IMG/VR virus record: IMGVR_UViG_3300023179_000030
Span: 1 to 64,000 of that record
Length of the DNA stretch: 64,000 bases
Strand: one strand, 5' to 3'
DNA from: a virus
Positions 1 to 64,000 of this stretch are shown here, in pieces (positions within the stretch are counted from its first letter, which is position 1; every line of letters begins with the position of its first letter). The translations under genes and the position numbers were made by a program. The notes below the pieces were generated by a model. That model was not told the DNA's origin and made no database searches. It was given only the letters and a program-made list of their open reading frames with translations.

Positions 1-584
1 TGTATATCTCTTTCGTATGCATCGCCACGGCGTCTATAAGAACTTTCTGCAACATTTGTTTCTCCCACCATTTTATGACGTGTGGTTGGTAACTTGGTTT
101 TAGTAGTTATTTTCTTAGAGAAAGCACTCCAATCGGGCTTCATGACTTCACCTGTCTCACTGTCTGCTCCTTTTTTCGGGCGACCACGTCCACGTTGCGT
201 AGGTGGTGCTTTGTAGTCATCATCAAAGCTTGTGCCATAAGTGCCTTTGTGAATTCTACCAGTACTGGTGTGTTTTGTTTCGCCTTCAGATACTGATGCA
301 TGAGCTAGTTTTTTACCTGTAGCTGCCGCCTTTTGAAACTTTTCTTTACCATATTTTTTACGCCCAATCGCTGCTGCCACTGCTTCGGGATTTTCTGCTG
401 AGCCGCCTTTTTCAATTCCGGCAACTGTTTTTTTCCAGCCCAAATATTTCTCAGAAACAATCTGCTCCATAGTAGATTCTAGCAATGTATTTGATTTGGG
501 AGTTTTGGAGAGTTCAACTGCTGTGTCTGTCACCTTGTTAAAGTTATCCAAAATGTCATAAATATTGTTATTTTCTTGGCTCAT
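1..584 (-). CDS. Partial ORF running off the window edge; probable internal head/virion protein with an AT-hook motif
   Basis: Not in the ORF track. Translated by hand from ATG at 584 (MSQENNNIYDILDNFNKV...PPTQRGRGRPKKG...VAESSYRRRGDAYERDI) and open to base 1. It starts 1 nt after the stop of 586..1197. Lys-rich, with repeated L/V-x-E sites. Confidence 0.75.
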   Translation of the reverse strand, partial: MSQENNNIYDILDNFNKVTDTAVELSKTPKSNTLLESTMEQIVSEKYLGWKKTVAGIEKGGSAENPEAVAAAIGRKKYGKEKFQKAAATGKKLAHASVSEGETKHTSTGRIHKGTYGTSFDDDYKAPPTQRGRGRPKKGADSETGEVMKPDWSAFSKKITTKTKLPTTRHKMVGETNVAESSYRRRGDAYERDI

Positions 585-585
585 A

Positions 586-1197
586 TTATTTTCCTGATAT
601 TTTTTTAATTGTTGGCAACTTAATTTGCCTACTTCCTAGGGGGCTAACAGTATCACCTGGGAATGTATCACTGGTCTTGGTCGCTGTAGTTTTGCCGCCT
701 GCTGCTTGAGAGTATTCGTAACGGCGCGTAGCTTCTAATTCTTTTATAAGAACTGGCACCCTAGCATCACCAACTAGGTCCGCTGGTGGTTTGGTGGTGG
801 TCATTTCAGGCGTTGCTAAAACACTCTCACCCCATTTTTGCAAATTACTTTGCTCCATACCAGCCAAAGCAGCTTCATAGGGGCCGTTTAATGGGGTTAC
901 CTTAATACATGATTGGTGCATTCCCGCTCTTTCCGACACCTTTGACAAGATCAAAGCATCAGTAGTTGGATAACTTAGACATACATCAATAATATTAATT
1001 TCTACAGGGCCCAAATTTGGAAATTCCGGAGACTCGTGTATTGGCAACCTTTTGGGTTTGGTAATGCTTACTATCTTATAGGCTTCCAGAACCGTTTTTA
1101 TTTTTTCTATTAGTGTATCATCCACTTCACAGGCCAGCCTAATTCTAAAATCAAAGGTCCTGGTATTTTCTGTAACGTAATCGGTCAAACTTTTCAT
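586..1197 (-). CDS. Hypothetical phage protein (late, probably structural)
   Basis: 203-aa ORF with SD CAGGA and an ATAAATA late-promoter box upstream. Confidence 0.7.
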   Translation of the reverse strand: MKSLTDYVTENTRTFDFRIRLACEVDDTLIEKIKTVLEAYKIVSITKPKRLPIHESPEFPNLGPVEINIIDVCLSYPTTDALILSKVSERAGMHQSCIKVTPLNGPYEAALAGMEQSNLQKWGESVLATPEMTTTKPPADLVGDARVPVLIKELEATRRYEYSQAAGGKTTATKTSDTFPGDTVSPLGSRQIKLPTIKKISGK

Positions 1198-1216
1198 ATT
1201 TTTTCCTGTAATAGAG

Positions 1217-1223
1217 TATTTAT
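1217..1223 (-). promoter_or_regulatory. T4-like late promoter box ATAAATA
   Basis: Matches the NTAAATA motif that recurs just upstream of structural genes throughout the window. Confidence 0.65.
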
Positions 1224-1729
1224 TAATTTTTAGAATTATTGGATGATCTGTTTAGTATTTGTGCTAGCAATGAATTTCTATCCAATACCTGCGCCTCACC
1301 CTCAATAGATTCGTCGGCTCCCTGGTTATCTTTGTTGATTTGATAATCCAATCTCATTTTCTTTAATTGTAAATCAACCATTTTAAGTTTTTTATCTAGT
1401 TTGGCTTGTTTAGCAGTGATCGCATGACCCAGTAATACCCCAGCTGTTTGGAATATAGTACCACTGAATCTAGCCTCCACGTTCATACCTAGGGACATTA
1501 AATCTGAAAAATTATCCTTAGCCAATTTGGCCAACTCGTCTAGTTCAGCGTCACTGGTGTCCAAGTCATTGACAAATGGCAACGCTAGATCTATTTTATC
1601 TATAGCATTATCTATTTCACTGATCGTTGTTTTTTGTTCTTCAGTTATTGCTACCACTTGTTCATGAGTGGTGTCGTCATCTGATTCAACAGGAGCTAAG
1701 TCAAAAAGGGCTTCTAAACGTTTAGTCAT
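1223..1729 (-). CDS. Putative terminase small subunit (T4 gp16-like)
   Basis: 168 aa. Acidic N-terminus then two long amphipathic helices (DAELDELAKLAKDNFSDLMSLG...IFQTAGVLLGHAITAKQAKLDKKLKMVDLQ), resembling the gp16 helical hairpin. Late promoter upstream. Confidence 0.45.
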   Translation of the reverse strand: MTKRLEALFDLAPVESDDDTTHEQVVAITEEQKTTISEIDNAIDKIDLALPFVNDLDTSDAELDELAKLAKDNFSDLMSLGMNVEARFSGTIFQTAGVLLGHAITAKQAKLDKKLKMVDLQLKKMRLDYQINKDNQGADESIEGEAQVLDRNSLLAQILNRSSNNSKN

Positions 1730-1733
1730 TGAG

Positions 1734-1740
1734 TATTTAT
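1734..1740 (-). promoter_or_regulatory. Late promoter box ATAAATA, 4 nt before the ATG (leaderless)
   Basis: Minus strand reads ATAAATA-CTCA-ATG, leaving no room for an SD. Confidence 0.65.
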
Positions 1741-1762
1741 CGTTTAAATTAGCGCTGGGATT

Positions 1763-2194
1763 TCATTTTTTAGTGCCAGCATAAATGTCGTGTTCCGTGA
1801 CAATTCTAAAAATAAGGCCTTGAGCTTTGCAGAATTTACGGGCTGCTTCCCATTTAAACATATTTAATGCCACAGCCGCTTTGTCTTTGGTAGATCTAGC
1901 AGATTCCATAGTGGTTTCTTTAAGTGGTTTTACTTCCACTACTTCCCCGTGTTTCTTACCATTTCTATCTACATAAACTATTAAAAAATCTGGCACATAT
2001 ATAGTATTTTTCCCAGTAAAGGGATTTCGATAATTTATGTGAATAGCTTCACTGGCCCATTGCAACACCGAAGGGTTATTATCTAAAAATAGCATAAATG
2101 TCATTTCCCAGCTACTTCTATAATGGGGCGTCTTTTTACCCACATATTTTTCAGGGTTTTTAATTTGATAAAAGCCTTGACTATACTTTGCCAT
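1763..2194 (-). CDS. gp4: Head completion protein (T4 gp4-like, TnsA-type nuclease fold)
   Basis: Motifs KNPEKYVG, YRSSWE, WASE, YVPDF, VEVKP and KWEAA are typical of gp4. Confidence 0.9.
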   Translation of the reverse strand: MAKYSQGFYQIKNPEKYVGKKTPHYRSSWEMTFMLFLDNNPSVLQWASEAIHINYRNPFTGKNTIYVPDFLIVYVDRNGKKHGEVVEVKPLKETTMESARSTKDKAAVALNMFKWEAARKFCKAQGLIFRIVTEHDIYAGTKK

Positions 2195-2198
2195 GATT

Positions 2199-2582
2199 TT
2201 AAGTTATTATAGTTCTAGACACATAGCTATTAGTTTTTGGGATATTCTTTATTCCCAGCAAACTTGTATTGACTCTTGAAGCATTTAAGTACAATGACAG
2301 TAGGGCTGTTAATTTGTCCTGTGATAGCTTTTGAAATTCAGTTAACACAGTCATGGGGTCTTCCTTTTTGGCTTGTGCAGTATCTATCACAGCCTGCGAT
2401 AACAATAATGCACTTTCCCTGTTACCGGTTTGCTCTTCAAAAAAACTCAATATTGCATCATTGGTATTCTGACTAATAGAATTCTTAGGTAAGAAAAAAT
2501 TATTAAAATATCTAGTAGTTGAGTTTGACCCAGTTGTATTTAAATTACTGGGCTGTTGAGGGTTATAAGTTATATTTGACAT
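2199..2582 (-). CDS. Hypothetical protein (probable tail/baseplate component)
   Basis: Start moved to ATG 2582 (MSNITY), just after the stop of 2585..4867. About 127 aa. Confidence 0.6.
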   Translation of the reverse strand: MSNITYNPQQPSNLNTTGSNSTTRYFNNFFLPKNSISQNTNDAILSFFEEQTGNRESALLLSQAVIDTAQAKKEDPMTVLTEFQKLSQDKLTALLSLYLNASRVNTSLLGIKNIPKTNSYVSRTIIT

Positions 2583-2584
2583 AA

Positions 2585-4867
2585 TTATCCAATGGTGATG
2601 TCGCCGTCTGTAAATGGCCACACTGTATTATTAGAAACGTCTGACGCTAATGTACCAGAATTTGGCAGTGATGCATAAACGTCTGAGTTTTCTCCCAAAA
2701 CAGCGGGTGTCCAATTAGTAAAGGTGGGCTCATAAATTCCTTCAGTTGTGGATACCACTTCATCATCTGCATTGGTACTTATGACACTACCGTTCTTAAA
2801 GACAGTGGTTTTACCGCCATATTGATTTTCCACTTGGCTGACCACATTTTGAGTAGGATTGTTTGCCACTTGTCCGCCATTGCCGGTCCAAGTTCCAACG
2901 ATGTTCTTAATACTACCACTTACACTATCCCAGCCCTGCACAATACTGCCAGTTATACCGTTTGTTAAAGGTTGAATTCCGTTGTTGATCGCCCTACCAA
3001 TTACTGCACCAGATAAACCGCTTACTGCCGCTGAAACGCCTTGACCTATCACTGATCGACCCAATGCAGTTGAGTTTAGCACAGTATTCAAAGTTGTTCC
3101 AGCATACAATCCACCAGTTATACCCGCTACTCCACTTAAAGCATTGGTTATATAGGCACTGGAAGTATTACCCACGGAGTAGGTCAAACCAGTTACCGGG
3201 TTAGTAAAATATTGTGGAGCATTGGGATTGACCGAACCACCCGCTGCTATTATATCACGAGTATTGGTGGGGTTAGTGTCAATATTTGTAGCATTAGTTT
3301 TGGCACCTGGGTAAGTCTGCAATATTTCTCCTGAACTATTAAATATTACCCGTGTCCCATCGTTATAAGTTTTTTGTAAAATTGTTTGCCCACTGGAGTC
3401 AGTAAAAGTTTGTGTTACCTTCAGGTTTTCATTGACATTATTTGGATTAAATGAGCCCGCTTGTGCCCCAGTGGTTGCATAATTACTTACTACCGTTCCA
3501 GAACTATCTAATAATAATGCAGTTTGCTGTCCAGTTACAGGTTGCCCGGTTCTAGCAGCGATTGCAATTTCCCCTGAATTATCTGTTGCTTGATAGACAG
3601 TGGTGCTATTTGGGTTTCCTGCCGCGCCAGCCTGATTGCTAATGGTACCTCGAGTCCAATTATCAAAAGCGCCACGTACATAATTTATCGCTGATCCCAC
3701 TGTTATAGCCGAAGCTGATCCTGAAATTGATACTCCATCACCATTGGGTGGGTTGGCATAAGGGCTCTCATAGGATATCAATCCAGTATTAGTTTTAATT
3801 TGACTGGTGGCCGCATCACTATATCCGGGAATTCCACTGAGGGTTGGGAAGAAACTGGAGTTAGTATATGTGCTATTAACCGCTCCATTAATTATTCTAC
3901 CACCAATTTGACCTATAGTGGTACCAATCAGTGTTCCAAAATTTGCGTTTTTTGCACCATTGTAAAGACGATAAGCATCTAACACACTACCAAATACCCC
4001 GCGACCGCTACCTGTACCTGGTGGTCTTGCAAGATCTTTTGCGCCGTCTGCTAGCGCCCCCACAATTCCAGAATCACTGTATATATTTGTAACACTTGTT
4101 GAAATTGGGCTGTCAAAGTTGTCGTAATGCAACACTGCGAACCCATTGACATCCACAGGGTTGACATAACCCGTTTTGTATTTGACAGTCTCAAATGCCA
4201 CAGTCATGGTATTCTCTAGGGTATCGCCACCACCCGATGAATTATGCTCACCATGACGCCAACCAGTTATGTATGGGTTAATTAGCAAATATTCTGTAAA
4301 CCTCTTATTGTGCAAACTGAATATTTGTATATTACGTAAGAATGGGGTGGCGCTGGAATTCCTTGGGTTAAACCCCCAATTGGAACGTAGCCTAGGGTTA
4401 TACTTATGCGGAGTTTGATACAGGGTAGCATCATAGTCGCTGTCCCTGTAATAATAAGTATAATAATCATTCCAAAAATTAGTTACTATATCAGCAGCAT
4501 CATCATGAAAGGATATAGTTATAGGATCATAGGAGATATTGGTCTGTACGATATTTTTTCTATTGTAAGAATTTAAAGTTTTAGATCCAATGTTAAATTT
4601 AGGTAGATCTACTCTTTTGGCCATTAATCCTGCTTCATATTGCTCCAAAAGAGTTTGACTACTAACCGAAGTATTAATAGATTGAGTTGTAATTAATATA
4701 TTCTGCAAAGTGTCTTTATCGATGTTGATGCAGACATAATATAAAAATGATTGTTTAGGAGCCAGTCTAAAGTTGTCCGCAAGGAATAACTTGGACGCAT
4801 GAGTATAGGGATGTGTGCCAACACCGGGCGCCAGTGATTTTAAATCTGCATTGTATAAAGAAGCCAT
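2585..4867 (-). CDS. Tail-tube-like baseplate protein (gp19/gp54-type N-terminal domain) with a long G/S/T/N-rich extension
   Basis: The N-terminal ~250 aa show a tube-fold pattern (AKRVDLPKF...YDPITISFHDD...W..YY...LINPYIT...TMTVAFE). Adjacent to the tube gene. Confidence 0.65.
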   Translation of the reverse strand: MASLYNADLKSLAPGVGTHPYTHASKLFLADNFRLAPKQSFLYYVCINIDKDTLQNILITTQSINTSVSSQTLLEQYEAGLMAKRVDLPKFNIGSKTLNSYNRKNIVQTNISYDPITISFHDDAADIVTNFWNDYYTYYYRDSDYDATLYQTPHKYNPRLRSNWGFNPRNSSATPFLRNIQIFSLHNKRFTEYLLINPYITGWRHGEHNSSGGGDTLENTMTVAFETVKYKTGYVNPVDVNGFAVLHYDNFDSPISTSVTNIYSDSGIVGALADGAKDLARPPGTGSGRGVFGSVLDAYRLYNGAKNANFGTLIGTTIGQIGGRIINGAVNSTYTNSSFFPTLSGIPGYSDAATSQIKTNTGLISYESPYANPPNGDGVSISGSASAITVGSAINYVRGAFDNWTRGTISNQAGAAGNPNSTTVYQATDNSGEIAIAARTGQPVTGQQTALLLDSSGTVVSNYATTGAQAGSFNPNNVNENLKVTQTFTDSSGQTILQKTYNDGTRVIFNSSGEILQTYPGAKTNATNIDTNPTNTRDIIAAGGSVNPNAPQYFTNPVTGLTYSVGNTSSAYITNALSGVAGITGGLYAGTTLNTVLNSTALGRSVIGQGVSAAVSGLSGAVIGRAINNGIQPLTNGITGSIVQGWDSVSGSIKNIVGTWTGNGGQVANNPTQNVVSQVENQYGGKTTVFKNGSVISTNADDEVVSTTEGIYEPTFTNWTPAVLGENSDVYASLPNSGTLASDVSNNTVWPFTDGDITIG

Positions 4868-4872
4868 ATAGA

Positions 4873-4879
4873 TATTTAG
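4873..4879 (-). promoter_or_regulatory. Late promoter box CTAAATA, 5 nt before the ATG (leaderless)
   Basis: Minus strand reads CTAAATA-TCTAT-ATG. Confidence 0.65.
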
Positions 4880-4882
4880 CCC

Positions 4883-4912
4883 ATTTAAAACGCCCCTAAG
4901 GGCGTTTTAAAT
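4883..4912 (-). terminator. Intrinsic terminator after the tail tube gene
   Basis: Perfect inverted repeat atttaaaacgccc-ctaa-gggcgttttaaat, 19 nt after the tube stop codon. Confidence 0.8.
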
Positions 4913-4930
4913 TAAATTAATATTAGCAAA

Positions 4931-5545
4931 TTATCCCGTTATAACCGTGCCATTGGTTCTTGTAACACTTGTACCAACTCCACCACCGGAAATTTGTATT
5001 GCATTGTCATAGCGTATTTCCATTGTAATGCTCATTGGGTCATTGACGCTGTAATCTGCATCACCATAATTTACATTGGTTAGGAAACACCCATATAGCT
5101 GCCAGGATTCTAGAACTGTTGGTTCTATAGCACCATTGGCACCATCCAACATCTCTATAGTGACCACGAATTTATAGTCAATACCACTGGCTGCGCTGGC
5201 TTGTTCCATAAAATCAAATTGCTTTTGCAATTGCTCGCCAACCAATCTGCTGACATTACCACCTGCATCGTCACGTAGATCAGCAGTCACCGCAGACCAA
5301 GTTGGACGCCCAGCCAAATAGATTTTACTGTTATACACAGGAATTTCTATTGGGTCAAACGCCACTGTGGGTCTTCCAAATTTTAAAACCTGCTTAGTCA
5401 ATTCAGTTTTGGGATTGCTAACACCAAAATTTTCAAAATTTGCTCTATAGCGAAATTTTAATTTGGGCATTAGCATACCCTGTGTGGTGGCACTTTGATT
5501 GCCACCCAACGGTACTGTGAACCGTGTTAATGATGAAACTGCCAT
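4931..5545 (-). CDS. gp19: Tail tube protein
   Basis: PKLKFRYR, GRPTV, IYLAGRPTW, WQLYGCF..NVNYG and I.YDNA tube motifs. Directly downstream of the sheath gene. Confidence 0.88.
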   Translation of the reverse strand: MAVSSLTRFTVPLGGNQSATTQGMLMPKLKFRYRANFENFGVSNPKTELTKQVLKFGRPTVAFDPIEIPVYNSKIYLAGRPTWSAVTADLRDDAGGNVSRLVGEQLQKQFDFMEQASAASGIDYKFVVTIEMLDGANGAIEPTVLESWQLYGCFLTNVNYGDADYSVNDPMSITMEIRYDNAIQISGGGVGTSVTRTNGTVITG

Positions 5546-5548
5546 TTT

Positions 5549-8500
5549 TTATGCTCCTGTTCCTACGGTACTAGACGATGCTAGATTACCACCCTGGATT
5601 TCTCCGGGATTTTTTAATCGTATTGGTATATAAATAAACTCAACATCCTTAGTTGGTTGTATTGCTATATCTACCCATAGTTCGTGTCTAGCAATGCGCT
5701 CTGTGGTGTTGTTTGTTGAGTCACAGACAACTAAGTAATCTGTTATACCACGTTTAGCAATTAAATCATTAAGCAAACTAGAAGTTGTTGATTTGATAGA
5801 ATTACGTGTAATAGGATCATTGGGCTCAAATATAAAAGGTCTGCTCAATATATTTAATTGAGTCCTTAGATAATTAATCAACCTTGCAACATTAATCCTA
5901 TCCATTGCGCTGGGATCAGAGCTCAAGGTATTTTGACCATATACCACTAACCCTGTGCCTGGCAATTGTGTTAGAGGATTAATTTTGTTTGCACATAATG
6001 TGTCGCGTAGGCCTTGAGTAACCCCAATACTTACAAATGAACCGCTGTCAGCATCTACATAACCAATAGCGCTCAGATTATCAATTAGACCTCTACGTGT
6101 TCCAGCAGGTGCCATCCAGGGATAACTTACATTATCACTCTTGATGATTGTTCGCAATGCTGCGTGTGATGCTGGCACTACCACCGATGCACCAGATAGA
6201 TCATTGGTTTGCCCACTGGGGTAATAAACACCAACATAAGGACTTACTGTTGTTAGCCCATCTTCTGTAGTGGAAGTTGACCCTGAAGTATTTTGTGCCC
6301 AATTTTGTATTGCGGTGCCAGTTGCGGCTAACCGCATTGGGGTGTCACCAACAATAAACGCGGTATTATTACGATCTTCATTTAGTGCAACCATATTAGG
6401 CAGCAATTCAGGATAGCCTGGGCAAGCTATTAAGTTGTAAAGATTAGCATCTTCACGCAAAGCTGTACTGCCATCTATAGCTGCTTTTAATGCTGCAACT
6501 ACTACACCACGTTGAGCCTTACGCCCAAAATTTGGCACACCAGATTCGTTATAACCGCTTGCTGATACCCAGGTTGACGCTACAGTTGGTAATGATTGAT
6601 TTGGATACGCTGCCGCAGTAAAATAACTTGATTTGAATTGTTTTACATTAAAACCGCTAGCTCTGGTATTCCATAGCAATGTACCTCGTGCGTAAAATGC
6701 AGCACTGGGTGCATCTAAATCTACATAATTACTCTTGGCTAAAGTTGCAATACTAGGAATGCTATCTGTTGCCGGATTTATGCTGCCCGATGTTCCCCAA
6801 CGTGCATCAGCAAATACGATACCATTTTGGCTTACATTGTCTGAATTGTCAATTAATACCCACCGCGCAACACCGCTGACATTTTGCCAACGATAAAGTG
6901 CTGGGTAGTTTTCCAAATCATTTGTGTCTAACCATAGATCGCCATACTCCAACTGAGTACCATCGTCTTGTTTAGTAGGGGCACTAGAACTCAAAATAGC
7001 GCCAGTGCTGTTGGAATTCGTCAAATTGTACCCTCTAATATCTGAGGTCAATGTCTGATATCCAACCCAAGCGCTGCCATTGCTGATCATTATATCGGGA
7101 CGACTTGGATTATTATAGTACCAATATGTGTCATTAGTTGGGGCAACATAAGGCTGAGTGGCACTTACTGTATAGCCAATATTAGTCAATGGTTTCCAGT
7201 TTGTCGCAATTCTTACAGAACTTCCCAGTGCTGGACTTGCATAGACATTGGTTGCACTTGTGGTCAAGCCAATGTTTGCCAATGGTGTACCTGTACCGTC
7301 AGTTAAGAACATATCCCCGCCCAATGCATGTACTAAGGTCATTGCACCACTTGCGTTCAAGGCAGCTGACACATTTGGGATACTAGCCGCTGACACTGCT
7401 GAAATAAATCCTGGTACAGTGTTTGAAGTGATAGAAACAGAATATGTTGTTACAGTAGCACTAGCTGCATTAGCTCTGGTTTGTAATGTAAAACTAGAAC
7501 CAATAGCGGCTCCCACTGGAGTAGTAGTTACACCAGTAGCCACTGTTGCACCTGTACCGCTGCGATACCATAGATATGTTGCTATATTTGCATCTGTGGT
7601 CTCATAGACATTATATTGTGCAAATATTGTACCTGCTGCAATATTGTTGCCACCGCCAGTGGGGTCTAAACCATAAGTTGCAGCAAAAACATTTCCATAG
7701 TTTGATATTGTTTGTGATGACCAAGATTCGGTGCTGGCGCTGTAGGTTTTTACTGCTACAGATAAACCAGAACCAATTTGGCTAGCTTTTTGCCAAACGC
7801 TACCAGAAGGACGAGCTATGTTGCCAGGTATGGTGCCTTCCCAAGTTGGAACTGAGTAATAAGGACTTATCTGCACTGACGGTGTTTTATAGTATCCTGA
7901 GGTAATGCCTAAGGTAGTCAGTGGAGTCAAATTACCGTTGGTGATGTTAATCAGCCCGTCTGCCACGAAACCGTTGGAAGTTGCTGCCGATGTGCCACTG
8001 ATTATTAATTGATTGGTTGACGACACCCTTGCCGAAACCCCTGTTATAGCTGCTGAGTTAATTGCAGACGCAACTTGTGCCACATTTGCACCACTGGCAA
8101 GATTGACATTGTTGGTGTTGATTATGATATATGTACTTGCTGGTATAACTGGACTTGTTGTAGTGCCAGTAATTACCGGTAACTTTGATTGCCAACCCAC
8201 ATTACCAACCATTTGCCAAGTATTGTCATAAGTTTTGTAAAATACAGTATTTTTGTCGCTGACAACATTGACCGCGTAATCGCCAATTGAGCCAATTGTT
8301 ACATTTGGTGTAACATTACCCACCAATTCACTGGAACTAGTGATAGTGTAGGGGGTCTTTAACGTAAAAGCCTGGCTGGTGGCACTCCACTCGTATATAC
8401 CCCAATTAGTATTGGCGGTATCCATCCACAATGTTCCATCATCTGGGTTGGATAAAGGACGAGTTGTAGTACCAGTTAGGCCAGCGAGATCCACATTAGC

Positions 8501-8833
8501 CCGTTGTATATAGGCTGTATTGCTGACACCAAGTATACTGTATGCGGTTAGCAAACCATATTCATTTTGCTCATCAGCGTTGCTTGCAACTCCGCTTGAG
8601 GTAGTTTTGAACGTTGGTGTCCCAAAAGTGGTAACCAAGTCACGCTGGCTGGAAATATTCCATACTTTGCCCGCATTTTCCGATGTTGTACCTGCAGCGA
8701 TTGAAGTTCCGCCAGGTGCGATTTTATCTTGAGCTGTGGCTAGCAAAATGTAGGCCACTGAGCCCAAAGCATTAGGTGCGTAATTGCTTTGATCAGTAAC
8801 TGATATCTGTACGCCAGGACTTGTTAAGGCCAT
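5549..8833 (-). CDS. gp18: Contractile tail sheath protein with large insertion domains (~1094 aa)
   Basis: Real start is ATG 8833 (MALTSPGVQISVTDQS) with SD AGGAG. C-terminal sheath motifs PWMAPAGTRRG, DRINVARL, FIFEPND and EFIYIPI. Confidence 0.93.
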   Translation of the reverse strand: MALTSPGVQISVTDQSNYAPNALGSVAYILLATAQDKIAPGGTSIAAGTTSENAGKVWNISSQRDLVTTFGTPTFKTTSSGVASNADEQNEYGLLTAYSILGVSNTAYIQRANVDLAGLTGTTTRPLSNPDDGTLWMDTANTNWGIYEWSATSQAFTLKTPYTITSSSELVGNVTPNVTIGSIGDYAVNVVSDKNTVFYKTYDNTWQMVGNVGWQSKLPVITGTTTSPVIPASTYIIINTNNVNLASGANVAQVASAINSAAITGVSARVSSTNQLIISGTSAATSNGFVADGLINITNGNLTPLTTLGITSGYYKTPSVQISPYYSVPTWEGTIPGNIARPSGSVWQKASQIGSGLSVAVKTYSASTESWSSQTISNYGNVFAATYGLDPTGGGNNIAAGTIFAQYNVYETTDANIATYLWYRSGTGATVATGVTTTPVGAAIGSSFTLQTRANAASATVTTYSVSITSNTVPGFISAVSAASIPNVSAALNASGAMTLVHALGGDMFLTDGTGTPLANIGLTTSATNVYASPALGSSVRIATNWKPLTNIGYTVSATQPYVAPTNDTYWYYNNPSRPDIMISNGSAWVGYQTLTSDIRGYNLTNSNSTGAILSSSAPTKQDDGTQLEYGDLWLDTNDLENYPALYRWQNVSGVARWVLIDNSDNVSQNGIVFADARWGTSGSINPATDSIPSIATLAKSNYVDLDAPSAAFYARGTLLWNTRASGFNVKQFKSSYFTAAAYPNQSLPTVASTWVSASGYNESGVPNFGRKAQRGVVVAALKAAIDGSTALREDANLYNLIACPGYPELLPNMVALNEDRNNTAFIVGDTPMRLAATGTAIQNWAQNTSGSTSTTEDGLTTVSPYVGVYYPSGQTNDLSGASVVVPASHAALRTIIKSDNVSYPWMAPAGTRRGLIDNLSAIGYVDADSGSFVSIGVTQGLRDTLCANKINPLTQLPGTGLVVYGQNTLSSDPSAMDRINVARLINYLRTQLNILSRPFIFEPNDPITRNSIKSTTSSLLNDLIAKRGITDYLVVCDSTNNTTERIARHELWVDIAIQPTKDVEFIYIPIRLKNPGEIQGGNLASSSTVGTGA

Positions 8834-8862
8834 GTATTTTTCTCCTAGTAATCTATTATAGA

Positions 8863-8869
8863 TATTTAT
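8863..8869 (-). promoter_or_regulatory. Late promoter box ATAAATA for the sheath-tube operon
   Basis: Lies 29 nt upstream of the sheath ATG. Confidence 0.7.
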
Positions 8870-8918
8870 CCAAAGGTTCAAAATACCGCACTTTAGACCA
8901 CTCTTCCCAAAGGTTTGA

Positions 8919-8925
8919 TTAAATA
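8919..8925 (+). promoter_or_regulatory. Late promoter box TTAAATA, 4 nt before the ATG (leaderless, divergent from the sheath promoter)
   Basis: Plus strand reads TTAAATA-CTAG-ATG. Confidence 0.55.
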
Positions 8926-8929
8926 CTAG

Positions 8930-9277
8930 ATGAGAAGTATATGTCCTATTTGCAATCAACGTCCAGTGGCTATAAACTACCGATCTGGAGACAAGATTCA
9001 TTACAGAAAAATCTGCGATTCTTGTATTAGAAAAGGAAAAAAGCTAAAACCCGCTCCGCCAGCCTGGGTCAAATCAGGTTATAGAAAAAAAGACAGATGT
9101 GAGAAATGCGGCTGGCAAGCCAAATACGTAGATCGTCAAATGGCCGTTTACCATATTGACGGTAATCTACGCAACAACAATTTATTGAATTTAAAAACTA
9201 TATGTTTAAATTGCAGGGTAGAAATTGCTGCTAGCCACTTACCTTGGCGAGAGGCAGAAATCAAACCAGATTTTTAA
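8930..9277 (+). CDS. Small zinc-binding HNH-family protein
   Basis: Four CxxC pairs (CPIC, CDSC, CEKC, CLNC) and VYHIDGNLRNN-NLKTICLNC, an HNH-like motif. Confidence 0.75.
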   Translation: MRSICPICNQRPVAINYRSGDKIHYRKICDSCIRKGKKLKPAPPAWVKSGYRKKDRCEKCGWQAKYVDRQMAVYHIDGNLRNNNLLNLKTICLNCRVEIAASHLPWREAEIKPDF

Positions 9278-9854
9278 GTTGGGCATGCAATTCTTCAACT
9301 GTGCCGTTATTGTCAATTACATAATCGAATTTCGCTGCTGCCCAACTATACTCACTGGCATGTATACTGGGAAATAGTACAGGCATTTTAGATTTGTCAG
9401 TTTGTGCAGTTTCAAACCAAATCGGATCAGGGCCACGTTTGATCCTGACAATTATCCCACCCGATGATTTTACAGAATTGAGTTCATTCATAAATCTACA
9501 ATCAGTAATTACTACTGAATCGTTTATGTTACGTATTTTGTTTTCCAAACTGGCAATCCAAATATCGTCATGAAAATGTACTCTGCAAACTTCTGTGCCC
9601 CAATACTGTAATACCCATCTTGGGGTTATGTTACGTCCCAGTCTATTGGACCACCATGGGTCTGTGGCTTCACGCCAACGACGAGATTCAGCAGTTCGAC
9701 CCTCTAATAAATCCCTGTCCCACCCAAATAATACCGAAATAATATCTTTGAGTGCGGCAGCAAAGCTATCTCGACGATAACCATGGAAGTTGCAAAGATA
9801 ATCTGCTGCGGTATCTTTACCAGAGCCTATCAAACCAGAAATACCAATAATCAT
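9261..9854 (-). CDS. gp1: Deoxynucleoside monophosphate kinase
   Basis: P-loop GLIGSGKDT, FAAALKD, PRWVLQYWGTE, ITDCRF.NE and HASE. Confidence 0.93.
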   Translation of the reverse strand: MIIGISGLIGSGKDTAADYLCNFHGYRRDSFAAALKDIISVLFGWDRDLLEGRTAESRRWREATDPWWSNRLGRNITPRWVLQYWGTEVCRVHFHDDIWIASLENKIRNINDSVVITDCRFMNELNSVKSSGGIIVRIKRGPDPIWFETAQTDKSKMPVLFPSIHASEYSWAAAKFDYVIDNNGTVEELHAQLKNLV

Positions 9855-9870
9855 AAAACCCCCTATATTA

Positions 9871-9877
9871 TACTTAT
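9871..9877 (-). promoter_or_regulatory. Late promoter variant ATAAGTA
   Basis: Upstream of the dNMP kinase SD (AGGGGG). The same variant occurs at 18062 and 32801. Confidence 0.5.
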
Positions 9878-9929
9878 TCTACAGCAGTTCAGTTAATAGA
9901 AATAGCATTTAGGAGAATATTTAAAAACC

Positions 9930-11087
9930 CTATCCGGTAATCCAAGTTAACCCAACGCTGCCGTCAACGTAATTCTTGAGGTCTTCTTCCAACTTTTCCA
10001 TTTCAGCCTGAGATTCCTGTAACAATGCCGCGCCATTCAACTGTGTACCACCCTGTGGTCCTGCAATTGTTGAATATTTGCCACGAGCCTGACCTAGAAT
10101 ACTCTTACAAAAAGCTAAGGCATACTCCTGCAGCCAAGGGAAAACCTGAGGGTCACTGAGTAGCATGCTGTCAGGTTTATAATTGTAGCACCAAAGTAAC
10201 ACACTCTCAGTATTGTTCAAACCATCTATTTGTGGACTCCACACTTGTGTTTTGCTCACCGAAAACCCAGTCACTGATGTTGCACCAAGTATTTGGCTAG
10301 CAGTTACGGTAATGATTTGGCCCGTACTATCCACTGATTCTACTATATATTGCCCACTATATCCAGAGATTGGACAATTTGCTATGTATAGGTTGTAGCC
10401 AGATTCTATACTATAGGGAATTTTAGTTGTTATAGTTATGGTACTTCCAACAGCAGTACCTGAAGAAGTTATGGTGTCCAGGGACAAATAAGTGTGGCCA
10501 TATTGCGGGATTTTACGATTCAATGTCAACTTTTTTGTTGCACGATTCCAAGTGTAATTCATATAGCCACCAAACATCGTCATTGACAATTTCTGATAAG
10601 AGGTAAACAATTCATAATTTGTTAATCCCCCAACTCTGCCTGATACTAACATATATGTGTTTAAGAACCCACTGGCAAAAGGTTCGAATTGGCTGGCTGT
10701 GGTTCCAGTCACCGACCCTATACCACGGCGATAGACTGTTCTGACTTCCATAATAGAACTAGGAAGTATATATTCTTGCACTTCGGGAAGTAAGTCTAGA
10801 AAAGCATAGCTTTCTTCAACTGAATTTTGAGCTTTTTGCCTATATTTGGTCAGTGATTGCTTGATCGCTAACTCGTAATGCTCTTTGTCTAATTCAACAT
10901 CTACTATTTGATCGCCCAAACGCAATCTTATATAGTCTATCATTTCATTGCGAAGTTGGTTTAATCCCTGTAAGCCTGCTGCTGCAATTGCACTTTCTTG
11001 ACTGATTGGCCCAGGCCCCCCTAAGTTTTGAGTAGGTAAACTTAAATCGTTCTGAAGCCCTGGTTGAATAACTACGGTGTTGGTCAT
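9930..11087 (-). CDS. gp13: Neck protein gp13-like (head-tail adaptor) with an inserted beta domain
   Basis: YIRLRLGDQIVDVEL, WLQEYALA.CK..LGQARGKY and GG.QLNG are gp13 hallmarks. Confidence 0.88.
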   Translation of the reverse strand: MTNTVVIQPGLQNDLSLPTQNLGGPGPISQESAIAAAGLQGLNQLRNEMIDYIRLRLGDQIVDVELDKEHYELAIKQSLTKYRQKAQNSVEESYAFLDLLPEVQEYILPSSIMEVRTVYRRGIGSVTGTTASQFEPFASGFLNTYMLVSGRVGGLTNYELFTSYQKLSMTMFGGYMNYTWNRATKKLTLNRKIPQYGHTYLSLDTITSSGTAVGSTITITTKIPYSIESGYNLYIANCPISGYSGQYIVESVDSTGQIITVTASQILGATSVTGFSVSKTQVWSPQIDGLNNTESVLLWCYNYKPDSMLLSDPQVFPWLQEYALAFCKSILGQARGKYSTIAGPQGGTQLNGAALLQESQAEMEKLEEDLKNYVDGSVGLTWITG

Positions 11088-11091
11088 GGTA

Positions 11092-11128
11092 TGAGTCCTG
11101 TTAGCATTATTTATGCTAATAGGACTCA
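11092..11128 (-). promoter_or_regulatory. RBS-sequestering hairpin with the late promoter ATAAATA (11108-11114) in its loop
   Basis: Minus-strand RNA UGAGUCCUAUUAGCAU-AAAUA-AUGCUAACAGGACUCA gives a 15/16-bp stem. The 3' arm holds the CAGGA SD of the gp13 gene. Confidence 0.8.
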
Positions 11129-11136
11129 GATATCAT

Positions 11137-12369
11137 CTAGGCAATTTTAAGCAAAATCATGTCTTTGTTGATTCGACCATTCAATTTGGTTTCTGTAGCT
11201 TTAATTGCAGTTAGAAACCCACGCAAAGCAACTTTACCTGCCTTTGCAAACTCTTTGAGTTGTTCTGCAGGCTTTCGCAGAGTTTTGCTGATGCTTTTTG
11301 CTTCGTCGTAACCAGTGATAGTTGTACCTTTTACTCCCAGTGGTCCGGTCAAACTATCTGCCACATACTTGCAGAGTTTACGTGTTTTGACATTAAAACA
11401 CCACAGCTCAGCAGCCCCCACAATATCTGCTGGGTTAACACTGATCAATTTAAGCCCTTTGTCCTCTTTTAGGAATTTCATTTTGGACACAATCTTTTCC
11501 TTGCTTACAGCACGTGGGGCACGCACTTTACGCAAAACCTTGGCTTCTTGACTGATCTGATCGCAGGCTTCCATGATAGCCTGATAGAACTCCATCAATT
11601 TCTTGATATTTTTGCGGCTATTATGTCCATAAGCCTCTTTGAGTTGGGCATCGGCTTTTGCACTAACCAATTCCATCAACTCATTATGACCGCGCTGGTA
11701 GAATGCTTTAACAAAACGAGCGTGTGCGGCTTTGGTACCTTTGCCACGAAGCAAACTACTCACTTTAAAAGCCTTCGGATCAAAACCTTCAGGATCAGTA
11801 ACCCAGCTGTCCAAAGCCAGGTCTAGTTCCTCACTCATTGCCCCAGCTTGCTCACGAACACGATCCTGGATCGTCAAAACAGGCCCCAAAGGCTTCGCTG
11901 TTTTGGTATCTGTTGCAGTTACGGAATCATTTACTCCGTTAAGCAAAATAGTTTCAATTTCCTTGCGTAGCCATTCTGAGGTACTGCGACCGGAATTGAA
12001 TTCCGGATGGCATTCGGGCATCCCACGTAACAGGCAACTAGCAATAGCACCGGCAGTGAGATTTGTTCGCCAGTCTTCGGTAGCTTTAAAAGCTGCAATT
12101 ACTGTTTTACTGTAGCCGTTACGAGTCATCCAGTCAATAACACGGGGCTTCAAAAGTTTGCCGGTGAAATTCTGATTGTAGTAATTCATGGCAAAGTGGA
12201 AATAAGCGGTAAATTCTTCACCGCTCATATTGATTGCATCTGTCCAATTTGGACTGAGATCTTTTTTAGCATTTTCACGAATCGTAACACTGGTTACGCG
12301 GGTAGATACCCGTGGTGCACGGGCTTTGACCGTTGTAGTTTTAGCTTTAAGCTTGGATTTCGTAGCCAT
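11137..12369 (-). CDS. Conserved hypothetical protein of large T4-like phages (basic, probably early)
   Basis: About 410 aa. SD GAGGTG before ATG 12369. The C-terminal region (SVNPADIVGA.ELW..N.KTRKL..Y...VKGTTI.G.D...S..KTLRKP) resembles a T4-like core hypothetical protein. Confidence 0.7.
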   Translation of the reverse strand: MATKSKLKAKTTTVKARAPRVSTRVTSVTIRENAKKDLSPNWTDAINMSGEEFTAYFHFAMNYYNQNFTGKLLKPRVIDWMTRNGYSKTVIAAFKATEDWRTNLTAGAIASCLLRGMPECHPEFNSGRSTSEWLRKEIETILLNGVNDSVTATDTKTAKPLGPVLTIQDRVREQAGAMSEELDLALDSWVTDPEGFDPKAFKVSSLLRGKGTKAAHARFVKAFYQRGHNELMELVSAKADAQLKEAYGHNSRKNIKKLMEFYQAIMEACDQISQEAKVLRKVRAPRAVSKEKIVSKMKFLKEDKGLKLISVNPADIVGAAELWCFNVKTRKLCKYVADSLTGPLGVKGTTITGYDEAKSISKTLRKPAEQLKEFAKAGKVALRGFLTAIKATETKLNGRINKDMILLKIA

Positions 12370-12401
12370 CAAATTTCACCTCAAAATTAACTATAACATC
12401 T

Positions 12402-12430
12402 ATTGTAACACAAAGCCGATTTAAAATCAA
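12402..12430 (-). promoter_or_regulatory. Sigma70-type early promoter TTGATT-N17-TACAAT with extended -10 TG
   Basis: Read directly from the minus strand, upstream of 11137..12369. Confidence 0.6.
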
Positions 12431-12705
12431 GCGCGACTTAACATAAGCATAATTAGATAGGTGTCCAAGTTTTCCATGGCTGCGGAAAACTTTGCATAGA
12501 CTTCCAAGTATTTACTTGTTGGCTTTCCTAGCCTACGACAAGTTACCAATTCTCTAGAACATTCGTGTCGAAGACCCGATACTACCCTAAGCATGCGCCG
12601 AAGATCAGCACCAGTTGGACCTGAAAATTTATTGATTTGCGAGATCATTATTTCCATTTTTTTATGCAGTTCATCGACGGCAATCGCATGTTCCATATTA
12701 TCCAT
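12427..12705 (-). CDS. Small helical hypothetical protein (early, probably leaderless)
   Basis: 92-aa ORF whose ATG sits 7 nt after a consensus -10 box. Confidence 0.7.
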   Translation of the reverse strand: MDNMEHAIAVDELHKKMEIMISQINKFSGPTGADLRRMLRVVSGLRHECSRELVTCRRLGKPTSKYLEVYAKFSAAMENLDTYLIMLMLSRA

Positions 12706-12711
12706 GTGTGT

Positions 12712-12740
12712 ATTATAGTTTTTTTGATATTTTTTGTCAA
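12712..12740 (-). promoter_or_regulatory. Perfect-consensus sigma70 promoter TTGACA-N17-TATAAT
   Basis: -35 at 12735-12740, -10 at 12712-12717, 17-nt A-rich spacer. Confidence 0.88.
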
Positions 12741-12759
12741 TTTCAATTTGAACTTAGGC

Positions 12760-12766
12760 ATAAATA
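12760..12766 (+). promoter_or_regulatory. Late promoter box ATAAATA for the gp14-gp15-NUDIX operon
   Basis: 23 nt upstream of the GTG start at 12790, with SD AAGGA in between. Confidence 0.7.
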
Positions 12767-12789
12767 CTTGATATTTAAAGGATTAAACT

Positions 12790-14163
12790 GTGCCGCGTCT
12801 ATCTATGTGGAGGGAGAATCATACTTCCGATTATAAATTTTTTGATAGGCGCATATCGGAATCGTTCACCATTGGTGGCACTGGAATTTTGTTGCATAAA
12901 TATTTAGGCACCAATATCCAAGCCAATGCCTATACCACTACTGGTAATACCACACTCAATTCCAACACCTTGTCTTTTGCCAATGTTTCTATATTTGAAG
13001 TTGGACAAACACTCAGTGGAATTGGTATAGCTGCAAATACTGTAATTGTAGGGACCAATACCTCAGTCAATACCATATCGATTAGTTCAAATACGGTAAG
13101 TTCCATCAGTGCTGGTACACCAATTAACATTTATTGGAACGACCCCACAAAACCTTTTTACTCAAATCAAAGTGCACTTAATATACAAGATTTGTTATTC
13201 TTAGAAAACAGAGATCGTAAATACGACACCAGTGTTTATACATTGCGTGGAATTTATAATGTCAATGACAATGATTTTGATCTACAACAATTTGGTATTT
13301 TTCTTAGTGCTGACACTCTGTATATAACATTTCATTTAAATGACACCGTGGCTTATTTGGGTCGAAAAATTATCAGCGGTGATGTTATTGAGTTGCAACA
13401 CAAAAAAGACTATTATCCACTGGATACCGGGATACCAGCAGCATTGAAAAGATATTATGTAGTACAGGATGTTACATTTGGGGCAGAAGGATTTAGCCAA
13501 ACATGGTGGCCGCATATTTTAAGAGTCAAAGTTACACCATTAGTAGATAGTCAAGAGTACAAGGACATATTGAACAATATCAGCTCTGGGGACAGCGACA
13601 ACACCCCCATTGGGCAAGTTCTAAGCACTATGAGCAAGCTGAACCAAATCAACGATGCAATAATTGCACAAGCTGAAATTGATGTCCCACGTAGCGGAAC
13701 AAACATAGACAATTTATACAATTTGCCACTGAACCCAGACGGAAGTCCTGGTGACCCACAAGGCCAAACTGTAGATTCACTTGATCTATATGTAGACAGC
13801 AATGTAGATTTTGCAGCACAACCAATAACACCAGATCAAAATATATCAGCATATCTGGGAGGTGACGGTTTAACCCCCGATGGTTGGCCTGTGACTGCTG
13901 GTACAAGTTTTCCAGTAAGCCCAGCGATTGGGAACTATGCATTACGTACAGATTATGTACCCAATAGGTTATTTAGGTACAATGGCCAACGTTGGGTTAA
14001 GATCGAAGACAATGTTAGAACGTCGTTGACTCCGGGGCCAAACAATAGAACTCAACGTAGTATCTTTGTCAATGACACCAGCACCTTTACGAATTCCGAA
14101 GGTCAAACATTACCAACGAGACAGTCATTAAATGCTGCATTAACACCTAGGTCAGATAACTAA
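12790..14163 (+). CDS. gp14: Neck protein gp14-like (head closure) with inserted and C-terminal extra domains
   Basis: IQDLLFLENRDRKY, DLQQFGIFL..DTLYITFH and GRK..SGDVIEL pattern. Precedes the gp15-like gene. Confidence 0.7.
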   Translation: MPRLSMWRENHTSDYKFFDRRISESFTIGGTGILLHKYLGTNIQANAYTTTGNTTLNSNTLSFANVSIFEVGQTLSGIGIAANTVIVGTNTSVNTISISSNTVSSISAGTPINIYWNDPTKPFYSNQSALNIQDLLFLENRDRKYDTSVYTLRGIYNVNDNDFDLQQFGIFLSADTLYITFHLNDTVAYLGRKIISGDVIELQHKKDYYPLDTGIPAALKRYYVVQDVTFGAEGFSQTWWPHILRVKVTPLVDSQEYKDILNNISSGDSDNTPIGQVLSTMSKLNQINDAIIAQAEIDVPRSGTNIDNLYNLPLNPDGSPGDPQGQTVDSLDLYVDSNVDFAAQPITPDQNISAYLGGDGLTPDGWPVTAGTSFPVSPAIGNYALRTDYVPNRLFRYNGQRWVKIEDNVRTSLTPGPNNRTQRSIFVNDTSTFTNSEGQTLPTRQSLNAALTPRSDN

Positions 14164-14168
14164 TAATT

Positions 14169-15965
14169 ATGCAACAATTTTTTTATTCAGGTCAGGTGAG
14201 ACGTTATATCACCCAGTTTATTCGCATGGTGTCAAATTTTCAAGTTGAATTTGGCCGTGGCAGAGACGGTAGCATTGCTTTACAACGTGTACCCGTTATC
14301 TATGGGGACAGTAGTAGACAAGCGGCATCTATTATACGTCAAAATAGCGAGAACTCATTGAATTCAGTACCAGTTATGGCAGTATATGTCAGTGACATGC
14401 AGTACGATAGAGATCGTGTTCAAAACCCCACATTTGTGGGAAAATTAAATCTCAGAGAACGGTATTATGAACCAAGCACTGGAGAATACAGCACTCAACA
14501 AGGGGATGCCTTTACTGTAGAGCGTTTGATGCCTGTCCCCTATAAATTGACTTTGAAACTTGATATTTGGACTTCCAATACTGAGCAAAAGTTGCAATTA
14601 TTGGAACAATTGACTATATTGTTCAATCCTGCACTTGAAATTCAAAGCACCGACAATTATGTTGATTGGACTAGTTTAACCTATGTGTTGTTAACTAACC
14701 TAACCTGGAGTTCCAGAACAGTACCCATGGGTACCGAAAACCCCATAGACATCGCTACATTGACTTTTGAATTACCAATCTTTGTAAGTGCACCAGCCCT
14801 AGTTAAAAAATTGGGAGTAGTACAAAAAATCATCGCCAGTGTGTTTGATTCAAGTGGGAATATAGATGAAGCAATCTACGATGATGCAAATCTTATCAGC
14901 AGACAATATATCACCCCCATGCAGTATGGTGTAATTTTACTTGAAAATCAATTGAGATTGGTAAAATATAATGAGCCAGTGGATGATCAATTTGGGCAAC
15001 AAGTGGTCAAGAAATTATCCAACACAATTAGTTCCAATGTTAATCTAGTATTGGACAATACCGATGGAGTGAAACCCGGAATGCTTATATCAGGGTTGTA
15101 CACCACTGGTTCTGGTACAATATCCAGCAATACTGCCAGCAATGTATTAGTGGGTGTGGGAACTTCTTTTACTTCTGATTTATATGCCAACGCTGTAATT
15201 TATTACAATAGTACAAGTATTGGATCTGTAGCTTCAGTGGTCAATGATACACAGATAATTTTAAACACCAATGCCTCAGGAAATGTGTCAAGTGGCATTT
15301 ATTCTTATTTTAATAATATAGCAGGCAGCAATTGTACGGTTATATCTGTCAACGGAAACTCTGTAGTATCCAGCAACGTGGTCTCGGCGACCAGTGGTCA
15401 GCGCATTGTATTCAGTGCTGTAACTAAAAAATATGGTGTCACCGAGCCTTGGCGTGATATCGTCAACATCTATGGCAACCTTATAAATGGATCGAGTCAA
15501 GTTAGGTTGGAATTGGATTCCACTGAAGTAGTTGGCACTGTGGCTTATAATCCTGTAGATGATACCACATTACTTTGGACCGCAGACATTGATACTTTGC
15601 CCACAAATACTCTTGTGCCAGTCAATGCAATAATTGATCCTAATAGTTCAAGACCTGCCAAAGATTTGCAAAATTTAGCCAATGGTACTAGATACTTGTT
15701 GGTGGGTGATTATACCACAGCCAACGGAGAACAACCTACTTATAATTGGATGGGAATTGACAACACTCCATTAATAGCATTTGCCAATGACATCATACAA
15801 TACAACGGAGAGCATTGGATAGTTGCTTTTGATTCTGCTAAGACCCCGGCTGTAAATTATGTCACTAATATGACTACCAATACCCAATATCGCTGGAGTG
15901 GTAAATCCTGGACCAAAAGCTACGAAGGTTATTATGAGGCCGGAAAGTGGACTTTGGTAATATAA
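14169..15965 (+). CDS. gp15: Tail sheath stabiliser/terminator gp15-like with a long C-terminal extension
   Basis: FFY..QVRRY..QF, VPVIYG, YDRDR, MPVPYKL and QLLEQL..LFNP are gp15 motifs. Confidence 0.85.
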   Translation: MQQFFYSGQVRRYITQFIRMVSNFQVEFGRGRDGSIALQRVPVIYGDSSRQAASIIRQNSENSLNSVPVMAVYVSDMQYDRDRVQNPTFVGKLNLRERYYEPSTGEYSTQQGDAFTVERLMPVPYKLTLKLDIWTSNTEQKLQLLEQLTILFNPALEIQSTDNYVDWTSLTYVLLTNLTWSSRTVPMGTENPIDIATLTFELPIFVSAPALVKKLGVVQKIIASVFDSSGNIDEAIYDDANLISRQYITPMQYGVILLENQLRLVKYNEPVDDQFGQQVVKKLSNTISSNVNLVLDNTDGVKPGMLISGLYTTGSGTISSNTASNVLVGVGTSFTSDLYANAVIYYNSTSIGSVASVVNDTQIILNTNASGNVSSGIYSYFNNIAGSNCTVISVNGNSVVSSNVVSATSGQRIVFSAVTKKYGVTEPWRDIVNIYGNLINGSSQVRLELDSTEVVGTVAYNPVDDTTLLWTADIDTLPTNTLVPVNAIIDPNSSRPAKDLQNLANGTRYLLVGDYTTANGEQPTYNWMGIDNTPLIAFANDIIQYNGEHWIVAFDSAKTPAVNYVTNMTTNTQYRWSGKSWTKSYEGYYEAGKWTLVI

Positions 15966-16381
15966 AAGAAAGTTGTGGCGCGCTAATTTATTGTACTGCC
16001 ACTCAAAGATATTTGTTTTTACTACGTAATGGTGGTAAATTCGCCAACACCTGGGGTCTAGCAGGTGGTAAATTGGAAAACTCTGAATCAATGCTGGTTG
16101 GCCTTGTTCGAGAAATTCGTGAAGAGCTCGGTGGGGAGATTTCGGGTGCTAAAGTATTGCCAATTGAAAAATATACCAGTGACAATGGCAAGTTTGCTTA
16201 TCACACCTTTTTAATAAAAATCGAAGAAGAATTTGTGCCACAGCTCAATCATGAGCACAAGGGATTTTGTTGGGTAGGCCTTGATGATCATCCAACTCCC
16301 TTGCACCCTGGTGTTTATCGAACACTAAAGCAGAAATCTACTAGAAGTAAAATAAAAAGTCAAGAATCAATCAAAGATTAA
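15947..16381 (+). CDS. NUDIX hydrolase
   Basis: Nudix box GGKLENSESMLVGLVREIREELG, plus LNHEH..W and LHPG. Confidence 0.9.
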   Translation: MDFGNIKESCGALIYCTATQRYLFLLRNGGKFANTWGLAGGKLENSESMLVGLVREIREELGGEISGAKVLPIEKYTSDNGKFAYHTFLIKIEEEFVPQLNHEHKGFCWVGLDDHPTPLHPGVYRTLKQKSTRSKIKSQESIKD

Positions 16382-16955
16382 AAACTATACTGGTTCTAGG
16401 GGTTTTGCTTTGGTTGGGAGGTACTTCATGGTACATCCATGCGGGCCATATCAATAACAATCCAGGACAGGGTTCGTAATCAACATGTGGCATGCAATAC
16501 CAATTATTTGGGTCTTTAATCATATACATATAATCAAAAAAATCCTTGAAGGGTTGATTTGGATAGAACCTAATTTTACTTGACCCTGGAGGAGTTTTTA
16601 GATAATATATACCACTTAGTGTACATTGACTATGCAGATGTTTGGGATGGTTACTGCCTTCCAAAAAGCTGTTGGCAAAAAAGTATGGCTTCCAGGGAAT
16701 CCTACTGGTGTCATAGCCTTGCTGATCTAAAAACCCCACAGCCTTTTTTTTAACAAAATCTATAAAAGGACTGAATTCAGGATCCTCTGTCAATGATCTA
16801 GTGCCATAAGTGGTTTCACCATTGTAGTAAAACTGCGTGTTTACTTGTTTGTTTGGCACATTAAAAATCTTATCCAGCAGTAGATTCATGGGGTCAATCC
16901 ACTCTGGGTGGTTATCTCGACCCACCGTGGTTGGAAACCAGTTATCTAAATGCAT
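16371..16955 (-). CDS. 2OG-Fe(II) oxygenase-like protein (TIGR02466-type)
   Basis: HPKHLH...LSGIYYL, LLIWPAWMYHEV and RTSIVFN. Confidence 0.8.
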   Translation of the reverse strand: MHLDNWFPTTVGRDNHPEWIDPMNLLLDKIFNVPNKQVNTQFYYNGETTYGTRSLTEDPEFSPFIDFVKKKAVGFLDQQGYDTSRIPWKPYFFANSFLEGSNHPKHLHSQCTLSGIYYLKTPPGSSKIRFYPNQPFKDFFDYMYMIKDPNNWYCMPHVDYEPCPGLLLIWPAWMYHEVPPNQSKTPRTSIVFNL

Positions 16956-16956
16956 G

Positions 16957-17478
16957 TTATTTACTGAAAAATAGCTGTATACTCAAGCGAGGATGTTCCG
17001 CCAATGGGGTAACCATGGTGGTTGCATGCCAAACTGGAGGCTTAAACCAAACCATATAATTACGCATAGGATAAACCCAACGTTGCCCAACATCTGGGTC
17101 ATCACAAATAAAAAATCCACCCCAATTCCAATTCCAAGTCTCATTGATATAAATTGTGCTGCTTAGACGCTCAACCGTTTCAGATGCATCGTGATGAAAA
17201 TTGATTTGACTTCCAGGTGGCCAAATATGTAAAAAACAATTTAAATTATTATAATCTGCAAATACCGGATCCACTGTTTTATATTTTTCCAAAAAATATT
17301 CTTTATATTCTTCCAGCGGTAACACAAATACTGGGGCATATGACCCGCTATCTAGCCCTTTACCCCATCGACCCATGTTGTTTATCTCAAATACAGGTTT
17401 CCCGCGTGAGCTCTCATATTTTGCATTTATGTTGTCAAATGTTTCTTTGTCTAAAAAATCAGGAACTATATGAATCAT
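16957..17478 (-). CDS. Prolyl-hydroxylase-like 2OG-Fe(II) oxygenase
   Basis: HxD (FHHDA), STIYINETW...WGG, distal His (VWH) and the RLSIQ 2OG-binding motif. Confidence 0.82.
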   Translation of the reverse strand: MIHIVPDFLDKETFDNINAKYESSRGKPVFEINNMGRWGKGLDSGSYAPVFVLPLEEYKEYFLEKYKTVDPVFADYNNLNCFLHIWPPGSQINFHHDASETVERLSSTIYINETWNWNWGGFFICDDPDVGQRWVYPMRNYMVWFKPPVWHATTMVTPLAEHPRLSIQLFFSK

Positions 17479-17489
17479 TGTTATCTTTC

Positions 17490-18041
17490 TTAATATTGAG
17501 TGGTAAGGAAAAACAATTGAAATAGCCTACCTGATTCCAAGTCATCTCCAAAATAATCTAAACTTGTATGAAATAGATCACTGCGATACAACACTAATCT
17601 ATTATATCTATTGCCAATTACATCGAATAAGTCCCATTTGGTCATATCCTGAGATTCGTAACTTTCCAATTCACTCTGAATTCTAGCTCCAGTGCGTTTA
17701 TGTCTAAACAACCCTGTGCCGCTGGTATGTGGCGCATTTGGTGTTAGATAACAAACCCCAGCCCAAGTGTTATAGTGATCTGTGTGTATCCAACTTCGGT
17801 CTTTGGCTGTTGCAATTTCAAAACTACCGGTGAGCCCATCGCCCTCATTCCAATTTGTTACTTCGCCAGCGGCATTCCAAAGAATAGTCTGAATAGTATC
17901 ACGCATATCACTGTTTAGAAAACTCACAGTGCGTGATCCAGGGAAATTGCCCCTGACTTTAAATTCTTGCTGCATTGCAAATGCTCTAACACTGTCTGGG
18001 TTGCTATAAAAATCGTCGGTGATAATTACATTAGTTCTCAA
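17490..18041 (-). CDS. 2OG-Fe(II) oxygenase-like protein (DUF6445-like)
   Basis: Probable TTG start at 18041 after SD AAGGA. Motifs DDFY.NPD.VR, FPG.RT, WIHTD, YNRLVLYR..LFH and RLFQLFF. Confidence 0.78.
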   Translation of the reverse strand: MRTNVIITDDFYSNPDSVRAFAMQQEFKVRGNFPGSRTVSFLNSDMRDTIQTILWNAAGEVTNWNEGDGLTGSFEIATAKDRSWIHTDHYNTWAGVCYLTPNAPHTSGTGLFRHKRTGARIQSELESYESQDMTKWDLFDVIGNRYNRLVLYRSDLFHTSLDYFGDDLESGRLFQLFFLTTQY

Positions 18042-18061
18042 TTTATTTCCTTTATTATACT

Positions 18062-18068
18062 TACTTAT
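18062..18068 (-). promoter_or_regulatory. Late promoter variant ATAAGTA for the three-oxygenase operon
   Basis: Intergenic, 20 nt upstream of the TTG start. Confidence 0.5.
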
Positions 18069-18107
18069 GTTAATGCGAGCTATTGCTTGCAAAACTTGTG
18101 GGATAAT

Positions 18108-18911
18108 TTATTGTGCTAGATTAACGAACAGATGTTTTTCTATTTCTTCCTCTAACCTTTGATAGATTGATTTTTGCCAGTAGGGTTTAGATAATTCATA
18201 GTTCATCAATACATACTCATTGAGTTCATCATATTTTGCTGGTGTTAAGGTGTTCATTATATGTTCAAATTTTTCAATTGAATTAAATTCTAAAATACCT
18301 CGAGTATCAAAATATTTACCTATATTAGTACAACCAAAATATATAGGTACGGTTTTGGTCTTAAAACAATCCAGTAACTTTTCAGTGAACATGTTATCCA
18401 TGGCTTGATTTTCGCAGGCAATGTGAAATTTAGCGTTTACAAAAAAGGGATTTTTAGATTCAACCCTGGGTGGACTCCTATGCCACAAAAAGTCAAAATC
18501 TCCAATTTTGGTTAACTTATCAACTCTACGCATTATCATAAATCTCATACGATGTTCATGAGTCAAAATTTTACTACTCATCAAATAAGTTATTTGATTA
18601 GTTTTTTTGATCTCTAAATCATCTACCCAAGCTCCAACTGGACAAAATTCTCGTGCCTGCGGATATTGTAATAATCTATCATCATATGCCAATATTAAAT
18701 CAAAATTCTCATGAGCGTTTGCCACCATACCTGCGAAGTCAATATACAATTTCGGAGGCTCGCATTGCACTAAAACATTGTAATCTGCATTGGGATCGTG
18801 CCTCACATCGTCATAGCTGACATTAATTTTAACTGGAAACTTTTTTGTGAAGTTATATTTTGTACTGCCACTGTAACCCGGCATATATCCAATTTCTGAG
18901 ATTTCAAACAT
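18108..18911 (-). CDS. GT10-like glycosyltransferase (alpha-1,3-fucosyltransferase family)
   Basis: KFHIACEN...FTEKLLDCF...TVPIYFG matches the GT10 GDP-sugar-binding motif. Confidence 0.8.
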   Translation of the reverse strand: MFEISEIGYMPGYSGSTKYNFTKKFPVKINVSYDDVRHDPNADYNVLVQCEPPKLYIDFAGMVANAHENFDLILAYDDRLLQYPQAREFCPVGAWVDDLEIKKTNQITYLMSSKILTHEHRMRFMIMRRVDKLTKIGDFDFLWHRSPPRVESKNPFFVNAKFHIACENQAMDNMFTEKLLDCFKTKTVPIYFGCTNIGKYFDTRGILEFNSIEKFEHIMNTLTPAKYDELNEYVLMNYELSKPYWQKSIYQRLEEEIEKHLFVNLAQ

Positions 18912-19767
18912 TCTTGGAAACCCTAATAATTTTATTCATTGAATTACTTAATACTATAGCCATATTGCTGAGATTACTTTCTCGACAAATTAGCGCACCA
19001 ACACGGCTTAAACTCATCACTTCGGCCATGGCTTCTTGCCAAAATCTCTTTTGATAAAACCAATCATATTCTGCCAAGCAGTCAAAAAAACTGGAGAATG
19101 TTTCAGTTTTATATCTTAAAAAGTTGTCGTGATAAATGATTAAATCACCAAAATACGCCTGTAGTTTATATATCGATTCATGATTATCTGAAGCTACAAA
19201 AATATTGGAATATTTACCAGTTTCAAATTCATGAGCAATACAACGTTTATACTCATCCAAGCTAATATTTTGGTATTGATCACCATGCAACATATTCATT
19301 GATGTCAGTCTAACATGCACCCCCAATGTTGTATTTGTAATTTGACTTGTCACAGGCAATGAATTAAGCTTGTTGTAAACTTCTGGTTGGAATTTTAATT
19401 TAGTTATAACTTTTTGATATTTTGAAAAATTAGGGCTTAACTCTATTTTATTTTGTTTTGTATAAGTAGTGCCTTGTTTCAAAAATCCTCGATGTTCGTA
19501 GCTGGCATCCTTTTTTTGCACTAAAATATAATCTAAGATATGTGCGTAGGGATCTTCAATGCCATATTGCTGCATTCTGTTTACGTGGTCTTCACAGAAT
19601 TTCCAAGCTTGATTACTGAACTCATCATTGGTTTCTGTCACTGGGACGAAACCGCTTAGTTCCAAATAAACATTGTCAAAATCAATTTCCGACAAAGGTA
19701 ATATCCCAAATTGCAGCAATCTACTAAAGATACCGCCCCCTGGAACTATATAGATAAAATTTTTCAT
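18904..19767 (-). CDS. GT23/NodZ-like GDP-sugar (fucosyl)transferase
   Basis: GGGIFS, LGVHVRLT, IFVASDN and EVMSLSR...ICRESNLS correspond to the three alpha-1,2/1,6-fucosyltransferase motifs. Confidence 0.75.
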   Translation of the reverse strand: MKNFIYIVPGGGIFSRLLQFGILPLSEIDFDNVYLELSGFVPVTETNDEFSNQAWKFCEDHVNRMQQYGIEDPYAHILDYILVQKKDASYEHRGFLKQGTTYTKQNKIELSPNFSKYQKVITKLKFQPEVYNKLNSLPVTSQITNTTLGVHVRLTSMNMLHGDQYQNISLDEYKRCIAHEFETGKYSNIFVASDNHESIYKLQAYFGDLIIYHDNFLRYKTETFSSFFDCLAEYDWFYQKRFWQEAMAEVMSLSRVGALICRESNLSNMAIVLSNSMNKIIRVSKNV

Positions 19768-20588
19768 ATTATAATATGTTGATTTTGCGATACTACCTTT
19801 TTAATCACATTGTGAAAATATTCTGATGCATTGTCATCAATAGGAAATTCAAAATTAAAAGCATTTTTGCCACTGTGATCATATGGGGTTCGCATAGTGG
19901 GCATATAGCAGCGGTCCATATCAAGGGTCTCTACAGGATCAAAACCCAACTTGTTTAAAATTTGATTACCCATATGCAATATCAATTCATATGATGGGTG
20001 ACTCACATCATTGAATAGCTTTTTAGTTTTATAATTCTGCTCTATAAAGTCAACGGCTTTTACATCAGTCCCTCGCTCTTTGATTCTAAGTATATTTTGA
20101 TTTCGCCTAAATCTCTCTGCATAGTTAAAGTCGATTTGCCCATGATCATAGGCCGACAAAATGTCTGATTCAGTCCACCCATCCACTAACAACTTTTTAA
20201 TAATCGAAGAATTTTTAATTAGCTCAGTATCCACCAATCTAAAATTGTCGCTGATATTTGGGGCAGATGTCACCACCATAGGCCAAAAACTAAAATTCCA
20301 AAGATAAGGAATACTGATCGCCTGGGAGCCGGGTTTCATATGAGTTTTCAATGTGTCTGTGGCGTTTTCTCCATAGGTTTCGGCCAATGGCTGATAAATG
20401 AAAAGATCAGCATTTTTCAATTTGACAAAATAATCCGAATAAGTTAAGAACGACCGTTGAGTCCTTATTAATTCGTAATTATGTATATGGTCAACAATTA
20501 TATATTGTTCAGAAAATTGACGGGAAGCATAAAGAACATCATAGATCATCCTACCCTGACATGTTGCATAAATTAAAGCTGTTTTCAT
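19764..20588 (-). CDS. WcbI-like polysaccharide biosynthesis protein
   Basis: ATCQG, ADLFIYQP, DFIEQNYKTKKLF..VSHPS pattern. Confidence 0.65.
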   Translation of the reverse strand: MKTALIYATCQGRMIYDVLYASRQFSEQYIIVDHIHNYELIRTQRSFLTYSDYFVKLKNADLFIYQPLAETYGENATDTLKTHMKPGSQAISIPYLWNFSFWPMVVTSAPNISDNFRLVDTELIKNSSIIKKLLVDGWTESDILSAYDHGQIDFNYAERFRRNQNILRIKERGTDVKAVDFIEQNYKTKKLFNDVSHPSYELILHMGNQILNKLGFDPVETLDMDRCYMPTMRTPYDHSGKNAFNFEFPIDDNASEYFHNVIKKVVSQNQHIII

Positions 20589-20598
20589 TGGTTCATTG

Positions 20599-21564
20599 TT
20601 ATTTGTCTTGCCAATATTTAATCATTTCATCCAACATGCTGTGAAATGTATATTTGGGACTCCATCCCAACTGACTTCTAATTTCACTGCTGTCACCCTT
20701 TAGATATTTTAACTCTTCGGGGCGTAAAAACTTTTCATTTTGTACTACATAATTTCTATAATCAAGCCCCAAAGCGTTGAATGTGTATTCACAAAGATCG
20801 CGAACTGAATGTGATTCCCCGGTGGCAACTACCCAATCACGTGGTGTTTCGTGATTGACAATCATGTGCATAGCGCGCACATAATCATAACTATGACCCC
20901 AGTCCCTACAGCTATCTAAATTCCCCAATTCCAACTTGTCCAATAAACCTTTTTTAATATCTACAGCAGCTTTGACAACTTTGTTTGTTACAAAGTTTGT
21001 ACCGCGGCGTGGGCTTTCGTGATTAAATAATATCCCATTTGAGGCATGTAACTTATATGCATCCCTATAATGTCTTGTTAGATTAAATCCCATGACTTTA
21101 CTGCATCCGTAGGGACTCACTGGCGTCATGGGTGTTGAAAGTCGTTGTACCCCATCTGGATCTATACTATTACCAAACATTTCACTGCTGCTGGCTTGAT
21201 AAAACTTAGCTTGTGGGCAAAATTGTCGATATGCTTCAAGCATAGTCAACACTCCCAGACTATTGGTTTTAATAGTAAAGGCCGGCATATCAAAACTAAT
21301 TCGCACATGGCTCATTGCTGCAAGATTATATATCTCGTCGGGCTTTACATCATTAACGATCTTAGCAATACTCCATTCGTCAGTCAAATCCCCATAAATT
21401 CTAGTTATTTGATCATTGATATGCATCAATCTAGAACTTTGATTTTCTGCTACACTATGTCTACGAACTATACCGTAGACATCATAGCCCAAGTCTAATA
21501 GATATTCGCTAAGATAACTACCATCTTGACCGGTAATACCAGTTATTAATGCTCGCTTTTTCAT
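20599..21564 (-). CDS. gmd: GDP-mannose 4,6-dehydratase
   Basis: ALITGITGQDGSYL, YNLAAMSHV.ISF, QASSSEMFG, SPYGCSK, GILFNHESPRRG and RDWGH. Confidence 0.97.
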   Translation of the reverse strand: MKKRALITGITGQDGSYLSEYLLDLGYDVYGIVRRHSVAENQSSRLMHINDQITRIYGDLTDEWSIAKIVNDVKPDEIYNLAAMSHVRISFDMPAFTIKTNSLGVLTMLEAYRQFCPQAKFYQASSSEMFGNSIDPDGVQRLSTPMTPVSPYGCSKVMGFNLTRHYRDAYKLHASNGILFNHESPRRGTNFVTNKVVKAAVDIKKGLLDKLELGNLDSCRDWGHSYDYVRAMHMIVNHETPRDWVVATGESHSVRDLCEYTFNALGLDYRNYVVQNEKFLRPEELKYLKGDSSEIRSQLGWSPKYTFHSMLDEMIKYWQDK

Positions 21565-22256
21565 TTTGACCTTTTAAATATTGTTTTCTGTGATAAATCT
21601 GAATAATGCAAATTAGAACCACAATCTTCCGTATAGTCTGCTACTTGATCCATTAAAAGTATACCACGCGCAGCATCTTCTGGTGTCATATAATAATGCC
21701 AGCCCATGATCTCATAGTCATCCTCCCACTGTGGAATAGATAAATCCCTGCCATCGTAAGTTGCTTTTTTAAGCCAACGATATGCCTCAGCATCGTCAGT
21801 GAGAATCATACCCCCTCTTCCAATGGGAATTTGTTTTTTAAGTTGAAAACTGCATACGTGCAATCCACCAGTGTACATACCACGACGCCAACGAGTAGCT
21901 GCATCCCATATTGGAAATGGCTTTAATTGATATCTTCCCGTCCATTCCAGATCTTCAAATTCCACTCGGCATCCTGCATGTACTATTTGTTGAGCTGCAC
22001 TGACATAAGTATGTTTGGGTATGGTTACTGTTCCAATGGCGTTTAGATATTTTAAACTCAAAAACATGCCGTGGCTACAACAATCCACCGCTACCCCATA
22101 CTTAGATCCTGCAAACTCTGCTACTTTTTTCTCAAAAATATCAACTATATCTCTGGCATCAGTCCAGTTATAGCCCTGTTTTTTGACTTGCTCTAGCTCT
22201 GGCCTTTGAAATTCTTTGGGTAATTGCCCGTTGGGCCAACTTGAAAATTTAGTCAT
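21561..22256 (-). CDS. Compact DegT/DnrJ-family PLP-dependent sugar aminotransferase (perosamine-synthase-like)
   Basis: FEKKVAEF.G.KYGVAV, WDAA, SFQLKK...GRGGMILTDD (catalytic Lys kept) and G..YYMT. Only 231 aa. Confidence 0.8.
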   Translation of the reverse strand: MTKFSSWPNGQLPKEFQRPELEQVKKQGYNWTDARDIVDIFEKKVAEFAGSKYGVAVDCCSHGMFLSLKYLNAIGTVTIPKHTYVSAAQQIVHAGCRVEFEDLEWTGRYQLKPFPIWDAATRWRRGMYTGGLHVCSFQLKKQIPIGRGGMILTDDAEAYRWLKKATYDGRDLSIPQWEDDYEIMGWHYYMTPEDAARGILLMDQVADYTEDCGSNLHYSDLSQKTIFKRSK

Positions 22257-22780
22257 TGATATTTGTATCCCATTTTTTCTGCATATTCGTAGGCTTTGTC
22301 TTGATTTCGCAGCCTAATAGGTCTAGCGGGGTTCCCTACGTAAATAGTCCAGGGTTCGGTGCTTTGTTTTAATAAGCTATTGGCCCCCAATACACTACCC
22401 TCTGCCAGTGTGACCCCAGGTAAAACCACAGCATTTGCTAATACTCCACTAAACCGTTTAAGTGTAATAGTCCCCAAAATCTGTGTATCCTTAAACTCTT
22501 CGGGTATCAGTGGGCCAATTAACCCATCACCCATAAAAGTCTCACTGCCGCAGACATATTTTGATCCCACACTTAAAAAACAAAAGTCTTCAACGCATAG
22601 ACTTGAATGTTTACCGCCAATAACTGCTACGTGCGGGCTTACATGCACATAGTCACCTATTATTAATTTAGTTGAACAATAAAACCCATAATCTATAGCT
22701 ACGTGATTACCGAGTTGGCATAAATCGGGTCTAGTTATCTCAGAATTAGCATGTACTCTGACATCTATTCCCTGTATCAT
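22253..22780 (-). CDS. Hexapeptide-repeat (left-handed beta-helix) acyltransferase
   Basis: IGDYVHV, VVLPGVTLAEGSVLGANS and YVGNPAR. Confidence 0.88.
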   Translation of the reverse strand: MIQGIDVRVHANSEITRPDLCQLGNHVAIDYGFYCSTKLIIGDYVHVSPHVAVIGGKHSSLCVEDFCFLSVGSKYVCGSETFMGDGLIGPLIPEEFKDTQILGTITLKRFSGVLANAVVLPGVTLAEGSVLGANSLLKQSTEPWTIYVGNPARPIRLRNQDKAYEYAEKMGYKYQ

Positions 22781-23187
22781 AAAAAGACCTTATCTAAAGC
22801 CTGCCCCATATATGGTCCAGTTTTATATTCATAAACAACGGTGTCATCCTCCAGTATTAGGTAAGTGTGACCCCCCTCAAATGTCATCGAACAATCCCCA
22901 CGATTTATTACTTGTTTTTCCAATAATTCACCATTGGTATCATAAAAACTTACCTCTACACTACCCTGTATTACTACCCAAGATTCCTGAGCGATAGTTT
23001 TGTCATAGCTGGGCTTTTTCCATATATGTTGGTGTGGCTTAAATGTTTGGCCTTTATCCATACGTAATGTAGCTAATTGTAAAAACTCCCTATCTTCACT
23101 GACATTTGTTCTATTAGATATGTCATTTAATCTGTGAACTAGATGTAATAATTTATCTGGATTTATTTTACTGTATATTTTATACAT
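22777..23187 (-). CDS. WbuC-like cupin (sugar-nucleotide pathway)
   Basis: PHQH, QESWVVIQGSV, GGHTY and YEYKTGPY cupin metal-site motifs. Confidence 0.75.
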   Translation of the reverse strand: MYKIYSKINPDKLLHLVHRLNDISNRTNVSEDREFLQLATLRMDKGQTFKPHQHIWKKPSYDKTIAQESWVVIQGSVEVSFYDTNGELLEKQVINRGDCSMTFEGGHTYLILEDDTVVYEYKTGPYMGQALDKVFL

Positions 23188-24238
23188 AATAAAAATTCTG
23201 CCTATCTATTTTTTGTATCCAAGCATCAAATTTATCGTGAACTACAGAGTCTGAGAAATTCTGCAATGCCCAATCCCTACACGTTTGTGAATCCAATAAA
23301 TGAACTATTTTAGCTGCTTCAACAAAGGTTTTAAAATCTTTACATCTATAGCCTGTGACACCAGGAACAACTTGATCGACAAATCCTCCCCAATCTGTAG
23401 TAATTACAGGGGTGCCACATAACATAGATTCTGCTACAATATTGCCAAACGGTTCTAGATAATGGGTTGGCGCCATGAGACATTGAGCTTTGCTCAATAG
23501 CTTACGTCGTTGTTCAGGATTTACATAGCCCACAAGTTCAACGTGATTTGGTATTGTCTCGTAACCCAGATGCTTTAGGTCTCTCGCGGGTCCTGCGATT
23601 ATTAGTCGTTTACCTAGATGCTGAGTAACTTGTATACAAATATCAATCCCTTTGTCATAGTTTACTCTGCCCAAGTAGACAAAATATTCCTCTTTATCTG
23701 ATGCCGTTGAAAACTCACTGGGCGTAAATGCATTGGGGATAACCTCATCATACCAACTTGGTGTCAGCAATTTACCATGGACACCATAATAATAATGCAT
23801 TTGACTATAGGAGGTAAACGCCCGATAGGGAGCAAATACAGTATCTGGTGGATAACCTATACTGGGTTCCAGTATCTTTAAATCACTGTGAAGATCCGCG
23901 ACTGGCTTGTGTGCTAAACCATAAAAGCATAGCACCATGTCATTGGGTTTCTTACGTCTGGTTAACTCCATATCTACTCTATCAGTAAAAATGGATTGCA
24001 AACTATGATTAATTAGAAATAAATCACCATCTGGCGGTGGGGGCAACTCACTGTTGGTAATTGCCACAACATTTTCACAATTTACCCCAGCTGACTCATG
24101 CCCATAATGCACAATGTCATAGCCACGTGGCACCATGTTTTCAATAAATTTAAGAACCGCAACATTAAATGGTTCCATCCTATATCGGGTGTGTGTTATA
24201 CCATAGGGATTAGCTAATATATGTAAAGTTTGTTTCAT
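23180..24238 (-). CDS. Glycosyltransferase, GT4 family
   Basis: YLGRV..DKG and EPFGNIVAESMLCGTPVITTDWG (E-x7-E motif). Confidence 0.92.
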   Translation of the reverse strand: MKQTLHILANPYGITHTRYRMEPFNVAVLKFIENMVPRGYDIVHYGHESAGVNCENVVAITNSELPPPPDGDLFLINHSLQSIFTDRVDMELTRRKKPNDMVLCFYGLAHKPVADLHSDLKILEPSIGYPPDTVFAPYRAFTSYSQMHYYYGVHGKLLTPSWYDEVIPNAFTPSEFSTASDKEEYFVYLGRVNYDKGIDICIQVTQHLGKRLIIAGPARDLKHLGYETIPNHVELVGYVNPEQRRKLLSKAQCLMAPTHYLEPFGNIVAESMLCGTPVITTDWGGFVDQVVPGVTGYRCKDFKTFVEAAKIVHLLDSQTCRDWALQNFSDSVVHDKFDAWIQKIDRQNFYYV

Positions 24239-24248
24239 ATCTTTTTGA

Positions 24249-24276
24249 ATTATACACTAAACGGGTGTAAAGTAAA
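24249..24276 (-). promoter_or_regulatory. Sigma70-like promoter TTTACT-N16-TATAAT for the nucleotide-sugar operon
   Basis: -10 at 24249-24254 and -35 at 24271-24276, just downstream of a terminator. Confidence 0.5.
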
Positions 24277-24307
24277 TTGATTCGGTGGTATAATTTACCA
24301 GCCTGGC

Positions 24308-24335
24308 AAAGAAAAGCCCCACGATAGCATGAGGC
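24308..24335 (-). terminator. Intrinsic terminator ending the 32761-24360 operon
   Basis: Minus-strand RNA GCCUCAUG-CUAU-CGUGGGGC-UUUUCUUU: an 8-bp stem with two G-U pairs followed by a U tract. Confidence 0.75.
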
Positions 24336-24359
24336 AATATAGGTTGTCAATGCAACTAT

Positions 24360-24665
24360 TTAGACTGCAAGTTTGGCTATCACAGCAGGCAATAAATCAG
24401 CATTTGACCAGTGGTCGCGTATTGCATCATATTCATCTCCTTGCCATACTAATAAACCACGCCTAGAAGTGCCAAAAACTTCAGTTGAACCATCAGGGCG
24501 CTCTCTGGTTATAAATGGCCCAAGCTCAACTTCAACTTGAACTCGTTTTTCAAAAATCTGTTCACGTATTTCTAATATTTTAAATTCTTTAGATACTACA
24601 CGCTCACTGAGAACAATTTCATCTGTGGTTGGATGTGTATCTGTTATATTCGCTGCGGCTGGCAT
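24360..24665 (-). CDS. Hypothetical protein
   Basis: 101 aa with a strong SD (AGGAG) and its own late box. Confidence 0.75.
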   Translation of the reverse strand: MPAAANITDTHPTTDEIVLSERVVSKEFKILEIREQIFEKRVQVEVELGPFITRERPDGSTEVFGTSRRGLLVWQGDEYDAIRDHWSNADLLPAVIAKLAV

Positions 24666-24692
24666 AATTAAACTCCTAATAGGTTATATTTT

Positions 24693-24699
24693 TATTTAT
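24693..24699 (-). promoter_or_regulatory. Late promoter box ATAAATA
   Basis: Overlaps the protease stop codon, upstream of 24360..24665. Confidence 0.55.
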
Positions 24700-25550
24700 C
24701 ACTTTGAAAGTATAGTAGCAATAATTGCTAACAGGGCCAATATTACTAAACCACCAATTCTAGTATTGTAAAAGGGTACAGGTTTAGGATTGACATATGG
24801 TATGGATAGATTGGGGTTTAATATCCACAATTCACCGAAAGCCTGAGAAGATATCATAGCATAGGGTATGCCAAAAAAACCACCATCTGCCCAAGCTGGC
24901 CCCCAAGAATTTTCCACCAATAATCTCTGAGAGTCATCATCATATCCAATAATGAGCACTTCATGCCAACCCGCCAGTGGATTTGTGGCGCTGGTTTCCC
25001 AATCCCAAGTATGAGTCTTCCAATTCCCGGTTAATGCGCCAAAACCTCGATGAACTTGTATTGTCAACAGTACAGGAATATCTTGATTTAATGCATTTTT
25101 TATTTGAGTTAATTTATCCCCCTGAATTTGCTCGTAGGAATAGATTTTAAATTTTTCAGCTAATGCTTTGATTTCGGTGGTTGGTTCTGTATCCAATGAA
25201 CTGGAAGCATAGGGCCAATTTGTCTCTGGGCAAGTACCAAACTCCTTCAATGCTTTGCACATATCTCTGGGATATGAGCCAGAATCCCCTTTGATATTAC
25301 CCAATTTTCTAGAATAATAATACAGGAACAATCTGCTTAGATCCACTGGGGTTTTATTTTTGTTATACATCAGTTCTAAGGCAGAACACCCTGCATTTGC
25401 AGTGCAGGTATTCAATTGACCCTGATTTTCTACTTCAAACACCAGTGGTTTTAAATCAATGGATTTAGGTAAAATAGTTGCGGTGGGTATTGTTGCCAAA
25501 TGATCCCTAGCATCATAGGGCGATGGTTGTATATTTGATAATTGCATCAT
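24699..25550 (-). CDS. Papain-like (C1A) cysteine protease with a C-terminal hydrophobic anchor
   Basis: NQGQLNTCTANA (oxyanion Gln and catalytic Cys), GWHEVLIIGY (His), ENSWG (Asn). Ends IGGLVILALLAIIATILSK. Confidence 0.9.
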   Translation of the reverse strand: MMQLSNIQPSPYDARDHLATIPTATILPKSIDLKPLVFEVENQGQLNTCTANAGCSALELMYNKNKTPVDLSRLFLYYYSRKLGNIKGDSGSYPRDMCKALKEFGTCPETNWPYASSSLDTEPTTEIKALAEKFKIYSYEQIQGDKLTQIKNALNQDIPVLLTIQVHRGFGALTGNWKTHTWDWETSATNPLAGWHEVLIIGYDDDSQRLLVENSWGPAWADGGFFGIPYAMISSQAFGELWILNPNLSIPYVNPKPVPFYNTRIGGLVILALLAIIATILSK

Positions 25551-26428
25551 AGTTGTCTAAATGGTTTAGTATTAACGGTAACAGCAGGTTTCGCTGTGCT
25601 TTTGATCCAATTTAAATTGGGCTGATTAATATTGAAATTGTATTTCCAAAATGATTGCGCCTCATATTTTTGCCAAAGGTCATTGGGTAATACACTGTTT
25701 CTAGCAGAATATTCGATTCTGGGTCTCACAGTGTGCAATCCTTGAATTTTTGCTTGTGTGTCGAATTCATCATAGGTTGCTTCTACATTATTAAAATCAT
25801 GATTGAACCAGGGTTCCTCAATGAATTGGTAAATTTGCTGCATGGTTTTTAAAGGGTTTGAAACTAATGTATCATATTCCACAAAGCATATGTGACGACG
25901 CTCGTCACTGGCCAAACATTGTTTGACGCCCATCAGTGGGCCCTGCACATAGCCGGGAAAGTTGGCCAAATCCCCCATCAACATGGCGCTGCGCTCATAG
26001 ACATTGGCTAATTGTTGATGGTGATACAACGGTTTGATAGTAAATGGATTTTTAGAATTCAGTCGTTCGAAACTGTCTAATATCCAGGGTATCTCCCTGA
26101 TGCAAACAATCATCTTAAAGTTTGGAAAAAGATCCGCCAATAATGCAGTATCTGAACTCCATCCTCGATTGGTATTAAAACAGACTTCTGAGTCTTGACT
26201 GTAGAAACTGTCAAATAATCCATGTACAATGGTTCTTCGTTTTTCCACTGGTACGGCTGCTTCCATACCCACCGCAGTACTGGTATCTTTGATAATACTA
26301 TGCACATACATTTGCAATGGGTCACTTATACCAGCTGTAAATCTGGGATTTTGTTTGAGTATACTGGACAACAAAGTTGACCCAGACCTAGGCAAGCCCG
26401 ATATAAAATTATACTTGCGTATCATCAC
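25547..26428 (-). CDS. PAPS-dependent sulfotransferase
   Basis: 5'-PSB motif SGLPRSGSTLL and 3'-PB motif IREIPWILDS, plus VEYDTLV..P. Confidence 0.88.
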   Translation of the reverse strand: MMIRKYNFISGLPRSGSTLLSSILKQNPRFTAGISDPLQMYVHSIIKDTSTAVGMEAAVPVEKRRTIVHGLFDSFYSQDSEVCFNTNRGWSSDTALLADLFPNFKMIVCIREIPWILDSFERLNSKNPFTIKPLYHHQQLANVYERSAMLMGDLANFPGYVQGPLMGVKQCLASDERRHICFVEYDTLVSNPLKTMQQIYQFIEEPWFNHDFNNVEATYDEFDTQAKIQGLHTVRPRIEYSARNSVLPNDLWQKYEAQSFWKYNFNINQPNLNWIKSTAKPAVTVNTKPFRQL

Positions 26429-28163
26429 CAGTGTCCTTGACTTTGGTAACTAATTTACCCAAATCTGCCATATATAAATATTCTATTTCACTGTTGAACA
26501 ACGTAATGATTGCGTCAAATACAGATTCAACCAATGGTTGACCAGCCAAGTTCAAACTGGTATTGAACAATACTGGAACCCCTGTTTGTCTATAAAATGC
26601 TTCTATTAATTGGTAAAAATTCTTGTTGTCAGATTCTGACACGGTTTGAATTCTACAGGTACCATCAACATGAGTAACCGCTGGGATTAGTTCTAGTTTG
26701 TCTGACTTTACATCTACCGCATACATCATAAAAGGACTATCAGTCATTCCGGAAAGGTCAAACCACTCAGATGCATGCTGCTCTAGCACTGACCCAGCAA
26801 ACGGCCTAAACCATTCTCGATTTTTCACCCTGTTAACAATGTCTTTTCCATCAACCCGTCGTGGATCAAATAGTATACTGCGATTTCCCAAAGCACGTGG
26901 ACCTGCTTCCGACGATCCCTGAAACAATGCCACTATATTACCCTTATCAATTAATTCAGCTATCGTATCAACGGTGGCATCTTCTACATTGATCTTACCG
27001 TTTTGTTTAACAATATCCAATTGTGCGTAATCAGGTGGTGCACCCAAATACACATGGCGTAATGGCTTAATAGCTATTTCTTTGGAATACTGATGCCAAG
27101 CATATTTTGCAAGTCCAATTGCTGTTCCACCATCGTGGCTAATGGGATCTACATAAAATTTTATGTTTGGAAAATTTTGCAGATATTTATAATTGGCCAC
27201 ACAATTCAAACCATATCCACCAGAGATTATAACATTGGTTTCACCTGTGATGTCGATAGCTTTTTGTATCAAATCAATAACCATCTTTTCAGTTTCAATT
27301 TGAACATGATAAGCTAGATTTTTATCTACATCACGTGCCATGGAAAAATCGTTATGCCAGACTACAGGGTCACTGAATCTCTTCAAATATGGAAAACGAT
27401 TCTCATCAATAAATGCCCCGGCTGGATAGTTGGGAATGAATACATTTTTATTACCTTTGTTCTGAACAAATAGTCTAGGGATATTTTCATCTTGACTGCC
27501 ATAGGGGGCCAACCCCATGGTTTTTCCTGCTTCAATAAAACCAAATCCCAGATATTGTGAAACTGCTTCATAGGCTTTGGTAATGGTAACACTGTTATCA
27601 AATTCCTGTATACCATTATCATAATATGGGGAACTTTGATTTCCATCCGAATAACGCTTGTGTAGTGCATTAAATTCATGTGGGTAACTGCAATGATAGA
27701 TAGATTCGGTTTCAAAACCACCAACAGTGATGTTTTGTTGCTCAATCACTTCCTGAGTATATGATCCGGCTCCATCTACAACAACAGCGGCTGCGGTTTC
27801 AAATCCAGAATTATAAAATGCACTGGCAGCATGCCCAAGATGATGTAAATGCCCCATTCTAGTTACTTTAACATTGGGATTAAATTTCCTAACCAAAGCA
27901 GTATAGGCATCCTCGCCAGTCCAGGGCAATTGGGCTAACTGAGACATTGTACCACCAATAACTAATTCGTCAACTTGATGATTGAGCAGTATTTGCAACA
28001 TGGCTTTAAAAGGATTGCCATCGTATTTTAATCTACTAAGACGTTCCTCTTCGGCATAAAACACTAGCTCACCATTGACAACCAATGCCGCAGACCCATT
28101 GTGTCCGGGGTTAATTGCCATGATGGAATATGTTAGTCTATTTGTTTGTATGGGTTCTTGCAT
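26409..28163 (-). CDS. Carbamoyltransferase (NodU/CmcH/TobZ family)
   Basis: GHNGSAAL, EEERLSR.K, HHLGHAASAF, DGAG, GKTMGLAPYG, GPRALGNRSIL, KNREWFRPFA and NTSLN. Confidence 0.95.
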   Translation of the reverse strand: MQEPIQTNRLTYSIMAINPGHNGSAALVVNGELVFYAEEERLSRLKYDGNPFKAMLQILLNHQVDELVIGGTMSQLAQLPWTGEDAYTALVRKFNPNVKVTRMGHLHHLGHAASAFYNSGFETAAAVVVDGAGSYTQEVIEQQNITVGGFETESIYHCSYPHEFNALHKRYSDGNQSSPYYDNGIQEFDNSVTITKAYEAVSQYLGFGFIEAGKTMGLAPYGSQDENIPRLFVQNKGNKNVFIPNYPAGAFIDENRFPYLKRFSDPVVWHNDFSMARDVDKNLAYHVQIETEKMVIDLIQKAIDITGETNVIISGGYGLNCVANYKYLQNFPNIKFYVDPISHDGGTAIGLAKYAWHQYSKEIAIKPLRHVYLGAPPDYAQLDIVKQNGKINVEDATVDTIAELIDKGNIVALFQGSSEAGPRALGNRSILFDPRRVDGKDIVNRVKNREWFRPFAGSVLEQHASEWFDLSGMTDSPFMMYAVDVKSDKLELIPAVTHVDGTCRIQTVSESDNKNFYQLIEAFYRQTGVPVLFNTSLNLAGQPLVESVFDAIITLFNSEIEYLYMADLGKLVTKVKDTGDDTQV

Positions 28164-29092
28164 TATTTTACTTTCTTTTCTATGTCGGATACTATGTTTG
28201 AATAGACATCATTTAGTTCTTTATCACTGAATTTCATCGTAGCTTCATTTAGTCTATTACTTAGCATGGTGTCTAGGCCAGCTATTCTAATAGGGCTATA
28301 TTTTCTCACACCGGGTTTTTCTATGATGTTGAAATAGCCCGGGTACGTGGTATTCACTGGAAATGTCGATCCAATTATAACAGTACCAGGTATATTCAGT
28401 GCTCGCGCCATATGTTGACCCACACTGTCAACACCTATAAAGTAATCAGCTGACGATATAAGTGCTGCCCATTGCCTTAGGTCGCAGGTATAATTGGCTG
28501 CGAATGTATCAGCTTTCATTTGAAATGCTGGTTCACCAAAAAATATCATGTTATATCTCTGTGCCAATCTTTTTACTAGAAATAAGTAGGCATTGGGATC
28601 CAGGCTTCTGGATTCTTCGTCCAGTATCAAATCGCGTTCAATTTTTGCCCCCCGCCCAAATGGCTGTATTACCACTGTTTTATTTCTTTTTTGTATCGCT
28701 TTTAGGTCACTGATCGTGTTTTTTGCCACCAACATTTCTTGTTTATTAAACACCATGATGGGCAAACCTAGGTCACTGTGATCTGTGGTGTTATTAATTT
28801 CTCTATCAAAAGCTTGCGCCAAAGAAATTTCTTGTCTAAAGTAAGCAGGATTCCTATAGGGTTCAGGTGTGACGATTTTGTCGGCCTTTAAACAAACATT
28901 GTCGAAAACACCTTTGGTATCTGTACTGTAAACTCTATCTTGTAATTCAGGTATTCCCCAATATAGATAGTCGAATCCACCAACTACCACTGCCCAATTT
29001 GCAGTGGGGTTTAATTTATTAAACTTCAATAATGCTGGAATAGCAGATAATACTCTACCTGCACCGCCATCTATGTAAAAAACAGTATTCAT
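28163..29092 (-). CDS. GT9-like (heptosyltransferase-type GT-B) glycosyltransferase
   Basis: IDGGAGRV N-terminal motif, VVIQPFG and ADYFIGVDSVGQHMARAL. Confidence 0.72.
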   Translation of the reverse strand: MNTVFYIDGGAGRVLSAIPALLKFNKLNPTANWAVVVGGFDYLYWGIPELQDRVYSTDTKGVFDNVCLKADKIVTPEPYRNPAYFRQEISLAQAFDREINNTTDHSDLGLPIMVFNKQEMLVAKNTISDLKAIQKRNKTVVIQPFGRGAKIERDLILDEESRSLDPNAYLFLVKRLAQRYNMIFFGEPAFQMKADTFAANYTCDLRQWAALISSADYFIGVDSVGQHMARALNIPGTVIIGSTFPVNTTYPGYFNIIEKPGVRKYSPIRIAGLDTMLSNRLNEATMKFSDKELNDVYSNIVSDIEKKVK

Positions 29093-29742
29093 TTATCGAT
29101 TCTTTCAAATAATATATCAGTCTGAAGTAAAGCACCCCGTTGATCGTAGTTCAAGTCAAAAACATCATTGACCTTATAACTATAGTTATGCATGGCGGAC
29201 ACAGTATCATAAAAACTTGGGGCACCCTGATTATATGGCATAATTGAGCATTCCAAAAGTATAAATTTTGGCTTTTTGTAGTTTAAAAATTTCTGTGCAC
29301 CACTGAGAATCAGCAATTCAGAACCCTGGGTGTCTATTTTTACCAATCCCTGTGATGCCCAGTTTCCATAAAAATTATGTGTTTCACTGAGCTTGTCCAA
29401 AGTTGTCATCTCTAAGGGCATGACCACTGTTGTTTCATCGGTATAGTGATTGGTGAGTTCTCGAAATATAGAGCTGCCAGTGGTGATTTTATCCTCACTC
29501 AGAGTATAATAATCTACTCTGGCTCGCTCTTGATCACCCAACAATGCATAAATTGCTGTGGCATTGAGCCAGGGTTTTTGCCTTTGATCCGCCTCAAATT
29601 GCCAAACAATGGCATTGGGCCAGATCGATTTTATTGTTTCTGTAAAATCACCTCTATATGCACCAATATCTAGTACATAATTGATATGCTGCCCACGCGC
29701 TTTTAAGTTGTCAAACCGATGTTTGAAAGGTGTAATAATCAT
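29089..29742 (-). CDS. FkbM-family SAM-dependent O-methyltransferase
   Basis: VLDIGAYRG, FEA, TTLD, KIDTQGSEL.IL.G and QTDILF. Start at 29742 gives an ATGA overlap. Confidence 0.9.
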   Translation of the reverse strand: MIITPFKHRFDNLKARGQHINYVLDIGAYRGDFTETIKSIWPNAIVWQFEADQRQKPWLNATAIYALLGDQERARVDYYTLSEDKITTGSSIFRELTNHYTDETTVVMPLEMTTLDKLSETHNFYGNWASQGLVKIDTQGSELLILSGAQKFLNYKKPKFILLECSIMPYNQGAPSFYDTVSAMHNYSYKVNDVFDLNYDQRGALLQTDILFERIDK

Positions 29743-30533
29743 TGACGCCAAAATTCCAATTTCATTTCTGTATATAATCTAGTTAATTCGTGACCTATTA
29801 TTTGTTCGGGTCCGGGACTTGTTTTTTTCAAACTGGATCTAACATGATGTAGGCCCTGCATTCCACCGTGATAATCGTCATTTTCGTCCATGGGCTGTAG
29901 AGAATCTATGTTTACAGAACAATGGTCCACTCCTATAAAATCACAAATTTTATTCATGGTCTCAGGCCCAGAATTAACTATATCAGTATATTCAAGAAAT
30001 AGCATATCACAATTACCTGCGGTATATCCCATTCGCAAACTGGTATAGGGGTGCATTATATACTTTTCCAATAACACTCGGCAACGGTTTTTATTATTAA
30101 TCGGTAATTTTAAATCTATTAGATCTTGATCAACAAAAGTTATTTTATCACTGTTTTTTTGTATCAACAAAATATAAGAGGATAATATATCTGGTATACT
30201 ACGAACTGTACAAATAATTTTTGGCCTACCGGACAAGACTTTAGACATCAAATCCGCATATCTTGGCCACAATCTGTTTTTGTCCACAACGATTGGCGCC
30301 GATATATGTTTATATGCTCCATCAATTATACCTGCCACTATATTAGTAAATTGTTCAGGTGGCGTGTTCAGCTGACCTTGCGACACAATTTGCCAATTGT
30401 TAGCGAATATCGCTATTAAGTCTGATACAGGGCTTGTTGTAGTGGCGTGAATTTCAGGATGTTGATTTAATAAACTGGCCAAGACCTGAGACCCAGATCT
30501 AGGAATACCCGACAACATTACAAAATGTTTCAT
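29739..30533 (-). CDS. PAPS-dependent sulfotransferase (paralogue of 25547..26428)
   Basis: SGIPRSGSQVL, VDKNRLW, VRSIPDILSS and GLHHVR. Confidence 0.88.
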   Translation of the reverse strand: MKHFVMLSGIPRSGSQVLASLLNQHPEIHATTTSPVSDLIAIFANNWQIVSQGQLNTPPEQFTNIVAGIIDGAYKHISAPIVVDKNRLWPRYADLMSKVLSGRPKIICTVRSIPDILSSYILLIQKNSDKITFVDQDLIDLKLPINNKNRCRVLLEKYIMHPYTSLRMGYTAGNCDMLFLEYTDIVNSGPETMNKICDFIGVDHCSVNIDSLQPMDENDDYHGGMQGLHHVRSSLKKTSPGPEQIIGHELTRLYTEMKLEFWRQ

Positions 30534-31210
30534 AATTGACGTTTAATTAGGTTAGATACACGATTCCAGCGCATAAAATTTTCAGATGTACCCTGAAATT
30601 TATAAGGTCCTATATGATTGCAAATCACTTTGGGATCTAGGTATGCAGGGAATCCGCCAGCACGTAATTTGTTAAATGCATGTATGTCCTCGCTGACTAA
30701 ACTTTGATTTTCAATCACTACATCAAATATCATTCTACGCTCACGCATATCCTTGGGGTCCATATAAACTTTGCTAACATCCCATAAGTGCGTAAATGCT
30801 GCTTTGGACATCTTAACAAAGCCTGTACCTAAACCTTCTACTTCTATTAATCCTGAATGTGGGTCAGGTGGTTTGCGCTCTATTTGTCTAACAACGTATT
30901 CCTCTTTATCGCCTTTTTTACGATATGTACCACCAACCACATCTTCTGGCCGATCCAGTATTTTATAAAACCATTCAGGTTTCCATTCAATATCAGCATC
31001 TATCCAAAATAAATCATCAACTTGAAGGTCCATGGCTATTTGTACGGTGTCATTTCTGGCACGCTGTAACAATGCATCAAAACTAACCCACATTGGGATT
31101 ATCTCTACCCCGTGCTCTGCGCTCATTTTAATAGTATTGCAGAGACTGTTGGTATACCACACGTCCAGTTGACCTGCATATGAGGGAGTTCCAATCAAAA
31201 CTTTTCGCAT
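30530..31210 (-). CDS. GT-A fold (GT2-like) glycosyltransferase
   Basis: Start at 31210 (MRKVLIGTPSY, SD AGGA). Motifs RARN, WIDADI (DxD), GTGF, SED..F and HIG. Confidence 0.8.
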   Translation of the reverse strand: MRKVLIGTPSYAGQLDVWYTNSLCNTIKMSAEHGVEIIPMWVSFDALLQRARNDTVQIAMDLQVDDLFWIDADIEWKPEWFYKILDRPEDVVGGTYRKKGDKEEYVVRQIERKPPDPHSGLIEVEGLGTGFVKMSKAAFTHLWDVSKVYMDPKDMRERRMIFDVVIENQSLVSEDIHAFNKLRAGGFPAYLDPKVICNHIGPYKFQGTSENFMRWNRVSNLIKRQL

Positions 31211-31220
31211 TAGATCGTTC

Positions 31221-31865
31221 CTAACATTTAATATTTTCAATGATTTTTCGATATTCTTCAACTACAGTGGCTGAATCAGGTCCTAGATAATTATTCATAA
31301 AAATGGAATAGGGGATTGAATCACGCCATCTAAAAATGATTTCCTCGGTTGCTGGAATATACTTTACCGCATTCCAAACTAAGGCACCCAACATTTCTAA
31401 TTTGGGAATCACCAACATTTCAGTATCACGCTGGTCGAAAATCCACCTATGATGTATATATCCAATCCAAGTTGCACTTTCTGGTCTACTCAATTCTGCT
31501 CTTATACTGGGCATGGTTATTATTCCAGCTCGAGCTATTTTTGGCAGCATATCCAACACCGTAAAGGGATTGTAAATATCCTCTAACGTATGTGTACAAA
31601 TTGCATAATCATACTGACCTTGACTTTCAGTGAACTTTATTATCTTATCCCAAGATTCTTGCTTGCAAATATCTAATTTCCAGCTAGAATTGGTATCTTT
31701 GGCATTGACGTCCACCACAAGATCCACTACAGGTGCTGTCCAGCCATTTACCGCGCCACCTATGTCAATAACTCTGTACTTGGGGTTTTCAGCACGAATT
31801 GCACGTAGATCTGATAAGATCTGGTGCCTACTGTCAGCTGTTTTACCATAATTTATGGTTAGCAT
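31221..31865 (-). CDS. Class I SAM-dependent methyltransferase-like protein
   Basis: VIDIGG, YDYAICTHTLEDI.NP and G.I..PS. Confidence 0.72.
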   Translation of the reverse strand: MLTINYGKTADSRHQILSDLRAIRAENPKYRVIDIGGAVNGWTAPVVDLVVDVNAKDTNSSWKLDICKQESWDKIIKFTESQGQYDYAICTHTLEDIYNPFTVLDMLPKIARAGIITMPSIRAELSRPESATWIGYIHHRWIFDQRDTEMLVIPKLEMLGALVWNAVKYIPATEEIIFRWRDSIPYSIFMNNYLGPDSATVVEEYRKIIENIKC

Positions 31866-32761
31866 ATTTTATTGAAAAATTCCCGCCATTGAACCGCACG
31901 ATTCACCCAAGAATATCGTTGATTAAACCAAACACTTTGCTCTATTAGATTATACTGGTTTTGTTGACAAAGATCAATAACCGAGTTCAATTTTTTAGCA
32001 TAAGATTCAACCAATTCACGTCTATCAAAGGTAAAAGGAACATAATCTGCATATTCTCCGCAGGTTTCGTGAAGTGCGCCAAGATCTGTAGTGACTATTC
32101 GGCACCCTGCTGCTCCTGCTTCTATAGCTGCTAGGCAACTAGTTTCTTCAAAGGTGCTGGGATATGCCAGTATATGTGAAGATTGTAATGCTGATCTAAT
32201 TGCTCGATTCATTGCATAGCCGCGGTAAATCACACCTGAAGTTCTTCGGCATCGTTCAAATAATGCATCATAGGTTCTCCCCACCGCATCACTGTATCCT
32301 TTTCCGTAGATTATATTCGAAGAATACACGACCAGTTCAATGTCGTCACGATTAAGCAAATCAAAGACGTCCAATAGAACATCTAGCCCCCTAAATGGCA
32401 TAGAGGTATAGATTAGCCTTATCTTTTCCTTGGGTTTGTCTCGTAATTCTATGGGTTCGATGGCGTTGTAAATAACGTGGTTGTTGGATTCCGAAATATC
32501 AAATTGTTGTTTAAATTTGTCTAATTGCCAGTTACTTACATAGACATAGTGATCTATAGATTTGATAAAATCAGGGTCATTTAGACCCTGAACTACCCCT
32601 TGATTGGGCATTACATGTTGCCAAACGACGTTTTTTCGCCCTGTATCAATGATATTTTTATCGCAGCGACTTAGTACAAGATTGACAGTTTGTTGCCAAT
32701 CTTGGCCTAAGTATCGTAACAGATTATTATAGAGTAATTCCGATCCACCTAAGGGATTCAT
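31859..32761 (-). CDS. Glycosyltransferase, GT4-like
   Basis: PLGGSE, YTSMPFRGL and YPSTFEETSCLAAIEAGAAGC. Confidence 0.88.
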   Translation of the reverse strand: MNPLGGSELLYNNLLRYLGQDWQQTVNLVLSRCDKNIIDTGRKNVVWQHVMPNQGVVQGLNDPDFIKSIDHYVYVSNWQLDKFKQQFDISESNNHVIYNAIEPIELRDKPKEKIRLIYTSMPFRGLDVLLDVFDLLNRDDIELVVYSSNIIYGKGYSDAVGRTYDALFERCRRTSGVIYRGYAMNRAIRSALQSSHILAYPSTFEETSCLAAIEAGAAGCRIVTTDLGALHETCGEYADYVPFTFDRRELVESYAKKLNSVIDLCQQNQYNLIEQSVWFNQRYSWVNRAVQWREFFNKIC

Positions 32762-32789
32762 AGTAATTTGCAGTATTGTAGTAATTGAG

Positions 32790-35700
32790 TTAACTGCTAT
32801 TACTTATGCGATACTCCAGTGCAGTTAAGCGTTTTTTCAATGAGTCGTTTTCAGCAGCTAATTCTTGAATTGCTCGGACCATAACTGGTAGCAGCTTTCC
32901 TGGGGTAGCCTCCAATCGTTCTGGATTATCTTCCAGTACCAATGGTAACCAATCTTTGATACCAAAACGCTCTGTTAACTCCAGCAATTCCTGTGCGATA
33001 AATCCTGCTTCTTTAACACCAATTTTAGCACCGTCACGCATAGCCCAAGTAAACTTAACTGGTCTCAGTTCCCTAATAAATTCAAGACCCAGTGGGATTG
33101 TTTCAATTTCCGTCTTATCACGCAAATCAGATAGTGCAGTGATAGTAGTCACTTGGGCCCGTATAGTTGCAATATTAGTATCACCTAAGGTAATAGTATT
33201 AGAACTGGTTGCTGATGCGCCTTGTGCATTACAGCCTATAAAAGTATTATTATTACCAGTAGTATTTCCACTACCGGATGAATAGCCAAAAGCGGAATTA
33301 TTATTTCCGGTGGTGTTATTATATAAAGCACCATAACCTACAGCAACGTTAATACACCCAATCGTATTAGCATACATTGCGGCTGCCCCAATGGCAATAT
33401 TGTGACTTCCGGTGGTGTTTGTATAAAGGGTGCACCCACCAAAAGCAAAATTAAAATTACCAGTAGAATTACCATAAAGAACCCTACACCCCTGAGCAAA
33501 ATTACCAGTACCGTTATTGCTATGCAGTGCTCTATACCCTTGTGCGAAGTTTACACTACCAGTGGAGTTAAAATATAGTGATCTATAACCTTGTGTAAAA
33601 TTATATGATCCCGAAGTATTCGAAGTCAAGTCTCGAAATCCCGCTGCAAAATTATAATTACCAGTAGTATTAGAACAAAGAACTGCTGCCCCATGAGCAA
33701 AATTATAACTACCAGTGGTGTTACTGCATAAAGCACCATACCCGCTGGAAAAATTATAACTACCAGACTGTGTTGTATTACCGGCGCGAGCCAATCCTAT
33801 ATTATTTAAATTATTATCTATATATGCTGCGTTTCCACCTGCAGTTATAACGGCTGTACTAGTCATACCAGCGGTGCCGGCAAAAGAACCAACAATAGTG
33901 TTATTGCAACCAGTGGTTATCGCATTGCCGGCGCCATTGCCTAATCCAACGTTATTAATACCACTAGTACTAGAACACAATGCACAAGAACCAATAGCTA
34001 CATTTTGATTCCCGGTGATGTTTTGAGACAGCGCACCCGCACCTAAACTTGTATTACCATATCCAGTGGTATTTGAGCATAGTGAGTTAGTACCAATTGC
34101 GATATCATTATAACCTGTGGTGTTTTTCGAAAGTGCAGCACACCCTATTGCAGTATTACATCCGCCGGTGGTATTCACCGCTAATGCACAATATCCAACG
34201 GCAAAATTGTTAGTACCAAAAGTGTTTTTACCTAAAACGCAATAACCCACAGCAAAATTATTAGCCCCAGTAGTACTCACGGTCATGACGCAGTACCCTA
34301 CAGCAAAGTTATTAGCCCCCGTAGTATTAGCTGACAATGATTTATATCCTTGGGCAAAATTATTACATCCAAATGTATTTTTACTCAAGGTGCAAAAGCC
34401 GACGGCGAAGTTATTTGTACCTGTTGTTCCTATGGCCAATGAGCAATAACCAACTGCATAATTATTAGCACCAGTGGTATTGGCTGATAGTGATCTATAC
34501 CCTTGAGCAAAATTGTTGCATCCCGACGTATTCAATGCTAGGGCGCAATATCCAACAGCAAGGTTATGGCTACCGGAGACATTTGAAGCCAACGTGCAAT
34601 ATCCTGAAGCAAAATTGTTACAACCGGAATTCAGTGTCAATGAGTAATATCCTTGTGCAAAATTGTGCAGTGACGAGGTCGTAGCACAGCACATGGCTTT
34701 ATATCCCTGAGCAAAATTATTGGAGCCGCCGGCGCCGGCGAATCGACCAATAGCTGTATTATTAGAGCCGATTCCGGATTTCGCTCCACACCCAATTGCT
34801 AGTCCGCTACTACCAGGTGCACAGGCCAGATCTCCCAATGCAATGGATGAAGAAAACGTGGCACATGCAATTGCGCCGGCGCCAATGGCTATTGATCCCG
34901 TTGAGCCCGCATTGGCTGAGGATCCCAGGGCTACTGTTCTATTTCTGACATTCAAATTTTGACTGGAGGTATTGAACCCAATCGCCACGTTATCAATACC
35001 ATAGGTATCTATACCCAAAGCTCGAAATCCGATTGCCGTATTATTACAACCAGTGGAATTGCTCAGCAAAGCACAATAACCAATGGCAATATTATTAGAA
35101 CCGTAAGTTAAACTTGGTAGCGAGCAATTTCCTATTGCCAAATTAACGGACCCAGTAGTATTCACAGCCAAAGAAAACGACCCCATAGAAAAATTATTAG
35201 CACCAGTGGTATTGGCTGATAATGATCTATACCCCTGGGCAAAATTGTTAGATCCTGAAACAGTTAATGCTAGTGCACAATATCCTACAGCAAAGTTATT
35301 GGACCCGGTAATATTTGAATACAAAGCACAATACCCCACAGCAAAGTTATTAACTCCAGTGGCGTTTGAAAATAGAGACTTGTAACCCTGTGCGAAATTA
35401 TTGGACCCCGATGTATTTGATGTTAGTGCCCTGTATCCTTGAGCAAAATTATGGCATCCACCATTATTTTTGTTTAACGAGCATGCTCCAGCAGCAAAAT
35501 TATTATTACCAGAAATTAAAGTCCCCACCCCAACCGTGAAACCAGATCCAGTTCCACCCAGACTAGTATTGGGGGCCGTAAATATAGTAGTGGAATCAAT
35601 ACTTGCCCCTGGAGAGTTAACTGTGACAGTTGATACTGCACCCGCCGCCACAGTAATATTTGCAGTTGGAAACAACAATGGCGCTGGCCCAGACGATAAG

Positions 35701-38700
35701 GTTAAAGTAACATTATTATAAGTGCCATTTTGATATCCAGATCCAGGGACCAATGCACCAAAAGTTCCTAATATTGATTCATTAATAAGGGCATTTTCAC
35801 CCAATGCAATATTATTACTACCGACAATATTTTTATAACCTGCACAATACCCGATGGCGATGTTATTTTTACCCGCACATGAGGCATACATTGCATTACA
35901 TCCTATCGCTGTGTTATTAGTCCCGGTGGCGTTACAGTAGAGCGCTAGATATCCTTGAGCAAAGTTGTTAGAGCCAGTGGTGTTTTTGCTCAGTGCAAAA
36001 GCACCTTGTGCGAAGTTATTTGATCCAGTGGAGTTGCAGCAGAGTGCCCGGCAACCAATAGCAGTATTATTATTACCAGCAGTGTTGCCGTAGATTGCGT
36101 TAAAACCTAGAGCCGCATTATTACTGCCAGCGTTATTGCGTAAGCTGTTGGTGCCTATTGCCAAATTTTGGTTACCTGCTGTACTGTTCTCTAATGCACT
36201 TTGGCCAATAGCTATATTATAGCAAGAGACTGTACTTAGTTTCAGCGCGCAACCACCAATAGCGATATTATACAGACCGGTAGTGTTAGCGTACAACGCG
36301 CACGTACCTAGAGCGATGCCCAGGCCGCCGGTGTTGCTATACATAGCATTATGACCCACAGCCAAATTATAGCTGCCTGTGGTATTGTTTCTTAATGCAC
36401 AAAATCCTGTGGCTATATTTCCCACTCCTGAGGTATTAGATATTAATGTACCAGCGCCAACAGCAGTATTATTATAACCATAGATGTTACTGCATAATGC
36501 CAAGTTTCCTATAGCAGTATTTCCATAACCGGTGGTATTCTTAGCCAATGCACAATAACCAATAGCAGTGTTGCATACACCGGTCGTGGTCATTGATAGT
36601 GCTTCGCGACCAATAGCTATATTATTACCTGCGGCATTGCTGTTGTATAATGCACAAAGCCCAATTGCTATGCTGTCTGATCCAGTTGTATTTGAATACA
36701 GTGACTGAGCCCCAAATGCAATATTATTGCAACCCGAGGTATTTTGGCGTAATCCGTAAAATCCCAGAGTAGCATTACACCTACCCGAAGTGTTATTAAC
36801 TGCCGCCCCATATCCCACAACAGCATTACCGGAACCAGTTGTATTGCCGTATAACGCTACATTACCTATAGCTATATTATTACATCCAGTGGTATTTTTG
36901 GGTAATGCCCCGTAACCTATAGCCGTATTACCATTACCAATAGTGTTTAGCCTTAATGCACATGTCCCAAAAGCAGTATTAGCATTACCCGTAGTATTAC
37001 TAGCTAATGCACATAAACCAATAGCAGTGTTGCATAAACCGGTCGTGGTCTTTGACAGTGCTTCGCGACCAATAGCTATATTATTACCTGCGGCATTGCT
37101 GAAGAATAATGCACAAAGCCCAATTGCTATGCTGTCTGATCCAGTGGTGTTGCATCTGAGTGCATATAATCCAATAGCAAAATTATTATTACCAGTGGTG
37201 TTGTTGAAGAGTGCCTGATTTCCAATACCTAAGTTATTACATCCAGTAGTATTGCCGTAGAGTGAGTTATATCCTTGAGCAAAATTATGACAACCAGTGG
37301 TGTTTTTGTTCAGTGCAAAACACCCAATAGCAGTATTATTATTACCAATAGTGTTGCATCTGAGTGCACTAAAACCCTGAGCAAAGTTATTCGAACCAGT
37401 AGTATTGCCGTAGAGTGCAGCTTCTCCAATAGCTATGTTATTACGACCAGTAGTGTTGCATTTGAGGGTTACAATGCCTTGAGCAAAATTAGACGAACCA
37501 GTTGTATTGCAGTAGAGTGCTTTACAACCCTGAGCAAAGTTATTCGAACCAGTAGTGTTGCCGTAGAGCGCCCGATATCCTTGAGCAAAGTTATCATTGC
37601 CAGTAGTGTTGCTGTAGAGCGCCCGATATCCTTGAGCAAAGTTATCTCTGCCAGTGGTGTTGCCGTAGAGTGCTAGGCATCCAACTGCAAAATTATTAGA
37701 ACCAGTCTGTGTGGTATTACCTGCACAGCAACCTATACTAGTATTGCCCAACCCAGTTGTATATCCAAAAACGCCACCTAAAGTAGTTGGGGTAGCCGTC
37801 GACGTTAGCCCAGTTGGACCTTGTGGCCCCTGTGGGCCAGTATTACCTATTGGACCAATTGGACCAGTTGGACCTTGTGGCCCCTGTGCACCAGTATTAC
37901 CTATTGGGCCTTGAGGACCCTGAGGACCAGTTGGACCTTGTGGCCCCTGTGCACCAGTATTACCTATTGGACCAATTGGACCAGTTGGACCTTGTGGCCC
38001 TTGTGGGCCAGTATTACCTATTGGACCAGTTGGACCCTGAGGGCCTTGTGGGCCAGTATTACCTATTGGACCAGTTGGACCTTGTGGCCCCTGTGGGCCA
38101 GTATTACCTATTGGACCAATTGGACCAGTTGGACCTTGTGGCCCCTGTGGGCCTTGTGGTCCACGTACCCCAACATCCACAATGGTCCAAGAACTGGCTA
38201 GTGTTGTACCTATATTATAGTCTGCACTTATTGCAAAAGAAGTACCACCTGTAATTGTAACTGTTCCTTCAAAAAAGTTTGAAGTTGTATTGACAGCACG
38301 TACTCTTGAACCAGACGCAAATGCTCCTTGTTTATTGGTGGTTAATGTTATGGTACCAGTTGATGCCGGTGTAGCTGTTGTAGTGGATGTTACACCATCA
38401 TATCCTAATCCTGTGGGGCCCTGTGGGCCTTGTGGACCAGTATTACCTATTGGACCCTGAGGGCCCTGAGGGCCAGTTGGTCCTTGTGGTCCTTGTACGC
38501 CAGTATTACCTATTGGACCAGTTGGACCTTGTGGTCCTTGTGGTCCTTGTGCACCTGTTCCCCCACCTGACCCCGAAGGGCCTTGTGGTCCTTGTGGACC
38601 TGTTGGACCTTGTGGCCCCTGTGCACCAGTATTACCTATTGGACCAGTTGGACCTTGTGGCCCTTGTGCGCCAGTATTACCTATTGGGCCTTGAGGACCC

Positions 38701-40214
38701 TGAGGGCCAGTTGGTCCTTGTGGTCCTTGTGCACCTGTTCCCCCACCTGACCCCGAAGGTCCTTGAGGGCCTTGTGTACCAGTTGGGCCCTGAGGTCCTT
38801 GTGGACCAGTATTACCTATTGGTCCAATTGGACCAGTTGGGCCCTGTGGGCCAGTATTACCTATTGGGCCAATTGGGCCAGTTGGTCCTTGAGGCCCTTG
38901 TGCACCAGTGGGACCTTGTGGACCTTGTGCACCTGTACCCCCACCTGACCCCGAAGGACCTTGTGGTCCCTGTGGACCAGTATTACCTATTGGGCCTTGA
39001 GGGCCTTGTGGTCCCTGTACGCCAGTTCCCTGTGGGCCTTGCGATCCCTGTGGACCAGTTGGACCTTGAGGTCCTTGTACGCCAGTTCCCTGTGGGCCTT
39101 GCGATCCCTGAGGACCAGTTGGTCCTTGTGGTCCTTGTACGCCAGTTCCCTGTGGGCCTTGCGATCCCTGTGGACCAGTTGGTCCTTGTGGTCCTTGTGC
39201 ACCAGTGTTACCTGTTAGACCCTGTGGGCCCTGTGGTCCTTGTACACCTGTATTACCTATTGGTCCAGTTGGACCTTGTGGTCCTTGTGCACCAGTGTTA
39301 CCTGTTAGACCCTGTGGTCCTTGCGATCCCTGTGGACCAGTTGGTCCTTGTGGTCCTTGTGCACCTGTTCCCCCACCTGACCCCGAAGGTCCTTGAGGTC
39401 CTTGTGGGCCAGTATTACCTGTTATTCCTTGTGGCCCTTGGCTTCCCTGCGGACCAGTTGGTCCTTGTGGACCTTGAAGGCCAGTGGGACCTTGAGGTCC
39501 GGTTTGTCCAGTTGGACCTTGACTGCCCTGTGGACCAGTTGGGCCTTGTGCACCGGTAATGCCCGGTGGTCCAACTGGGCCAATAGGTCCAGTTGGACCT
39601 TGTGGTCCTTCATTGCCTAAGGGACCTATTGGCCCTATAGGGCCAGTTGGGCCTTGTGGTCCTTCATCACCTTGTATACCTTGAATACCACGTAAACCTT
39701 GTGGGCCTTGTGGTCCTTGTGCCCCAGCACTATTCTGAACGTCAAACCTAATTGTTTGTGGATTTTGATTGCCATCTAATGTTATGGTGATATTGTCACC
39801 TGCAATAAATTCTACAGTATCCAATCCATGAGCTACTAGATTAGCTGTGCCACCTGGGGTAACCCAATACTTAAAGGTGGAATTCATGGCAATTTTAACT
39901 GCGCCGGCACCTAGATCGAGAACGTCAAAGCCTGACTCAACATCAAACCTTAAAGTATCTACATTTGATATTACATTGCTTGTAACATTGGCATTGTTTA
40001 TCAAGCTGACTGCATTTATCCCACCGGAACCCATTGGTGAACCATTGGAATAGAAAAATCCAGCTGCACTAATATTCCCCGTAGATATCACGGTTTGTGC
40101 AGTCAATGAAGTAATATTTGCTACATTAGTAGTTAGTGTATTGGTGGTTGCAGTATTTAATACAACATTACTATTGCTGGAGATTAGACTACCAGGTACC
40201 TTGGTTAGAGACAT
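32790..40214 (-). CDS. Giant tail/virion fibre (2474 aa): collagen-like Gly-X-Y domain, Cys-rich 17-aa beta-solenoid repeats and a C-terminal S74 autochaperone
   Basis: About 600 aa of [12 protein letters not shown] triplets, then about 1500 aa of N.A.G..AL..NTTG repeats, then SDLRDKTEI...GFIAQE...L..AIQEL (S74 self-cleavage motif). Confidence 0.9.
32801..32807 (-). promoter_or_regulatory. Late promoter variant ATAAGTA upstream of the modification cluster
   Basis: Inside the last codons of the giant fibre gene, 39 nt upstream of the GT4 ATG at 32761. Confidence 0.5.
36549..37145. repeat. Near-identical ~138-bp internal duplication (36549-36686 and 37008-37145)
   Basis: The copies are 459 bp apart, exactly 9 x 51-bp solenoid units. 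Both encode [36 protein letters not shown]. Confidence 0.85.
37810..39725. repeat. Collagen-coding 9-bp periodic repeats, including 3 x 60-bp tandem units at 39001-39180
   Basis: Recurrent ggaccttgt/ggaccagtt units. Three consecutive 60-nt lines are nearly identical ([20 protein letters not shown]). Confidence 0.9.
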
Positions 40215-40231
40215 CGATTATCCTTTTTGTA

Positions 40232-40238
40232 TATTTAG
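40232..40238 (-). promoter_or_regulatory. Late promoter box CTAAATA for the giant fibre gene
   Basis: CTAAATA-tacaaaaAGGAtaatcg-ATG. Confidence 0.7.
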
Positions 40239-40336
40239 CACCGAATTGTAAATGTATCTATAGTCGAGTTTTTTTCCAAAAGAGGTTATACACATGATTA
40301 GATGTTTTATCATGTGTTTTGTTGTTTTATCAAAAT

Positions 40337-40504
40337 TTAAACTAAAGCGTCTTTTAATTGCTGCACTGTAAGTTCAGTTGAAGTTATATCAGCATCAATG
40401 TTTGCTAACATTTCCAAATTGCCAGTACTTAGTGCAGATTTTCTTGCTTCGGTAAGATTCAGCAATCTATTTTGCATTATAATTAAGATATCCTGTAATT
40501 TCAT
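40337..40504 (-). CDS. Small 55-aa coiled-coil protein (not in the ORF track)
   Basis: MKLQDILIIMQNRLLNLTEARKSALSTGNLEMLANIDADITSTELTVQQLKDALV. SD GAGG, 12 nt after the stop of the 1099-aa gene. Confidence 0.75.
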   Translation of the reverse strand: MKLQDILIIMQNRLLNLTEARKSALSTGNLEMLANIDADITSTELTVQQLKDALV

Positions 40505-40516
40505 TAACTTGCCTCT

Positions 40517-43500
40517 TTAAAAGAATAATAGCTCTCGGAAATGTTCTTGTTGCTGTTGTCGATTTACCCATAGATATTTTAAACCATCAACAGTTACAAA
40601 GATTTCCATCTTATTGCCAATACCTGCGGTACCAGCCACATAGGGGAATATCCCTGCACCGTGAACCCAATTTGTATTGACGTCAAGGTAATATAGCCTT
40701 TGGGTTACGTCTTTTGTAAAGTATATCCTGTCACCACCATCATAAGCAAACATAGACCCAGAACCCAGTGTTTCAGTAAAAGGTATTAGATATGTTAAAA
40801 CAACACGATCAGTGGTGAGGTCAAGTCTGTCAATACCCACAGAGGCACCGCAACGAGGCATCCAGAGATATCTACCCTTAGTTGCAGCTGGTGTATTAGC
40901 TGACGCCCAAACTAGTTCATGTCCGGCCCCTTTAACTGGAATAGATAGTAATGAGTAAACTGCAACGTTGGCCAATGGGGCGGTGGCCAAACCAAAGGTA
41001 AGTGTGCCGGTTGTTGGGGCAACAGCAGTAATAACCAACTCCTGATTCAGACCAGTAGCACCACTTTGTACTTTGATCCTTCTACCAACCAATGATTGGT
41101 TCCAGGCTGCACAAGTAATTGTACCAGACACTGCACCTGAGTGAGCAACGTCAACGGTAAGTGTTGTTGTGCCTGCACCAGAAATAATTTTAGCACCGGT
41201 ATTAATACCTGTACCAGTTACATACCATCCGTTTACATTGCCTGGAGCCGCAGCACTTAAGGTAATTGTGGTACCTTGTGCAGAGCCTGTACCGGTTGCA
41301 GTAGCCCAAAATGCACTGGCATCCACCAATGTTGTTGTAGAGCCACCTGTTGCAACACCAGCATTATATGTAGTGGTTGTTTGGTCCATTGCTGCACCTA
41401 TTAACTCTTTTGCTGTTATTACATATCTGCTAATAGCACCTGTTGGTGCTGTACCTAGAGCAGCGATGAAACCCATAGTACCACCACCAACACCAGAACT
41501 TGTAGCTTGCATTAGCTGAGTGGCTTGTAAACCTGTTGTAGCCACAGGAGCTGCTGTGGCTGATACAATTTGACGACCTGCTACGTTTGGTGGGTAGAAA
41601 GTAATATTACCTGATACGATACCAGTACATGCATTAGATAGTGTAATTGTTGCTGTACCAGCACCACTTGTGACGGTTGTACCAATCGCAATACCTGTAC
41701 CCACTGCATACCAACCGGTTATCAATGAAGAAGTGTTGGCCGTCATTGTTACTGTTGCAACACCAGCGCCGCCGCCAGATGAGAACGCACTTGTAATTGC
41801 GGTGTTAGGACCCCAAGGCGAGAATGTAATAACACCGCTTGGAACTGCTGCACCTGTTGATAGTGTCACTGTTGTTGTACCGGCACCTGCTGTAACTATT
41901 GCACCTGGAGTTATGTTTGTACCAGATGCATACCAACCATTGATATTAGTGGGAGTGGCTCGAGCAAAAGTGATAGAGGTATTTGTGCCTGAGGATGCAT
42001 TATCTCTAAAATCCTTACTTGCGTCTGAAATGTTAGACGTAGATAGAGCTGTCAGATACGCATAAGTACCAGTACCTGCCGCATTTGGAGTGTAAGTGAA
42101 AGTTGTGGTCGAAGGTACGGTTACAATTTGTACTAAACCTGTGATGTTATACTGATCTGCGGCTGCTGATGTTACACCACGTATACTTACGTATTGACCA
42201 ACTTTAAAATTATGTGCTTGTGTAGTCGTAGCTGTGATTGTTGTGGTTCCAGCAAGAGATGTTATCGAAAACGGCATTTGCTCATATATAGTATGGTTTG
42301 CGTCAGAAAGCAATGCACATGCAATACTAGCTATACCTGTTTCATACATTCTGCCATGAGTTAACATATCAATGTTACCAGCATGGTGCATGAAAACTTC
42401 GGATGAACCACCCCAACCAATATACATGGTGTCACTGGCACCTTGGATTACATATACTGATGTTGTATCTGGTAAAATATGCCAAGGTGAATATACCGTT
42501 AGCGCTGTAGTTGTATTTGATAATATCTGTCGAACTTGTCCTGCACCAGTACCAAATAAAATACGCACAGCATAATTAGTCCAGCGATTTGCAGTCCAAG
42601 ATTTAGTGGTGTCATTAATCGTGTTATATAAGTTAGAACCACTGGATTTACCACCATCGTAACCTATTATCTGATATCTAGATGTTGTATCAGGTGCTGT
42701 AGTGATAGCAGAGAATGTGAGTGTATTAGCTGTGTTACTTGTAATAACTACAATCTGCCCACGACCGGTTCCACTGTAAATATACAACTCATAGCCAGCC
42801 CACTGGTTAACTGCCCAGTTTTGAGTACTATCAGCTAAAGTAGTTGTAGTACCAGCAGTTGCAATGCTTTGAACCCAGAGAGAAGAGTTTTCAGTCATTC
42901 GTTCAATACTTATCTCTGTAGGAGCGGCAACAACCATGTTAGTTGCAGCAGCTTTAGAATACCACGTGTCATGCAACACATCATAGTATTGCATGGTATA
43001 GAATGGTGTAGCGGCTGCGCCTGATACTAACCAAATTGCCCCACTTTGAATGACAAATCTACTGGTATTATCAGGTGTTACATCCCAGGCAGTATCAATA
43101 GTGCAAACTGAAGACTCAATTTGATAAACAGTACCGGCCGCTGGCGCAGTCATAGTGTTATTAGCAAAAGGATCATTTTGGTAAAAGTTAATATCGCCAG
43201 TAGTTAACACTGTGGCCGAATTATATAATATCTTACGAACTTGGTTAGCACCAGTACCGAATAGTGTACGTACAACATATCCAACCCAACCATTGACGTT
43301 GGCTGTGACACCAACATAACCCGAAGTCCAAGTCTTGGCGGTATCAGTTAATGATGTTGTTGAACCTGCTGTTGCACCACCGAAATCTGCTACAACAGGA
43401 TCACTAACTGCTGTAATAACACGTTCTTGGCCAGCACCACGACCACTTACAATACGAACTTTATAACCAACTGCTGAACCGCCAAATGGGAGTCCAGTTG

Positions 43501-43816
43501 TAAATGTTGTTGTCGTAGCAGAAATTACACGATTATAGTAGCCTTGTGCGCCCGAAAAACGCATACTTGATGCTGTTAGGGGTGCCTGAGGAGGAGATGC
43601 CAATTGTTCATAAGTATCAGCAATGGTGTCATATCTCCAAAAGTTAGTGGCGTTTAGAAGGTAATAGATGTAACGTCCAGAGTTTTCATTAAACTGTGAG
43701 GTGTCTGCTACACATGAGCACGATAAACCAGCAGAGGGAACTACCGGAGAAAATCGTAGCCATTCCCATGTAGGTAAGTCTACTTGTTTTCTTAATTGAT
43801 TTGCTGATAAAGCCAT
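40517..43816 (-). CDS. Large virion protein: beta-propeller-like blades interrupted by repeated small beta domains
   Basis: Blade-like motifs (FWRYDTIADTYEQLA, YYDVLHDTW, YYLDVNTNW), ~4 copies of T.GTTTTL.D....W...G.GAGQ.R.I..NT, and 3 copies of GWY..GTGI..G..V.SGAGT.T.T. Confidence 0.7.
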   Translation of the reverse strand: MALSANQLRKQVDLPTWEWLRFSPVVPSAGLSCSCVADTSQFNENSGRYIYYLLNATNFWRYDTIADTYEQLASPPQAPLTASSMRFSGAQGYYNRVISATTTTFTTGLPFGGSAVGYKVRIVSGRGAGQERVITAVSDPVVADFGGATAGSTTSLTDTAKTWTSGYVGVTANVNGWVGYVVRTLFGTGANQVRKILYNSATVLTTGDINFYQNDPFANNTMTAPAAGTVYQIESSVCTIDTAWDVTPDNTSRFVIQSGAIWLVSGAAATPFYTMQYYDVLHDTWYSKAAATNMVVAAPTEISIERMTENSSLWVQSIATAGTTTTLADSTQNWAVNQWAGYELYIYSGTGRGQIVVITSNTANTLTFSAITTAPDTTSRYQIIGYDGGKSSGSNLYNTINDTTKSWTANRWTNYAVRILFGTGAGQVRQILSNTTTALTVYSPWHILPDTTSVYVIQGASDTMYIGWGGSSEVFMHHAGNIDMLTHGRMYETGIASIACALLSDANHTIYEQMPFSITSLAGTTTITATTTQAHNFKVGQYVSIRGVTSAAADQYNITGLVQIVTVPSTTTFTYTPNAAGTGTYAYLTALSTSNISDASKDFRDNASSGTNTSITFARATPTNINGWYASGTNITPGAIVTAGAGTTTVTLSTGAAVPSGVITFSPWGPNTAITSAFSSGGGAGVATVTMTANTSSLITGWYAVGTGIAIGTTVTSGAGTATITLSNACTGIVSGNITFYPPNVAGRQIVSATAAPVATTGLQATQLMQATSSGVGGGTMGFIAALGTAPTGAISRYVITAKELIGAAMDQTTTTYNAGVATGGSTTTLVDASAFWATATGTGSAQGTTITLSAAAPGNVNGWYVTGTGINTGAKIISGAGTTTLTVDVAHSGAVSGTITCAAWNQSLVGRRIKVQSGATGLNQELVITAVAPTTGTLTFGLATAPLANVAVYSLLSIPVKGAGHELVWASANTPAATKGRYLWMPRCGASVGIDRLDLTTDRVVLTYLIPFTETLGSGSMFAYDGGDRIYFTKDVTQRLYYLDVNTNWVHGAGIFPYVAGTAGIGNKMEIFVTVDGLKYLWVNRQQQQEHFRELLFF

Positions 43817-43837
43817 ATTATGCTATTCCTTATTCTT

Positions 43838-44308
43838 TTAGGTAAATGTTAGTTTACTGCGTATACCAGTGTTGTAGGAAGTTCTGGATACATCAATGAA
43901 TTGTCGTTGATCAACACCACTCAAGTTAACACTGCCTATATTATTAGTTCCTGCGGGTAACGCATTGGTGATACCAGTAACTGCCGTAACTGTGGATACC
44001 GTGGTTACAGTCGAAACTGTTGCCAAAGTCAATGCCGAAGCAATCGAGTCTAAGGTAATACGTTGACGATTACCCGCATCTGTGGCATTTTGAGATTCCA
44101 TTAGTTTAAGCATTCTGCGTAATAATATTATCTGCTCATCAATGCTGCCCGCTGCTGACCTAAAAATTTGTCCTTGAGCGTCATTACTAGGTGATACACT
44201 AATAGGAGTAGTTAATTTGGAATTGATATTAGCCAGAGTTTCCTGAGTAGCTGGGTTTATCAGATTCCCCGAACTATCCTTGACCTTTGTTGTTTCAAAA
44301 TATGCCAT
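43838..44308 (-). CDS. Hypothetical virion protein (T/V-rich repeats)
   Basis: Start at 44308 (MAYFETT, SD AGGA). TVSTVTTVSTVT and LPAGTNNIG.V fibre-like motif. Confidence 0.7.
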   Translation of the reverse strand: MAYFETTKVKDSSGNLINPATQETLANINSKLTTPISVSPSNDAQGQIFRSAAGSIDEQIILLRRMLKLMESQNATDAGNRQRITLDSIASALTLATVSTVTTVSTVTAVTGITNALPAGTNNIGSVNLSGVDQRQFIDVSRTSYNTGIRSKLTFT

Positions 44309-44316
44309 TATTTTTC

Positions 44317-46236
44317 CTAAAATATATTCCAATTACTACCATTGGATATTAAACCCATCATTGAGTTTTGCTCTGTCATTATCATATTTGCATAACCATC
44401 TATAGTTTCTGCTCCTGTACCCACTACTGTTACCTGCCCCGTTCCTATATTCTTAATTTCAAAGTTTATACCTGTATTTATCGAAGCTGTAGGCAATGTA
44501 AGAGTTAATGTACCATTTGCAAAAATTACTGCATCATTAGAGGTTATTGTGCTGTTTGACGTAACGGATCGTAATGGGGAACTAACAATTATATTACCAT
44601 AGATAGTTCTATTTACTAATAAATTGCCTGACAAAGATAAATTGCTGGTAACCGCATTAAAATATAAAGCAGTAGATGACACATTTGCAGTTTGATCTGA
44701 ACCCACAGCCCCAACCATTACTGGATACAGTGTAGTGGTAGTAGTATTGTTGTTGGCAAAGATTAAATTAGTGCTACCGGCTGGTCCCTGTGGACCTTGT
44801 GGTCCTTGTGGTCCGCCTGCTGGCCCTTGTGGACCCTGTGCACCAGTATTACCTATTGGCCCAATTGGGCCCTGGGGGCCAGTTGGACCCTGTGGGCCTT
44901 GTGGTCCTTGTACACCAATTCCTTGTGGGCCTTGGCTTCCCTGCGGACCAGTTGGACCCTGTGGGCCTTGTGGTCCTGTGTTGCCAATTGGCCCAATTGG
45001 CCCTTGTGGACCTTGTGGACCACGTGGGCCCTGTGGGCCTTGTGGCCCTTGTACACCAATTCCTTGTGGGCCTTGGCTTCCCTGCGGACCAGTTGGACCC
45101 TGTGGGCCTTGTGGCCCTTGTACACCAATTCCTTGTGGACCTTGAACACCAGTTGGACCTTGAACACCAGTTGGGCCCTGTGGACCCTGTGGTCCTACCC
45201 CTTGTGGGCCCTGAACACCAGTTGGACCTTGAACACCAGTTGGGCCCTGTGGGCCTTGTGGTCCTACCCCTTGTGGGCCCTGAACACCTTGTGGGCCCTG
45301 TGGACCTTGTGGACCACCGGCTGGGCCTTGTGGGCCTTGTGGCCCGACCCCTGCTAGTAATGTTTGTACCTCTATTGTTGACAGTGGTGGCGGTGCTTCT
45401 GAAAATTGTATATTAGAGTTATTTAATGTGTATGATGTTCTAAGTTGAGCCACGCCATCAATAACCACAGTGGTATAATTAATGTTGGGTGGTCTAGTAG
45501 ATAAAGTGAATACGGATTGGCTACCTGTACCAATAAAGTCATCAACAAATATGGCTAGATTTCCAACATTTCCGCCAGTTGTTGGGCCCCAGCTTAGGTT
45601 GCCCATGCCATCTGTAATTATTGTATACCCGTAGGCACCACCACTGAGATGTAAATTGGCCACTGAACCCAATGAACTTATACCGCTAACTGTTAACGAA
45701 TTAATCGAACTTAAATTACCAGAATAATTAGGCAAATAACTAGTTAAATATCCAGGTAAGTAAGCCTCAACGTTGGCATTACTGTAGTTACCCGATACCA
45801 GAGCCCCGTTTACATATAATTTATCGTCTATTGTTGTAATTAGTGACCCAGCTAATATAAGATTTGACCCTATGTAAGCTGAGGACCATTGATTGTTTAC
45901 TGTACCTATAGTGTAGGTATTATTGGGCGAGGGTGTTAAATTACCCCCAATTGCCCCAAATACTGAAACACCATTGGGATAAAAGAATCCACTGGCAACA
46001 CTATTTCCCAGAGTTTCTATATTCCCGTAGGCAAATAAATTGCCAGTACGTATATTACCAGTTGTAACAAATGTATTGGCAGTTATGGTATTGCCAATTA
46101 AATCGGTGCCACCATTGGACCCAAAAACTGTGTAAAGTTCTGTGAAATTGTCATTTACTTTTGTAAACGCGGCTCGAACTGTGTCACCCGTTTGAGTGTC
46201 TGGACCATTACCTAAATTAATAATTTGCTGGGTCAT
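44317..46236 (-). CDS. Collagen-like fibre with a T4 gp9/gp10-type N-terminal attachment motif
   Basis: [31 protein letters not shown] at the N-terminus, ~190 aa of Gly-X-Y, and a C-terminal TLTLP...IKNIG...TIDG...GSNWNIF domain. Confidence 0.85.
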
Positions 46237-46262
46237 TTACCGCGTTCTTTCATGCCTTTATG

Positions 46263-46269
46263 TATTTAG
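46263..46269 (-). promoter_or_regulatory. Late promoter box CTAAATA
   Basis: 26 nt upstream of ATG 46236. Confidence 0.65.
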
Positions 46270-46285
46270 CTCAGACAATGAGACA

Positions 46286-46308
46286 GCTCTAGTGTTTTTC
46301 ACTAGAGC
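46286..46308. terminator. Hairpin after the 1226-aa fibre gene (possible terminator or processing site)
   Basis: gctctagtg-ttttt-cactagagc, a 9-bp perfect stem with only a weak U tract. Confidence 0.45.
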
Positions 46309-46327
46309 GTCAAATCTTAGATTTGGG

Positions 46328-49300
46328 TTAACCACTTAGTCTTGTTTTCAATTTATCAATTTGATTTTGCAAATCCAAAATTTGTTTTTGCAAATCCAGC
46401 ACTTTATCCTCTAAAGATAGCTCTTTGGTGTCTAATTCCTGAATTGCTCGGACAATAACCGGTAACAACTTACCTGGAGTAGCTTCCAATCGTTCTGGAT
46501 TATCTTCCAGAACTAATGATAACCAATCTTTGATACCATATCGCTCAGTGACTTCCAGCAATTCTTGTGCTATAAAACCAGCTTCTTTGATTCCCGCTTT
46601 GGCACCATCACGCATCGCCCAAGTAAATTTAACAGGACGCAGTTCACGTATAAATTCTAATCCCAGTGGAATTGGTTCAATATCTTTCTTATCACGTGAG
46701 TCCGATAAAAAGGTAATAGAAGTTACTTGTGCACGTAATACTGTTATGTTAGTGTCACCTAAATTAATCGAATTACTTGAATTAGTTGCTGCTGGGTATG
46801 AGCCAGCGCCTAAAAAGGTATTATTGATGCCAGATACCAGGCTATTACCTGCAGTAAAACCTATAGCAGTATTACGGCATCCGATCGTATTACAAGACAA
46901 AGCCGCCAGCCCCAAAGCGGTATTACCCCAACCATATGTGTTTCCACACAATGCACATTTACCCATTGCTGTATTGTAATACCCTATGGTATTGGTTGAT
47001 AGGGCGTTAGTACCTAGCGCCGCATTTCCGTAGCCATTTGTGTTCGCAGCCAAGGCTAGATGCCCAACAGCAATATTGTTATGGCCAATTGAATTCCAGT
47101 TTAATGAGTTATGCCCTATAGCAACATTGCAGGCACCTGTTGTATTCGTGTATAGGGCATTGCCCCCAACAGCAATATTGTAAGTACCAATGGTGCTACT
47201 ATATAATGAAAACCTCCCCACTGCCACATTATCTGTACCCGTAGTATTTGCACCCAATGCATATGACCCAACAGCGGTATTATTATAACCAATTGAATTA
47301 GCACATAGGGCACTATCACCCACAGCTAAGTTAGAGGTTCCGGTTGTATTACACTTCAAAGCGGCATAACCTAGAGCGGTGTTAGTAAAACCACTGAGGT
47401 TACATCGCAATGCATTAACCCCAATGGCGGTGTTACTGCTACCAGTGGTATTGGCAAGTAACGCACATGATCCAATAGCGACATTATAGTTACCGTAAAT
47501 ATTGTTGAATGAAGCAAATGCACCCACTGCCGTATTACCATAGCCCGTAGTATTGTAGTAAAGAGCACTAGCACCTATAGCAGTGTTCATGGATATAGTA
47601 GTGTTGCAATACAATGCCTGAAATCCTATCGCAGTGTTATTACTGCCGATACTATTGTTATATAGAGAGCTAGATCCAAGTGCGGTATTGCAGTTTCCCC
47701 TAGAATTATAATACGATGCATAGCTACCAATAGCAATATTATAGCAACCTGTAGTATTAACTGTTAACGCACTTATACCAACTGCAACATTGTGTAATCC
47801 TGTGGTGGTTGCACATAGGGCGCTATCCCCAATAGCAATATTATAAGGTTTTTGTATATTAGCTAAAGAATTATTACCTATTGCAATATTATAAAATCCA
47901 CCGGCACTTTTACACATGGCACTAAAGCCAATAGCTATATTAGATACTCCTGTTACACTGCAAGCTAGAGCTAGATGACCAATGGCAATATTTTGATAGC
48001 CTGTGGTGTTGTCTTTCATTGCACTGAAACCTAGGGCAATATTGTTGTTTCCAAAGCTGTTGTTATATAATGCTGATGGGCCTATAGCAGTATTATAATA
48101 GCCAGTGGTATTGACATACAATGCCGATTGTCCCAATGCAATATTATTATACCCTTGTGTGTTATTATAAAGTGTGGAATTACCAATAGCAACATTTTGA
48201 TAGCCTGAGCCGTTTAGAGTCAACGCTCGCTCACCAACAGCAGTATTGTTATTTGCCAAATTGCATCGCAGTGCACATATACCCAAAGCTGTGTTACCGT
48301 AGCCACCAGAGTTCCTGAACAATGCACTTTGCCCTACTGCCGTATTTTCACGACCAGTGGTATTGCAATACATTGCACCGTCACCTAAAGCGGTATTATC
48401 ATAGCCAATGGTATTTAGAACTAATGCACAAGTACCTACCGCAGTATTTCTACAACCAGTGGTATTTGAGTATAATGCACTAGCACCAATTGCTATGTTG
48501 TTATTACCTGTGCTATTACGTAATGCTTGATAGCCCAATGCTGCCGACCCAGTTAGTGCAGTAGAAGTACAACCATACACACCACCAATATTAATTGGGG
48601 TCGCCAATGACGTAAGTCCGGTTGGGCCCTGTGGTCCCGTATTGCCAATTGGACCAATTGGACCGGTTGGGCCTTGTGGCCCTGTATTGCCAATTGGACC
48701 AATTGGGCCAATTGGCCCTTGCGGACCTTGTGGGCCAATTGGACCAATTGGCCCTTGTGGACCTTGTGGGCCACGTGGGCCCTGTGGGCCACCTGGGTCA
48801 CCCTGTGGACCTTGGGGGCCTGCATTACCTTGTATACCCTGTGGCCCCGTTGGACCTTGTGGGCCCTGTGGACCTTGTGGGCCACCGGCTGGGCCTTGTG
48901 GACCTTGATTTCCTATGGGCCCAATTGGACCAATTGGACCTTGTGGTCCCTGTGGTCCCGTTGGACCTTGTGGGCCCTGTGGACCTTGGCTACCACCACC
49001 ACCGCTTGGACCCTGTGGGCCTTGTACACCAGTTGGACCTTGTGGGCCAATTGGACCAATTGGTCCTTGCGGCCCTTGTGGGCCCTGTGGACCTTGTGAT
49101 CCTGTGCCACCACCTGGCCCAATGGGCCCCTGTGGCCCTTGTGGGCCAATATTACCTATTGGACCAATTGGTCCTTGCGGCCCTTGTGGGCCCTGTGGAC
49201 CTTGTGATCCTGTGCCACCACCTGGTCCAGTTGGGCCTTGCACACCTTGGTCACCTTGTGGGCCCTGTGGACCCCTGGGTCCTTGTGGGCCCTGTGGACC

Positions 49301-50008
49301 TTGTGATCCGGTTGGTCCTTGTATACCAGAATCGCCAGGTGACCCTTGTGGGCCCTGTGGACCCCTGGGTCCTTGTGGGCCCTGTGGGCCTTGTGATCCG
49401 GTTGGTCCTTGCGGGCCAACTCCTTGCGGCCCTTGTACACCAGTTGGACCTTGAGGTCCTTGTGTGCCAGCCCCTGATGGGCCTTGCGGCCCTTGTGGAC
49501 CGGTTGGACCTTGGGGACCTTGAGGCCCTTGTGGTCCTGATCCCTGAGGTCCTTGTGGTCCTTGTGTACCTGTTGTACCTTGTGGACCTTGTGGACCTTG
49601 TGGTCCTACCCCTTGCGGACCTTGTGGGCCGGTGGGTCCTTGGGGCCCTTGTGGCCCTTGAGTTCCTGTACCCTGTGGTCCTTGTGGACCGGTTGGTCCT
49701 TGTGGGCCTTGTGGACCTATTCCTTGTGGTCCTTGGGGCCCTTGTGGACCGGTTGGACCTTGGGGACCTTGAGGCCCACCAGCTGGTCCTTGTGGTCCTT
49801 GTGGCCCTTGTACACCAGTTGGACTTGTCACCCATCGTCGAGAACCATCGATATTTCCCATCAATACGTAATTATTTGCTGCTGGTACTCCTAAATCAGG
49901 TTCGGCATCATTTAATCTAAGCCAAGTATATCTATCTGATGGTACACTGGCACTGGGTGTTTTGGGTACTTTACCGCTGAGTAAATTATTACTAATACGT
50001 TTAGTCAT
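46328..50008 (-). CDS. Second collagen-like + beta-solenoid fibre (1226 aa) with S74 autochaperone
   Basis: ~400 aa of Gly-X-Y, N.A.G..AL..NTTG repeats, and SDSRDKKDI...GFIAQE. Confidence 0.9.
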
Positions 50009-50009
50009 T

Positions 50010-50339
50010 TTATATTGTCTCTAATAAACTTAAAGTTAACTTTAAAGCGTTATTTGCACTGACGTTCGCGGTAAAACTTTGCCCTGCTTGTAAAATTAAC
50101 TTACCAGTTAGCAAACCTGCTGCGTCAGCGCCGGGTATTGCAAAATTTTTAACCAACTCAGTGGTTACGCTGCTGCCATCGTAATGATTAGCAGTAACGT
50201 TAGCGGAAGTATTGGTGATGTTAGCCACTTGCGCCATTAATACAATTGTTGTTGTATTGGATGGTGTAGTGTAAATCGTCGCGCTAGTTGTTGTTAAATT
50301 AGCTGTTACTGTTTTAAACGTATTTAATGGAGTTGCCAT
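50010..50339 (-). CDS. Small beta-rich virion protein
   Basis: TIYTTPS.TTTIV...VAN...K.IL.AG pattern. Paralogue of 51589..51900. Confidence 0.7.
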
Positions 50340-50342
50340 TTA

Positions 50343-51575
50343 TTATCCTTCAATGCTTAATATATACGGGGTCAGTACAGCAAATAGACTTCGATTAAAG
50401 TCATCCCCTTCAATAGTTCCAGTGGCTCTAACCATGGTTAACCCTGTACCGATTCGAAAATCTCCCTTTTGGTCTGTACTAGTAAAATTCACTCTACCAC
50501 CATTGGTTTGAACCACTTCATTGGCTGGGACAGGAATACCACCATATTGAGGTAACGCCGTTGCGGGATTTGTCCCTGCGCCAACATATTCCATAGTGTG
50601 TCCACTGGCACTTACTGTACTTACTGCATAACCGGTTGCGCTTGTGCCACCTGCAAATGAATTACCAAATCTAGAAGTTACATTGATTTGCCAGGTATTT
50701 GCTCCTATGTTTGAAAAAGTACTTATAAAATAAAGATTTGGGTCGCTACCAATTAATAGCCCATTGTTTGTTCTTGGAAAGCTGCTCATTCCAGATAATG
50801 TCACCGAAGTGTTACCAGCTTGAACAGCATTTAATACCGTACCGGTATATAAAGCAACTTTACCATCTGCCCAAATACCATAATTGCCTATGCTGCAATC
50901 ACTGCCGTTTACGGTAGCAAAACTACCACTTTCAATCTTGATCCCAACATCGGTAGCAATGGTATAAATGTTAACCATTTGGCTATAGGCTTGATTGATT
51001 AATTTTACCCCCACTCCACCAGTATTAATAATAGTCATAAACCCTAAGATCATGCCTTTGGTTGAGTCTGATGTACTTAAACTACCATCAATTAAAACGC
51101 AAGTACCGGTAGTTGTTTTACTGGTTATATTTTGTATATATGGACTGATATAAACGGTTAATCCGCCACCAGGTGGATAAGAAAAACAATTAGCCAAATA
51201 ATCTTTTACTGTTATACCCCAAACATATGTTCCTGCATTTAAATAAAACAAATCGGAACTTGGAGTGGCAGGTGTTATAAACACTGTACGTAGGTCTTCG
51301 CCCATTAGAGCCACATTAGCAGGTATAGTCACTGGATTTATTTCGGTATAAGATCCGCTGGCCACTTTAACTGCTGTACCACTGGTTGCTGCGGCCATAG
51401 CTGCTTTAATAGTTAGGAATGGGGTGGCTAGACTTTTACCATCATTTGAATCCGATCCATTTTTTGCCACATATAATGTATTGGAGAAATTACTGTTTGC
51501 CACAGTTAGCACTGGGCTGTCGTTGGATTTAACAGAATATGCTGACAGTGACGATTGTTTTATTAGTCTACCCAT
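50343..51575 (-). CDS. Pectin-lyase-like beta-helix virion/spike protein
   Basis: LYVAKNGSDSNDGKS..PFLTIKAA, V.SGSY.E..P and G.DLR motifs. C-terminal STDQKGDFRIG. Confidence 0.72.
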   Translation of the reverse strand: MGRLIKQSSLSAYSVKSNDSPVLTVANSNFSNTLYVAKNGSDSNDGKSLATPFLTIKAAMAAATSGTAVKVASGSYTEINPVTIPANVALMGEDLRTVFITPATPSSDLFYLNAGTYVWGITVKDYLANCFSYPPGGGLTVYISPYIQNITSKTTTGTCVLIDGSLSTSDSTKGMILGFMTIINTGGVGVKLINQAYSQMVNIYTIATDVGIKIESGSFATVNGSDCSIGNYGIWADGKVALYTGTVLNAVQAGNTSVTLSGMSSFPRTNNGLLIGSDPNLYFISTFSNIGANTWQINVTSRFGNSFAGGTSATGYAVSTVSASGHTMEYVGAGTNPATALPQYGGIPVPANEVVQTNGGRVNFTSTDQKGDFRIGTGLTMVRATGTIEGDDFNRSLFAVLTPYILSIEG

Positions 51576-51588
51576 TTTTTGGCCTTTG

Positions 51589-51900
51589 TTAAATTGTAGT
51601 AAAGCTTACTGTGGATGTACATACTGTGTTTGCATTGGCATTTGCGCGAATTGTATCACCAACATCTAAAAGCAATCTCTCAGAATTAATTACATATGTA
51701 TCCCCCGCTACTACCACTACGTTGGTGTATATTTTATTGGTATTCGATGGCGTGCCACCACTGGGGACTGCGTATAAATTGAAAGTCACATTGGCAGAGG
51801 TTGAATAATTTGCAATATATATTGCAGTAATGGCGGTATTCGCCGAACTCACAAATATATTAGCTGCTGTGGTTGTTATTAAAGTATTTTGTAGTGACAT
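51589..51900 (-). CDS. Small beta-rich virion protein
   Basis: Start at 51900 (MSLQNT). AIYIAN...LYAVPSG...ERLLL..GD.I.A pattern. Confidence 0.7.
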   Translation of the reverse strand: MSLQNTLITTTAANIFVSSANTAITAIYIANYSTSANVTFNLYAVPSGGTPSNTNKIYTNVVVVAGDTYVINSERLLLDVGDTIRANANANTVCTSTVSFTTI

Positions 51901-51904
51901 GTGA

Positions 51905-52426
51905 TTATCCAAAAATAATTGAGTATTTTAGTGCGGCTGCTGCTGTGGCCAATTCTCCAATTTTGTTTCCGGAATTGACATACAATCCGCTTTTACCTAA
52001 TTTAGATGTAAACCCAGTAATTGTTACATACCCTGGATTATAAGAGGGTGTATTGGTAGTTTCTGCAATTTTTGCATTAAAGCTAGTGACAATTGGGCCT
52101 TGTGCGCCAGATGCATCAGTTAATGTCCACTGCCCAGCAAATGTCCCGGTTTCATTCCAATAAAATGATGTTGTTGGTTGTGTACCTCGAATAACATTTA
52201 TACCGCTGCTGCCCGAATAAGGGCTATTTGTGGGACTTAAATTGGCATTTAGATTTATCACAGGTTGTATCGTGTCTAGATTAGCAAAAGTATTGCCGCT
52301 GACATATATATTACCGTTGATCCTAAAAGTATTTGTATTGACTATCACATTACCAGTGGGGTTACCCTCAGCTGGCAAAGTACTGATAGTATAGTCGCCT
52401 GTAGAAATTCGTTTAGTCGCACTCAT
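51905..52426 (-). CDS. Hypothetical virion/fibre-associated protein
   Basis: GNIYVSG...INLN...SGINVIRG...WNE fibre-type motifs. Late promoter upstream. Confidence 0.65.
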   Translation of the reverse strand: MSATKRISTGDYTISTLPAEGNPTGNVIVNTNTFRINGNIYVSGNTFANLDTIQPVINLNANLSPTNSPYSGSSGINVIRGTQPTTSFYWNETGTFAGQWTLTDASGAQGPIVTSFNAKIAETTNTPSYNPGYVTITGFTSKLGKSGLYVNSGNKIGELATAAAALKYSIIFG

Positions 52427-52444
52427 GTTTTGTTCCAGTTAATG

Positions 52445-52451
52445 TATTTAG
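52445..52451 (-). promoter_or_regulatory. Late promoter box CTAAATA
   Basis: 18 nt upstream of ATG 52426. Confidence 0.65.
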
Positions 52452-52479
52452 CCAGAAAAAATTTAATCACAAGTAACAA

Positions 52480-52507
52480 GAAAATAGGCTGAAATCAGCC
52501 TATTTTC
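52480..52507 (-). terminator. Intrinsic terminator after 52528..53253
   Basis: Perfect inverted repeat gaaaataggctga-aa-tcagcctattttc. Confidence 0.8.
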
Positions 52508-52527
52508 ATGCTTGTGTTGTGTCAAAA

Positions 52528-53253
52528 TTAAGCGTTATCAACACGAACCAATGTAACTGCTTGCCAGGCTGGCTGACTAGCCAATACTGCTGCACCTGTT
52601 GTGTAAGGAGCGCCTAGATAATAACGCCATTTTGTATTAGCCCAATCGGTTACATATTTATTTGTAAGGGTTTTTACATTGAATGTTTCACCTATGTTAG
52701 CCTGAGCATTAGTGACTGTTTGTGTAGTACAGCTTACGGTAACATTTGTAGACGAATTTACAGCAACTACGGTTACGTTGCCTGTTAAACCCGTACCAGA
52801 TAATTGATGGTTAACACTGGGAGTAGCATATCCTGTTACATTACCTGACACCCAGGTAACATACGCACTGGTGCGATTGGTTAAACCCAATGGTGTTGCA
52901 GCACCCACGTTGGCAATGTTTGCACCGGTAATCGTGTTGACATTAGCCAAAATTGTCATGGTATTCGCGGTGCTTAGTTCTGATGCTAATAGATTAACTA
53001 TTGATGCTGTTGTTGTATTGGCACCAGTTGTGTCAACCACTCTATGTTTTCTTTCGCCCTTTTGTTGTTTAATATAACCAGTATACAATGTGCTTCCTAG
53101 ATAAAAACTTGCACGAATAGTCGCTGGTGTAGTAATACTAGTATTACCACCTGTACCCCCAATGTTAGTACCGTTAATTGTAATAGGACTTATATAGTTA
53201 TCAACTTGAGCGTTAGTTGCACTGTTGACTTGCGTTATTTTTAATTTTGCCAT
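52528..53253 (-). CDS. Probable abundant virion (head-decoration-like) protein
   Basis: 241 aa, T/N-rich, GYIKQQKG.RK motif. Monocistronic, with its own late promoter, structured leader and terminator. Near the capsid gene. Confidence 0.6.
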   Translation of the reverse strand: MAKLKITQVNSATNAQVDNYISPITINGTNIGGTGGNTSITTPATIRASFYLGSTLYTGYIKQQKGERKHRVVDTTGANTTTASIVNLLASELSTANTMTILANVNTITGANIANVGAATPLGLTNRTSAYVTWVSGNVTGYATPSVNHQLSGTGLTGNVTVVAVNSSTNVTVSCTTQTVTNAQANIGETFNVKTLTNKYVTDWANTKWRYYLGAPYTTGAAVLASQPAWQAVTLVRVDNA

Positions 53254-53330
53254 TTTCTTTTTCCTTGTAGTGGTAGCGTTCTAGGCAACCCGGAGTGGCT
53301 CTCACGGGAATTCTCATTAACATAGAACAT
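53254..53330 (-). ncRNA. Candidate structured cis-regulatory 5' leader RNA
   Basis: GUUCUA (53323-53328) pairs with UAGAAC (53278-53283), enclosing the hairpin CCCG-U-GAG-AGCCA-CUC-CGGG (53289-53308). GC-rich inside an AT-rich spacer. Confidence 0.45.
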
Positions 53331-53333
53331 ATG

Positions 53334-53340
53334 TATTTAT
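53334..53340 (-). promoter_or_regulatory. Late promoter box ATAAATA giving a ~75-nt leader
   Basis: The predicted start site falls at the first strand of the leader stem. Confidence 0.65.
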
Positions 53341-53434
53341 GCAAAGACAGGAAAATATAAGTTTTGACTAAGTCAAGAAAAAGCCAGAATTTTATCAGTG
53401 CTAGTCAATGAGGAAGCATTAACTTTTTAGACCA

Positions 53435-54940
53435 CTAGTCATTAGCCAATGAGGTATCGTAAATCCATTTTGAATGCCCACAATCCCATATCCTGTAGAA
53501 TTTTCTTTCGCGCATAATCTGGTGTTCAGTTTTTGAATTATCCTCAATGTTTTTAGCTATTGCTTTTTTAGTAAATATAGACCTGTGATATCTGTTAACA
53601 AAATCAGTATAAGCATAGCTGGGTTTTAAATGGTCAGGTGATAATTTGAATTTTAACTTTTTATAGACATTGCCGGTTCCCCATCTCATGTCACAGTAGG
53701 AAATAACTTTGTTAGGTTTAAAATCCTTTAAAAACGCTGCAAATAGCTTACTGGCGCCGCCTATCACTGTTCCAATACTACAGTATCGTATTAATTCAAA
53801 ATCAGAGGTTTTGTCATATCTTGGTTTACCAAAAGTCATAACTGCAATCAATTGATCATTATAATAACATCCATAAGCAATCTTTGCTACAGCATTGCCT
53901 TGAATATGCACATCCTGAATAAAATATTTGGCTGTTGATATAGGTATAGTCTTAACCTGGCATTTTCTGGCATATATTTTTGTATCCCTTACTAAGATAT
54001 TATTTAGACGTCTTTTAACAATATCCTGCCTTTGAACCCATTCGTCCTCGAATATGGTAATTAATCGGTAACCCTTACTATTGCACAGATTCATCTTATT
54101 AATATGATAATTTTTATCGGTTTTGTGAGCTTCAGAATGCCAATATAATCCGCAATATTCTATGGCGATCTTTAAATCAGGGATTACTATATCTAATTCC
54201 CAAGGATTAATTATACTTTTATTAGACTTTTGTACATTAGACCCAACAATAGATTTTACATATTCATATAACTCATTTTCCTGTTTACTAGTATACGAAG
54301 GCATATAAGGATTGCAGATTTTGCATTTGGGGACATGCCCATTATCAATATAATCATTGAAAATATTATTGCACTCGCAACATTTAAATTGATAATGTAC
54401 ATGCCCGCTGACTCCTTCATATTCAGATTCTGGGGTTACAAATTCAATTGAAGCAATAGATTTGTATTTGTTATTTAATTTTTGGAATGCAGTTTGCTTG
54501 ATTGGTCTAGTTTTTCTTATAAATGATTTGTAATATTGTTCGTGTTTATTTTTTGCTGTCAAAGTCTGGCCATTATTAGTAACGCCATATTTGTCTAATG
54601 TGGTTTTAATCCTTTTTTGAGAAATATGTTTTTTCTTTTGTTCGGAATATTGCTTTTTTGTGGAAGATACCTTTTCTGATACACTTTTTGCAGCACATAT
54701 ACATACCCCAGCTGCGCCACAAAACCTATACCCCTGATTTACTGAGTTAAACTTTTTGATAGCCCCTAAATCACAGATGTTGTTCACATCATGCAATGCA
54801 CTATAAATCATCTCAGAGTAATTTACAGAAACCACTTTGGAATTACTTACAACCCAGGTATTTAATTCTGAATCATTTTTTATGATTTTTGAAAAATTCT
54901 TGGGTTTGTTGGCAATTATTTCTAATATTTTCTGTTTCAT
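53435..54940 (-). CDS. Free-standing homing-endonuclease-like protein (Vsr/PD-(D/E)xK-type domain, Zn ribbon, C-terminal GNAT/Mom-like domain)
   Basis: KYGV motif, CCEC...CKIC, SKQE, ELDIVIPDLKIAIEYCGLYWH and IFEDEW, then ELIRYCS...GGASKLF...SYCDMRWGTG.VY. Confidence 0.78.
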   Translation of the reverse strand: MKQKILEIIANKPKNFSKIIKNDSELNTWVVSNSKVVSVNYSEMIYSALHDVNNICDLGAIKKFNSVNQGYRFCGAAGVCICAAKSVSEKVSSTKKQYSEQKKKHISQKRIKTTLDKYGVTNNGQTLTAKNKHEQYYKSFIRKTRPIKQTAFQKLNNKYKSIASIEFVTPESEYEGVSGHVHYQFKCCECNNIFNDYIDNGHVPKCKICNPYMPSYTSKQENELYEYVKSIVGSNVQKSNKSIINPWELDIVIPDLKIAIEYCGLYWHSEAHKTDKNYHINKMNLCNSKGYRLITIFEDEWVQRQDIVKRRLNNILVRDTKIYARKCQVKTIPISTAKYFIQDVHIQGNAVAKIAYGCYYNDQLIAVMTFGKPRYDKTSDFELIRYCSIGTVIGGASKLFAAFLKDFKPNKVISYCDMRWGTGNVYKKLKFKLSPDHLKPSYAYTDFVNRYHRSIFTKKAIAKNIEDNSKTEHQIMRERKFYRIWDCGHSKWIYDTSLAND

Positions 54941-54968
54941 GTCCCTACGACTTTTTGAAGTTTGTTAC

Positions 54969-54996
54969 AGTATATATTAAAATCAAATAAAGTCAA
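54969..54996 (-). promoter_or_regulatory. Sigma70-like promoter TTGACT-N16-TATACT for the endonuclease gene
   Basis: Between the capsid terminator and ATG 54940. Confidence 0.6.
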
Positions 54997-55011
54997 TACA
55001 AACGTCAAGAA

Positions 55012-55037
55012 AAAAGCCCAGTAATTACTGGGCTTTT
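55012..55037 (-). terminator. Intrinsic terminator after the major capsid gene
   Basis: aaaagcccagta-at-tactgggctttt, followed by a U tract on the minus strand. Confidence 0.88.
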
Positions 55038-55060
55038 ACATTAAACACTAAGGTTTAATA

Positions 55061-56248
55061 TTACTGGAACGATAGGTTAGCTACCGAAATTTCGCTTACA
55101 TAGTCCCCAGCGTTACCTAGAGAAGATGCAGTGTTGGTCAATTCCACGTATCCATAACGTGTCATGAAGCCAACGACTGGTTCAAAGGTGCTGGGATCTA
55201 GCACAACTCCAGAGCTCATCAAAGGAATATATGGGCAGTAGAATGCCGCAGCATCAGCTTCGCTGGATCCTTTATATCCAACTAGCACTGGCTGGGTATC
55301 TGGTGCATAGCTGTCAACATAGATTCTCATAGAACTGTTTAGGGTTCCAACAAACTTAGTGTTTGTAGGAGCTTCAAAAGTTCCTTCTGTAGTGCGAGCA
55401 AATGCACTGGTTGTTGCGCTTTGTAGCACGGTTAAGCTAGCTGGACTTACCACAGCCCAGTTACCTGCGCCGCGACGTGTACGCTGAGCGATCAAGTTAG
55501 CTGAACGATTGATAAGAACTGCCAATGCGGCGTGTTCGTCACCAACGAATGTAGCTGTACCAGATACGCTGGCTTGATCGTAAGCGTAGTCAGTTGCAGC
55601 TAGAGCGCGCAAGCTTGCTAGAACTTCTTGATCAATTTCAACTGTGATTTCCTGAGCCAAAGCTGCCATAATTTCAGCTTCGATATCAAGACCGTGCATA
55701 GATTGTGCATCTTGTGCAGCTTCAAAAGTCCAACGAGCGCTGAGCTTACGAGTTTTTGCTTCAACAACTTGCTTTAGAATTTGCACATTGATCTTACGAC
55801 CTGGCAAGCCTTCTAGAGCAGTTACAGAGCTAGCACGGCCAGTAGTCAAGCTACCAGAGTATGCAGTTGCAATCTTGAATGGGCTCAATGCTTCTTCACC
55901 TGCTGCTGTGCTGTCACCGAAACCTGCATTTGGGCTGGTCGCAGTGGCAGTTTCTGCATAACGCACACGTAATGTGTGAATCTGAGCAACTGGTCCTGTC
56001 ATTGGTTGTACGCCAACTAGTTCATTGGCGATAACTGTAGGCATAACTCGACGAATAACTGGTAGAATAACACGGTTAAGTGTTGCTACGTTACCCACGC
56101 TTGTTGCGCCTGCGCTGGCAGCTTCTGCCAAGTGTTTACGGGTGTTTTCTAAGATAACGCCCATTGTGGTTTTGCGTGAACCGCTAAGACCTTCTAACAG
56201 GGCGTCTTTTGTTTCGCCCCAACGGCCTTCTAATAGTGCTTGTGTCAT
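55061..56248 (-). CDS. gp23: Major capsid protein
   Basis: IRRVMP..IA.ELVGVQPMTGP, VEAKTRKL.A.WT.E.AQD, EI..EID.E and FYCPYIPL...FEP.VGFMTRYG. Confidence 0.97.
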   Translation of the reverse strand: MTQALLEGRWGETKDALLEGLSGSRKTTMGVILENTRKHLAEAASAGATSVGNVATLNRVILPVIRRVMPTVIANELVGVQPMTGPVAQIHTLRVRYAETATATSPNAGFGDSTAAGEEALSPFKIATAYSGSLTTGRASSVTALEGLPGRKINVQILKQVVEAKTRKLSARWTFEAAQDAQSMHGLDIEAEIMAALAQEITVEIDQEVLASLRALAATDYAYDQASVSGTATFVGDEHAALAVLINRSANLIAQRTRRGAGNWAVVSPASLTVLQSATTSAFARTTEGTFEAPTNTKFVGTLNSSMRIYVDSYAPDTQPVLVGYKGSSEADAAAFYCPYIPLMSSGVVLDPSTFEPVVGFMTRYGYVELTNTASSLGNAGDYVSEISVANLSFQ

Positions 56249-56270
56249 TTATTTTTACTCCTGATTAGGG

Positions 56271-57368
56271 TTATTTAAGCCCTGCTAAACGCTTTATCTC
56301 AACTACATTATTATAGTCTGGTGATGCGTTGACTTTAGCAGTTTTATCACCTGTCACTTCTACACGACTCTCAGATACCATTTGCTTTTCAGCTTTGGGC
56401 ATTTGTGAGTTAGTAAGAACTGATGGTAGATACTTGTCAAATGCAGCCTTCAAATTGCTAGACTGCACGTTTTCAAGAAGCTGAACCATTACGGCTTGCT
56501 TCTCTTTGTTAAGAGGTTTCAGTAACTCATTTAGAGTTTCTTTGCGCTCTTGTGTTTCTTTTAAGATTTTAAGCTCACGGTCTCTTGACTCTATTAGAGC
56601 AGACTTCTTAGCCAATATTTTTTTAGCTTCTGAAATCTGTTTTTCTTTTTTCGCCATTGCGCTTGTTAGTTTGGCAATCTGTTGATTCTCATTGAGATGA
56701 GTGATTGCAAATTCACTGGCAAATGCTTCAAAAAGACGTCGGCCAAAATTGTTCTCACGAGCAATTTGGACATCCTCTTTAAGTTGAGTCAATTCTGAAT
56801 TTAGATGCTTCGACACTGATTCCTTGACTAACTTGGCGCTGGATTCCACAAATTTACGCTGTAATTGAGCTAGTTTTACCTTTGCTTCTTTTACTAGTTT
56901 AACTTTTGTGTTAACTACATCTTGTTTGTCTTTGGCAAATTCTTTGATTTCTTCGGCTAGTGTGTTGATTACAAACTGCTCTAAGCGACGTGTGGTGCTT
57001 TGAACTTGTTTGCGATCTTCATGTAATTCCTTTATTTCTTTTGATAAAGCACCCAATAGGAACTTGTCAAAAGTACCGGCGCTTTCTTGCATACGACGGT
57101 TAAAGCGAACTCTGTCAGCAGCAAGCTGATTTTTTTCTTCCGAAAATTCTAGAATTTCTTTTTGCAGACTTTCAGTGACCATTTTATCTAAAGCTTGTAC
57201 CATTACACCTTTATCGTGTTCATAGCGACCCGCGAATTCTTCGCGCAATTCTGCACGTAGTTGCTCTCGAGCTTCAGTTAATTTAGATTCCCAAGCTTCG
57301 CTGATAGCGTTGCGTGTTTCTTCATTGATGATGCCGCTGTCTATTAATGGTTTGATAACTTCAAACAT
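56271..57368 (-). CDS. gp22: Prohead core scaffold protein
   Basis: Coiled-coil protein rich in E/K, between protease and capsid genes. GRRLFEAFASE motif. Confidence 0.82.
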   Translation of the reverse strand: MFEVIKPLIDSGIINEETRNAISEAWESKLTEAREQLRAELREEFAGRYEHDKGVMVQALDKMVTESLQKEILEFSEEKNQLAADRVRFNRRMQESAGTFDKFLLGALSKEIKELHEDRKQVQSTTRRLEQFVINTLAEEIKEFAKDKQDVVNTKVKLVKEAKVKLAQLQRKFVESSAKLVKESVSKHLNSELTQLKEDVQIARENNFGRRLFEAFASEFAITHLNENQQIAKLTSAMAKKEKQISEAKKILAKKSALIESRDRELKILKETQERKETLNELLKPLNKEKQAVMVQLLENVQSSNLKAAFDKYLPSVLTNSQMPKAEKQMVSESRVEVTGDKTAKVNASPDYNNVVEIKRLAGLK

Positions 57369-57383
57369 GGATCATTTCTCCTG

Positions 57384-58022
57384 TTATATTTTTAAGTCTC
57401 TGATAAGGCGTTTTACTTCCTCAACCAAATACTTTTGTACCTTTTGATTTGCCCCGGCTTCTCTAGCCACCTCGAGTACCTTATGCCCATTACGCATGTT
57501 AAGTAATCCTTCATAGATAACTTTGGGATATGCGTTTGGTGCACTGGGTTGGGCAACAATATCAACTGTGACTATTTCAAAGTCACTAACATGCCCAGTA
57601 CTTTCGTTAACGTTTCCGCTACCTCTACTAGACACCCCTAACTTGACACCGCTTTCCAGCATTGTCTTGACTAGGTTCCCCATGGGGGTTGGTAATATTT
57701 TCAACTTACCAAACCCGTTGGGGCCATCCATCCACATATCAGTTATCATGTGTGCCACTCTGTCTAAGTTGATTTTTAAATCATCTGGATGATCTAATTC
57801 TCCCAAAACACTGTAACCATCTTTTAACTGAGATGCTATTGTTTGTACTGCACGACCTATCTCATCTGTAGGGTATACTCGTTGGTTAGCATTCTTTACA
57901 CCGCCCTGAATAAATATACCCTTCATGCAGAGATTCTTACCTTTACCATCATGAGTATCCTCTGCCAGAATTTCCATTCTGGCATTGTCAAAAGTAAGAT
58001 GTTCTCTGAGATATGTTGTCAT
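57384..58022 (-). CDS. gp21: Prohead protease
   Basis: GIFIQG..KNANQRVY, GELDHP, LGVSSRGSG and DIVAQPSAPNA. Confidence 0.96.
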   Translation of the reverse strand: MTTYLREHLTFDNARMEILAEDTHDGKGKNLCMKGIFIQGGVKNANQRVYPTDEIGRAVQTIASQLKDGYSVLGELDHPDDLKINLDRVAHMITDMWMDGPNGFGKLKILPTPMGNLVKTMLESGVKLGVSSRGSGNVNESTGHVSDFEIVTVDIVAQPSAPNAYPKVIYEGLLNMRNGHKVLEVAREAGANQKVQKYLVEEVKRLIRDLKI

Positions 58023-58030
58023 ATTAAAAA

Positions 58031-59038
58031 TTATTTGTTCACTACGCTCTTAGAGTTTACAGTCACTTTACCTGAAGTGGTTTGCCCTTCTGCGCCGTGG
58101 TTTTTAGAATATTCTTTACCGGCGCTGGACTTGTAACCAGTCTTTCCAGCATCGCCACCTGGACGATTTTGTACTTTACCAATTAGTTCACCGCCTTGCT
58201 TTAATAGACCACTGGGGTTCTTGCTTGGTGTTCCGCTTGGATCTTGATTCGCACCACCTTGATCAAATTTATGAGCTGTTCCGCCCATGTCGTTTTTTCC
58301 AGCAACTACGCTTTTGGTATTTTTTTCACCTTGCTTTTCAGTGCCGTGCCCTGTGCCCACCATGCTACCATTGGGGCTACCCTGATTTCCGGGGAAAGCA
58401 TCACCAATTTTTTCAGCGTATTCACGAATACGTTCGGCTTCGGTCATTTTTTTCTTAGCATCCTTCTTGGGCATTACCTTGACATCTTTCTTCTTAGCTT
58501 CCATAGGCATCATTGACATGTCGTCACCGGCCACTTCATCGTCACCCATGTCATCAGCTACATCACCATCATCGGCAACATCATCGACATCATCGACATC
58601 ATCGGCATCAAACTCATCTTCGCCGTCACCATCTGACATAAGAGCATCAAATTCTGCCTTTAATTCGTCAAGTGCGTCTTCAAGATCCATGACACGATCT
58701 TCTAATTCGCCTTCCTCACCACCGAATTCTTCCTCGCCTTCAAGATCTCCGTCATCGTCGAATTCTTCTTCGCTGTCGTCGAAATCTTCTTCGCTGTCGT
58801 CGAATTCTTCTTCGTCCGAATCAAAATCCTCGTCCTCGCTTACACCCTCTTCGTCGTTGGTTATTTCATCAACCATCGAATCAACTTGATTACCACCGAT
58901 ACCTTCTAAATCTGTTTCATCAATCAATGATTCGTAGATTTGGCGAGAACGTTCAACTACTATAGTATGAAATAATTCACGGGCTTGTTCTTCTTGCTCA
59001 TTAATGATAAATTCAATTAATTTGGAATATTTGTCCAT
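58031..59038 (-). CDS. Acidic prohead core/internal protein
   Basis: Very D/E-rich middle section and a G/K-rich C-terminal half. Located between portal and protease. SD AGGAG. Confidence 0.65.
   Translation of the reverse strand: MDKYSKLIEFIINEQEEQARELFHTIVVERSRQIYESLIDETDLEGIGGNQVDSMVDEITNDEEGVSEDEDFDSDEEEFDDSEEDFDDSEEEFDDDGDLEGEEEFGGEEGELEDRVMDLEDALDELKAEFDALMSDGDGEDEFDADDVDDVDDVADDGDVADDMGDDEVAGDDMSMMPMEAKKKDVKVMPKKDAKKKMTEAERIREYAEKIGDAFPGNQGSPNGSMVGTGHGTEKQGEKNTKSVVAGKNDMGGTAHKFDQGGANQDPSGTPSKNPSGLLKQGGELIGKVQNRPGGDAGKTGYKSSAGKEYSKNHGAEGQTTSGKVTVNSKSVVNK
58755..58817. repeat. 3 x 21-bp tandem repeat in the acidic core gene
   Basis: tcgtcgaa(t/a)tcttcttcgctg units encoding SEEEFDD/SEEDFDD. 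Confidence 0.85.
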
Positions 59039-59069
59039 TGGGGAACTCCTTTAAAATATGCTTATATGT

Positions 59070-59076
59070 TATTTAC
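59070..59076 (-). promoter_or_regulatory. Late promoter box GTAAATA for the core-protease-scaffold-capsid operon
   Basis: 31 nt upstream of ATG 59038. Confidence 0.6.
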
Positions 59077-59131
59077 ATAAAACCGCGTTTTTATGCGTAA
59101 AATGTATGTTTTTTGGGCTTTTTTTCAAAAA

Positions 59132-59359
59132 TTACATGCCTAGACCGCCAGTTTCAGCTGGTGCATGATATTGATCTGCTATTTTTTCTAATTTTTTTTC
59201 ATGTTCCACTGCTCTAACATCATTCATTTTACGAAGCTTGTTAATCCTAGACAAAGTCAGCCTTGTCTTTCTTGTGTCTTTGACTGACAAGGCAGTGTTA
59301 TCATCAAGGTCTGTACGATACCCAGAATCTACATTATTAAATAATTCAGTGATATTCAT
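59132..59359 (-). CDS. Small conserved head-region protein
   Basis: Start moved to ATG 59359 (MNITELF). DTRKTRLTL..INKLRKM.D...E motif. Confidence 0.72.
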   Translation of the reverse strand: MNITELFNNVDSGYRTDLDDNTALSVKDTRKTRLTLSRINKLRKMNDVRAVEHEKKLEKIADQYHAPAETGGLGM

Positions 59360-59364
59360 AGTTG

Positions 59365-59371
59365 TATTTAC
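59365..59371 (-). promoter_or_regulatory. Late promoter box GTAAATA, 5 nt before the ATG (leaderless)
   Basis: Minus strand reads GTAAATA-CAACT-ATG. Confidence 0.6.
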
Positions 59372-59384
59372 CAATTATCAAAAT

Positions 59385-61094
59385 TTATAGCCCCGGTGGG
59401 GGTGCTGGTTGCTCTGCTGTAGCCGCGGCACCCGCTTCAGGTGTTGCCGCCACGGGTGGCCCTTGCACCGCTGGTATATTACCCGCACCTGCACCCATTA
59501 AGTCAGATTCAAGACCACCTGGACTTATACCTACGCTTCTCAATCCAGCAGCTTCAGATGGGGCTTTGGTTGTGTCACCTTGCTCCTCGTTCCACATACG
59601 TTCGTTGTCACTCATTTCTTCCTCAGTCAATCCCAAATAACGACTTAATAAAAATCGCTTGGAAAGATAGGGATAAGCTTCCAATTGAGTAAATGATGAG
59701 ATTCTAGCACCGTCGACTTCTGCTTGACGATAGCTTGCAAAGTTTTGTGGTTCATTGAATTGCAAATCGAATAATCCGCCATCAATATTAATACCACGCC
59801 AACGCATGAAAAGCTTAAATTCTTGATCTAACTTTTCAACTATCATTCGCTGCAATCGAATACAATATTGGTTGAAGCGCCATTCCTGTATTAATGCTGT
59901 TCCGACTCTTCCATCACTAAAAGTATTACCATTGGTGGTGCCATCGTCCAACCCAGTGGGTAAATAGCTTGCTGGTATACGTAATCCTCTAAATAATTTA
60001 TTAGTGAAAAAATGAAGATCTGTTATTTCGCCTAAATTTTGCCCTCCCGGCAATGGTTCAACAGATGAACCACGACCATCAGCAGTAACTGGAAAGAAAA
60101 AATCCTCATTGGTAGATAACGGATTGTATGTTGCATCCATCATATTTTGTCCACCACCTGTTTGTGTGGGTATACGCCTTTGATGTACTTCATTTTTGAT
60201 ACGTTCTACAAAGGCCATGGCCATATGGCTAGGCATATTACCCACATCTATTTTAAATACTCTACGCTCAGGTGCACGTTGTACACGATATATTATGATC
60301 GCATCCTCAAGTAATTCCTTTTGTTTGAATACTTTGAACACATTTTCTAAGACACTATTCCCAAAAGGCCAGCTAAAATCCAGGCCCTCAGTTAATGTTA
60401 AATGAACTATATGCTCTGCATTTATTGCAGTTTCGTTTTGTGCTTTACTAAATCTACTACCCCCGCTATAGGGAGTTTTAGGTTGTATATAAGCGCCACC
60501 CGCACCACCAACTTGCGGATGATTGACACTGGTGTCGCTGGCATTGAGCTGTGTGGCTGTTAAATTTTCAAAATTCGGCGCTAGATCTTTAAGAACATAT
60601 TGCTCTGGCTTTTTACCTTCAGATTCATTGACTATTACTTTTGTAATCTTACCCATTTCTACCCAAAACAACTTAAATGTCTCCGGGTCTCTGATGAATA
60701 TTTGATCACCATACTTGATGGTATTACGAAACATTTTGAAGACACGTTTGTTTAACTCATTGAGACTGACCCATTGTATTAATTGCTCTCGAATAATTTT
60801 AATTTCGTTGTCGGTGGGTTTTTCCTTCCAAACAAATTTAAATGCAGTTCCGTTTTCTTCACTGGGCTGTGTACAAAATTCAGCTAATATATCCAGGGCC
60901 GCATTGACCTCAGAGTCCATGTCCATTTGTTCGTATTGGTTATATCGTTCTAATCTATTGGGATGACCCACATAAACGTCTGGCAAATTGCTTTGATAAT
61001 TTTTATATCCAAATTGTGCCTGCTGTACACCGCCGTTGATGGGACTTATTGATCCCGAAACATTAGCAGTCCTAAAATATTTTTTCCAGCTCAA
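59385..61094 (-). CDS. gp20: Portal protein
   Basis: TTG start with SD GAGGTG. LLEDAIIIYRVQRAPERRVFKIDVGNMP, EDFFFP, LPGGQNLGEI.D and LRIP.S.L. Confidence 0.96.
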   Translation of the reverse strand: MSWKKYFRTANVSGSISPINGGVQQAQFGYKNYQSNLPDVYVGHPNRLERYNQYEQMDMDSEVNAALDILAEFCTQPSEENGTAFKFVWKEKPTDNEIKIIREQLIQWVSLNELNKRVFKMFRNTIKYGDQIFIRDPETFKLFWVEMGKITKVIVNESEGKKPEQYVLKDLAPNFENLTATQLNASDTSVNHPQVGGAGGAYIQPKTPYSGGSRFSKAQNETAINAEHIVHLTLTEGLDFSWPFGNSVLENVFKVFKQKELLEDAIIIYRVQRAPERRVFKIDVGNMPSHMAMAFVERIKNEVHQRRIPTQTGGGQNMMDATYNPLSTNEDFFFPVTADGRGSSVEPLPGGQNLGEITDLHFFTNKLFRGLRIPASYLPTGLDDGTTNGNTFSDGRVGTALIQEWRFNQYCIRLQRMIVEKLDQEFKLFMRWRGINIDGGLFDLQFNEPQNFASYRQAEVDGARISSFTQLEAYPYLSKRFLLSRYLGLTEEEMSDNERMWNEEQGDTTKAPSEAAGLRSVGISPGGLESDLMGAGAGNIPAVQGPPVAATPEAGAAATAEQPAPPPGL

Positions 61095-61128
61095 AATTAC
61101 ACCTCTTAATAGTTTTCTAACAACCGTA

Positions 61129-61135
61129 TATTTAG
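61129..61135 (-). promoter_or_regulatory. Late promoter box CTAAATA for the portal gene
   Basis: 34 nt upstream of the portal start. Confidence 0.65.
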
Positions 61136-61142
61136 TTCAAAT

Positions 61143-62891
61143 TCAGTTATATTTCTGATATACCCACAATGTTTGCCCACAATCCCAGATACGATCATAT
61201 CCTCGTTGCTGCATTATTTGCCACTCGGTTAATGATTTATCTGCCCCATCAGCCACTAATTTATGTTTTTGATATTGCAACCTAGAAAATCTATTTTTAT
61301 AATCGGTATAGAAATAACCTGGGGTGATTGACTTTTTTTCAAAACCTAACTTTTGATAAACCACACCTGTTCCCCAACGATTATCGCTATAGCTTAGAAC
61401 AGATTCCGGATTATGTCTTTTTAAAAATTCATTGAATAGTTTACCCGCAGCACCTGGTATATTCAAAGATGAACAAAATCTAATAATTTCCCATTGATAT
61501 TGTTTATTATATCTGGTCCGGGCAAATGTCATAACTGACACTAATTCGTCGTTGTAAGTCAGACCCAGTGAGATGTCGGCAGTGGCTGAACCTTGTAAAT
61601 GGTTTTCAGTTAAAAAATTATGTCTTTGATCTGTACTGCATTCAATTATTTTGCACTTTCTAGCAAACACAGTATTAGCCGTCAAGCCTAGGGCATTTTT
61701 TATTCTAAGTAGTACCGCAGCTTTTTTATATATCCACTCATCTTCGAATATAGTAAGTAATTTAACGCCAGCTTGCTGGCAGCTTAGAAATTTATTAAAG
61801 TGATAATTTCTATCTCGACCTGATGAAGCTTCTGAATGCCAGTATAACCCATTACACTCAATGGCTATTTTTTTGCTGGGAATGTATATATCAAGTTCTA
61901 GTGGTGCTATTAGGGTTCTGTCATTTCTTAAAATATTGTAGTCTGAACCCAACATGTTGGCTAAAGTTTCATATATCTCTGTTTCCAATTTGCTATACCA
62001 GGGAACTTCAAATAGTGTTGAAGCTTGATACTTTTTTGCATATAGATACAATGTATGTGCAGCTATTTGCAATTGTTCCTGCACTTGAGCTCTAGTCTTT
62101 TTATCAATAAAATTTAAAAACTGTTGACGATCACCAAGTATATTCAAGGTAGTTTGGCTTAGGGGTATTTTACTGGCCGCATCAACTCCATATCTATGTA
62201 ATAAAGTTAATTTTCTAAAGTTATTACTTTGTTCAATTTCCACTTTACTTTTATTCGCCAATGTAGTTTTCATTTTGGCAACTATGTTGGCATTTTTTAA
62301 TGGACTAGTAGTTTGATATCTCAATATGTTGGTTTGTTTTATCTTTTCAACTTGTGATTTATTTTGCATGTGGTGCTCTACACCATATTTTTGAATATAA
62401 GTTTGCTTGGTTTTTTCTGCTATACTATTAAGTCGTGATTCAGAAAATTCGGCTCGTGTTTTTTTAATTTTATCTGAAACAGTTGTTGATTGACTGGGCC
62501 AATCAACACCGAATTTTTTTTGATTAGTAGATTTTCGTCGTTGTTCTATATTTGGTATCATTGATACCGCGGTAACCCCATATCGTTGTTTTAGTGTTTC
62601 AGTTTGTTTATTGAGTCTAATAGTTTTAATGCACTGACATTTATTACCCAATACACATCCTGCTCTATAACCAAGATCAAATGTGTTAAACTGACGTTTA
62701 TTTCCAAATTCACAATAAGGAGGTGGACCATTTAAAATGATATACACACGTTCCATGATATTTTTAACTTCGACGTCAGTATATTGTGCATTGACCCAGG
62801 CTAATATTTCAGTATTACGCGATAACCAAGCAGGTAATGTGCTAGATTTGTGAGATGATAACCAAGATTGAATTTGTTCAATATGATGCAT
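61143..62891 (-). CDS. Second free-standing homing-endonuclease-like protein (K-Y/F-GV repeats, Vsr-type nuclease, GNAT/Mom-like domain)
   Basis: Probable start ATG 62891. About 5 TN..K(Y/F)GV-type repeats, SKLE, ELDIYIPSKKIAIECNGLYWH, IFEDEW, WEIIRFCS, SYSDNRWGTG.VY.KLGF and RIWDCG. Confidence 0.78.
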   Translation of the reverse strand: MHHIEQIQSWLSSHKSSTLPAWLSRNTEILAWVNAQYTDVEVKNIMERVYIILNGPPPYCEFGNKRQFNTFDLGYRAGCVLGNKCQCIKTIRLNKQTETLKQRYGVTAVSMIPNIEQRRKSTNQKKFGVDWPSQSTTVSDKIKKTRAEFSESRLNSIAEKTKQTYIQKYGVEHHMQNKSQVEKIKQTNILRYQTTSPLKNANIVAKMKTTLANKSKVEIEQSNNFRKLTLLHRYGVDAASKIPLSQTTLNILGDRQQFLNFIDKKTRAQVQEQLQIAAHTLYLYAKKYQASTLFEVPWYSKLETEIYETLANMLGSDYNILRNDRTLIAPLELDIYIPSKKIAIECNGLYWHSEASSGRDRNYHFNKFLSCQQAGVKLLTIFEDEWIYKKAAVLLRIKNALGLTANTVFARKCKIIECSTDQRHNFLTENHLQGSATADISLGLTYNDELVSVMTFARTRYNKQYQWEIIRFCSSLNIPGAAGKLFNEFLKRHNPESVLSYSDNRWGTGVVYQKLGFEKKSITPGYFYTDYKNRFSRLQYQKHKLVADGADKSLTEWQIMQQRGYDRIWDCGQTLWVYQKYN

Positions 62892-62895
62892 TATA

Positions 62896-62902
62896 TATTT
62901 AG
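62896..62902 (-). promoter_or_regulatory. Late promoter box CTAAATA, 4 nt before the ATG (leaderless)
   Basis: Minus strand reads CTAAATA-TATA-ATG. Confidence 0.6.
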
Positions 62903-62922
62903 CATTCACCTCGGAGTAGTAA

Positions 62923-64000
62923 TTAATATGCCGCGTTTAGAATACGTTGCTGGATATTTCTCGTATCTCTCATTTCTTCCAACAGTTCTCTAGTCAATTC
63001 ATTTTGTGATTGCATTTCTCTCAGCATTGGGCTGAAATCTATGTTCATGGGGATTCCGCCACCTTTAAGTGGTATAACTGCCTCTGGTCCAGATTCACCT
63101 ACAATGCTGGGTGTATTAGCGATGCCGCCCTGAGCTCGAGCTGGTAATCCATTAAGCTGTTTTCTAAGTTCATCAATTTCAGTCTGAAGTTTTTGTATAT
63201 ATTCCCTATTATCTTGAAATGCTGGATTAATATTCTGTACACTGCGTTCTTTGATCCCTATCAATGTGGAAATTTGTTCTGCTGTCAAAGATTTTTCAGC
63301 ATTTTTCTTATTATCATATTGTTTTTGTTCTTCGGGTGTGGGTCCAGGTCCTGATAAGTCATTTTCTCCAGTAACCGAGAACCCCGGGGCGGACTGCCCA
63401 TTGGTTGAATTATCCTCTTTAATACCTAATTTTTTAATTATTGCGGCTAAATCCCCCCTTATGATATCCCCCAGTATGTCCAATGATTCTGCAAACTTTT
63501 CTGCTGATTTGTAACCCAGTGTCAATGCTTCATTAACAAATTTTAAATTTTTAATTGTTAACCCTTCCATTTGAATTTTAAAGTTTTCCAGTCCCATCAC
63601 AGCTTGGTCTACTATACCCACCACTGATTTTTGAGCTTTTTCTGCTGCTTCGGTAGTGCTTTTGGATGCTTGAAGTTGTGCATCCACCATATTTGACTGT
63701 GCCGAATATGACCGTGTTACTGCTACTGTGGTGTCATTAATCATTTTTAATAGGTCTGGACCGTAACCCGCAGCAAAAATTTGATTTAGATCCTTATACT
63801 GTGCAGCAGCAACCTTAATTAATTCGGTATTGTCTTGAATAATTTTTGCCTGTTGCTCTTTGGATCTAGTAGTATCTTGATTGGTTGTAGACAACAGTTG
63901 TGTCACTACATTTGATATCTCAGGCATCATAGCTTGAAATTGTAACCCACCCTTGCTTATAACATTGCCGCCCTGGGCCACCATTTCCATGGCAAGTTTA
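62923..64000 (-). CDS. C-terminal part of a tape-measure/baseplate-hub-like protein (5' partial)
   Basis: The frame is open to the window edge. Helical A/Q-rich sequence ending in ARAQGGIA.TP..VGESGPEAVIPL and a terminal coiled coil. Confidence 0.6.
   Translation of the reverse strand, partial: KLAMEMVAQGGNVISKGGLQFQAMMPEISNVVTQLLSTTNQDTTRSKEQQAKIIQDNTELIKVAAAQYKDLNQIFAAGYGPDLLKMINDTTVAVTRSYSAQSNMVDAQLQASKSTTEAAEKAQKSVVGIVDQAVMGLENFKIQMEGLTIKNLKFVNEALTLGYKSAEKFAESLDILGDIIRGDLAAIIKKLGIKEDNSTNGQSAPGFSVTGENDLSGPGPTPEEQKQYDNKKNAEKSLTAEQISTLIGIKERSVQNINPAFQDNREYIQKLQTEIDELRKQLNGLPARAQGGIANTPSIVGESGPEAVIPLKGGGIPMNIDFSPMLREMQSQNELTRELLEEMRDTRNIQQRILNAAY

Follow-up and report, generated by a model that had tools for sequence, protein, structure and literature searches.

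A probable late gene cluster for soluble glycan assembly and tailoring next to the fibre genes of an uncultured marine jumbo phage, with the phage's own fibres as possible acceptors

The 64,000-nt stretch of DNA analysed here (the window) covers part of a jumbo myovirus whose full record is 126 kb long. This giant marine phage has not been cultured and belongs with other uncultured jumbo myoviruses of aquatic origin, and its capsid protein is nearest to those of GAP32, CBB, PA5oct, and Vibrio phage 2.275.O. An array of fibre genes lies on the minus strand. Fibre F1 (46328-50008, 1226 aa) matches Pfam Collagen (1.5e-38) and Peptidase_S74 (2.7e-11) and consists of collagen runs (387 aa of Gly-X-Y), then 17-residue N-T-T-G-type repeats, and then a C-terminal Peptidase_S74 chaperone domain; it carries 11 N[ST][ST]G motifs. 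Fibre F2 (44317-46236, 639 aa) matches Pfam Collagen, has collagen runs that sum to 159 aa, and has a weakly gp9/10-like N-terminus. The third protein of the array (40517-43816, 1099 aa) is Thr/Ala-rich by composition and has no match in Pfam or PHROG. The giant fibre (32790-40214, 2474 aa) matches Pfam Collagen and Peptidase_S74, with collagen within residues 164-804, a Cys-rich 17-residue N-T-T-G array at about 805-2340 (autocorrelation 0.41 at lag 17, 67 Cys, and 40 N[ST][ST]G motifs), and the Peptidase_S74 domain at 2362-2413.

The spacer between the giant fibre ORF and GT1a, the first glycosyltransferase gene, is 28 bp long (32762-32789), and from there 21 consecutive ORFs, all co-directional, run along the minus strand from 32761 down to 16371, as an earlier note on this DNA had claimed and as the ORF list and coordinates bear out. 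Sub-operon 1 (24699-32761), assigned with Pfam matches, spacer sequence, and the gene order of relatives L004-L013, codes in order for a GT4 enzyme (GT1a), a methyltransferase, a GT-A enzyme, sulfotransferase 1, an FkbM methyltransferase, a GT9-like enzyme, a NodU-type carbamoyltransferase, sulfotransferase 2, and a papain-like peptidase. It is followed by the gene for p101 (24360-24665), a conserved phage-only protein of 101 aa. Sub-operon 3a (18108-24238; assigned with Pfam, NCBIfam, and ESM Atlas), which varies between relatives, codes for a second GT4 enzyme (GT1b), a WbuC cupin, a hexapeptide acetyltransferase, a short DegT aminotransferase, Gmd, WcbI, the NodZ/FUT8-like p287, and a GT10-like enzyme. 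Three genes of the 2OG-Fe(II) oxygenase type by Pfam (DUF6445, a P4H-like 2OG-FeII_Oxy_3, and 2OG-FeII_Oxy_5) complete the cluster at 16371-18092. It thus holds six glycosyltransferases, a Gmd/aminotransferase/acetyltransferase route, two sulfotransferases, a carbamoyltransferase, two methyltransferases, and three 2OG oxygenases, and four of its genes, those for the papain-like peptidase, p101, the WbuC-family cupin, and WcbI, were absent from the earlier list.

The enzymes were called by Pfam with its curated cut-offs. Above the cut-off were Glycos_transf_1 twice (GT1a, 31859-32761, and GT1b, 23180-24238), Sulfotransfer_3 twice, FkbM methyltransferase, Carbam_trans_N with Carbam_trans_C, GDP_Man_Dehyd, DegT, Hexapep, WcbI, Glyco_transf_10, DUF6445, 2OG-FeII_Oxy_3, 2OG-FeII_Oxy_5, and Peptidase_C1, while Methyltransf_23 (31221-31865) scored 24.6 bits, below its cut-off of 27. 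The two weak glycosyltransferase calls are backed by profile or fold matches. The GT-A enzyme (30530-31261) scores 18.2 bits, below the cut-off of 23.3, but a profile of 25 sequences matches the viral GT-A protein A197 (E 4.8e-6), and its D88/D90 pair is nearly invariant. The GT9-like enzyme (28163-29092) scores 22.1 bits against a cut-off of 22, and its structure model (pLDDT 84) matches GT9 structures with E values of 1e-10 to 1e-7, which confirms the GT9 fold as predicted by the model. The protein p287 (18904-19767), previously called GT23-like, has no sequence match in Pfam, NCBIfam, or PDB; only its ESM Atlas structure neighbours, of the NodZ/FUT8/O-FucT type (TM 0.65-0.73), suggest this putative assignment. 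The P4H-like protein matches the prolyl 4-hydroxylase-domain chains 9ei6 (E 5.9e-4) and 9blq, and HxD motifs can be read in its translation and in that of DUF6445.

A hydropathy scan of the cluster enzymes found no convincing membrane segment, in keeping with the claim that they are soluble; three 19-residue windows barely exceed the threshold of 1.6 (1.62-1.64), one of them within the hexapeptide acetyltransferase, one within sulfotransferase 1, and one at the C-terminus of the papain-like protein. In the whole 126-kb record the only ORFs with multiple transmembrane segments are four plus-strand shadow frames within fibre genes and a 226-aa ORF at 96518-97198. The Wzx, WbaP, Wzy_C, WecA/MraY, and ABC-2 families were each found in neither of two records, the present one (G000) and a 99%-complete relative (G001), while control genomes were positive. 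The absence of a flippase, a polymerase, and a lipid-carrier transferase, noted earlier, therefore extends to both records.

The late-type box motif [A/C]TAAATA is placed close to genes: 9 of its 20 minus-strand sites lie at most 60 nt 5' of a start codon, where 5% would be expected (binomial 2e-7). One box, CTAAATA (40232-40238, minus strand), is 17 nt 5' of the giant fibre start codon and another is upstream of fibre F2 (46263-46269). GT1a has no such box of its own, and the 28-bp spacer before it has neither a late box nor a terminator; sub-operon 1 appears to be transcribed from the late fibre promoter. Late-type boxes had been reported before two of the three sub-operons, and these are the box before p101 (24693-24699) and the one 118 nt before GT1b (24357). 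A terminator-like hairpin belongs to p101 (24335-24316). Because a terminator-like hairpin and a sigma-70-like promoter precede the second half of the cluster, its expression may not be confined to the late phase.

The cluster was compared with G001 and with 81 related loci (L004-L084). Its first half is kept behind fibre homologues whereas the second half is variable: sub-operon 3a is largely missing from L004 and L006-L012, and the second half is replaced in relatives. In all nine loci L005-L013, one of the two ORFs immediately upstream of GT1a codes for a homologue of the giant fibre, and in six of these loci that ORF abuts GT1a with spacers of -4 to 26 bp. The gene order is also kept in L004 and in G001, where the cluster sits between collagen fibres and neck genes. 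The order of seven core genes is conserved at 49-73% identity, which favours a single pathway. GT-A accompanies GT1a in 67 of 80 loci. Upstream genes are visible in 47 dereplicated clusters. In 37 of them the GT4 and GT-A core has PHROG families of virion, fibre, or tail proteins nearby; 5 have ribonucleotide reductase nearby and 10 lack any recognised family of these three kinds, two groups that overlap and that weigh against a fibre acceptor. The 'virion' families were partly chosen for being frequent neighbours, and the counts are descriptive and not independent tests because relatives share synteny by descent. The linkage between cluster and fibre genes that had been proposed as a test is thus positive within the clade. 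The collagen part of the earlier claim fared worse. In the three collagen fibres GPT occurs 13, 7, and 28 times and GNT 0, 2, and 17 times, so the triplets are present, and NxS/T motifs exceed expectation in the giant fibre (85, with about 53 expected), but GPQ predominates (57, 24, and 65), and of the 27 relatives whose upstream DNA spans 8 kb or more only 4 have a collagen ORF there. What recurs beside the cluster is the part of the fibre built of 17-residue N-T-T-G repeats rather than collagen.

The best explanation of the module is that it is a late-expressed and wholly cytoplasmic system of glycan assembly and tailoring that forms part of the tail-fibre module. From the enzyme families we infer the donor sugars and the order of steps as follows. 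Gmd would convert host GDP-mannose to GDP-4-keto-6-deoxymannose, from which the short DegT aminotransferase and the hexapeptide acetyltransferase, possibly helped by the WbuC cupin and WcbI, would make an acetamido-6-deoxy sugar. This sugar would be transferred by the GT10-like and NodZ/FUT8-like enzymes, both of families that take GDP-sugar donors. The conserved core (two GT4, GT-A, and GT9-like enzymes, the last probably with a host heptose donor) would build the chain, the carbamoyltransferase, two PAPS-type sulfotransferases, and two methyltransferases would decorate it, and the 2OG oxygenases may hydroxylate the protein acceptor or a sugar.

Our best, still tentative, reading is that the phage's own fibre proteins receive this glycan, either before they assemble or while they do so. 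Gene position is what points to the fibres as the most likely acceptor, and the likeliest sites would be exposed Asn, Thr, and Ser of the 17-residue N-T-T-G array in F1 and the giant fibre and not the collagen triplets specifically. This reading is favoured because GT1a is coupled to a late-promoted fibre gene, synteny is conserved, and there is no export route; because a protein-modifying enzyme, an acyltransferase of the HlyC family (Pfam), lies two ORFs downstream of GT1a in 14 loci; and because the solved relatives include the virus glycosyltransferase A197 and the TibC-type GT9 fold. The earlier proposal of fibre decoration is therefore retained in its soluble enzymes, missing export, late coupling, and synteny, and loses its emphasis on collagen.

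Remodelling of the host envelope is possible although rather unlikely. The soluble enzymes would then make or change a unit of LPS O-chain, core, or capsule on its lipid carrier, and the host's initiating transferase, flippase, and ligase would bring this unit to the surface, and the altered surface of the infected cell would block co-infection or stop progeny from adsorbing to debris. Soluble glycosyltransferases normally use lipid-linked acceptors, which a host could export. The GT9-like enzyme, WcbI, the WbuC cupin, the Gmd/aminotransferase route, and GT10 are typical of LPS or capsule loci and speak against a fibre acceptor, WaaC and WaaF match the GT9-like fold as well as TibC does, and the second sub-operon has its sigma-70-like promoter. 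Yet sub-operon 1 is apparently driven by the late fibre promoter, membrane and periplasmic components number zero even in the 99%-complete relative, and the core genes have long been part of the virion modules of relatives (34-64% identity). Moreover, a search of 185,579 species genomes with the GT9-like profile found one relative, on a 36% GC MAG contig behind a 1257-aa ORF, so at this level of similarity the family is nearly absent from bacterial genomes and was not recently acquired from host LPS loci. Carbamoyltransferase homologues of 40-47% identity do occur in cyanophage clusters, and envelope modification is the published default for the glycosyltransferase-rich tail-fibre 'host recognition clusters' of pelagi- and cyanomyophages (PMC7029224) and for the 'cell wall synthesis and modification' genes of large cyanomyoviruses (PMC12801897).

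It is improbable that the acceptor is another phage product (p101, a capsid or sheath decoration protein, or a small molecule) or that the region is a landing pad of mixed functions with no single pathway, even though marine myophage tail-fibre regions are described as plastic, hypervariable islands that gather accessory genes (PMC7029224). The replaced second half and the papain-like gene, with no homologue in any of the 81 loci, would suit such an island, but the conserved order of the core genes points to one pathway. As for p101, homologues stand at the cluster end in 12 of 80 loci (10 of the 53 left after dereplication) and it has its own late box and terminator-like hairpin, but it has no family match in Pfam, NCBIfam, or PHROG and no recognisable acceptor features.

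Hypermodification of DNA or nucleotides, with the enzymes decorating modified phage bases, is very improbable because the cluster lies in a late virion module away from replication genes and we know of no DNA modification that involves sulfotransferases or NodU-type carbamoyltransferases. Phage glycosyltransferases are classically DNA-modifying (cited in PMC12619734 and PMC12801897), and a ThyA-family gene (synthase or hydroxymethylase) is present in G000 and G001. In the cultured phages phiM12 and DLP_6, distant GT1a homologues (about 33% identity) have early or nucleotide-metabolism genes and not fibre genes as neighbours, which speaks for DNA modification and against fibre decoration; in DLP_6 the homologue is close to a methyltransferase and a GT-A gene.

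To our knowledge no acceptor has been established for A197 of the Sulfolobus turreted icosahedral virus. This protein (PDB 2c0n), likewise virus-encoded, is the closest relative of the conserved GT-A among solved structures, but the virus is archaeal and the match spans only part of the protein. TibC modifies a beta-helical adhesin in the cytoplasm and is characterised by an iron finger and a dodecamer. The TibC/AAH autotransporter heptosyltransferases of the GT9 type (PDB 4rap) match the GT9-like fold (E about 3e-8; identity 10-12%) and resemble it in being soluble and encoded closely downstream of a gene for a repeat-rich protein of the beta-solenoid type, but the LPS heptosyltransferases WaaC and WaaF match the fold equally well. 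We know of no sulfation or carbamoylation described for fibril glycosylation in the Megavirinae. Their clusters, as described in PMC10117803, also encode pathways to rare bacterial-like amino-deoxy sugars, and glycosyltransferases acting on virion fibrils, but these are eukaryotic giant viruses with other enzymes. Virion glycoproteins are described for the jumbo phage XacN1 (PMC5852040) and virion glycosylation by phage glycosyltransferases for mycobacteriophages (Freeman et al. 2023, as cited in PMC12619734 and PMC12801897), and in both, as in our reading, soluble phage enzymes are proposed or shown to glycosylate virion proteins. The mycobacteriophages differ, by these descriptions, in targeting capsid and tail-tube C-termini, in their few enzymes (compared by description only), in their Actinobacteria hosts, and in that no sulfation or carbamoylation is known for them.

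Glycosyltransferase clusters adjacent to fibre genes have already been published. The host recognition clusters of marine pelagi- and cyanomyophages likewise have glycosyltransferase and sugar-nucleotide genes amid tail-fibre genes in a hypervariable region, and are read there as modifying the host O-chain (Zaragoza-Solas et al. 2020, PMC7029224). Their NodU-type carbamoyltransferases share 44-47% identity with the present one. In P-SSM2 and S-SSM7, large tail-fibre genes are followed, for the most part on one strand, by genes for the carbamoyltransferase, for heptose, and for 2OG oxygenases. Unlike these phages, the present one is a jumbo myovirus and not a member of the Kyanoviridae, and its cluster has a different set of glycosyltransferases, with two sulfotransferases and the Gmd route instead of heptose-synthesis genes.

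The 64 kb of the window open a 126,241-bp IMG/VR record (G000) whose completeness is put at 36% by CheckV. PHROG families for a tail sheath, a tube-like protein, neck, portal and major head protein were matched in the window, and its major capsid protein shares 64-68% identity with the capsid proteins of Vibrio phage 2.275.O (349 kb), Sinorhizobium phage Phosso, GAP32, CBB, and PA5oct. Because of these virion matches and capsid relatives, the window is, as judged from sequence, part of a jumbo myovirus genome predicted to total roughly 350 kb. A near-identity DNA search of the GenBank phages gave two short matches for the cluster and none for the structural end of the window. Two ORFs in the head module, 53435-54940 and 61143-62909 on the minus strand (501 and 588 aa), have matches in phrog_3339 and phrog_559, which are PHROG families of homing/HNH endonucleases, and lie on either side of the capsid and portal genes.

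Four genes of the fibre array are on the minus strand, namely, F1 (46328-50008), F2 (44317-46236), the gene of a 1099-aa protein at 40517-43816, and the 2474-aa giant fibre (32790-40214). Downstream of this run there are 21 consecutive minus-strand ORFs, from 32761 to 16371, and a spacer of 28 bp separates the giant-fibre gene from the first of the enzyme genes. As in a host recognition cluster, glycosyltransferase and sugar-nucleotide genes are embedded among tail-fibre genes. The enzyme calls were based on Pfam, NCBIfam, a PDB profile search, one good structure model, and the ESM Atlas, and they support the list in the earlier note: two GT4 enzymes (GT1a, 31859-32761, and GT1b, 23180-24238), a GT-A enzyme (30530-31261), a GT9-like enzyme (28163-29092), a GT10-like enzyme, Gmd, a short DegT aminotransferase, a hexapeptide acetyltransferase, two Sulfotransfer_3 proteins, a NodU-type carbamoyltransferase, two methyltransferases of which one scores under the Pfam cut-off, and three 2OG-oxygenase-type proteins, all on the minus strand. 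Four genes were absent from that list, namely, a papain-like peptidase, p101 (24360-24665), which is 101 aa long and phage-only, a WbuC cupin, and WcbI. The NodZ/FUT8/O-FucT-like protein p287 (18904-19767) was assigned from the ESM Atlas; its single-sequence AlphaFold model had a mean pLDDT of 33 and was unused, and thus the GT23-like call is Atlas-based. The GT-A enzyme has a weak Pfam match, and a profile of 25 sequences matched the viral GT-A protein A197 with an E value of 4.8e-6; its D88/D90 pair is nearly invariant. A PDB sequence search gave nothing useful for GT-A as a single sequence, for p287, or for the GT9-like and GT1a profiles.

A hydropathy scan of the cluster enzymes revealed no convincing membrane segment. 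Three single 19-residue windows were barely above the threshold, one of them being the C-terminal end of the papain-like protein. This papain-family (Peptidase_C1) protein, with its hydrophobic C-terminal end, is encoded at 24699-25550 on the minus strand within the glycan cluster, and since all 81 related loci examined (L004-L084) lacked a homologue of its gene it looks like an insertion specific to the window. At the other end of the cluster a Nudix-like gene of 144 aa (15947-16381, plus strand) converges on the last oxygenase gene with an overlap of 11 bp, and in relatives it is kept beside the sheath-stabiliser gene with or without the variable half of the cluster.

The exact T4 late box, TATAAATA, was found at three sites, which is below chance, and [A/C]TAAATA was adopted instead. 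On the minus strand nine of the 20 [A/C]TAAATA sites are at most 60 nt upstream of a start codon as against 5% expected (binomial, 2e-7). Such boxes stand ahead of the tube-like, neck and portal genes, fibre F2 (box at 46263), the giant fibre (40232), and p101 (24693), and a further box at 24357 is 118 nt before GT1b. No box and no hairpin were found in the 28 bp that precede GT1a, and the most likely explanation on these motifs is that sub-operon 1 (24699-32761) would be driven by the late promoter of the giant fibre. Downstream of p101 there is a terminator-like hairpin and then, just before GT1b, a sigma-70-like TTTACT-16-TATAAT sequence; therefore, the second half of the cluster may be controlled differently. 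The glycosyltransferase genes are placed with the structural genes by the spacer, the fibre late box and synteny, and their co-expression is deduced from the transcription signals, which are motif matches and not measured transcripts.

The synteny comes from relatives of GT1a. A query with a single protein found one related locus for GT1a and none for sulfotransferase 1, whereas a query with an alignment of 22 GT1a homologues gave 589 confirmed IMG/VR matches, of which the best 80 were taken. In all, 1105 GT1a homologues were found at E <= 1e-10, and many of them are 55-66% identical and on contigs of up to 393 kb. In all nine loci L005-L013 (55-64% identity) a homologue of the giant fibre lies one or two ORFs upstream of GT1a, and in six of them it directly abuts GT1a with spacers of -4 to 26 bp. 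What is kept in these nine loci is the order GT1a-(MT)-GT-A-sulfotransferase-x-GT9-carbamoyltransferase-sulfotransferase-p101, which L004 also has, while the Gmd-to-oxygenase half is mostly absent or replaced. In the relative G001 (353 kb, 99% complete) the layout starts with portal and capsid, then four small ORFs, three collagen-rich fibres, and two unknown ORFs, followed by GT9, carbamoyltransferase, sulfotransferase, GT1a, two GT-A genes, and p101, and then by Nudix, sheath stabiliser, neck, and sheath. By clustering of ORF families GT-A accompanies GT1a in 67 of the best 80 of 589 loci. Dereplication of these 80 loci at 90% GT1a identity left 53 clusters, 47 of them with at least two upstream ORFs visible. 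Within five ORFs upstream or 12 downstream, PHROG virion-structural, fibre or tail families were present in 37 of these 47 clusters; a homologue of F1 or of the giant fibre was upstream in eight, and ribonucleotide reductase was nearby in five. No recognised virion, fibre or tail family was found in the other 10, one of which (L007) has a fibre homologue by BLAST. The cluster is a real, conserved, and modular system for glycan assembly and tailoring that is tied to fibre genes.

Collagen runs are present in three fibres, and GPQ triplets dominate in them (57, 24, and 65) while GPT (13, 7, and 28) and GNT (0, 2, and 17) are minorities. Pro occupies the X position of these runs and Gln, then Thr, then Ile the Y position, with Lys outside the eight commonest Y residues; a P4H-like oxygenase is encoded in the cluster. 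The excess of NxS/T motifs is due to a 17-residue repeat of the type N-T-T-G-x-x-N-F-A-x-G-x-x-A-L-x-x, which is arrayed over residues 805-2340, the larger part of the giant fibre, with an identity autocorrelation of 0.41 at lag 17, and in the tail of F1. Within residues 805-2340 the motif N[ST][ST]G occurs 40 times, a density about 100-fold over background. Since all 67 cysteines of the giant fibre are inside this array and none is elsewhere, the array is suggested to be a disulfide- or metal-stabilised solenoid. At the C-terminal end, F1 and the giant fibre each have a Peptidase_S74 chaperone domain. Between the gene of the 1099-aa protein and the giant fibre, a short way upstream of the latter's late box, there is an ORF of about 55 aa (40338-40504, minus strand) that looks coiled-coil-like by eye and may encode a fibre assembly factor.

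Collagen was rejected as the conserved partner of the enzymes because a collagen ORF is upstream in just four of the 27 loci whose upstream DNA extends over 8 kb or more. An N-T-T-G fibre is upstream in seven of 14 loci with the extended enzyme set and in one of 45 core-only loci (Fisher p 7e-5), an association given as description, since loci related by descent do not amount to an independent test. The co-occurrence of the enzyme set with fibre genes that the earlier note asked for is seen, in this descriptive sense, with the N-T-T-G fibre rather than with collagen. With GPQ outnumbering GPT as well, the analogy to GPT collagens drawn there has to give way, and the prime candidate acceptor is the N-T-T-G solenoid repeat in place of collagen/GPT.

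The reading of the cluster with the best support is that the phage glycosylates its own fibres, and we give it a little short of an even chance. It is favored because of the coupling to a late operon, the conserved placement in the virion module, the lack of membrane and export parts, and the phage-restricted enzymes. Wzx/Wzy- or ABC-dependent O-antigen and capsule loci have an initiating transferase, a flippase or exporter, and a polymerase or ligase, whereas G000 and G001 are without them: with control genomes positive, searches of these two records (36% and 99% complete) found no initiating phosphoglycosyl transferase (WbaP PF02397, WecA/MraY PF00953) and no Wzx PF01943, ABC-2 PF01061, or Wzy_C PF04932. 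No real multi-TM ORF was found in or near the cluster. When the GT9-like profile was run by exact peptide patterns, which distant cellular relatives would escape, against 185,579 species genomes it found one relative, on a 25.7-kb MAG contig of 36% GC with a GT9-plus-carbamoyltransferase pair behind a 1257-aa ORF. At this similarity level the GT9-like family is essentially phage-borne.

We tentatively propose, as possible rather than probable, that aquatic jumbo phages with their own complete cytoplasmic pathway put a sulfated, carbamoylated, and methylated acetamido-6-deoxy-sugar heteroglycan on Cys-rich beta-solenoid/collagen-like fibres, that is, a phage glycocalyx. The conserved core of GT4, GT-A, GT9-like enzyme, carbamoyltransferase, and sulfotransferases would lay down the scaffold, and the fast-changing second operon would alter the outer sugars and so give glycan-level variation in host range or anti-adsorption. 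In a bolder version the P4H-like oxygenases would first hydroxylate the fibre, making the attachment sites. A search for APS kinase gave marginal matches of 21.6 and 16.7 bits, which are to homologous P-loop proteins on the plus strand of G000 (C1:98108-98962) and G001 (C1:288554-289051). The G001 gene, directly after the glycan cluster, may serve PAPS supply for the sulfotransferases; because the matches are marginal a phage PAPS supply is not claimed.

The serious rival is remodelling of the host envelope, which we consider rather unlikely. The enzymes belong to families typical of LPS and capsule loci, and the structure of the GT9-like enzyme fits this rival as well as it fits a protein acceptor. 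Its GT-B fold was confirmed (model pLDDT of 84, Pfam score at the cut-off), and Foldseek matched 3tov, WaaC, WaaF, and TibC with E values of 1e-10 to 1e-7. Since the LPS enzymes WaaC and WaaF match equally well, the TibC match was rejected as a pointer to a protein acceptor; the likeness to TibC/AAH protein heptosyltransferases is at the fold level and no better than that to the LPS enzymes. That the product goes to another phage acceptor, or that the functions are mixed, is less likely still and improbable in our estimate. GT1a homologues are known in 19 records of cultured phages at 29-34% identity, and those of phiM12 and DLP_6 are among early and nucleotide-metabolism genes, which argues against a simple fibre reading; the one in DLP_6 is near a methyltransferase and GT-A. 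In pelagiphage HTVC027P the homologue is among tail and structural genes. DNA modification is very improbable. Both G000 (99636-100529 of the record) and G001 have a ThyA-family gene, which may be a synthase or a hydroxymethylase, but the cluster of the window sits in the virion module apart from replication genes.

Fibre-adjacent clusters of this kind are already in print. The carbamoyltransferase is 40-47% identical to homologues in P-SSM2, S-SSM7, S-CAM1, and others, and the sulfotransferase is 23-36% identical to proteins in eight phage records, so that the cyanomyovirus host recognition clusters share enzyme homology with that of the window. In P-SSM2 and S-SSM7, carbamoyltransferase, heptose, and 2OG oxygenase genes are downstream of large tail-fibre genes. 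The tail-fibre host recognition clusters of pelagimyophages and cyanomyophages are described as having many glycosyltransferase and LPS-type genes, and modification of the host O-chain against co-infection is the explanation favored there (Zaragoza-Solas et al. 2020, PMC7029224). A cyanomyovirus paper of 2025 counts 22 'cell wall synthesis and modification' genes and discusses roles at the host surface or on DNA (PMC12801897). In the sections of these two papers that deal with such clusters the product is treated as host O-chain or DNA without chemistry (PMC7029224, PMC12801897). In the jumbo phage XacN1, at least two virion glycoproteins are described, with phage glycosyltransferases suggested as their makers (PMC5852040).

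Marine and freshwater myophages widely carry islands rich in glycosyltransferase genes next to their tail fibres. If the product is on the fibres, then adsorption and host range, the stability of the particles, and how grazers or defences recognise them would all depend on a layer of glycan that sequence-based host-range models miss. If true, sulfated and carbamoylated protein glycans from the bacterial cytoplasm would be new chemistry. In the limited collection of literature searched no report of sulfation or carbamoylation of phage virion glycans was found; mycobacteriophage virion glycosylation has reportedly been described by Freeman et al. in 2023. The window contributes a clean operon junction between the fibre gene and the first glycosyltransferase gene, a modular picture of a fixed core and a variable outer set, and a specific candidate acceptor repeat in the 17-residue N-T-T-G unit, and its value is in a question made testable rather than in a discovery.

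Two observations concern relatives of the cluster proteins. The ESM Atlas neighbours of p287 include a giant-virus cluster of proteins of about 523 aa, 93% of which have 2OG-FeII_Oxy_3 (P4H-type) and 26% a FUT8-like domain (FUT8_N_cat); these could possibly be a hydroxylase-glycosyltransferase fusion that echoes the gene adjacency in the window. When longer homologues of the P4H-like protein of the window were sought for such a fusion, there was one match of 340 aa with the oxygenase domain alone. A gene for an acyltransferase of the Pfam HlyC family is two ORFs past GT1a in 14 of the 80 loci taken as the best of 589. This gene (146 aa; L032-L066, e.g. L046:3432-3872) follows the GT4 and GT-A pair within a virion-structural module. 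The HlyC family acylates protein lysines, and its presence in these more distant relatives may be a sign that a virion protein is lipidated or acylated.
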